IMG/VR virus record: IMGVR_UViG_3300025529_000271
DNA length: 20,000 nt
Direction: 5' to 3' (one strand)
Source: an uncultured virus (IMG/VR IMGVR_UViG_3300025529_000271)
Taxonomy: Duplodnaviria > Heunggongvirae > Uroviricota > Caudoviricetes
Positions within the stretch are counted from its first letter, which is position 1; each line of letters begins with the position of its first letter. This document shows positions 1-20,000 of the stretch, in pieces. The translations under genes were made by a program, and so were the position numbers. The notes beneath the pieces were generated by a model. The model was given only the letters and a program-made list of their open reading frames with translations, did no database searches and had not been told where the DNA came from.

Positions 1-3000
1 CCGGCTACCGATCCGGTGAAGAACTTCAGCTATACGGGCAGTGTCCAAACCTACACGGCTCCGGCAACGGGTAAGTATCAACTGGAGGTTTGGGGCGCTC
101 AAGGTGGCGGCTCGGCGGCTGGTAAGGGTGGTTATGCGAAGGGCGAAATTTACCTGACGAAGGGACAAACCATCCATATCTATGTTGGCGGTCAAGGTTC
201 TCGCGGTACGGGCACGAATGGTGTCCTTGCCGGAGGTTGGAACGGTGGCGGTGATGTCGTATCACCGTATTCGGACGGTAACAACTCGTCGGGCGGTGGC
301 GCTACGGATATTCGAGTTGGGGGTACGAACCTCTCTAATCGTGTGATCGTTGCGGGCGGCGGTGGCGGTGTTGTAACGCCGATGACAGCTACTCCGCATG
401 GCGGAGGTACGTCAGGTTTGGCGGGTACGCATAACTCGACGGTGACAGGCACTGGCGGTACGCAAACGGGCGGCGGCACAGGCAACTATGGAAATGGTGA
501 GCTTGGAAAAGGTGCTAACGGTTCGAGAGCGGGCGCTGGTGGTGGTTACTATGGCGGCGGTACGTCATGGGGTAGTTACTACGGTTCTGGAGCCGCTGGT
601 GGCGGTGGTTCTGGCTATATCGGCGGGGTAACGAATGGTGCGCTCCTTGCGGGTGACCAAACGATGCCAAATCCGAGCGGGGGTACCATGACGGGTCGTT
701 CGGGTAATGGTTATGCTCGGATCACACCGCTGACGAAGTTTGAAACGTCTGGTCTGGATATCTCGACGACGGGAATGTTCGGTTATACTTGGGCGCAGTT
801 GCTTGGTTCTCAGTGGTCGAGCATTCTGACGATCACGGACAACAATGGTTTCATTACGGCAACGCTCAATCAGGCAAACCTGAATGCACGGGCGAACACG
901 ATTCCGAAGACCATGCCGGATGGTTCGTCGAACCCATTCCTAATCTGCATGCTTTCGATTGGCGGTTATACATCGCTTGGTGCGATGGAAGGTGCGTCGC
1001 TCCGTCAAGGTGCGAGCATTGTGGATCAAACTTATCCAGGAACTAACTTGAAGTTTAAGACTATCAAGTTGGCGAGCGGATCGGATGTTCCTACCGCAAC
1101 GTCTAAAACGCTGAATTTGAAGCCTAATGCAGAGTACATTGTGGAGTTCAGCTACTGGACGTCGGGCGGCACCACGAAGTTCAACGTTGACCTTTACCCG
1201 GATATGTTGCCAGAGCATCACTTGACAGCGTCGTCTACAGTGAAGAAGGCGCAACTTTCCTTCAAGTCCGGTAATGCGAATATGGCAAATGCGGCTTTGC
1301 GGTTCTTCAACGACCTGCAACGTCCGAATCCGACCGATGTGTATATCACGGGTATTCGGATTTATCCGAAGCCGATCTACAATGCGCACGAGCACAACGA
1401 ATCTTGTAGGCTCATCAAGACGTTGGACTGCACAGAGCCGCATCATATCGGTCAGCACTATGATAAGGGTAATACCATCTGTTGGGACGCTTGCGGTATC
1501 GATGAAAACCATAAGAAAGACCACGAGCATGTTCAACTTCCGGGCGGCGGTTCGGTAACACGGAGTAACTTCATTAACCTTGACTACACGTTCACTCTGT
1601 ACTTCCCGAACCGGGGTAACTTCGCAGAGCAACCGAATATGCGCGGTATCTCAACCACTATGTATACGCGGGGGTATGGTTATACGAACAACATGGACAC
1701 CACGCAGTATACCGCCGCGAAGCGGGTGCGATTCGATTTCCATGTTATCTATAACAATAAGTTGTATCGTTCGGGTACGTGGATTGGTCTCCCTGTAAAT
1801 CAGGAGTATTTCGAGTTCTACCTGCCGTTGGCGAATAAGGAATCTGTTTCGGCGCAAGTGCAGTTTGAGGCGGTTCCGATTAACGGTCGTCCGATTGGTT
1901 CTCCTTTCAATGAGAACTATATCGACACCGCTAACCGCGCACGTTATGCGGGAATCCGCGCTCTGCATGGGGCGTATAAGCAGTCCTATATTGACGTTGT
2001 CGGACGTGTTGGTAACTTCGCAGTCATGGATACGGAAGACTTCCGCTTCAGCAACTTGTTCAAGGAAGCCAAGAATGATGGTACGTGGCAAGTCGAAGGG
2101 TTGGTTCCGACGGTTGACCCAACGAAGCAAAATCGTTACTATGGTGACTTGATTGACATTCGTGGGGTAGCCTATAACGCAACTAACACTTATCTTGACA
2201 CTTACGGTAACCAATCGTGGAAGAATAAGCCGCCGTTGGCACTTCCGGTCAATGCTCTTGATAACACCATCCCGGCGTTGCAAGGGCAGTATCTTAAGAT
2301 CGGTTACGATATCTTGGCGGATTTGACGACTATCGGGGACTATCAGAATGGTTTGGTACGTGTTCTGCCGTACTACTATAAGCTCGATCTTGATAAAGGT
2401 ACGATCACTCCGCTTGACGTTTATACGAAGGTGGGTGACGAGTATAAGCCGATTAACAAGTATCGGGCGGCGGATAACGGTACTTTGCCGACTGATTTGG
2501 CTCCGTACAATGTCAGCATGTCGTGGGCGGATGAGCGTGAACGTCGCAACTACTCTTTGAGTGAAGCGACGATTACTGAACGGATCACGAACTTCTACGA
2601 AGAGATTATCACCGATAGCTCGGGTGAGAACGTCATCGGTCGGAAACAGTTACCAGCCCCGGCGGGTAGCTATATCAGCATGGGTAACGCGCAACGGTTG
2701 GTGTTGGATAAGAAGATGCGAACGTTCATCGGTTCTTCTGCGACTAACGGAGTCAACCGGAATCCGGGCAACGTTCTCCCGGTAACGGACTACGATTTCC
2801 AAGCGCAACGTTGGCACCTTAAATTCGGGGTACCGTCGTCGGCAGTCTTTGTACCGCATGGTATGCAACCGACCTTGGAGAACATCGAATCGGTGAAGGC
2901 GGGTAACAGCTTGATCCTGTTGGCGGCTGATATCGTGGTGTTGGGTGACGTGTACACGCTCCGTTATCAGCAACCGGGTGTTAACTCGTTCACGGCTTCG

Positions 3001-3117
3001 AAGAATGGGGTAACCCGGACGTTCAGCTTGGTTAACAGCGGTCTGCCACCTGTGATCGCGCTCTATGATACGGACACCAGTTCGATCATCGACATCGCGA
3101 CTAAGGGAAGTCACTAA
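1..3117 (+). CDS. C-terminal part (5'-truncated) of a very large modular, probably surface/secreted protein: Gly-rich (PF12810 ALK/LTK GRD-like) domain, CBM/galactose-binding-like beta-sandwich, His/Cys-rich segment, long C-terminal region; candidate pilus-associated adhesin
   Basis: Frame 1 is open from base 1 (PATDPVKNFSY...), so the GTG at 16 is probably internal. FSYTGSVQTYTAP..YQLEVWGAQGG..YVGGQG..GGGATDIR..IVAGGGGG..GNGYARIT (about 16-730) matches the Gly_rich domain pattern. LKPNAEYIVEFSY..LRF..VYITGIRIY (about 1100-1370) is CBM-like. A strong terminator follows the stop codon. Confidence 0.8.
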   Translation, partial: PATDPVKNFSYTGSVQTYTAPATGKYQLEVWGAQGGGSAAGKGGYAKGEIYLTKGQTIHIYVGGQGSRGTGTNGVLAGGWNGGGDVVSPYSDGNNSSGGGATDIRVGGTNLSNRVIVAGGGGGVVTPMTATPHGGGTSGLAGTHNSTVTGTGGTQTGGGTGNYGNGELGKGANGSRAGAGGGYYGGGTSWGSYYGSGAAGGGGSGYIGGVTNGALLAGDQTMPNPSGGTMTGRSGNGYARITPLTKFETSGLDISTTGMFGYTWAQLLGSQWSSILTITDNNGFITATLNQANLNARANTIPKTMPDGSSNPFLICMLSIGGYTSLGAMEGASLRQGASIVDQTYPGTNLKFKTIKLASGSDVPTATSKTLNLKPNAEYIVEFSYWTSGGTTKFNVDLYPDMLPEHHLTASSTVKKAQLSFKSGNANMANAALRFFNDLQRPNPTDVYITGIRIYPKPIYNAHEHNESCRLIKTLDCTEPHHIGQHYDKGNTICWDACGIDENHKKDHEHVQLPGGGSVTRSNFINLDYTFTLYFPNRGNFAEQPNMRGISTTMYTRGYGYTNNMDTTQYTAAKRVRFDFHVIYNNKLYRSGTWIGLPVNQEYFEFYLPLANKESVSAQVQFEAVPINGRPIGSPFNENYIDTANRARYAGIRALHGAYKQSYIDVVGRVGNFAVMDTEDFRFSNLFKEAKNDGTWQVEGLVPTVDPTKQNRYYGDLIDIRGVAYNATNTYLDTYGNQSWKNKPPLALPVNALDNTIPALQGQYLKIGYDILADLTTIGDYQNGLVRVLPYYYKLDLDKGTITPLDVYTKVGDEYKPINKYRAADNGTLPTDLAPYNVSMSWADERERRNYSLSEATITERITNFYEEIITDSSGENVIGRKQLPAPAGSYISMGNAQRLVLDKKMRTFIGSSATNGVNRNPGNVLPVTDYDFQAQRWHLKFGVPSSAVFVPHGMQPTLENIESVKAGNSLILLAADIVVLGDVYTLRYQQPGVNSFTASKNGVTRTFSLVNSGLPPVIALYDTDTSSIIDIATKGSH

Positions 3118-3133
3118 TCAATTCTGTGACTAT

Positions 3134-3165
3134 AGCCCTCTAACTTCGGTTAGAGGGCTTCTTTT
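3134..3165 (+). terminator. Rho-independent terminator
   Basis: AGCCCTCTAAC-TTCG-GTTAGAGGGCT: perfect 11-bp stem with a C(UUCG)G loop, followed by TCTTTT, 16 nt after the stop at 3117. Confidence 0.9.
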
Positions 3166-3175
3166 CCGTCAATTT

Positions 3176-3203
3176 TAGACTTCCCTTGATTTTTCGTTAT
3201 ATT
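3176..3203 (+). promoter_or_regulatory. Possible sigmaA-type promoter for the M23/tad operon
   Basis: TAGACT-16 nt-TATATT between the terminator and the RBS AAAGGAGG (3214-3221). The match to consensus is only moderate. Confidence 0.35.
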
Positions 3204-3228
3204 GAGCACAGCGAAAGGAGGTTGGGGC

Positions 3229-4614
3229 ATGCGAACTTCGAGGAAGGCAAGACAGCGCTTGCAGAAAAAGCGTAAAAAGCAGAACAAAAAGATGGCGTTG
3301 ACCATCGTCACTTCGCTTTTGGTAACTTCGCAGTTAAATTTTCCGGCGTATGCTTACACTGTGGATGATCTTCGGGAACTGCAGGGTAAGGATCGTTTAG
3401 ATACGAAATATTCGGAGGAAGAGAAGTCTGAAATCTGGTTGAACTGGTATCGAACTGAGTACAGAAATAATGTGGCAAAAATGATGCAAAATGTTTCTTT
3501 GGAGGACTTGGTCGAAGCTCCTAAACAGAAACGCGACGCCTTGGGGCGAGAATTACAGGCTCTCCAGAAGGATTTTGCTAATCGCTTTACTTCTGGCGCT
3601 TCGGTGCGAGAGGTCTTAGCGGGGTATTCTGCGATTCAAACTAAGCGTCATGAGTTGATGCAAGTTAAGGAGGTTGGGGAAGTTCTGCGGCTTGATGTCG
3701 TGCCTAATGAGTGGGAGTCTTTGGTGGAAGACATTCAAGCTATTGAGGAAGAGGTGCAAACCTACCAATCTCTTGGAGATGTCGGTTCGTCTTTGAAGTC
3801 TCCGGCGTTCGGTAATTTTCATCTTACGTCTATTTATGGGCTTCGCGCTGATCCGCTCAATGGGACTCTTGCCATGCATCGTGGTATCGATCTTGGCGCT
3901 CCTGTTGGAACTCCAGTTCTTGCGGCTTGGAACGGGACGGTAGCGGACACCTATCGTTCCGAGCGAGGGGGTAATGTGATCGTTATTGATCATGGAAATG
4001 GGCTTGTAACTAAGTATATGCACTTGGATGAAATTGAAGTCGAGCCGGGACAAGCTGTAAAGCAGTATGATCGTATTGGTACGGTCGGAGATACGGGTCG
4101 GGTTACCGGTGCGCATTTGCACTTTGAGGTTCATTTGGATGGTGAGAGTGTAGATCCGATCTATTTCTTTGGGAAAATGGGAGCAAATGCGTTGAAGGAT
4201 TACCTTAGCCGTAATCTTGAGGATCGTAACGAGCAGACGGAAGCTTTGGTTTCCGCTATTATGGACAAGCCACTCCATACTACAGATACTGGTGGTTCTT
4301 CTGGTTCTTCTGAGCAAATCTATATTCGTGATGGCGAAGTGCCGGATGGGGCTGTTGATCTGAAGTTGGAGGAGGGATATGAAGTTCCTACACCTAAGAT
4401 TTCGAAGCGAGACTGGGATTCATTGTTGGATTCGATGCGCTCGGATCAGCCTACGATTCGGTACGAGGGGGAAAGCACCGCGAATTCCTCGGGGTCTTCT
4501 GCACCTATGTCTACTCCAAATTCGATGCATTCCAACAATTCTGAATCCTCGGATAGTTCGCTTCCTTCGGCAAGCAGTATGCGTGAGTTTTTGAAAATTG
4601 ATGGGGGTGAGTAA
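3229..4614 (+). CDS. Secreted M23-family (LytM/NlpD-like) zinc metallo-endopeptidase with an N-terminal helical region and a Ser-rich C-terminal tail
   Basis: HRGID (HxxxD) and GAHLHFEV (HxH) zinc motifs, plus GNVIVIDHGNGLVTKYMHL. Basic N-region, hydrophobic core and AYA|YT signal-peptidase-like site. Start moved from 3202 to ATG 3229 because AAAGGAGG lies 7 nt upstream of it. Confidence 0.9.
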   Translation: MRTSRKARQRLQKKRKKQNKKMALTIVTSLLVTSQLNFPAYAYTVDDLRELQGKDRLDTKYSEEEKSEIWLNWYRTEYRNNVAKMMQNVSLEDLVEAPKQKRDALGRELQALQKDFANRFTSGASVREVLAGYSAIQTKRHELMQVKEVGEVLRLDVVPNEWESLVEDIQAIEEEVQTYQSLGDVGSSLKSPAFGNFHLTSIYGLRADPLNGTLAMHRGIDLGAPVGTPVLAAWNGTVADTYRSERGGNVIVIDHGNGLVTKYMHLDEIEVEPGQAVKQYDRIGTVGDTGRVTGAHLHFEVHLDGESVDPIYFFGKMGANALKDYLSRNLEDRNEQTEALVSAIMDKPLHTTDTGGSSGSSEQIYIRDGEVPDGAVDLKLEEGYEVPTPKISKRDWDSLLDSMRSDQPTIRYEGESTANSSGSSAPMSTPNSMHSNNSESSDSSLPSASSMREFLKIDGGE

Positions 4615-4615
4615 G

Positions 4616-5191
4616 ATGTCGGAAACAGGGGACGTGAAAACCCCACGTCGAGCTTCGTGGTGGTTTTTGACGATGGTACTCGCCCTCCTGCTTTCTCTTA
4701 CTTTGGGGGTAATGCTGTACTGTCTTAATGGGAATGCAGAGGAGGGTGAAGTTGCTCTCGATTATGAGGTGGCTCTCCGGTACACCAATGAAGAGGGGGT
4801 ATACGAGCTTCGCGCTTATCCCGGATATGGTACAGCGCTCTATAAGGATGGGGTGGAACAGAAGTTTCTGACTTCGGTGGTTCGTAAATCCAATCCCCTC
4901 TTAGTTCTTCCTGAGACGGAGGAGTCTTTTGATATTACGACCTTGGAAACAGATACACCCTATTCGTGGGAAGCGGATTTATTGACAAGCGCCAAGTATC
5001 TAAACTTTCTTAGAGATCAAGGATACACGGTAGTTTCTGAAGTAGTCACATCTCAATTTATTGAATTTTATTTAAGTAAGGATAGAAATCTCGTTCGGGT
5101 GCTGGTCTTCAGTACCGTTATTTTTGCGGGGGAAGTGAAGGAAGGTGTGGTTTTGCCCACCCTGCAGGACTACTTAGAGGAAGTATTTTAA
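4616..5191 (+). CDS. Hypothetical protein with an N-terminal TM anchor
   Basis: ATG 4616 follows GGGGGTGA and lies 1 nt after the M23 stop. Hydrophobic segment WWFLTMVLALLLSLTLGVMLY. No family recognised. Confidence 0.7.
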   Translation: MSETGDVKTPRRASWWFLTMVLALLLSLTLGVMLYCLNGNAEEGEVALDYEVALRYTNEEGVYELRAYPGYGTALYKDGVEQKFLTSVVRKSNPLLVLPETEESFDITTLETDTPYSWEADLLTSAKYLNFLRDQGYTVVSEVVTSQFIEFYLSKDRNLVRVLVFSTVIFAGEVKEGVVLPTLQDYLEEVF

Positions 5192-5214
5192 TTCGGGTTT
5201 GGAGGGAAAAGTAC

Positions 5215-6132
5215 ATGGCGTTTCTAAAGAGTGTGAAAGGGATTTTGACGCTATCTTTGGTTCTCAGTTGGTTGGCTCTCGGTGGGGCGGGGTATTTTTA
5301 TTGGGACAAAACCACCAAGACTATTGAACAAAAGGACTCTGAGATCGCAAGGTTGCAGTCGGATTTGGACAGTATCGGTCAGCTTATTCCGGTGTATGCT
5401 TTGTCTTCTGATGTGAAGATGGGGAAACAGGTTCAGGAAACGGACTTCCATGAAGTTTTGGTTCCGGTTGGTGCGGCGGCGAATATGCTTACTTCTTTCG
5501 AGGAGCTGGTGGGTAAATATTATAAAGTTGACCTTACCGCTGGTACGATCATTTCCCCGGATGTGGTGTATGACGAGCCGCTGACGGATGATCTTCGTTT
5601 GGTTGACGTGGTGTTGAATAACATTCCGGTAGGGTTGAAGCCGGGTTCATATGTAGACGTTCGGATTACCCTTCCAATGGGTGAAGACTTTGTAGCCCTT
5701 TCTCGCAAACGAGTTCACTCCATCAATGCGGGGGTATTGAAGCTTGTTCTCAGCTCGAAGGACATCCACACTTACAACTCTATGTTGATTGACTCTCTTG
5801 TTTATCCGGGTACTTCGCTATATGCAGTTGAGTATTTGGAAGGTGGCGCTCAACGTGCGGCGGACGTATATTACCCTGTTGCTACTAACATTTTGGCTAT
5901 CGCTCAAGCCGATCCGAACTTGCTTGAAGCGATTAAAGCAGATATGCTTCAACGTCGTTCGGATATCGACCAATCCCTTAGTGGTATGTCGACGTTCAAA
6001 AGTCAGCAAGAGTTGGAGCAAACTCTCGTTCGTGGAAGACAGCAGTTCGCATCGCTTATTTCGGCGGCGGATCGTGCGTTCCAAGCTGAGGAAACCAAGC
6101 GGGCGATGGAAGAAGCTCGCGCTAATCGTTAA
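5215..6132 (+). CDS. SAF-domain, CpaB/RcpC-like pilus assembly protein
   Basis: N-terminal TM and coiled coil, then VYALSSDVKMGKQVQETDF..ELVGKYYKVDLTAGTII (SAF-like) and LKPGSYVDVRI (RcpC-like). GGAGG RBS; lies upstream of the TadA-like ATPase. Confidence 0.75.
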   Translation: MAFLKSVKGILTLSLVLSWLALGGAGYFYWDKTTKTIEQKDSEIARLQSDLDSIGQLIPVYALSSDVKMGKQVQETDFHEVLVPVGAAANMLTSFEELVGKYYKVDLTAGTIISPDVVYDEPLTDDLRLVDVVLNNIPVGLKPGSYVDVRITLPMGEDFVALSRKRVHSINAGVLKLVLSSKDIHTYNSMLIDSLVYPGTSLYAVEYLEGGAQRAADVYYPVATNILAIAQADPNLLEAIKADMLQRRSDIDQSLSGMSTFKSQQELEQTLVRGRQQFASLISAADRAFQAEETKRAMEEARANR

Positions 6133-6150
6133 TAAGTAGGGGGTTTAGGC

Positions 6151-6735
6151 ATGAAGACATTAGCAGTAATTGGTGGGGTAGACAAGCGTCCGGTTGTCTA
6201 CCCGCTTCTTCAATGTTTGAAATTCCTTGGGAAGACGCTGGTTGTGACGGACGAACCAGCGTTCCGCCGTTTCGACGATGACTTTTCGTTGGAGTTTGAG
6301 AATGACAATATCACCATTCGCGTCGTTCCGCTTGTAACTCAAGAGGTGATTACGGAGACGGTTCAATCGCTCAATGAACCCTTCGAGTACCTTGTGGTGG
6401 TGTCCAATGATTTTATACCGCAGGGTTATGAGCGTGTAGTAGCCCTGTCAGGTGTAAATCGGGGTTTTGATTTTGTGGATACCACGGTGGGGAATTTCCC
6501 GAATAATGAGGAGTTCATGCGGGTCTTCATTTCTCCGACAAAGGCAAAGAATTTGGAGTATCCGAAAATTACTCCGACTCCGTCGCTTTTGGCGTATATT
6601 TACAATTGTGAGGATTATCGAAAGTTCCTTCCGTTAGAGGATCAGGCAACTGTGGCAGTCGTCACTACGCTTTTTGGGAAAGCGTTGGGGTTGGAGTCGA
6701 AAACTATAGTCAAGCTTTTGGCTAGAAAGGAGTAA
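6151..6735 (+). CDS. Hypothetical protein, probably a degenerate MinD/ParA-like P-loop fold
   Basis: N-terminus LAVIGGVDKRPVVYPLLQCLKFLGKTLVVTD has the strand-loop-helix-'GKxLVVD' pattern of the MinD family but no intact Walker A. Fits the operon context. Confidence 0.6.
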   Translation: MKTLAVIGGVDKRPVVYPLLQCLKFLGKTLVVTDEPAFRRFDDDFSLEFENDNITIRVVPLVTQEVITETVQSLNEPFEYLVVVSNDFIPQGYERVVALSGVNRGFDFVDTTVGNFPNNEEFMRVFISPTKAKNLEYPKITPTPSLLAYIYNCEDYRKFLPLEDQATVAVVTTLFGKALGLESKTIVKLLARKE

Positions 6736-6738
6736 CGT

Positions 6739-7533
6739 ATGCCAGTCACAATTTCGGTTCTTGCGCCACATATTCGTCGTAATGGAGCGACGGTTACAGC
6801 GATGATGTTGTCGATGGCTTTGGCTGAGACTAAGCGTCGTGTCTTTTTGACGCATACGTCATCGCTTTCAGATTCGTTTCAAACCTATATGGGTTTGAAG
6901 CTTCTCGATGATAAGACCAATACTTCAACTCAGTTGGTCAAGCTTCTTCGGGAGGGTGCTTTGAAGCCAGAGGACGTGGCGGATTATTGTACGAAGTTCG
7001 GTGACTACACGGACGTGTTCACCAATTTCGATAATCTGTTCACGCCGTATGATATGGGTACGCTCTTGGCGTATATGGCAGATGCGGAGTCGCCTTATGA
7101 GTATAAGGTTATTGATGTGGACACTCCACTTTCGGAGGATAATGCCAGCGCCATTATAGCTAAATCCCATATTGTCGTGCTGAATATTACGCCGGATTTC
7201 TTGGAGCTTAAGTTGTTTAAGCAGTGGTTGAAGGATAATGAACGTACCCTTCGGGGTAAGAGACTTTTGCTCTGTTGTAATCGTTACGATCCTGTTGTGG
7301 TGAAGAAGCCTAAAATTATCACCAACTTCTTGGAGGTAAAAACTCCGCTTCATCTCATTCGTGAGAATTCGTGGGTACGTTGGGGTTGTAACAATGGAAA
7401 GCTCCCGTTGGTGTTTATCAACGGCAAAAACAAAAATGCACTCTCTATTGACGTGTATAAGGGGTATATGGCTCTCTCGAACTCCGTGGTTAAACTTCGA
7501 AATCGTATCTTGAAGTCACGCGGGGGTGTTTAA
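6739..7533 (+). CDS. TadZ/CpaE-like (MinD/ParA family) protein with a degenerate Walker A
   Basis: ISVLAPHIRRNGATVTAMMLSMALAETKRRVFL; YEYKVIDVD (Walker B-like); SHIVVLNITPD; LCCNRYD. RBS AAGGAG; directly upstream of tadA. Confidence 0.75.
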   Translation: MPVTISVLAPHIRRNGATVTAMMLSMALAETKRRVFLTHTSSLSDSFQTYMGLKLLDDKTNTSTQLVKLLREGALKPEDVADYCTKFGDYTDVFTNFDNLFTPYDMGTLLAYMADAESPYEYKVIDVDTPLSEDNASAIIAKSHIVVLNITPDFLELKLFKQWLKDNERTLRGKRLLLCCNRYDPVVVKKPKIITNFLEVKTPLHLIRENSWVRWGCNNGKLPLVFINGKNKNALSIDVYKGYMALSNSVVKLRNRILKSRGGV

Positions 7534-7536
7534 CCG

Positions 7537-9699
7537 ATGTTGAACACCGTCTTAACGATAGCGAGTATTGTTGGTTTTGTCATCGCCCTCATTGTGGTGT
7601 ATTATATCTCTAAATCTCGGACGGAGTTCATCCCGGAGGAAGAGTACAACACAATGGAAGATCTTCTGGAAGCGGTTAAGCATGAAATGGTAGAACTCGT
7701 TAAAGAGGATTATTCTCTTGGTCTTTCGGAAGCGGAGTTCAATATGTTGTATCGGCGTAAAGCTCGGATTAACGATGCTTTGAAGAACTGCGTTTATGGT
7801 ATTGACTCTGCGAAGATTATTGTCATTGAGTTGATCCGTTCTTTTATCGCCAATAATGTACCACATCATCGGGTCACGGACTTGCTTGGTCTGTCGGATG
7901 GTTTGGTTCCGTCCGACCATGTCATTTTCGAGATCCTGTTGTATAAGTATAAGCGCATGCTGGATGAGAACAATCAGCAACTTGGGAAGAAAGCTCTTGA
8001 AGCCATTATTACTAAGTACAATCTCGACCGCGAGCGCTATGATGAGAACGGGAATTTGCAGAACTATTATTTTTCTCGCGAGGAACTGATCTCCATTTAT
8101 ACGCAAGAGGACTTCAAGCTTACGATAGATGAGCAAATCGACCTCTTGGCGATCTTGGTGTATCAGCAGTATGCGGGCTTTGGTATCCTTGACACCTTAC
8201 GTGAGATGGACATCAACGGCTTCAATATTGGCACTTCCGGTAGTATTATGACGAACTTGAATGCTTATAATGCTGGGACGTTCAAAGCGACGGATTCGGT
8301 CTGGGTGTATTACAAAGGGAAGTACATCCATTTCCGCTTCATGTCCTTTGGTAGTGAAGACGAAGTTCGTCGGGTCGTACAGCTTATCGCTCGTTATAAC
8401 AATCCGGGTGCGCTCACAGCGAAGCGGGGGTATTTGGTCAATACTATGTATGACAAATCCCGCGTTTTGGCACTTCGACCTCCGGCTTCTGAGTACTGGG
8501 CGGTCTTTGTTCGGAAGTTCACCATTTCTGATCCGACACCTGAGAAGCTCATTATCAAGGATTATACCGTTAACGGCGATTTGGTTATTAACTTGATCAA
8601 GTTCTTGATCAAGGGCAAGATGACGTGCGGGGTAACTGGGCGTCAAGGTTCCGGTAAGACCACGCTGATGTCCTCGATCATTCGTTATATTGATCCGCGT
8701 TTGACCATCCGGGTCTTGGAAATGGCTCCTGAGTTGTACTTGCGGGAAATTTATCCGAATCGTAACATCCTTTCTGTTCAGGAGACGACGCACGTTACTG
8801 CTACGGAGCTTCAGGACGCTCTGAAGAAATCTGACGCCGCTGTTTCGTTGGTCGGTGAGGTCGCAACTGACGAGGTTGCGGCGCGGATGATTCAAATGGG
8901 TATGACCGCATCGATGTTTACCATCTTCTCTCACCACGCGAACACCGCTGAGAAGTTGGTATATACTCTGCGGAACTCGCTGGTTAACGCGGGTGGCTTT
9001 ACGATGGATACGGCAACGGCGCAGATCCTCGAAGTTGTCAACTTCGATATCCATTTGGATTACAACGCCGAAGGTCAGCGTTATATTGAGCGGATTACGG
9101 AAATTATCCCGCTCTTGGAGGTTCAGCCGCTTCCTGAGATTGATCCGAATAATGTGGCGTATTCGCAAGCCGTTATGCAACGCGAGTATTACACTCGACG
9201 CACAGCGGCGGTCACCTTCATTACGCAGGATATCTTGCGATATGATACGAAAACGAAGACTTATTACGCGGTGGAACGTATTTCTCCTCGATTGGAGAAA
9301 ATTATCCGTGATAATTTGGGGCATGAAGTCGAGGAGTTCGATAAGTTCATGTTGGCTAACTGGGGACGCCGCAAACCATTGGCGGATGGGCAGGTTGTGG
9401 AAGATCCAGTGGCGCTTTCGGTTCTCGATCATTATCGCTTGAAAGCGGCAAAAGAGCAGAATACCGACTCTCCGATTTTGCAAGGCTTGTCGGCTACTGC
9501 CCAACAAGCGGATATGGAGGAAATGCTTACTGATGACATGATCGAGTATCTGCGTCAGGAAATTATGGCTGACGAAGAGCATAAGAAACGTTTGGTTTCT
9601 AATGACACCAGCGATGAGTTGACTCCGGGTCTTCCGAACGACATTGACGAAGACCATGTAGTTATGCTCGACTTCTTCACTGGAGGTGTCGAGACGTAA
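7537..9699 (+). CDS. tadA: TadA/CpaF-family pilus assembly ATPase with an N-terminal TM anchor and an acidic C-terminal extension
   Basis: Walker A GRQGSGKTT (8638-8664), Asp-box variant LEMAPEL, Walker B VSLVGEV (about 8842-8862), His box SHHANT (about 8929-8946). Also VRKF and RYIERITEI, which are typical of the family. Confidence 0.85.
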   Translation: MLNTVLTIASIVGFVIALIVVYYISKSRTEFIPEEEYNTMEDLLEAVKHEMVELVKEDYSLGLSEAEFNMLYRRKARINDALKNCVYGIDSAKIIVIELIRSFIANNVPHHRVTDLLGLSDGLVPSDHVIFEILLYKYKRMLDENNQQLGKKALEAIITKYNLDRERYDENGNLQNYYFSREELISIYTQEDFKLTIDEQIDLLAILVYQQYAGFGILDTLREMDINGFNIGTSGSIMTNLNAYNAGTFKATDSVWVYYKGKYIHFRFMSFGSEDEVRRVVQLIARYNNPGALTAKRGYLVNTMYDKSRVLALRPPASEYWAVFVRKFTISDPTPEKLIIKDYTVNGDLVINLIKFLIKGKMTCGVTGRQGSGKTTLMSSIIRYIDPRLTIRVLEMAPELYLREIYPNRNILSVQETTHVTATELQDALKKSDAAVSLVGEVATDEVAARMIQMGMTASMFTIFSHHANTAEKLVYTLRNSLVNAGGFTMDTATAQILEVVNFDIHLDYNAEGQRYIERITEIIPLLEVQPLPEIDPNNVAYSQAVMQREYYTRRTAAVTFITQDILRYDTKTKTYYAVERISPRLEKIIRDNLGHEVEEFDKFMLANWGRRKPLADGQVVEDPVALSVLDHYRLKAAKEQNTDSPILQGLSATAQQADMEEMLTDDMIEYLRQEIMADEEHKKRLVSNDTSDELTPGLPNDIDEDHVVMLDFFTGGVET

Positions 9700-11660
9700 T
9701 GGAAGCTTTGTTGATCATCTACGCCTTATTCATCCCCATTGGGGGTATCTTCTTCTGGTACTCCCGAAAACCCAAGGCGGAAAAACTCCGCATCATGAAT
9801 AAGTTTTATTCGCGGATGCACAAGTTTCTGTCTCGGTTTTTCTTGACTTATCGCTATTATCTGCGTATTCAGCAAAATCTGGCGAACCTGTCGATTTATC
9901 GGAAGGATGAACTTCGACGTGAGTCGGTGAAATACTTCCTGTGGTCGTGGGGTAGCAGTATTGTTTTGGCGGTAGTCATGATCCTTTTGTTTAACAACAT
10001 CCTGATCATCCTGATTGGGGTAGGTTTCACTATCTTCTTGAGCAACATCGTTATTGATAAACGCCTTGATGGGATATATCTCAGGGTTTTGGTGGCGACC
10101 GCGCATGCTCTTGATGCGGTGCGGCAGGAGTATTCCCGTACCAACAGTGTTGTAGATGCGCTGAATGAAGCGGAGTACCCTGACATTATTAAGCGTCCGA
10201 TGGAAACCATTTCAAATATCTTGACAGGAACGAACGGAGAGATTCGTTTGCAGGAGTTTATTGAGTCTACTCCGTTTCGTCCACTTCAAACGTTCGCGTC
10301 GATCTGTTTTAGCATTAACAATGATGGTGATGAAACAGACGAGTTGGGGCGCTCCAACTTTTCGCAAGCCATTACGCTCTTGATTGGGGATATTAACTCG
10401 GAAATCCAGCGGATTACCTTCCGCAAACTCAAGTTTGGTTATATCGAGTACATGCCATTGGCAGTTATTCCAGCGGTACCGCTTTGTATCATGTTTTTGA
10501 CCTCCACGATGCCGGGGGTAGCCCTCGTTTATAATGGGATTATCGGTCAAGTTATTCAAACGGCGGTTGTTTTTGCTTCGATTCTTTGCTACACGGTTGT
10601 TTCTCGAATCAACTGTAATATCCCGATGAAAGAGGATGACCGTTCTCCTTTTGTTGAGCGTTTGTTGGAGAATCGTCGCTTCTATCGTTTTGTTTACACG
10701 CTCACGCCGAAGAACAAAAAGCGGGCGTTGTTGGAACGGAAGTTGAAATCCGCACTTTCCAAAATGACCGTTGAACACTTTTACGCGAAGAAGATCTTAT
10801 TCGCGGGTTTTTCGATCCTTCTAGCGATTATGACGATCATTTTGGCGGTTAGTATCAGCAAGGACTTCTTGCGGCATAGTACGCAACAGCTTTCGCTTAT
10901 CGCATCCGATAATACTCCGGCTTTTGACCGCGAAAAAATGAAAGAGATGGACGCCATTTATCTGCAAAACCCGAAAGCCTATAATGACGACCAAATCGCG
11001 CAACTTGTTCGGAATCATCTCCCGCTTCTGACGGATTTGCAGGTGTATGAGCAGGTTTCTCGGATGAAGTCTAAGGCAAAGAACCTTGAGAATGCGTATT
11101 TCCATTGGTATTATCTCTTGATCGCTTACGCGACGGGGGTAGTCGGTTGGTTTGCACCGAATCGTTCACTCAAAATGCGTCGGGATATCGCGGCAACTGA
11201 GGCTCAGGAGGATTTCTTGCAACTGCAGACGCTCACGTCCATTCTTATGAACACCAATACGGATACCCTTGGGCTTCTGCATCAGTTTGCCCGTAATAGT
11301 CGTATTCATAAAGACATGTTTGTCTACGCGGCGCTTTGTTATCCATCTAATCCAGAGTTGGAGATCAGTCGTTTGCAGTCGAAAACGCCAATTTATGAGT
11401 TTAAGCGTTTCCTTGGAAAGCTTAAACTTACGATCAATGAGTTGTCTATTCGAGAGGCGTTTGAGTCTTTGCTTTTGGAGCGCGAGCACGTTGTCAAGAT
11501 GCGGGAAATGACGACACAAGCCGCGATCATGAAGAAGCGGAGAATGGCTGGTAAGTTAGTGTTGTTCCCGCTGGGAATGATGATTATAGGAGTATTCCTG
11601 TTCCCTATCGGTTATCTGGGGGCATTGGAGCTTATGGGTGCGTTCAAGACACTGGGGTAA
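9699..11660 (+). CDS. Multi-pass membrane platform protein, probable TadB-TadC fusion
   Basis: TAATG overlap with the tadA stop. About 8 hydrophobic segments arranged as two halves, each with a soluble helical domain (e.g. ALDAVRQEYSRTNSVVDALNE; EDFLQLQTLTSILM..LSIREAFESL). Occupies the position of tadB/tadC. Confidence 0.7.
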   Translation: MEALLIIYALFIPIGGIFFWYSRKPKAEKLRIMNKFYSRMHKFLSRFFLTYRYYLRIQQNLANLSIYRKDELRRESVKYFLWSWGSSIVLAVVMILLFNNILIILIGVGFTIFLSNIVIDKRLDGIYLRVLVATAHALDAVRQEYSRTNSVVDALNEAEYPDIIKRPMETISNILTGTNGEIRLQEFIESTPFRPLQTFASICFSINNDGDETDELGRSNFSQAITLLIGDINSEIQRITFRKLKFGYIEYMPLAVIPAVPLCIMFLTSTMPGVALVYNGIIGQVIQTAVVFASILCYTVVSRINCNIPMKEDDRSPFVERLLENRRFYRFVYTLTPKNKKRALLERKLKSALSKMTVEHFYAKKILFAGFSILLAIMTIILAVSISKDFLRHSTQQLSLIASDNTPAFDREKMKEMDAIYLQNPKAYNDDQIAQLVRNHLPLLTDLQVYEQVSRMKSKAKNLENAYFHWYYLLIAYATGVVGWFAPNRSLKMRRDIAATEAQEDFLQLQTLTSILMNTNTDTLGLLHQFARNSRIHKDMFVYAALCYPSNPELEISRLQSKTPIYEFKRFLGKLKLTINELSIREAFESLLLEREHVVKMREMTTQAAIMKKRRMAGKLVLFPLGMMIIGVFLFPIGYLGALELMGAFKTLG

Positions 11661-11771
11661 AGCTCTATCGCTTTGCCCTTTATTTATGCCTGTTGTACTG
11701 CTTCGAGATAGGAAATTGTGTCTTATTTGTGTACGCAAACTTCTTCTTTTAGAAAAATAGAGCTTTTTCAG

Positions 11772-11802
11772 AAAACAACTCGACCTACGCCGAGTTGTTT
11801 TT
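11772..11802 (+). terminator. Rho-independent terminator (potentially bidirectional) ending the tad machinery operon
   Basis: AAAACAACTCG-ACCTACGC-CGAGTTGTTTTT. Confidence 0.75.
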
Positions 11803-12038
11803 GTATTTAAGCGATTGGTTCGGTTTTCTATCGTGAGTAAGTATGTCCATCATTGAAGGCTTCGCTTTCTACGATAGAGATCTTACGAACCGATGGTGAC
11901 ACGCATCATGGTAAGGGCGACAAGGGTTAGCTTCCTTGGAAGGGGGTATTTCTGCAGAACAATTTTTGATTGGTCTGACTGTCGCATAATCTGGGCATCG
12001 TTCAAAATCCAAAATAAAATGACGGAGGGATAAGAACA

Positions 12039-12716
12039 ATGGATGATGGAGTAGCAAAAGGCAGTAATATCGCGGTCGTGCTGGTTATCGTTGCGGCACT
12101 GATCGCACTGGCTTTTGGTATTTTCGTTGTTACGAAGAACCAAGCCAATGAGGGTTCGGCGGACTTGGCGTCCTCGCTGAACACCGTTTCGACGCAGGTG
12201 TTCCAAGATTTCGACCAGAAGGTCGTTACTGGGAACCAAGTTCTGTCGGCTCTGAAGTCGTTTGAAGGTAAACCTTATGCGATCTTGATTTCGACGAAGG
12301 CGTTTGCCAATGACTTCCCGATCGCTCAGTCGAATGACCATCCGGTGGCGTTCATTGTTGAAGCTGGTGGGCAAAACTATATCAACTACAACGCGATTCT
12401 CTCGGCTGATGGCACGGACATTACCACCGCTCCGACGAATGCGGCTGGCTGGCCTGCAACTTCGGTTACGGCGATCTCTGGAGGTCAACGTGGTGGAGCT
12501 ATCAACCCGGTCATCACGATGACGAGCGAAAATGGGGTATTCCTGCATACCACGGGCTTCCAGACGGTTCAAGGGAACATTTTCTATGACAACTCGATTG
12601 GCGGGGTTAACCGTTCCGGTAACTCGGAGTACATCCCGGCAACGACGAAGTTCCAAGCGAACCTCATCAAAGACGCTTCCGGCGCGTATGTCGGTATCGT
12701 TCTGCGTCAACTGTAA
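12039..12716 (+). CDS. Pilin-like single-TM protein, candidate major pilin
   Basis: Short leader MDDGVAKG, then a hydrophobic helix, an amphipathic helix and a beta-rich head. GGAGG RBS; flanked by terminators; C-ending codons (AAC, TTC, ATC) more frequent than in neighbouring genes. Confidence 0.7.
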   Translation: MDDGVAKGSNIAVVLVIVAALIALAFGIFVVTKNQANEGSADLASSLNTVSTQVFQDFDQKVVTGNQVLSALKSFEGKPYAILISTKAFANDFPIAQSNDHPVAFIVEAGGQNYINYNAILSADGTDITTAPTNAAGWPATSVTAISGGQRGGAINPVITMTSENGVFLHTTGFQTVQGNIFYDNSIGGVNRSGNSEYIPATTKFQANLIKDASGAYVGIVLRQL

Positions 12717-12748
12717 TGAAAAGCCTGTAACACAGGGCTTCCTTCGAG

Positions 12749-12788
12749 AAAGGCTTGCACATTTCGCGATGTGCAAGCCTTTTTCTTT
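12749..12788 (+). terminator. Strong Rho-independent terminator after the candidate major pilin
   Basis: AAAGGCTTGCACAT-TTCGCG-ATGTGCAAGCCTTT (14-bp perfect stem) followed by TTCTTT. A smaller hairpin precedes it at 12721-12740. Confidence 0.9.
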
Positions 12789-12839
12789 ACGGAAGTTTAT
12801 ACTCAGCGTCTAAGTCTGGTCGGTTAAGGAGTGAGAGCT

Positions 12840-13370
12840 TTGCATGACGAGATTAAAGGTACCGCCTACATCGCGGTTAGCTTGTCGTTATTGGCGGGGT
12901 TATTAGTGTTTATCTCATTTGCGCTGATGGAGCGTTCAAATATCGCCAATATCCGCAACAATGAGATCTTTGCTAAACGTGCCGTGCAGGATATGTATGA
13001 GTTTAACCTCTATCATACGGAAACACTTTATGGGGAAGACGTTGTTGTGGCGATTCGTCAGTATTATGACACTAATGTACGGATCGCGGTAAATGATCCA
13101 TCCCTTTCGGTGAGTGCGGCGTGTACGGTTCCTCCCAACTATGTGTCGAATGGGTACTATGAGATTGATGTTACCCGCGCCCGGAATTGTCCTGACCTTG
13201 TGAAGACCGAGAAACTGCGACAGTGGTTCCCAACCACGAAGCGTTATAAAGCGGTACTGGTATATGGTGGGGTATCCTTGCGGGATGTCACTCCGTCGTG
13301 GCGGCAGGACGGGGTGTACTCCAATGTTTCTGGTATTGTCTTCTTTTATGACGGGACAAGGACTAACTAA
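12840..13370 (+). CDS. Pilin-like protein, paralogue of 12039..12716
   Basis: TTG 12840 is 8 nt after AAGGAG, giving MHDEIKG-TAYIAVSLSLLAGLLVF. Shares the motifs EFNLYHTETLYGEDVVVAIRQY and RYKAVL..SGIVFF. Confidence 0.7.
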   Translation: MHDEIKGTAYIAVSLSLLAGLLVFISFALMERSNIANIRNNEIFAKRAVQDMYEFNLYHTETLYGEDVVVAIRQYYDTNVRIAVNDPSLSVSAACTVPPNYVSNGYYEIDVTRARNCPDLVKTEKLRQWFPTTKRYKAVLVYGGVSLRDVTPSWRQDGVYSNVSGIVFFYDGTRTN

Positions 13371-13469
13371 AATTTAAGACTTTGAAAGTTTCTTATCCTG
13401 TTTCCGTTCGTGTTTATAACGGTTACGTTGCTTTTTGTGTAAATTCATAACAGCAGGGAGGTGGGGGTA

Positions 13470-13892
13470 GTGGAATCGGAAATCGGGTGGTTTTCGAGGA
13501 TGCTTGTTTCCCTTGGACTTACAGCTTCTCTTTTAGCTTTGGGAGGAGTTTTGGGGTATGCAGGACGGGGCGTGCTTGTTGACATTGATAATAAACGGGT
13601 GACGACACAAGTCATTCAGCAACAACGTGAGATTCTTAGTTACGAGAATATCTATGTTACAGCGGACGATGTCTATTTGGCGGTTATTCGGTACAATCGG
13701 GTACTTCCTCTTAGTATTCAGTATTATAGCGGAAGTTCAAAAGTGTATTTGAATTTAACCACGGATTCGAATGCTACGATGTGGACGAAAGATTATTTGC
13801 GCCCCTATCTCACGGATACCTTGTATCGCGCTCGTTTGAGCCGGGGTATGGCAAATGAGGTTACGGGGATTGTTTTTGATTTGGTTAACTAA
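13470..13892 (+). CDS. Pilin-like protein, paralogue of 12039..12716
   Basis: GTG 13470 follows GGAGGTG. N-terminal TM; motifs EILSYENIYVTADDVYLAVIRY and LYRARL..TGIVFD. Confidence 0.7.
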   Translation: MESEIGWFSRMLVSLGLTASLLALGGVLGYAGRGVLVDIDNKRVTTQVIQQQREILSYENIYVTADDVYLAVIRYNRVLPLSIQYYSGSSKVYLNLTTDSNATMWTKDYLRPYLTDTLYRARLSRGMANEVTGIVFDLVN

Positions 13893-13906
13893 GGGAGGTG
13901 ACCTTC

Positions 13907-14383
13907 ATGGATGAAGGTTTGAATAAATCGCTTTGGTTGGCGATATCGGTGGTTGCGGCGTCGGCTTTGATCAGTATTATTATCTTCACGGTAAGTATCG
14001 GGAATCAGGTGAAGTATGAGTCGATGTCGCTGTTTGGTTCGATTCATAACGCTATCGCTGATGGGTACATCAAGGACATCGCCCTTGGTGAACTGGACAT
14101 GGAAATGCCCGCTGCGACTGCGTATTCGATTTTGACGACCTACTCTGGTACCATTACTACTTCTGTCAATGCGAGGACTGGTCGTATTGTTGACCTTCAG
14201 GTATCCCCTACTGATTTGATGGACGATCTTGGGGGTAGAGTGCAGTTGGAGTTTGGTAAGGTGATCAACGGCAACTTCTACGTGATCATTCACGATGAAG
14301 ATTGTATGTGGGAAACAGGTTTCTGTACTTGTGCTTTTGCCGCCACTGCCAATAATTTTAAGAACACGTATGGAGTTGAGTGA
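13907..14383 (+). CDS. Pilin-like single-TM protein with a C-terminal His/Cys cluster
   Basis: ATG 13907 follows GGAGGTG. MDEGLNKS-LWLAISVVAASALISIIIF; HDEDCMWETGFCTC near the C-terminus. Confidence 0.65.
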   Translation: MDEGLNKSLWLAISVVAASALISIIIFTVSIGNQVKYESMSLFGSIHNAIADGYIKDIALGELDMEMPAATAYSILTTYSGTITTSVNARTGRIVDLQVSPTDLMDDLGGRVQLEFGKVINGNFYVIIHDEDCMWETGFCTCAFAATANNFKNTYGVE

Positions 14384-14817
14384 CGATGAACTTCATAGAT
14401 GATATTACTGATTTTCTAGTCTTTGTTGTGTTATTCGCGGCGTTTTCTACTATCGGGTTAGAGTTGGTACTTCCTGAGTATTATGATAGTGTTCGTATTT
14501 CTCAGGAATCCATTACCGATAAAACTGCCCCAACAGCTTTGGGGTATGTGGAGGAGACTAATTATCGCGGGGAGTTGAGCTTTGCGGAAGTTCTTATTAT
14601 GACGCAAATTCAAGACATCTCGATTCCAGCTCCGAAGCGTTATGCGGTTGGGAATACGGTAGTGGAGATTGGTAGTGAATATCGGGCGGAGTTGGGTTTG
14701 GTATGGCGCGAGGTTATGCCGCGTCTTGCTACGACTCCAGCGCAAGCCAATCAAAAATTCTATGTGCATTATAATCCGACACAAGATCGGTATGACATCA
14801 ATACGGTTGCTCCGTAA
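14380..14817 (+). CDS. Pilin-like single-TM protein
   Basis: GTGA overlap with the upstream stop (alternative start ATG 14386). Acidic leader plus TM FLVFVVLFAAFSTIGLELVL. Confidence 0.65.
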   Translation: MTMNFIDDITDFLVFVVLFAAFSTIGLELVLPEYYDSVRISQESITDKTAPTALGYVEETNYRGELSFAEVLIMTQIQDISIPAPKRYAVGNTVVEIGSEYRAELGLVWREVMPRLATTPAQANQKFYVHYNPTQDRYDINTVAP

Positions 14818-14834
14818 TAGGAGGGGGTGTTCCC

Positions 14835-15284
14835 TTGTTTGACTATGTGAATCGCGTTGTTATGGTAATTCTTATTTTCGTCATGTTGGTTGTCCCGCCA
14901 GTTCTCTTTTCATATGTTCGGGCGGAGATGAAAGCTGAGCGAATCGCACTCAATGAGGTCGAGCTTTTTCTTGATAAGGTGACGGACAAAGGCACCATTA
15001 CGGATCAGGACTTGAATGACCTTTATCTCGGTATCGCGGCTACCGGGGGTATCTACGATGTAAAGGTTTCTCGCTTGATCCGTATTTCTACTTTGACTGA
15101 AGACGGTCGTATTCGGACGATTTATCTCGATGAAAATTACGAGAATACTCGTATGAATATGGGCGACCTTGTCAAGGTTACGGTGACAGAGATAGGGGTA
15201 TCCCCGGCGAAGCGTTTGCTCTGGCATGTTTTGCGAATTGATGAGGGGAAATTTGAGTTCAGCTTGGTTGCGGCTGTTCGTTAA
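14835..15284 (+). CDS. TadE-like pseudopilin / single-TM protein
   Basis: TTG after AGGAGG. N-terminal TM, a helix, GTITDQD, and MGDLVKVTV (a G-D-x-V-x-V-x-V strand seen in TadE-like proteins). Confidence 0.6.
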   Translation: MFDYVNRVVMVILIFVMLVVPPVLFSYVRAEMKAERIALNEVELFLDKVTDKGTITDQDLNDLYLGIAATGGIYDVKVSRLIRISTLTEDGRIRTIYLDENYENTRMNMGDLVKVTVTEIGVSPAKRLLWHVLRIDEGKFEFSLVAAVR

Positions 15285-15299
15285 AGGTGGTGACATAGC

Positions 15300-16313
15300 T
15301 TGAAAAACTGGACAGTCATCGCTTCTTTTATGGGTTTTCTAATGTTCCTTTTTATGTGCGGGACTTTCTTTCATGAAATCCGCACAAATGAGCGTCAGTT
15401 TAATGAACTGCATTTCAAGAAAGTTGTGGACTACGCAACTGAAGCGTCCTTTCTTTCCACCCTTGAAGGGGGTAACTTGGGGATCAGTTATCTCGATTTG
15501 CAGAACGTTAAAATTGACCCGACGAACGCCTTGGATGTCTTCCGTTCAGTCATCGCTCTTTCTTATGATATGGCGCTTAGTGAACAAACTTTTACTGCGC
15601 TAGATAACTACATCACCACAGCGGTGTTAGTGGCGGCGGATGGGTATTATATCGCCACTTTGGAGGATCACGTCGAGCATACAGCGCAGGGGGATGTTAC
15701 TTATAAGCGTTTGAAGTGGGGGTTAAAGCGACCTTTCACGATCAAGTATGGGAATTACGACACCGTTGCGTATAACTTAAGTAATGAATCTTGGGTTTTG
15801 GTGCGTCAGAATCCTTCTAATCCTTCGCAAGCTACGGTTTATCGCGGTGAATCTTTTAACGCCTTGCGTATTGATCATGGGATTGTTGCTACTCGTGACG
15901 CTATCAATAAGGCGGTCAATGAACGGATTACACGAGATGCCAATGCGGTAGCTCAATTACGTAATAAGGACTTGAACCGGTATACCTTAAAGGACTTCAT
16001 TTACCTCCCTTCCGAAGTAACCAGCACGGGGGTAAACCCGGTCTTTAAGCCCTCCTTGATTTACGCTCTTTCTGATGTTGACTTTGCGGGAAGCCAAAAG
16101 CTCAATATTCGCAGTGTTGGTGGTTTTACGCTTACTAAGAAGGTTCGCGTAATTGGTTTTCAGGAGAATGGGGTAGACTACTATGCCTTTGAGGGACAAC
16201 TTCCTCAGCATATTGTGGATAGTGCGCGTTTCTTCTATAACTCTACGGAGGAAGCGGCGCTTGCCGGGTTTAAGCCGCATTTGGAGTATCTGAAAAACCC
16301 AATAAACTACTAG
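15300..16313 (+). CDS. Larger single-TM pseudopilin, TadG-like (low-confidence family call)
   Basis: N-terminal TM followed by FKKVVDYATEAS..IDPTNALDVFRSVIALSY. Last gene of the pilin array. Confidence 0.6.
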   Translation: MKNWTVIASFMGFLMFLFMCGTFFHEIRTNERQFNELHFKKVVDYATEASFLSTLEGGNLGISYLDLQNVKIDPTNALDVFRSVIALSYDMALSEQTFTALDNYITTAVLVAADGYYIATLEDHVEHTAQGDVTYKRLKWGLKRPFTIKYGNYDTVAYNLSNESWVLVRQNPSNPSQATVYRGESFNALRIDHGIVATRDAINKAVNERITRDANAVAQLRNKDLNRYTLKDFIYLPSEVTSTGVNPVFKPSLIYALSDVDFAGSQKLNIRSVGGFTLTKKVRVIGFQENGVDYYAFEGQLPQHIVDSARFFYNSTEEAALAGFKPHLEYLKNPINY

Positions 16314-16344
16314 GAATACCAGTCTTTCCTGCTTGACACAATGC

Positions 16345-16373
16345 TTGATTTTCTTATCTTTTTGTGGTAAACT
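16345..16373 (+). promoter_or_regulatory. SigmaA-type promoter with extended -10
   Basis: TTGATT-17 nt-TAAACT with TG immediately upstream (TGnTAAACT). Confidence 0.6.
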
Positions 16374-16420
16374 AGGGGTTAAGGAAGTACCCTTCCTACC
16401 CTTATTGGAGTTACCATAGA

Positions 16421-16477
16421 CCGAACAGAGAGAAAGTGCGTCGTTTCTTACGATGTACTTTCTCTTTGTGTTTTCGG
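16421..16477 (+). other. Long RNA hairpin in the leader of the 16524 gene
   Basis: CAGAGAGAAAGTGCGTCGT-TTCTT-ACGATGTACTTTCTCTTTG: 19 bp, and all three non-Watson-Crick positions are G-U on the + strand. Outer pairing CCGAA/TTCGG. Confidence 0.7.
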
Positions 16478-16523
16478 AGCTAATCTTATATTGAAGCAAA
16501 TTTGTTGAAAAGGAGAGATTGGG

Positions 16524-16970
16524 ATGGCGGTCGCGCATCCACCATTGGGTTTTTTCTACGCACAAGGGACTGTGCCGGATCGACGTGGTTTCGCTTACCT
16601 GACTTTGAAGCGGGATTTGGAGCGTGGAGTACATCGTCTCCCGGATTACGCCTACATGCGGCATTGGGGTTCGTCTCGGGCTTCGTTGCATTTTGCCTTG
16701 CATTTGCGAAATATCCTTGGACATCTGTTCCAAGGAAAGCAAGCTACTATGACGTATCGGAATGGAGATTACCGACTCTCGGTAGTCACGGTCGGCAACT
16801 TGGAGATCGTCTACACGGGAGTAGGGTCGGGGTACTTTGGGGAAGGTTCCCGCACGGCTTATGATATCCTCAAGCTTATGGGTTTCCCGGAGAAAAAGCT
16901 TGAAAAGATTTGGACGCAGGAGAATTTCCGCATTACAGTAGGAGGTGGTCGTCGTGGCAAAGCGGGTTAA
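16524..16970 (+). CDS. Hypothetical protein (orphan; contains GVGSGYFGEGSR)
   Basis: ATG after AAGGAG; 148 aa; downstream of its own promoter. Confidence 0.65.
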   Translation: MAVAHPPLGFFYAQGTVPDRRGFAYLTLKRDLERGVHRLPDYAYMRHWGSSRASLHFALHLRNILGHLFQGKQATMTYRNGDYRLSVVTVGNLEIVYTGVGSGYFGEGSRTAYDILKLMGFPEKKLEKIWTQENFRITVGGGRRGKAG

Positions 16971-17208
16971 TGGGTTTGATATGTATTATCAGTTCTCGGA
17001 TTGGTTGAACGGGGCGACAGAAGCGGAGAAACGGCAGTTTGTCAATGCCGCTCTGGGGGATCATCGTGAGTTGCAGAATGATCTGTTCTACCTGTTTCTC
17101 GGTTGTGTTCAGGGTTGGGCGCGAGCAGGAAGGGTAGGTAATTTCGACGCACGGAATGCGCATGCGGTGCAAGCGAGTACGGTGATCGCACAAACACTGA
17201 AATTGTAG
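16954..17208 (+). CDS. Small hypothetical protein
   Basis: GTG 16954 follows AGGAGGTG and overlaps the end of the preceding gene; about 84 aa, predicted helical. Confidence 0.65.
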   Translation: MAKRVNGFDMYYQFSDWLNGATEAEKRQFVNAALGDHRELQNDLFYLFLGCVQGWARAGRVGNFDARNAHAVQASTVIAQTLKL

Positions 17209-17290
17209 GACTTACCCCTAATATACTTTATGATGGGTCTTGTGACACAGCTCACATAAGGTATATTCTATCTAGCTGGAGGGGTAGTTC

Positions 17291-17845
17291 ATGAAAAAGT
17301 CTCGCCAAAAGCTCTTGGCGCTTGGGGTAGTTGCACTTAGCTTGGTGATCGCTGTAGGTATCGCAGTTGCAGGGTCGTGGTGGGGTAAGGATGAGGAACA
17401 GGTTGCTGAGGGGAGCTATGAAGCCTTCGATCCGAATAGCAAACCGTCAACTGATAGTGAATCGGTTCCATTCGATCTTGCGGAGCTTCGCAAGCAAGGG
17501 AAGCCGATCCTCATTGATTTTACTGCCACTTGGTGTATCCCTTGTAAAACGTTCAATCCGATCTTGAATGAGGTCAAAGAAGAGTACGCGGATAAGGTTA
17601 TTATCGAGCTGGTGGACGTCGACAAGTATCGCAGTTTTGCTACCTATTACCCCCTGAGGGGTATTCCGTCGCAACTCTTGTATAATAGCGACGGGGAACC
17701 GTTTATTCCGCAAAATGCGGAGGTTAGCGGTTTGTTTGGTTTTCGGACTTTCCGTTCGGGGGAAGAGATTGTGACTCTGCATGAAGGAACTCTTTCGAAG
17801 GAAAGTTTGTTGGTACTTCTTGAGCGAATGGGGTTAGAGTTATGA
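17291..17845 (+). CDS. Membrane-anchored extracytoplasmic thioredoxin-family protein
   Basis: GKPILIDFTATWCIPCK (WCxxC), LRGIPS (cis-Pro loop), N-terminal signal/TM; GGAGG RBS. Confidence 0.9.
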   Translation: MKKSRQKLLALGVVALSLVIAVGIAVAGSWWGKDEEQVAEGSYEAFDPNSKPSTDSESVPFDLAELRKQGKPILIDFTATWCIPCKTFNPILNEVKEEYADKVIIELVDVDKYRSFATYYPLRGIPSQLLYNSDGEPFIPQNAEVSGLFGFRTFRSGEEIVTLHEGTLSKESLLVLLERMGLEL

Positions 17846-18555
17846 TTACGTCTTGGTTGGAGCAACTTTCCCTGTTCTTCTATCAATCTTCCCCATTCGC
17901 TTTTGTTATCGCTGTGGTAGCGGGGGTGCTTACGGCGTTCACGCCTTGTTCGCTTTCTACGGTTCCGCTCGTTCTCGCCTATTTTGGTGGGACTTCGGAG
18001 CGTTCCACGCGGTCTACGTTATCCATCGTCGCTTTTTTGACGATGGGTTTCGTGCTTTTTAGCACCGTTTTGGGTGTGGTGATCGCGCTTACGGGTCGAA
18101 TGTTAACAATTCAATGGAACATGCCCTACGTTTACCTTGTCTTGGGGATACTGCTTGTGCTTATGGCGGTTCAGACGTGGGGTATTTGGGAAATTATCCC
18201 TTCGACTTACCTGCAGTCGAAGGTCAAACGTAAGGATCGCGTCGGTGCTTTTTTGGTTGGTGGATTAAGCGCTGTCTTTTCGTCACCCTGTACGACCCCG
18301 GTAACGGTAGCCTTGTTAGCGGGGGTATCGTTGCAAGGGGATTGGTTAGCGGGGGCGGGGTACTTAGCTTTATACGCACTTGGACATGCGGTGGTTTATC
18401 CTACTGTGGCGTTTGCCGCGAAGGGGGTTAAACGACTTCAGCGCAGTCCGGTGATGCAAAAGTATGTGTTCTCTTTGAATCTCGTTCTTGGTCTTCTATT
18501 TTTCGCTTTTGGTACTTATTTAGTCTCTTTGTTTTTCACGACACGTTTGTTATAA
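17842..18555 (+). CDS. ccdA: CcdA/DsbD-family transmembrane electron transporter
   Basis: AGVLTAFTPCSL and VFSSPCTTP Pro-Cys motifs, about 6 TM helices; ATGA overlap with the thioredoxin gene. Confidence 0.9.
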   Translation: MITSWLEQLSLFFYQSSPFAFVIAVVAGVLTAFTPCSLSTVPLVLAYFGGTSERSTRSTLSIVAFLTMGFVLFSTVLGVVIALTGRMLTIQWNMPYVYLVLGILLVLMAVQTWGIWEIIPSTYLQSKVKRKDRVGAFLVGGLSAVFSSPCTTPVTVALLAGVSLQGDWLAGAGYLALYALGHAVVYPTVAFAAKGVKRLQRSPVMQKYVFSLNLVLGLLFFAFGTYLVSLFFTTRLL

Positions 18556-18556
18556 T
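18548..18556 (+). promoter_or_regulatory. Extended -10 promoter element overlapping the ccdA stop
   Basis: TGTTATAAT is a perfect TGnTATAAT. The -35 is weak (TTGTTT at 18529-18534). Confidence 0.5.
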
Positions 18557-18674
18557 ATTAGCGACTGGAAGAATCGAGATCCGATATTGTTAGAATTTTA
18601 AGACCTATCGACTGTAGGTTAGATTCTTCGCTCGGTTCTACCATTTTAAGACTTAAATAAAGGAGCGATATGAA

Positions 18675-20000
18675 ATGAGGAAATCGATCAAACGTCTGTT
18701 TTGTACCATCCTTCTGTTGACACTGGTTGTCAGCCCCGTTTCGGCTTTCGCCGCCGACACCAAATCGTCGGGCGAATCCTCCAACTCAACGCATCAAATC
18801 ATCGACGGCTACAGTTACTCCAACGAGGCGGTTTACATCCTCGACGAGATCAACCGCTACCGCCGCGACATGGGTCTGCCGGAAGTGAAATTAGATCCGT
18901 TTCTCACTCAAGCCGCTCAAAACCATGCGGATTACCTTGAGATGAATGATACCACTGGTCACAAGGAGGTTAAAGGAAAGCCGGGGTTTACTGGGGAGGA
19001 TGTTTTTGCTCGGGTACTGGCTGTGGCGGGAAGTAAATTTGGTTTGCGTACAGGGTACGGGGCGGAAAGTGAGATTATTTCCTATCATCCTTTGGAGCAA
19101 GCGGTTGATTCGTTGATTTGGGTACCTTTTCATAGAGAACCGCTTATAGATTATTCCAGCGTAGCGGTAGGTGTTGGGATAAGTGGTAAGGCTGTTGTTC
19201 TTGTGGTTGCACCGTTAGAGTCTTTGTGGTGGGACGGAAATCAAAATGGCTTCACTTTCCCTTACGACGGGCAAAAAGATGTGCCGCCGGTCATGTTGAG
19301 TGACGAGAATCCTAGTCCATTGACTGGTACTAAGTATAAATCTTATGAAGAAGTCGGAACTGTCATTTCCTTCTTTGTTGACCCGAAGGAAAAATTCGAT
19401 CCTTCTAGTGTTTCGATAACGTCTGAAAAAGGCGAAAAAGTGGATTTTGTAGTCAAAAAGAAAGACGGGAAATACAGTCTTAGCGATGAATTGGATCATT
19501 GGTACATCCTTCCTTCTAAGTTGAAGGGAAATACGACTTATACCGTCAAAGCACACGGGAAAAAGTGGTCTTTCACGACTGGGGAAGGGGATTCTAAAGT
19601 AGAGTCTCCGAAGCCAGAGAAAAAGGCGGGTCACATCTGGGTCAGCCCAACCGAGCAAAAATCCCTTGAGGAACTTCGCAAACGCACTAAGTTCTTCGAC
19701 ACCAACTCCAAGTCCGGTTACGTCAACGTACTGGTCAACGGCAAGGAAATTGTCACTAACCCTCGGGCACATGTCGTAAACGGTCAGACCTTTATCCCCT
19801 TGCGCGGGGTATTCGAAGCCCTCGGCGCTGAGGTTAGCTGGGAGAGCGTCTATCGTCAAGTTTCGATCAGGTATAAGGACAAGATTGTGATTTTGCAACT
19901 CGACAATAAGGAAGCGCGTGTCATTCAGGTTGAAACTCCTACGAATCCGAGGGCAAAAGAGACTAAAGTGACCCTTTCCAACGCTCCGTTCGCCAAGAAC
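18675..20000 (+). CDS. Secreted CAP/SCP-domain protein with an Ig-like middle region and a copper-amine-oxidase-N (stalk) domain; 3'-truncated
   Basis: Absent from the ORF track because it has no stop in the window; translated by hand. Signal peptide MRKSIKRLFCTILLLTLVVSPVSAFA|AD; CAP motifs INRYRRDMGLPEVKLDPFLTQAAQNHADYL..GH and WVPFHREPL; LKGNTTYTV..WSFTTG; VLVNGKEI..VVNGQTFIPLRGVFEALGAEVSW. RBS AAGGAG. Confidence 0.88.
   Translation, partial: MRKSIKRLFCTILLLTLVVSPVSAFAADTKSSGESSNSTHQIIDGYSYSNEAVYILDEINRYRRDMGLPEVKLDPFLTQAAQNHADYLEMNDTTGHKEVKGKPGFTGEDVFARVLAVAGSKFGLRTGYGAESEIISYHPLEQAVDSLIWVPFHREPLIDYSSVAVGVGISGKAVVLVVAPLESLWWDGNQNGFTFPYDGQKDVPPVMLSDENPSPLTGTKYKSYEEVGTVISFFVDPKEKFDPSSVSITSEKGEKVDFVVKKKDGKYSLSDELDHWYILPSKLKGNTTYTVKAHGKKWSFTTGEGDSKVESPKPEKKAGHIWVSPTEQKSLEELRKRTKFFDTNSKSGYVNVLVNGKEIVTNPRAHVVNGQTFIPLRGVFEALGAEVSWESVYRQVSIRYKDKIVILQLDNKEARVIQVETPTNPRAKETKVTLSNAPFAKN

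What the first reader, a model, noticed from the sequence alone, without database searches (positions are those of the whole stretch)
320..19811. GGGGTA is strongly over-represented and strand-polarised across the whole window
Seen (manual count, may be off by a few): about 48 GGGGTA on + (e.g. 320, 569, 625, 1613, 2164, 2827, 3621, 4706, 5731, 7461, 8629, 9742, 11654, 11943, 13464, 15195, 17281, 18322, 19806). TACCCC occurs only twice (17213, 17648). Sister hexamers are much rarer (GGGGTC about 1, GGGGTG about 6, GGGGTT about 12), and a uniform expectation is about 5 per 20 kb. The motif occurs in all three codon phases (GGG GTA, nGG GGT A, nnG GGG TAn) and between genes, so one dipeptide cannot explain it. 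Inference: it is a replicon-wide oriented DNA signal, about one per 400 bp. Candidates are a primase start site on the lagging-strand template (compare T7 5'-GGGTC-3' templating pppACCC), a Chi-like or KOPS/SRS-like motif, or a site for an element-encoded DNA-binding protein.
Basis: partly seen in the sequence, partly recalled or inferred. Interest (0 to 1): 0.8.

Follow-up and report, generated by a model that had tools for sequence, protein, structure and literature searches.

The report
One-strand GGGGTA word saturating genes
An uncultured Clostridia-like bacterium writes the six-letter word GGGGTA about every 400 bases on one DNA strand, in all three reading frames and against its own codon habits, which marks a selected directional signal whose reader is still unknown.

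Summary
GGGGTA occurs 48 times on + and twice on -. It survives codon-aware controls: 46 copies in genes against 9.7 +/- 2.8 after synonymous-codon shuffling (z = 13). 45 of the 97 places where the proteins allow the word carry it, at 44-48% in each reading frame. Every one-letter variant, G-runs and Shine-Dalgarno-like words stay at background. A second assembly at 98.8% identity keeps 52 of the sites. One of 16 related lineages (L007, 32% G+C) has the related word GGGTA(T) at 73:0. None of about 624 Clostridia genomes reaches this density.

So this is a selected, strand-specific word of DNA or RNA. It is not a dipeptide, a codon-pair effect, a repeat or a single mutation bias.

All readable genes lie on +, and only 22.5 kb of a 273-kb record could be read. 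I therefore could not test whether the word covers the replicon, or whether its polarity follows replication or transcription.

Best guess, at low confidence: a very dense Chi-like site for an AddAB/RecBCD-type enzyme. Rivals are a KOPS/SRS-like guide, a primase start, a transcript signal, or an element-specific reader.

This scan has noted similar one-strand words before on other DNA, in phages and a giant plasmid.

The parts
320..19811 (+). Field of 48 exact GGGGTA copies on the + strand. Starts: 320, 569, 625, 680, 1613, 1671, 2164, 2827, 3007, 3621, 3968, 4706, 4796, 5289, 5731, 6175, 7253, 7461, 8427, 8629, 9742, 9949, 10017, 10515, 11136, 11654, 11943, 12534, 13269, 13464, 13553, 13843, 14232, 14541, 15046, 15195, 15469, 16029, 16170, 16829, 17281, 17324, 17382, 17658, 18179, 18322, 18357, 19806.
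   Evidence: One search gives the positions. Searches give the codon phases (21/15/10) and show no flanking consensus; 45 of 97 synonymously permitted sites carry the word.
17213..17218 (-). One of the only two reverse-strand copies (TACCCC on +). It lies between genes.
17648..17663 (.). The second reverse copy (17648-17653) forms the palindrome TACCCC-CTGA-GGGGTA with the + copy at 17658, inside the thioredoxin-like gene.
   Evidence: context line of site 17658
11943..11948 (+). Intergenic copy, 96 nt upstream of the pilin-like gene.
17281..17286 (+). Intergenic copy overlapping the ribosome-binding site (GGAGGGGTA) of the thioredoxin-like gene.
1..3117 (+). 3' part of a giant ORF (at least 1859 aa in L005) with an ALK/LTK-type glycine-rich domain. 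It holds 9 copies at 27 permitted sites.
3202..4614 (+). M23 peptidase-domain protein (context gene).
5215..6132 (+). Protein with a weak SAF-domain hit (E 4.2e-4, 21.2 bits against a curated cut-off of 21; 0 stretches passed on their own). 'CpaB-like' is my reading, not a tool result. Context gene.
7537..9699 (+). TadA/CpaF-like secretion ATPase (T2SSE domain). This was the query that retrieved the related loci.
9699..11660 (+). 653-aa protein with no family hit. Its place after the ATPase is conserved in L007. All 6 of its 6 permitted sites carry the word.
12039..12716 (+). Pilin-like protein with a hydrophobic N-terminus (context gene).
17291..18555 (+). Thioredoxin-like gene and DsbD_TM/CcdA-like gene, both syntenic with L007. 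Synteny between the two strains ends just after them, at about 18586.
18675..20000 (+). CAP-domain plus Cu_amine_oxidN1-domain protein, absent from the other strain at this place. It has 1 copy in 1.4 kb.

Best explanation
GGGGTA is a short word kept by selection on one strand only, the G/T-rich strand, which is also the coding strand of every gene here. It is written into genes through synonymous choices in all three frames. Its density is conserved rather than its exact places.

The reading I commit to is a Chi-like site. A helicase-nuclease of the AddAB/RecBCD kind would enter at a broken end to the right of the window and travel leftwards. It would meet 5'-GGGGTA-3' on the 3'-ended strand and switch from degrading DNA to loading RecA.

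Shown: the enrichment, the polarity, the frame independence, the strict six-letter unit, the turnover of sites, and the restriction to certain lineages.

For: Selection at the level of the word:
- 46 copies in genes against 9.7 +/- 2.8 after synonymous shuffling.
- 45 of 97 permitted sites are used: 21/44, 15/34 and 9/19 by phase.
- 21 of 44 Gly-Val pairs are GGG-GTA, although GGG is 28% of Gly codons and GTA 18% of Val codons.

The unit is exactly six letters:
- Every one-letter variant has 12 or fewer copies on +.
- GGGG is at 1.09x expectation, and all four following letters are enriched 3-6x.
- Making the word from its variants needs different base changes at several positions, so one context-dependent mutation cannot produce it.

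It is not an assembly artefact or a repeat:
- 52 sites are shared with a second assembly at 98.8% identity.
- There is no flanking consensus and no repeat family.

Density rather than place is kept: the window and L007 share only 4 orthologous GGGTA positions out of 22 and 47.

Resemblance to Chi:
- Known Chi-type words are short, asymmetric and G-rich, and differ between lineages. One can be a sub-word of another: B. subtilis AGCGG lies inside S. aureus GAAGCGG, and 89.7% of the S. aureus sites are co-oriented with replication (passages of bioRxiv 10.1101/2021.07.08.451572).
- Here the core GGGTA is shared, extended at the 5' end in one lineage and at the 3' end in the other.
- G>C and T>A on +, especially at third codon positions (G 32.4/C 20.8, T 33.8/A 13.0%), fit a leading strand, which is the active Chi orientation.
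Against: - No addAB/recBCD gene and no genome are at hand, and there is no functional test.
- All genes lie on +. The same data therefore fit a signal in the transcript, and the skews fit coding-strand effects as well as replication.
- The density (2.4 copies per kb on +) and the use of 46% of permitted sites far exceed any selected Chi on record. E. coli has one per 4.6 kb, and phage LLS one per 1.86 kb (PMC12315714 section 15).
- None of about 624 Clostridia genomes has such a density. The maximum is 0.9 per kb, close to its control word. Yet 2 of 17 lineages carrying this gene cluster have it. That fits a word private to the cluster or its element better than a host-wide Chi, unless the hosts are unsampled.
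- Sites varied between the two strains at the background rate: 6 differences in 348 motif columns against 1.2% overall. The test has little power.
Confidence: 0.3

Rival explanations
1. A KOPS/SRS-like guide. The word orients an FtsK/SpoIIIE-type DNA pump, either the chromosomal one or a pump of a large transferable element, so that DNA is moved in one direction.
For: 96% of copies lie on one strand (48:2), as for KOPS/SRS-type words, and the word is G-rich. Homologues of the TadA-like ATPase at 33-39% identity lie on Bacillota megaplasmids of 150-540 kb, so a large element is conceivable.
Against: Known guides are 7-8 letters long at about one per 4-12 kb (my recollection; no paper was read for this). 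This word is six letters with no information in its flanks and about ten times denser. No pump gene lies in the readable DNA. A flip of polarity at a dif site could not be looked for.
Confidence: 0.15
2. A signal in the transcript (GGGGUA), read on the long co-directional mRNAs of this surface-structure locus, for example by an RNA-binding protein or by the transcribing polymerase.
For: The word lies on the coding strand of every gene. Enrichment is seen in this gene cluster in 2 of 17 lineages but genome-wide in none of about 624 genomes. The density may fall after the end of synteny, with 1 copy in 1.4 kb (not significant).
Against: I know of no precedent for a hexamer at one per 400 nt in mRNA. 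The obvious candidate, an internal Shine-Dalgarno-like site, is rejected: GGGGTG pairs better with the 16S rRNA 3' end (recalled sequence) but is at 0.72x expectation, GGAGGT at 1.36x and AGGAGG at 0.89x. 15 orthologous clusters do without the word.
Confidence: 0.15
3. A primase start site on the lagging-strand template. The primer would be pppACCCC, with the 3' A of the site not copied, by analogy with T7 GGGTC.
For: The word lies on the strand that would be the lagging-strand template if + is the leading strand. Its form, a G-run followed by T and one more letter, matches the preferred T7 site (recalled). Copies are spaced somewhat more evenly than random subsets of the permitted sites (CV 0.75 against 1.16 +/- 0.17, P = 0.0004 in L005).
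Against: The even spacing rests mostly on the giant glycine-rich gene. Without that gene P = 0.14, and L007 shows none. Bacterial DnaG enzymes need only trinucleotides (recalled), which are never limiting. No primase is encoded in the 22.5 kb.
Confidence: 0.1
4. A word read by an unknown protein private to this gene cluster or its carrier element, such as a DNA-binding, modifying or transfer-related function, rather than by a host-wide machine.
For: The same rarity argument applies: 0 of about 624 genomes against 2 of 17 cluster lineages. The two enriched lineages are not sisters in the ATPase tree, which is an unresolved polytomy, and they differ by 15 points of G+C. This scan has noted one-strand words on other phages and on a giant plasmid (unchecked leads).
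Against: There is no candidate reader among the 20 ORFs: 11 of the 20 have no Pfam hit and none has a nucleic-acid-binding domain. 15 related clusters with the same genes lack the word.
Confidence: 0.15
5. A by-product without function: mutation bias, evasion of a Type III restriction enzyme, or an uptake-sequence drive.
For: One-orientation sites protect against Type III enzymes (recalled for T7 and EcoP15I). The locus encodes a Tad-like pilus, and Tad pili can take up DNA in one actinobacterium (recalled). In L007 the use of permitted sites does not depend on local density (51% against 52%), as a per-site drive would predict.
Against: Mutation bias would need several different base changes that all converge on one hexamer. 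Type III evasion predicts loss of the reverse word, not a five-fold gain of the forward one, and TACCCC is not significantly depleted (1 against 2.7 +/- 1.4). Uptake sequences occur in both orientations (recalled), whereas here the ratio is 48:2.
Confidence: 0.05

Closest known systems
Chi sites of AddAB/RecBCD organisms (B. subtilis AGCGG, S. aureus GAAGCGG, L. lactis GCGCGTG, E. coli GCTGGTGG)
   Same: A short, asymmetric, G-rich word, mostly inside genes, strongly co-oriented (S. aureus 89.7%), specific to a lineage, with related species sharing a core (passages of bioRxiv 10.1101/2021.07.08.451572).
   Different: About 10-20 times denser than the selected Chi words: 2.4 per kb on + here, against 335 in 2.82 Mb for S. 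aureus and 1 per 4.6 kb for E. coli. Codon usage does not explain it, whereas it largely does for E. coli and S. aureus Chi according to that preprint. No enzyme, genome or assay is available here.
Chi-rich mobile elements (coliphage LLS, phage P1; Zheng et al. 2025, PMC12315714)
   Same: A mobile genome that accumulates one polar word far above expectation. LLS has 23 Chi, 20 of them in the active orientation (section 15 read).
   Different: LLS has one per 1.86 kb, clustered near one end. Here the density is one per 0.4 kb, spread evenly over 22.5 kb. The host's Chi is unknown, and it is not known that this DNA is mobile.
KOPS (E. coli GGGNAGGG) and SRS (B. subtilis GAGAAGGG) guides of FtsK/SpoIIIE
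   Same: G-rich and nearly all on one strand.
   Different: Those are eight letters at about one per 10 kb, and they flip at dif (recalled). This word is six letters and far denser, and no flip could be tested.
T7 gp4 primase recognition sites (5'-GGGTC-3' and relatives)
   Same: The form is a G-run, then T, then one uncopied letter. It would lie on the lagging-strand template if + is the leading strand.
   Different: I do not recall T7 sites being enriched in the T7 genome. No primase is encoded here.
DNA uptake sequences (Haemophilus USS, Neisseria DUS)
   Same: About one per kb, inside genes in all frames, using a large share of the possible sites.
   Different: Uptake sequences are 9-12 letters and occur equally in both orientations (recalled). 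Here the ratio is 48:2.

Membership tests
Chi (RecBCD/AddAB regulatory sequence) | A short (5-8 nt) asymmetric word, over-represented beyond composition and codon usage | tested here: met
   Six letters; 46 copies against 9.7 +/- 2.8 after synonymous shuffling; the top hexamer of 4096 (z 13.6, next 4.9, in strain L006).
Chi (RecBCD/AddAB regulatory sequence) | Co-oriented with replication on both replichores | tested here: inconclusive
   48:2 on the G>C, T>A strand. All genes are on that strand too, and no origin or terminus lies in the readable DNA.
Chi (RecBCD/AddAB regulatory sequence) | Present throughout the core genome of the organism | not testable with these tools
   No genome is held, and the records behind L005 and L006 cannot be reached. 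About 624 Clostridia genomes show no such density.
Chi (RecBCD/AddAB regulatory sequence) | Attenuates the cognate helicase-nuclease (in vitro, or by the high-molecular-weight plasmid assay) | not testable with these tools
   This needs an experiment.
KOPS/SRS (FtsK/SpoIIIE-orienting sequences) | A recognition word of about 8 bp | tested here: not met
   There is no information outside the six letters: neighbours are mixed, and all four 3' letters and three of the four 5' letters are similarly enriched.
KOPS/SRS (FtsK/SpoIIIE-orienting sequences) | Extreme strand skew that reverses at dif | tested here: inconclusive
   The 96% skew is met. A reversal cannot be looked for in 22.5 kb.
Primase recognition site (T7 gp4 type) | A cognate primase encoded by the element | tested here: not met
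   None of the 20 ORFs matches a primase in Pfam or PHROGs. This covers only the 20-kb window.
Primase recognition site (T7 gp4 type) | Primers start opposite the site | not testable with these tools
   This needs mapping of Okazaki-fragment 5' ends.
DNA uptake sequence (USS/DUS) | Both orientations about equally frequent | tested here: not met
   48 against 2; 73 against 0 for GGGTA in L007.
Type III restriction evasion (single-orientation sites) | Depletion of the reverse orientation relative to expectation, with no need for a gain of the forward one | tested here: not met
   TACCCC 1 against 2.7 +/- 1.4 (not significant); GGGGTA enriched 4.8x.
Internal Shine-Dalgarno-like sites | Enrichment scales with pairing to the anti-SD | tested here: not met
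   GGGGTG 0.72x, GGAGGT 1.36x, AGGAGG 0.89x, GGAGG 0.88x, against GGGGTA 4.8x. The anti-SD sequence is recalled.

The most novel reading that the evidence does not exclude
The word is not a host-wide Chi. It is a dense one-way track private to a large element (a 230-270-kb megaplasmid-like replicon) that carries this Tad-like pilus/secretion cluster. An element-encoded machine would read it, either a double-strand DNA pump or the enzyme that primes the second strand after transfer. Unrelated carriers (47% and 32% G+C) would have acquired versions of the same core, GGGTA. That would be a new class of genome-wide cis signal, at one per 400 bp and using about half of all synonymous opportunities.
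Probability: 0.12. Interest if true: 0.85.

Novelty: new variant of a known kind. Interest (0 to 1): 0.6.

Why it matters
Polar genome words such as Chi, KOPS and SRS are known for only a handful of cultured bacteria, and for no Clostridia outside the classical models as far as I recall.

This uncultured lineage uses nearly half of all places where its proteins allow one hexamer, on one strand only. That is a far stronger imprint than any described Chi or KOPS.

If the word is private to an element, it points to an unknown directional DNA machine.

The synonymous-opportunity measure used here is also a simple way to tell such words apart from codon effects. It is the share of permitted sites that are used, counted per reading frame.

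Tried and rejected
Attempts to read more of the same organism:
- No genome is held for the window.
- The genome search cannot reach the records behind L005 and L006.
- The fetch from genomes did not accept a locus id as a handle.
Replicon-wide extent and polarity flips therefore stay untested.

Attempts to find a genome with the same habit:
- GGGGTA counts in 239 genomes of the order of G001.
- GGGGTA counts in 401 genomes of its class. Together the two scans cover about 624 distinct handles.
- None is enriched. The best is G365, with 1629 copies in 1.8 Mb against a control of 1116.
- G001 itself, the closest GTDB carrier of the cluster, has 362 against a control of 421.

Attempt to find phages saturated with the word. 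I looked at five records, four whose locus held two matches and one (G625) with two separate one-match loci. In the three whose places were listed (G625, G626, G629) the dense stretches are local in-frame tandem arrays, not genome-wide fields. G628 gave no places, and no G627 places were among those listed. This was a dead end.

Other searches that led nowhere:
- Megablast of the window against plasmids and phages found no match.
- An ATPase search in viral contigs found no relative.

Explanations rejected:
- Dipeptide, codon usage or codon-pair effect: the shuffles, plus equal use of permitted sites in all three phases.
- Part of a longer repeat.
- G-run or G-quadruplex effect: GGGG 1.09x, GGGGG 0.85x.
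- Internal Shine-Dalgarno-like site.
- A property of the Tad-like cluster as such: 15 of 16 other lineages lack it.
- Shared ancestry of the two enriched lineages: not supported, because the ATPase tree is an unresolved polytomy.

Selection for even spacing is suggestive only. P = 0.0004 with the giant glycine-rich gene, 0.14 without it, and L007 shows no effect.

Paper searches for the word itself ('GGGGTA' with 'strand') and for Chi in Clostridia listed nothing relevant. These two listings are the only basis for saying I found no description of it.

Rfam found no RNA family in the window.


Full report
**1. Observation.**

Dinucleotide-preserving shuffles give 7.8 +/- 2.8 for both strands, and 0 of 200 reach 50.

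No one-letter variant of the word exceeds 12 copies on +.

All long ORFs that make sense as genes lie on +. The + strand is G-rich and T-rich, with GC skew +0.07 to +0.20 and AT skew mostly negative.

**2.

- In 19 genes (18.6 kb) there are 46 copies. Shuffling synonymous codons within each gene, which keeps the protein and the codon usage, gives 9.7 +/- 2.8 (maximum 19 of 500, z = 13). Shuffling codon order gives 6.7 +/- 2.5.
- The copies fall 21/15/10 in phases 0/1/2, against 3.2/4.0/2.6 expected.
- 21 of 44 Gly-Val pairs are spelled GGG-GTA, although GGG is only 28% of Gly codons and GTA 18% of Val codons.
- I counted every place where the protein would allow the word through synonymous choices. 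45 of 97 such places carry it: 21/44, 15/34 and 9/19 by phase, so nearly the same share in each frame. The share is 1-14% for five sister words and 1 of 54 for TACCCC.
- A translation-level codon-pair effect would depend on phase. This one does not.

**3. What the unit is.**

- The 10 positions on either side carry no consensus.
- All four letters after the word and G/T/C before it are enriched 3-6x. GGGG (1.09x), GGGGG (0.85x) and GTA (1.03x) are not enriched.
- There are no longer repeats and no Rfam family.
- TACCCC is not significantly depleted (1 against 2.7 +/- 1.4). The polarity therefore comes from a one-strand gain.
- Reaching the word from its synonymous alternatives needs different substitutions at positions 3 and 6 (GGN-GTA to GGG-GTA; GGG-GTN to GGG-GTA). 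No single context-dependent mutation can make it.

**4. Where the window comes from and what it encodes.**

The genes, in order:
- a giant ALK/LTK-type glycine-rich protein, at least 1859 aa when read in L005;
- an M23 peptidase;
- a protein with a weak SAF-domain hit;
- a TadA/CpaF-like ATPase;
- a 653-aa protein with no family hit;
- a pilin-like protein and several small proteins;
- a thioredoxin-like protein, a DsbD_TM protein, and a CAP/Cu_amine_oxidN1 protein.

The locus looks like a Tad-type pilus/secretion locus. tblastn places ATPase homologues at 33-39% identity on Bacillota megaplasmids, where they are annotated TadA.

Megablast finds nothing in the plasmid or phage collections.

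The metagenome scan found the window itself at the end of a 273-kb contig (L005). It also found a strain at 98.8% identity inside a 229-kb contig (L006).

**5. Independent copies and relatives.**

- L006 has 57:2, and 52 sites are shared with L005. 2 sites are private to L005 and 4 to L006. Differences fall in motif columns at about the background rate, 6 of 348 against 1.2%. The test has little power.
- Synteny between the strains ends just after the DsbD_TM gene, at about window 18586. Beyond it the window has 1 copy in 1.4 kb, and L006 has an unrelated gene of 37% G+C.
- I ran an all-hexamer synonymous-shuffle scan on 18 loci longer than 6 kb: L006 plus 17 loci from 16 other lineages (L008 and L009 are near-identical copies of one; L005 was left out because it duplicates the window). 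GGGGTA is the top word only in the window lineage (z 13.6, next best 4.9).
- It is clearly enriched in one other lineage, L007, where the ATPase is 63% identical and G+C is 32.5%. There GGGGTA is 30 against 11.6 and GGGTAT 41 against 17.1. GGGTA is 73:0, preceded by G/T/A but never C and followed mostly by T. 51-54% of permitted sites are used.
- The other 16 loci (15 lineages) have z from -1.1 to 2.0 and use 0-15% of permitted sites.
- The ATPase tree leaves L005 and L007 in an unresolved polytomy. Only 4 GGGTA positions are orthologous between them, out of 22 and 47. Density, not place, is what recurs.

**6. Is it genome-wide in such organisms?**

I could not read more of the two records.

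As a proxy I counted the word in G001, the closest GTDB carrier of the cluster. It has 362 copies against a control of 421 in 1.8 Mb. I then counted it in 239 genomes of its order and 401 of its class, about 624 distinct genomes. None approaches 2.5 per kb; the maximum is 0.9 per kb, with a similar control count.

Either the two enriched hosts belong to unsampled groups, or the word is private to the cluster or its carrier element. This weakens the host-wide reading but does not refute it.

**7. Spacing.**

In L005 the used sites are more evenly spaced than random subsets of permitted sites (CV 0.75 against 1.16 +/- 0.17, P = 0.0004). Sparse neighbourhoods are used more than dense ones (54% against 21%).

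This rests largely on the giant glycine-rich gene. Without it P = 0.14, and L007 shows no such effect. I treat it as suggestive only.

**8. Mechanism.**

Known one-strand words are read by enzymes that track along DNA in one direction or see a single strand. These are the AddAB/RecBCD enzymes (Chi), the FtsK/SpoIIIE pumps (KOPS/SRS) and primases.

- *Chi* fits best. Its words are 5-8 letters long, G-rich and specific to a lineage, and related species share a core: AGCGG lies within GAAGCGG, whose sites are 89.7% co-oriented in S. aureus (passages of bioRxiv 10.1101/2021.07.08.451572). The geometry is also right if + is the leading strand.
- *The density is unprecedented.* E. coli has one Chi per 4.6 kb, the Chi-rich phage LLS one per 1.86 kb, and P1 one per 1.9 kb (PMC12315714, section 15). 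Here it is one per 0.4 kb.
- *KOPS/SRS* fits the 96% skew but not the length or the density.
- *A primase site* fits the form of the word, but no known selection pressure favours one.
- *A transcript-level signal* cannot be excluded, because every gene is on the motif strand. The Shine-Dalgarno-like version of that idea is rejected.

I give Chi-like 0.30, KOPS-like 0.15, transcript signal 0.15, element-private reader 0.15, primase 0.10, no function 0.05, and the rest unknown.

**9. Earlier notes of this scan.**

They describe one-strand words on other DNA: TTTACG on a giant plasmid, GGTATG and GTAAC arrays in phages, and a GAGTAGGG word that flips at a dif site. These are unchecked leads. One of them gave me the reference PMC12315714, of which I read the abstract and section 15.

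**10. Verdict.**

The interpretation as an oriented, selected signal is supported.

It is a new, unusually dense variant of the known class of polar genome words. The decisive test needs only the full contigs.

Noticed in passing
L007 1-11753: A distant relative (ATPase 63% identical, 32.5% G+C) carries GGGTA 73 times on + and never on -. The word is preceded by G/T/A but never C and is mostly followed by T. 51% of permitted sites are used. This lineage also prefers GTA for Val (193 of 314 codons).
   Followed up: yes
window about 18586 (L005/L006 about 21050): The two 98.8%-identical strains stop being syntenic right after the DsbD_TM gene. The window continues with a CAP/Cu_amine_oxidN1 protein. 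L006 continues with an unrelated 260-aa membrane-like ORF at 37% G+C. This is a strain-variable junction, or the edge of an element.
   Followed up: partly
window 17648-17663 and 7245-7258: Two small palindromes built from the word and its complement: TACCCC-CTGA-GGGGTA and TACCC-TTCG-GGGTA. The first holds one of the only two reverse copies.
   Followed up: no
window 1-3117 and L005 1-5581: A giant ORF of at least 1859 aa with an ALK/LTK-type glycine-rich domain (Pfam E 1e-30) opens the cluster. It is also the place where permitted GGGGTA sites are most numerous and least used (9 of 27).
   Followed up: partly
window, all genes: Third codon positions are strongly G/T-rich: T 33.8% against A 13.0%, G 32.4% against C 20.8%. 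T3 is 2.6-fold above A3. This is unusual for a Firmicute coding strand, which I recall as usually purine-rich.
   Followed up: no
L019, L017, L021 (whole loci): Other lineages show weaker one-strand excesses of other words after synonymous shuffling: L019 GTTTAT 42 against 15.4 (42:3 by strand), L017 TGACCC 12 against 1.9 (12:0), L021 TAAGAA 46 against 21.3. These may be conserved coding motifs, or these lineages' own words.
   Followed up: no
plasmid records NC_019898.1, NZ_CP051681.1, NC_010381.1 and others: TadA-like ATPases 33-39% identical to the window's lie on 150-540-kb megaplasmids of Bacillota (Thermobacillus, Cohnella, Paenibacillus, Lysinibacillus). The cluster type is therefore often plasmid-borne.
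   Followed up: no
viral records G625 (3.1-5.1 kb), G626 (28.2-28.7 kb), G629 (6.0-6.7 and 13.5-14.6 kb): Dense local runs of GGGGTA at spacings that are mostly multiples of 3 or 6 bases. They look like in-frame tandem repeats in phage proteins, unrelated to the field in the window.
   Followed up: partly
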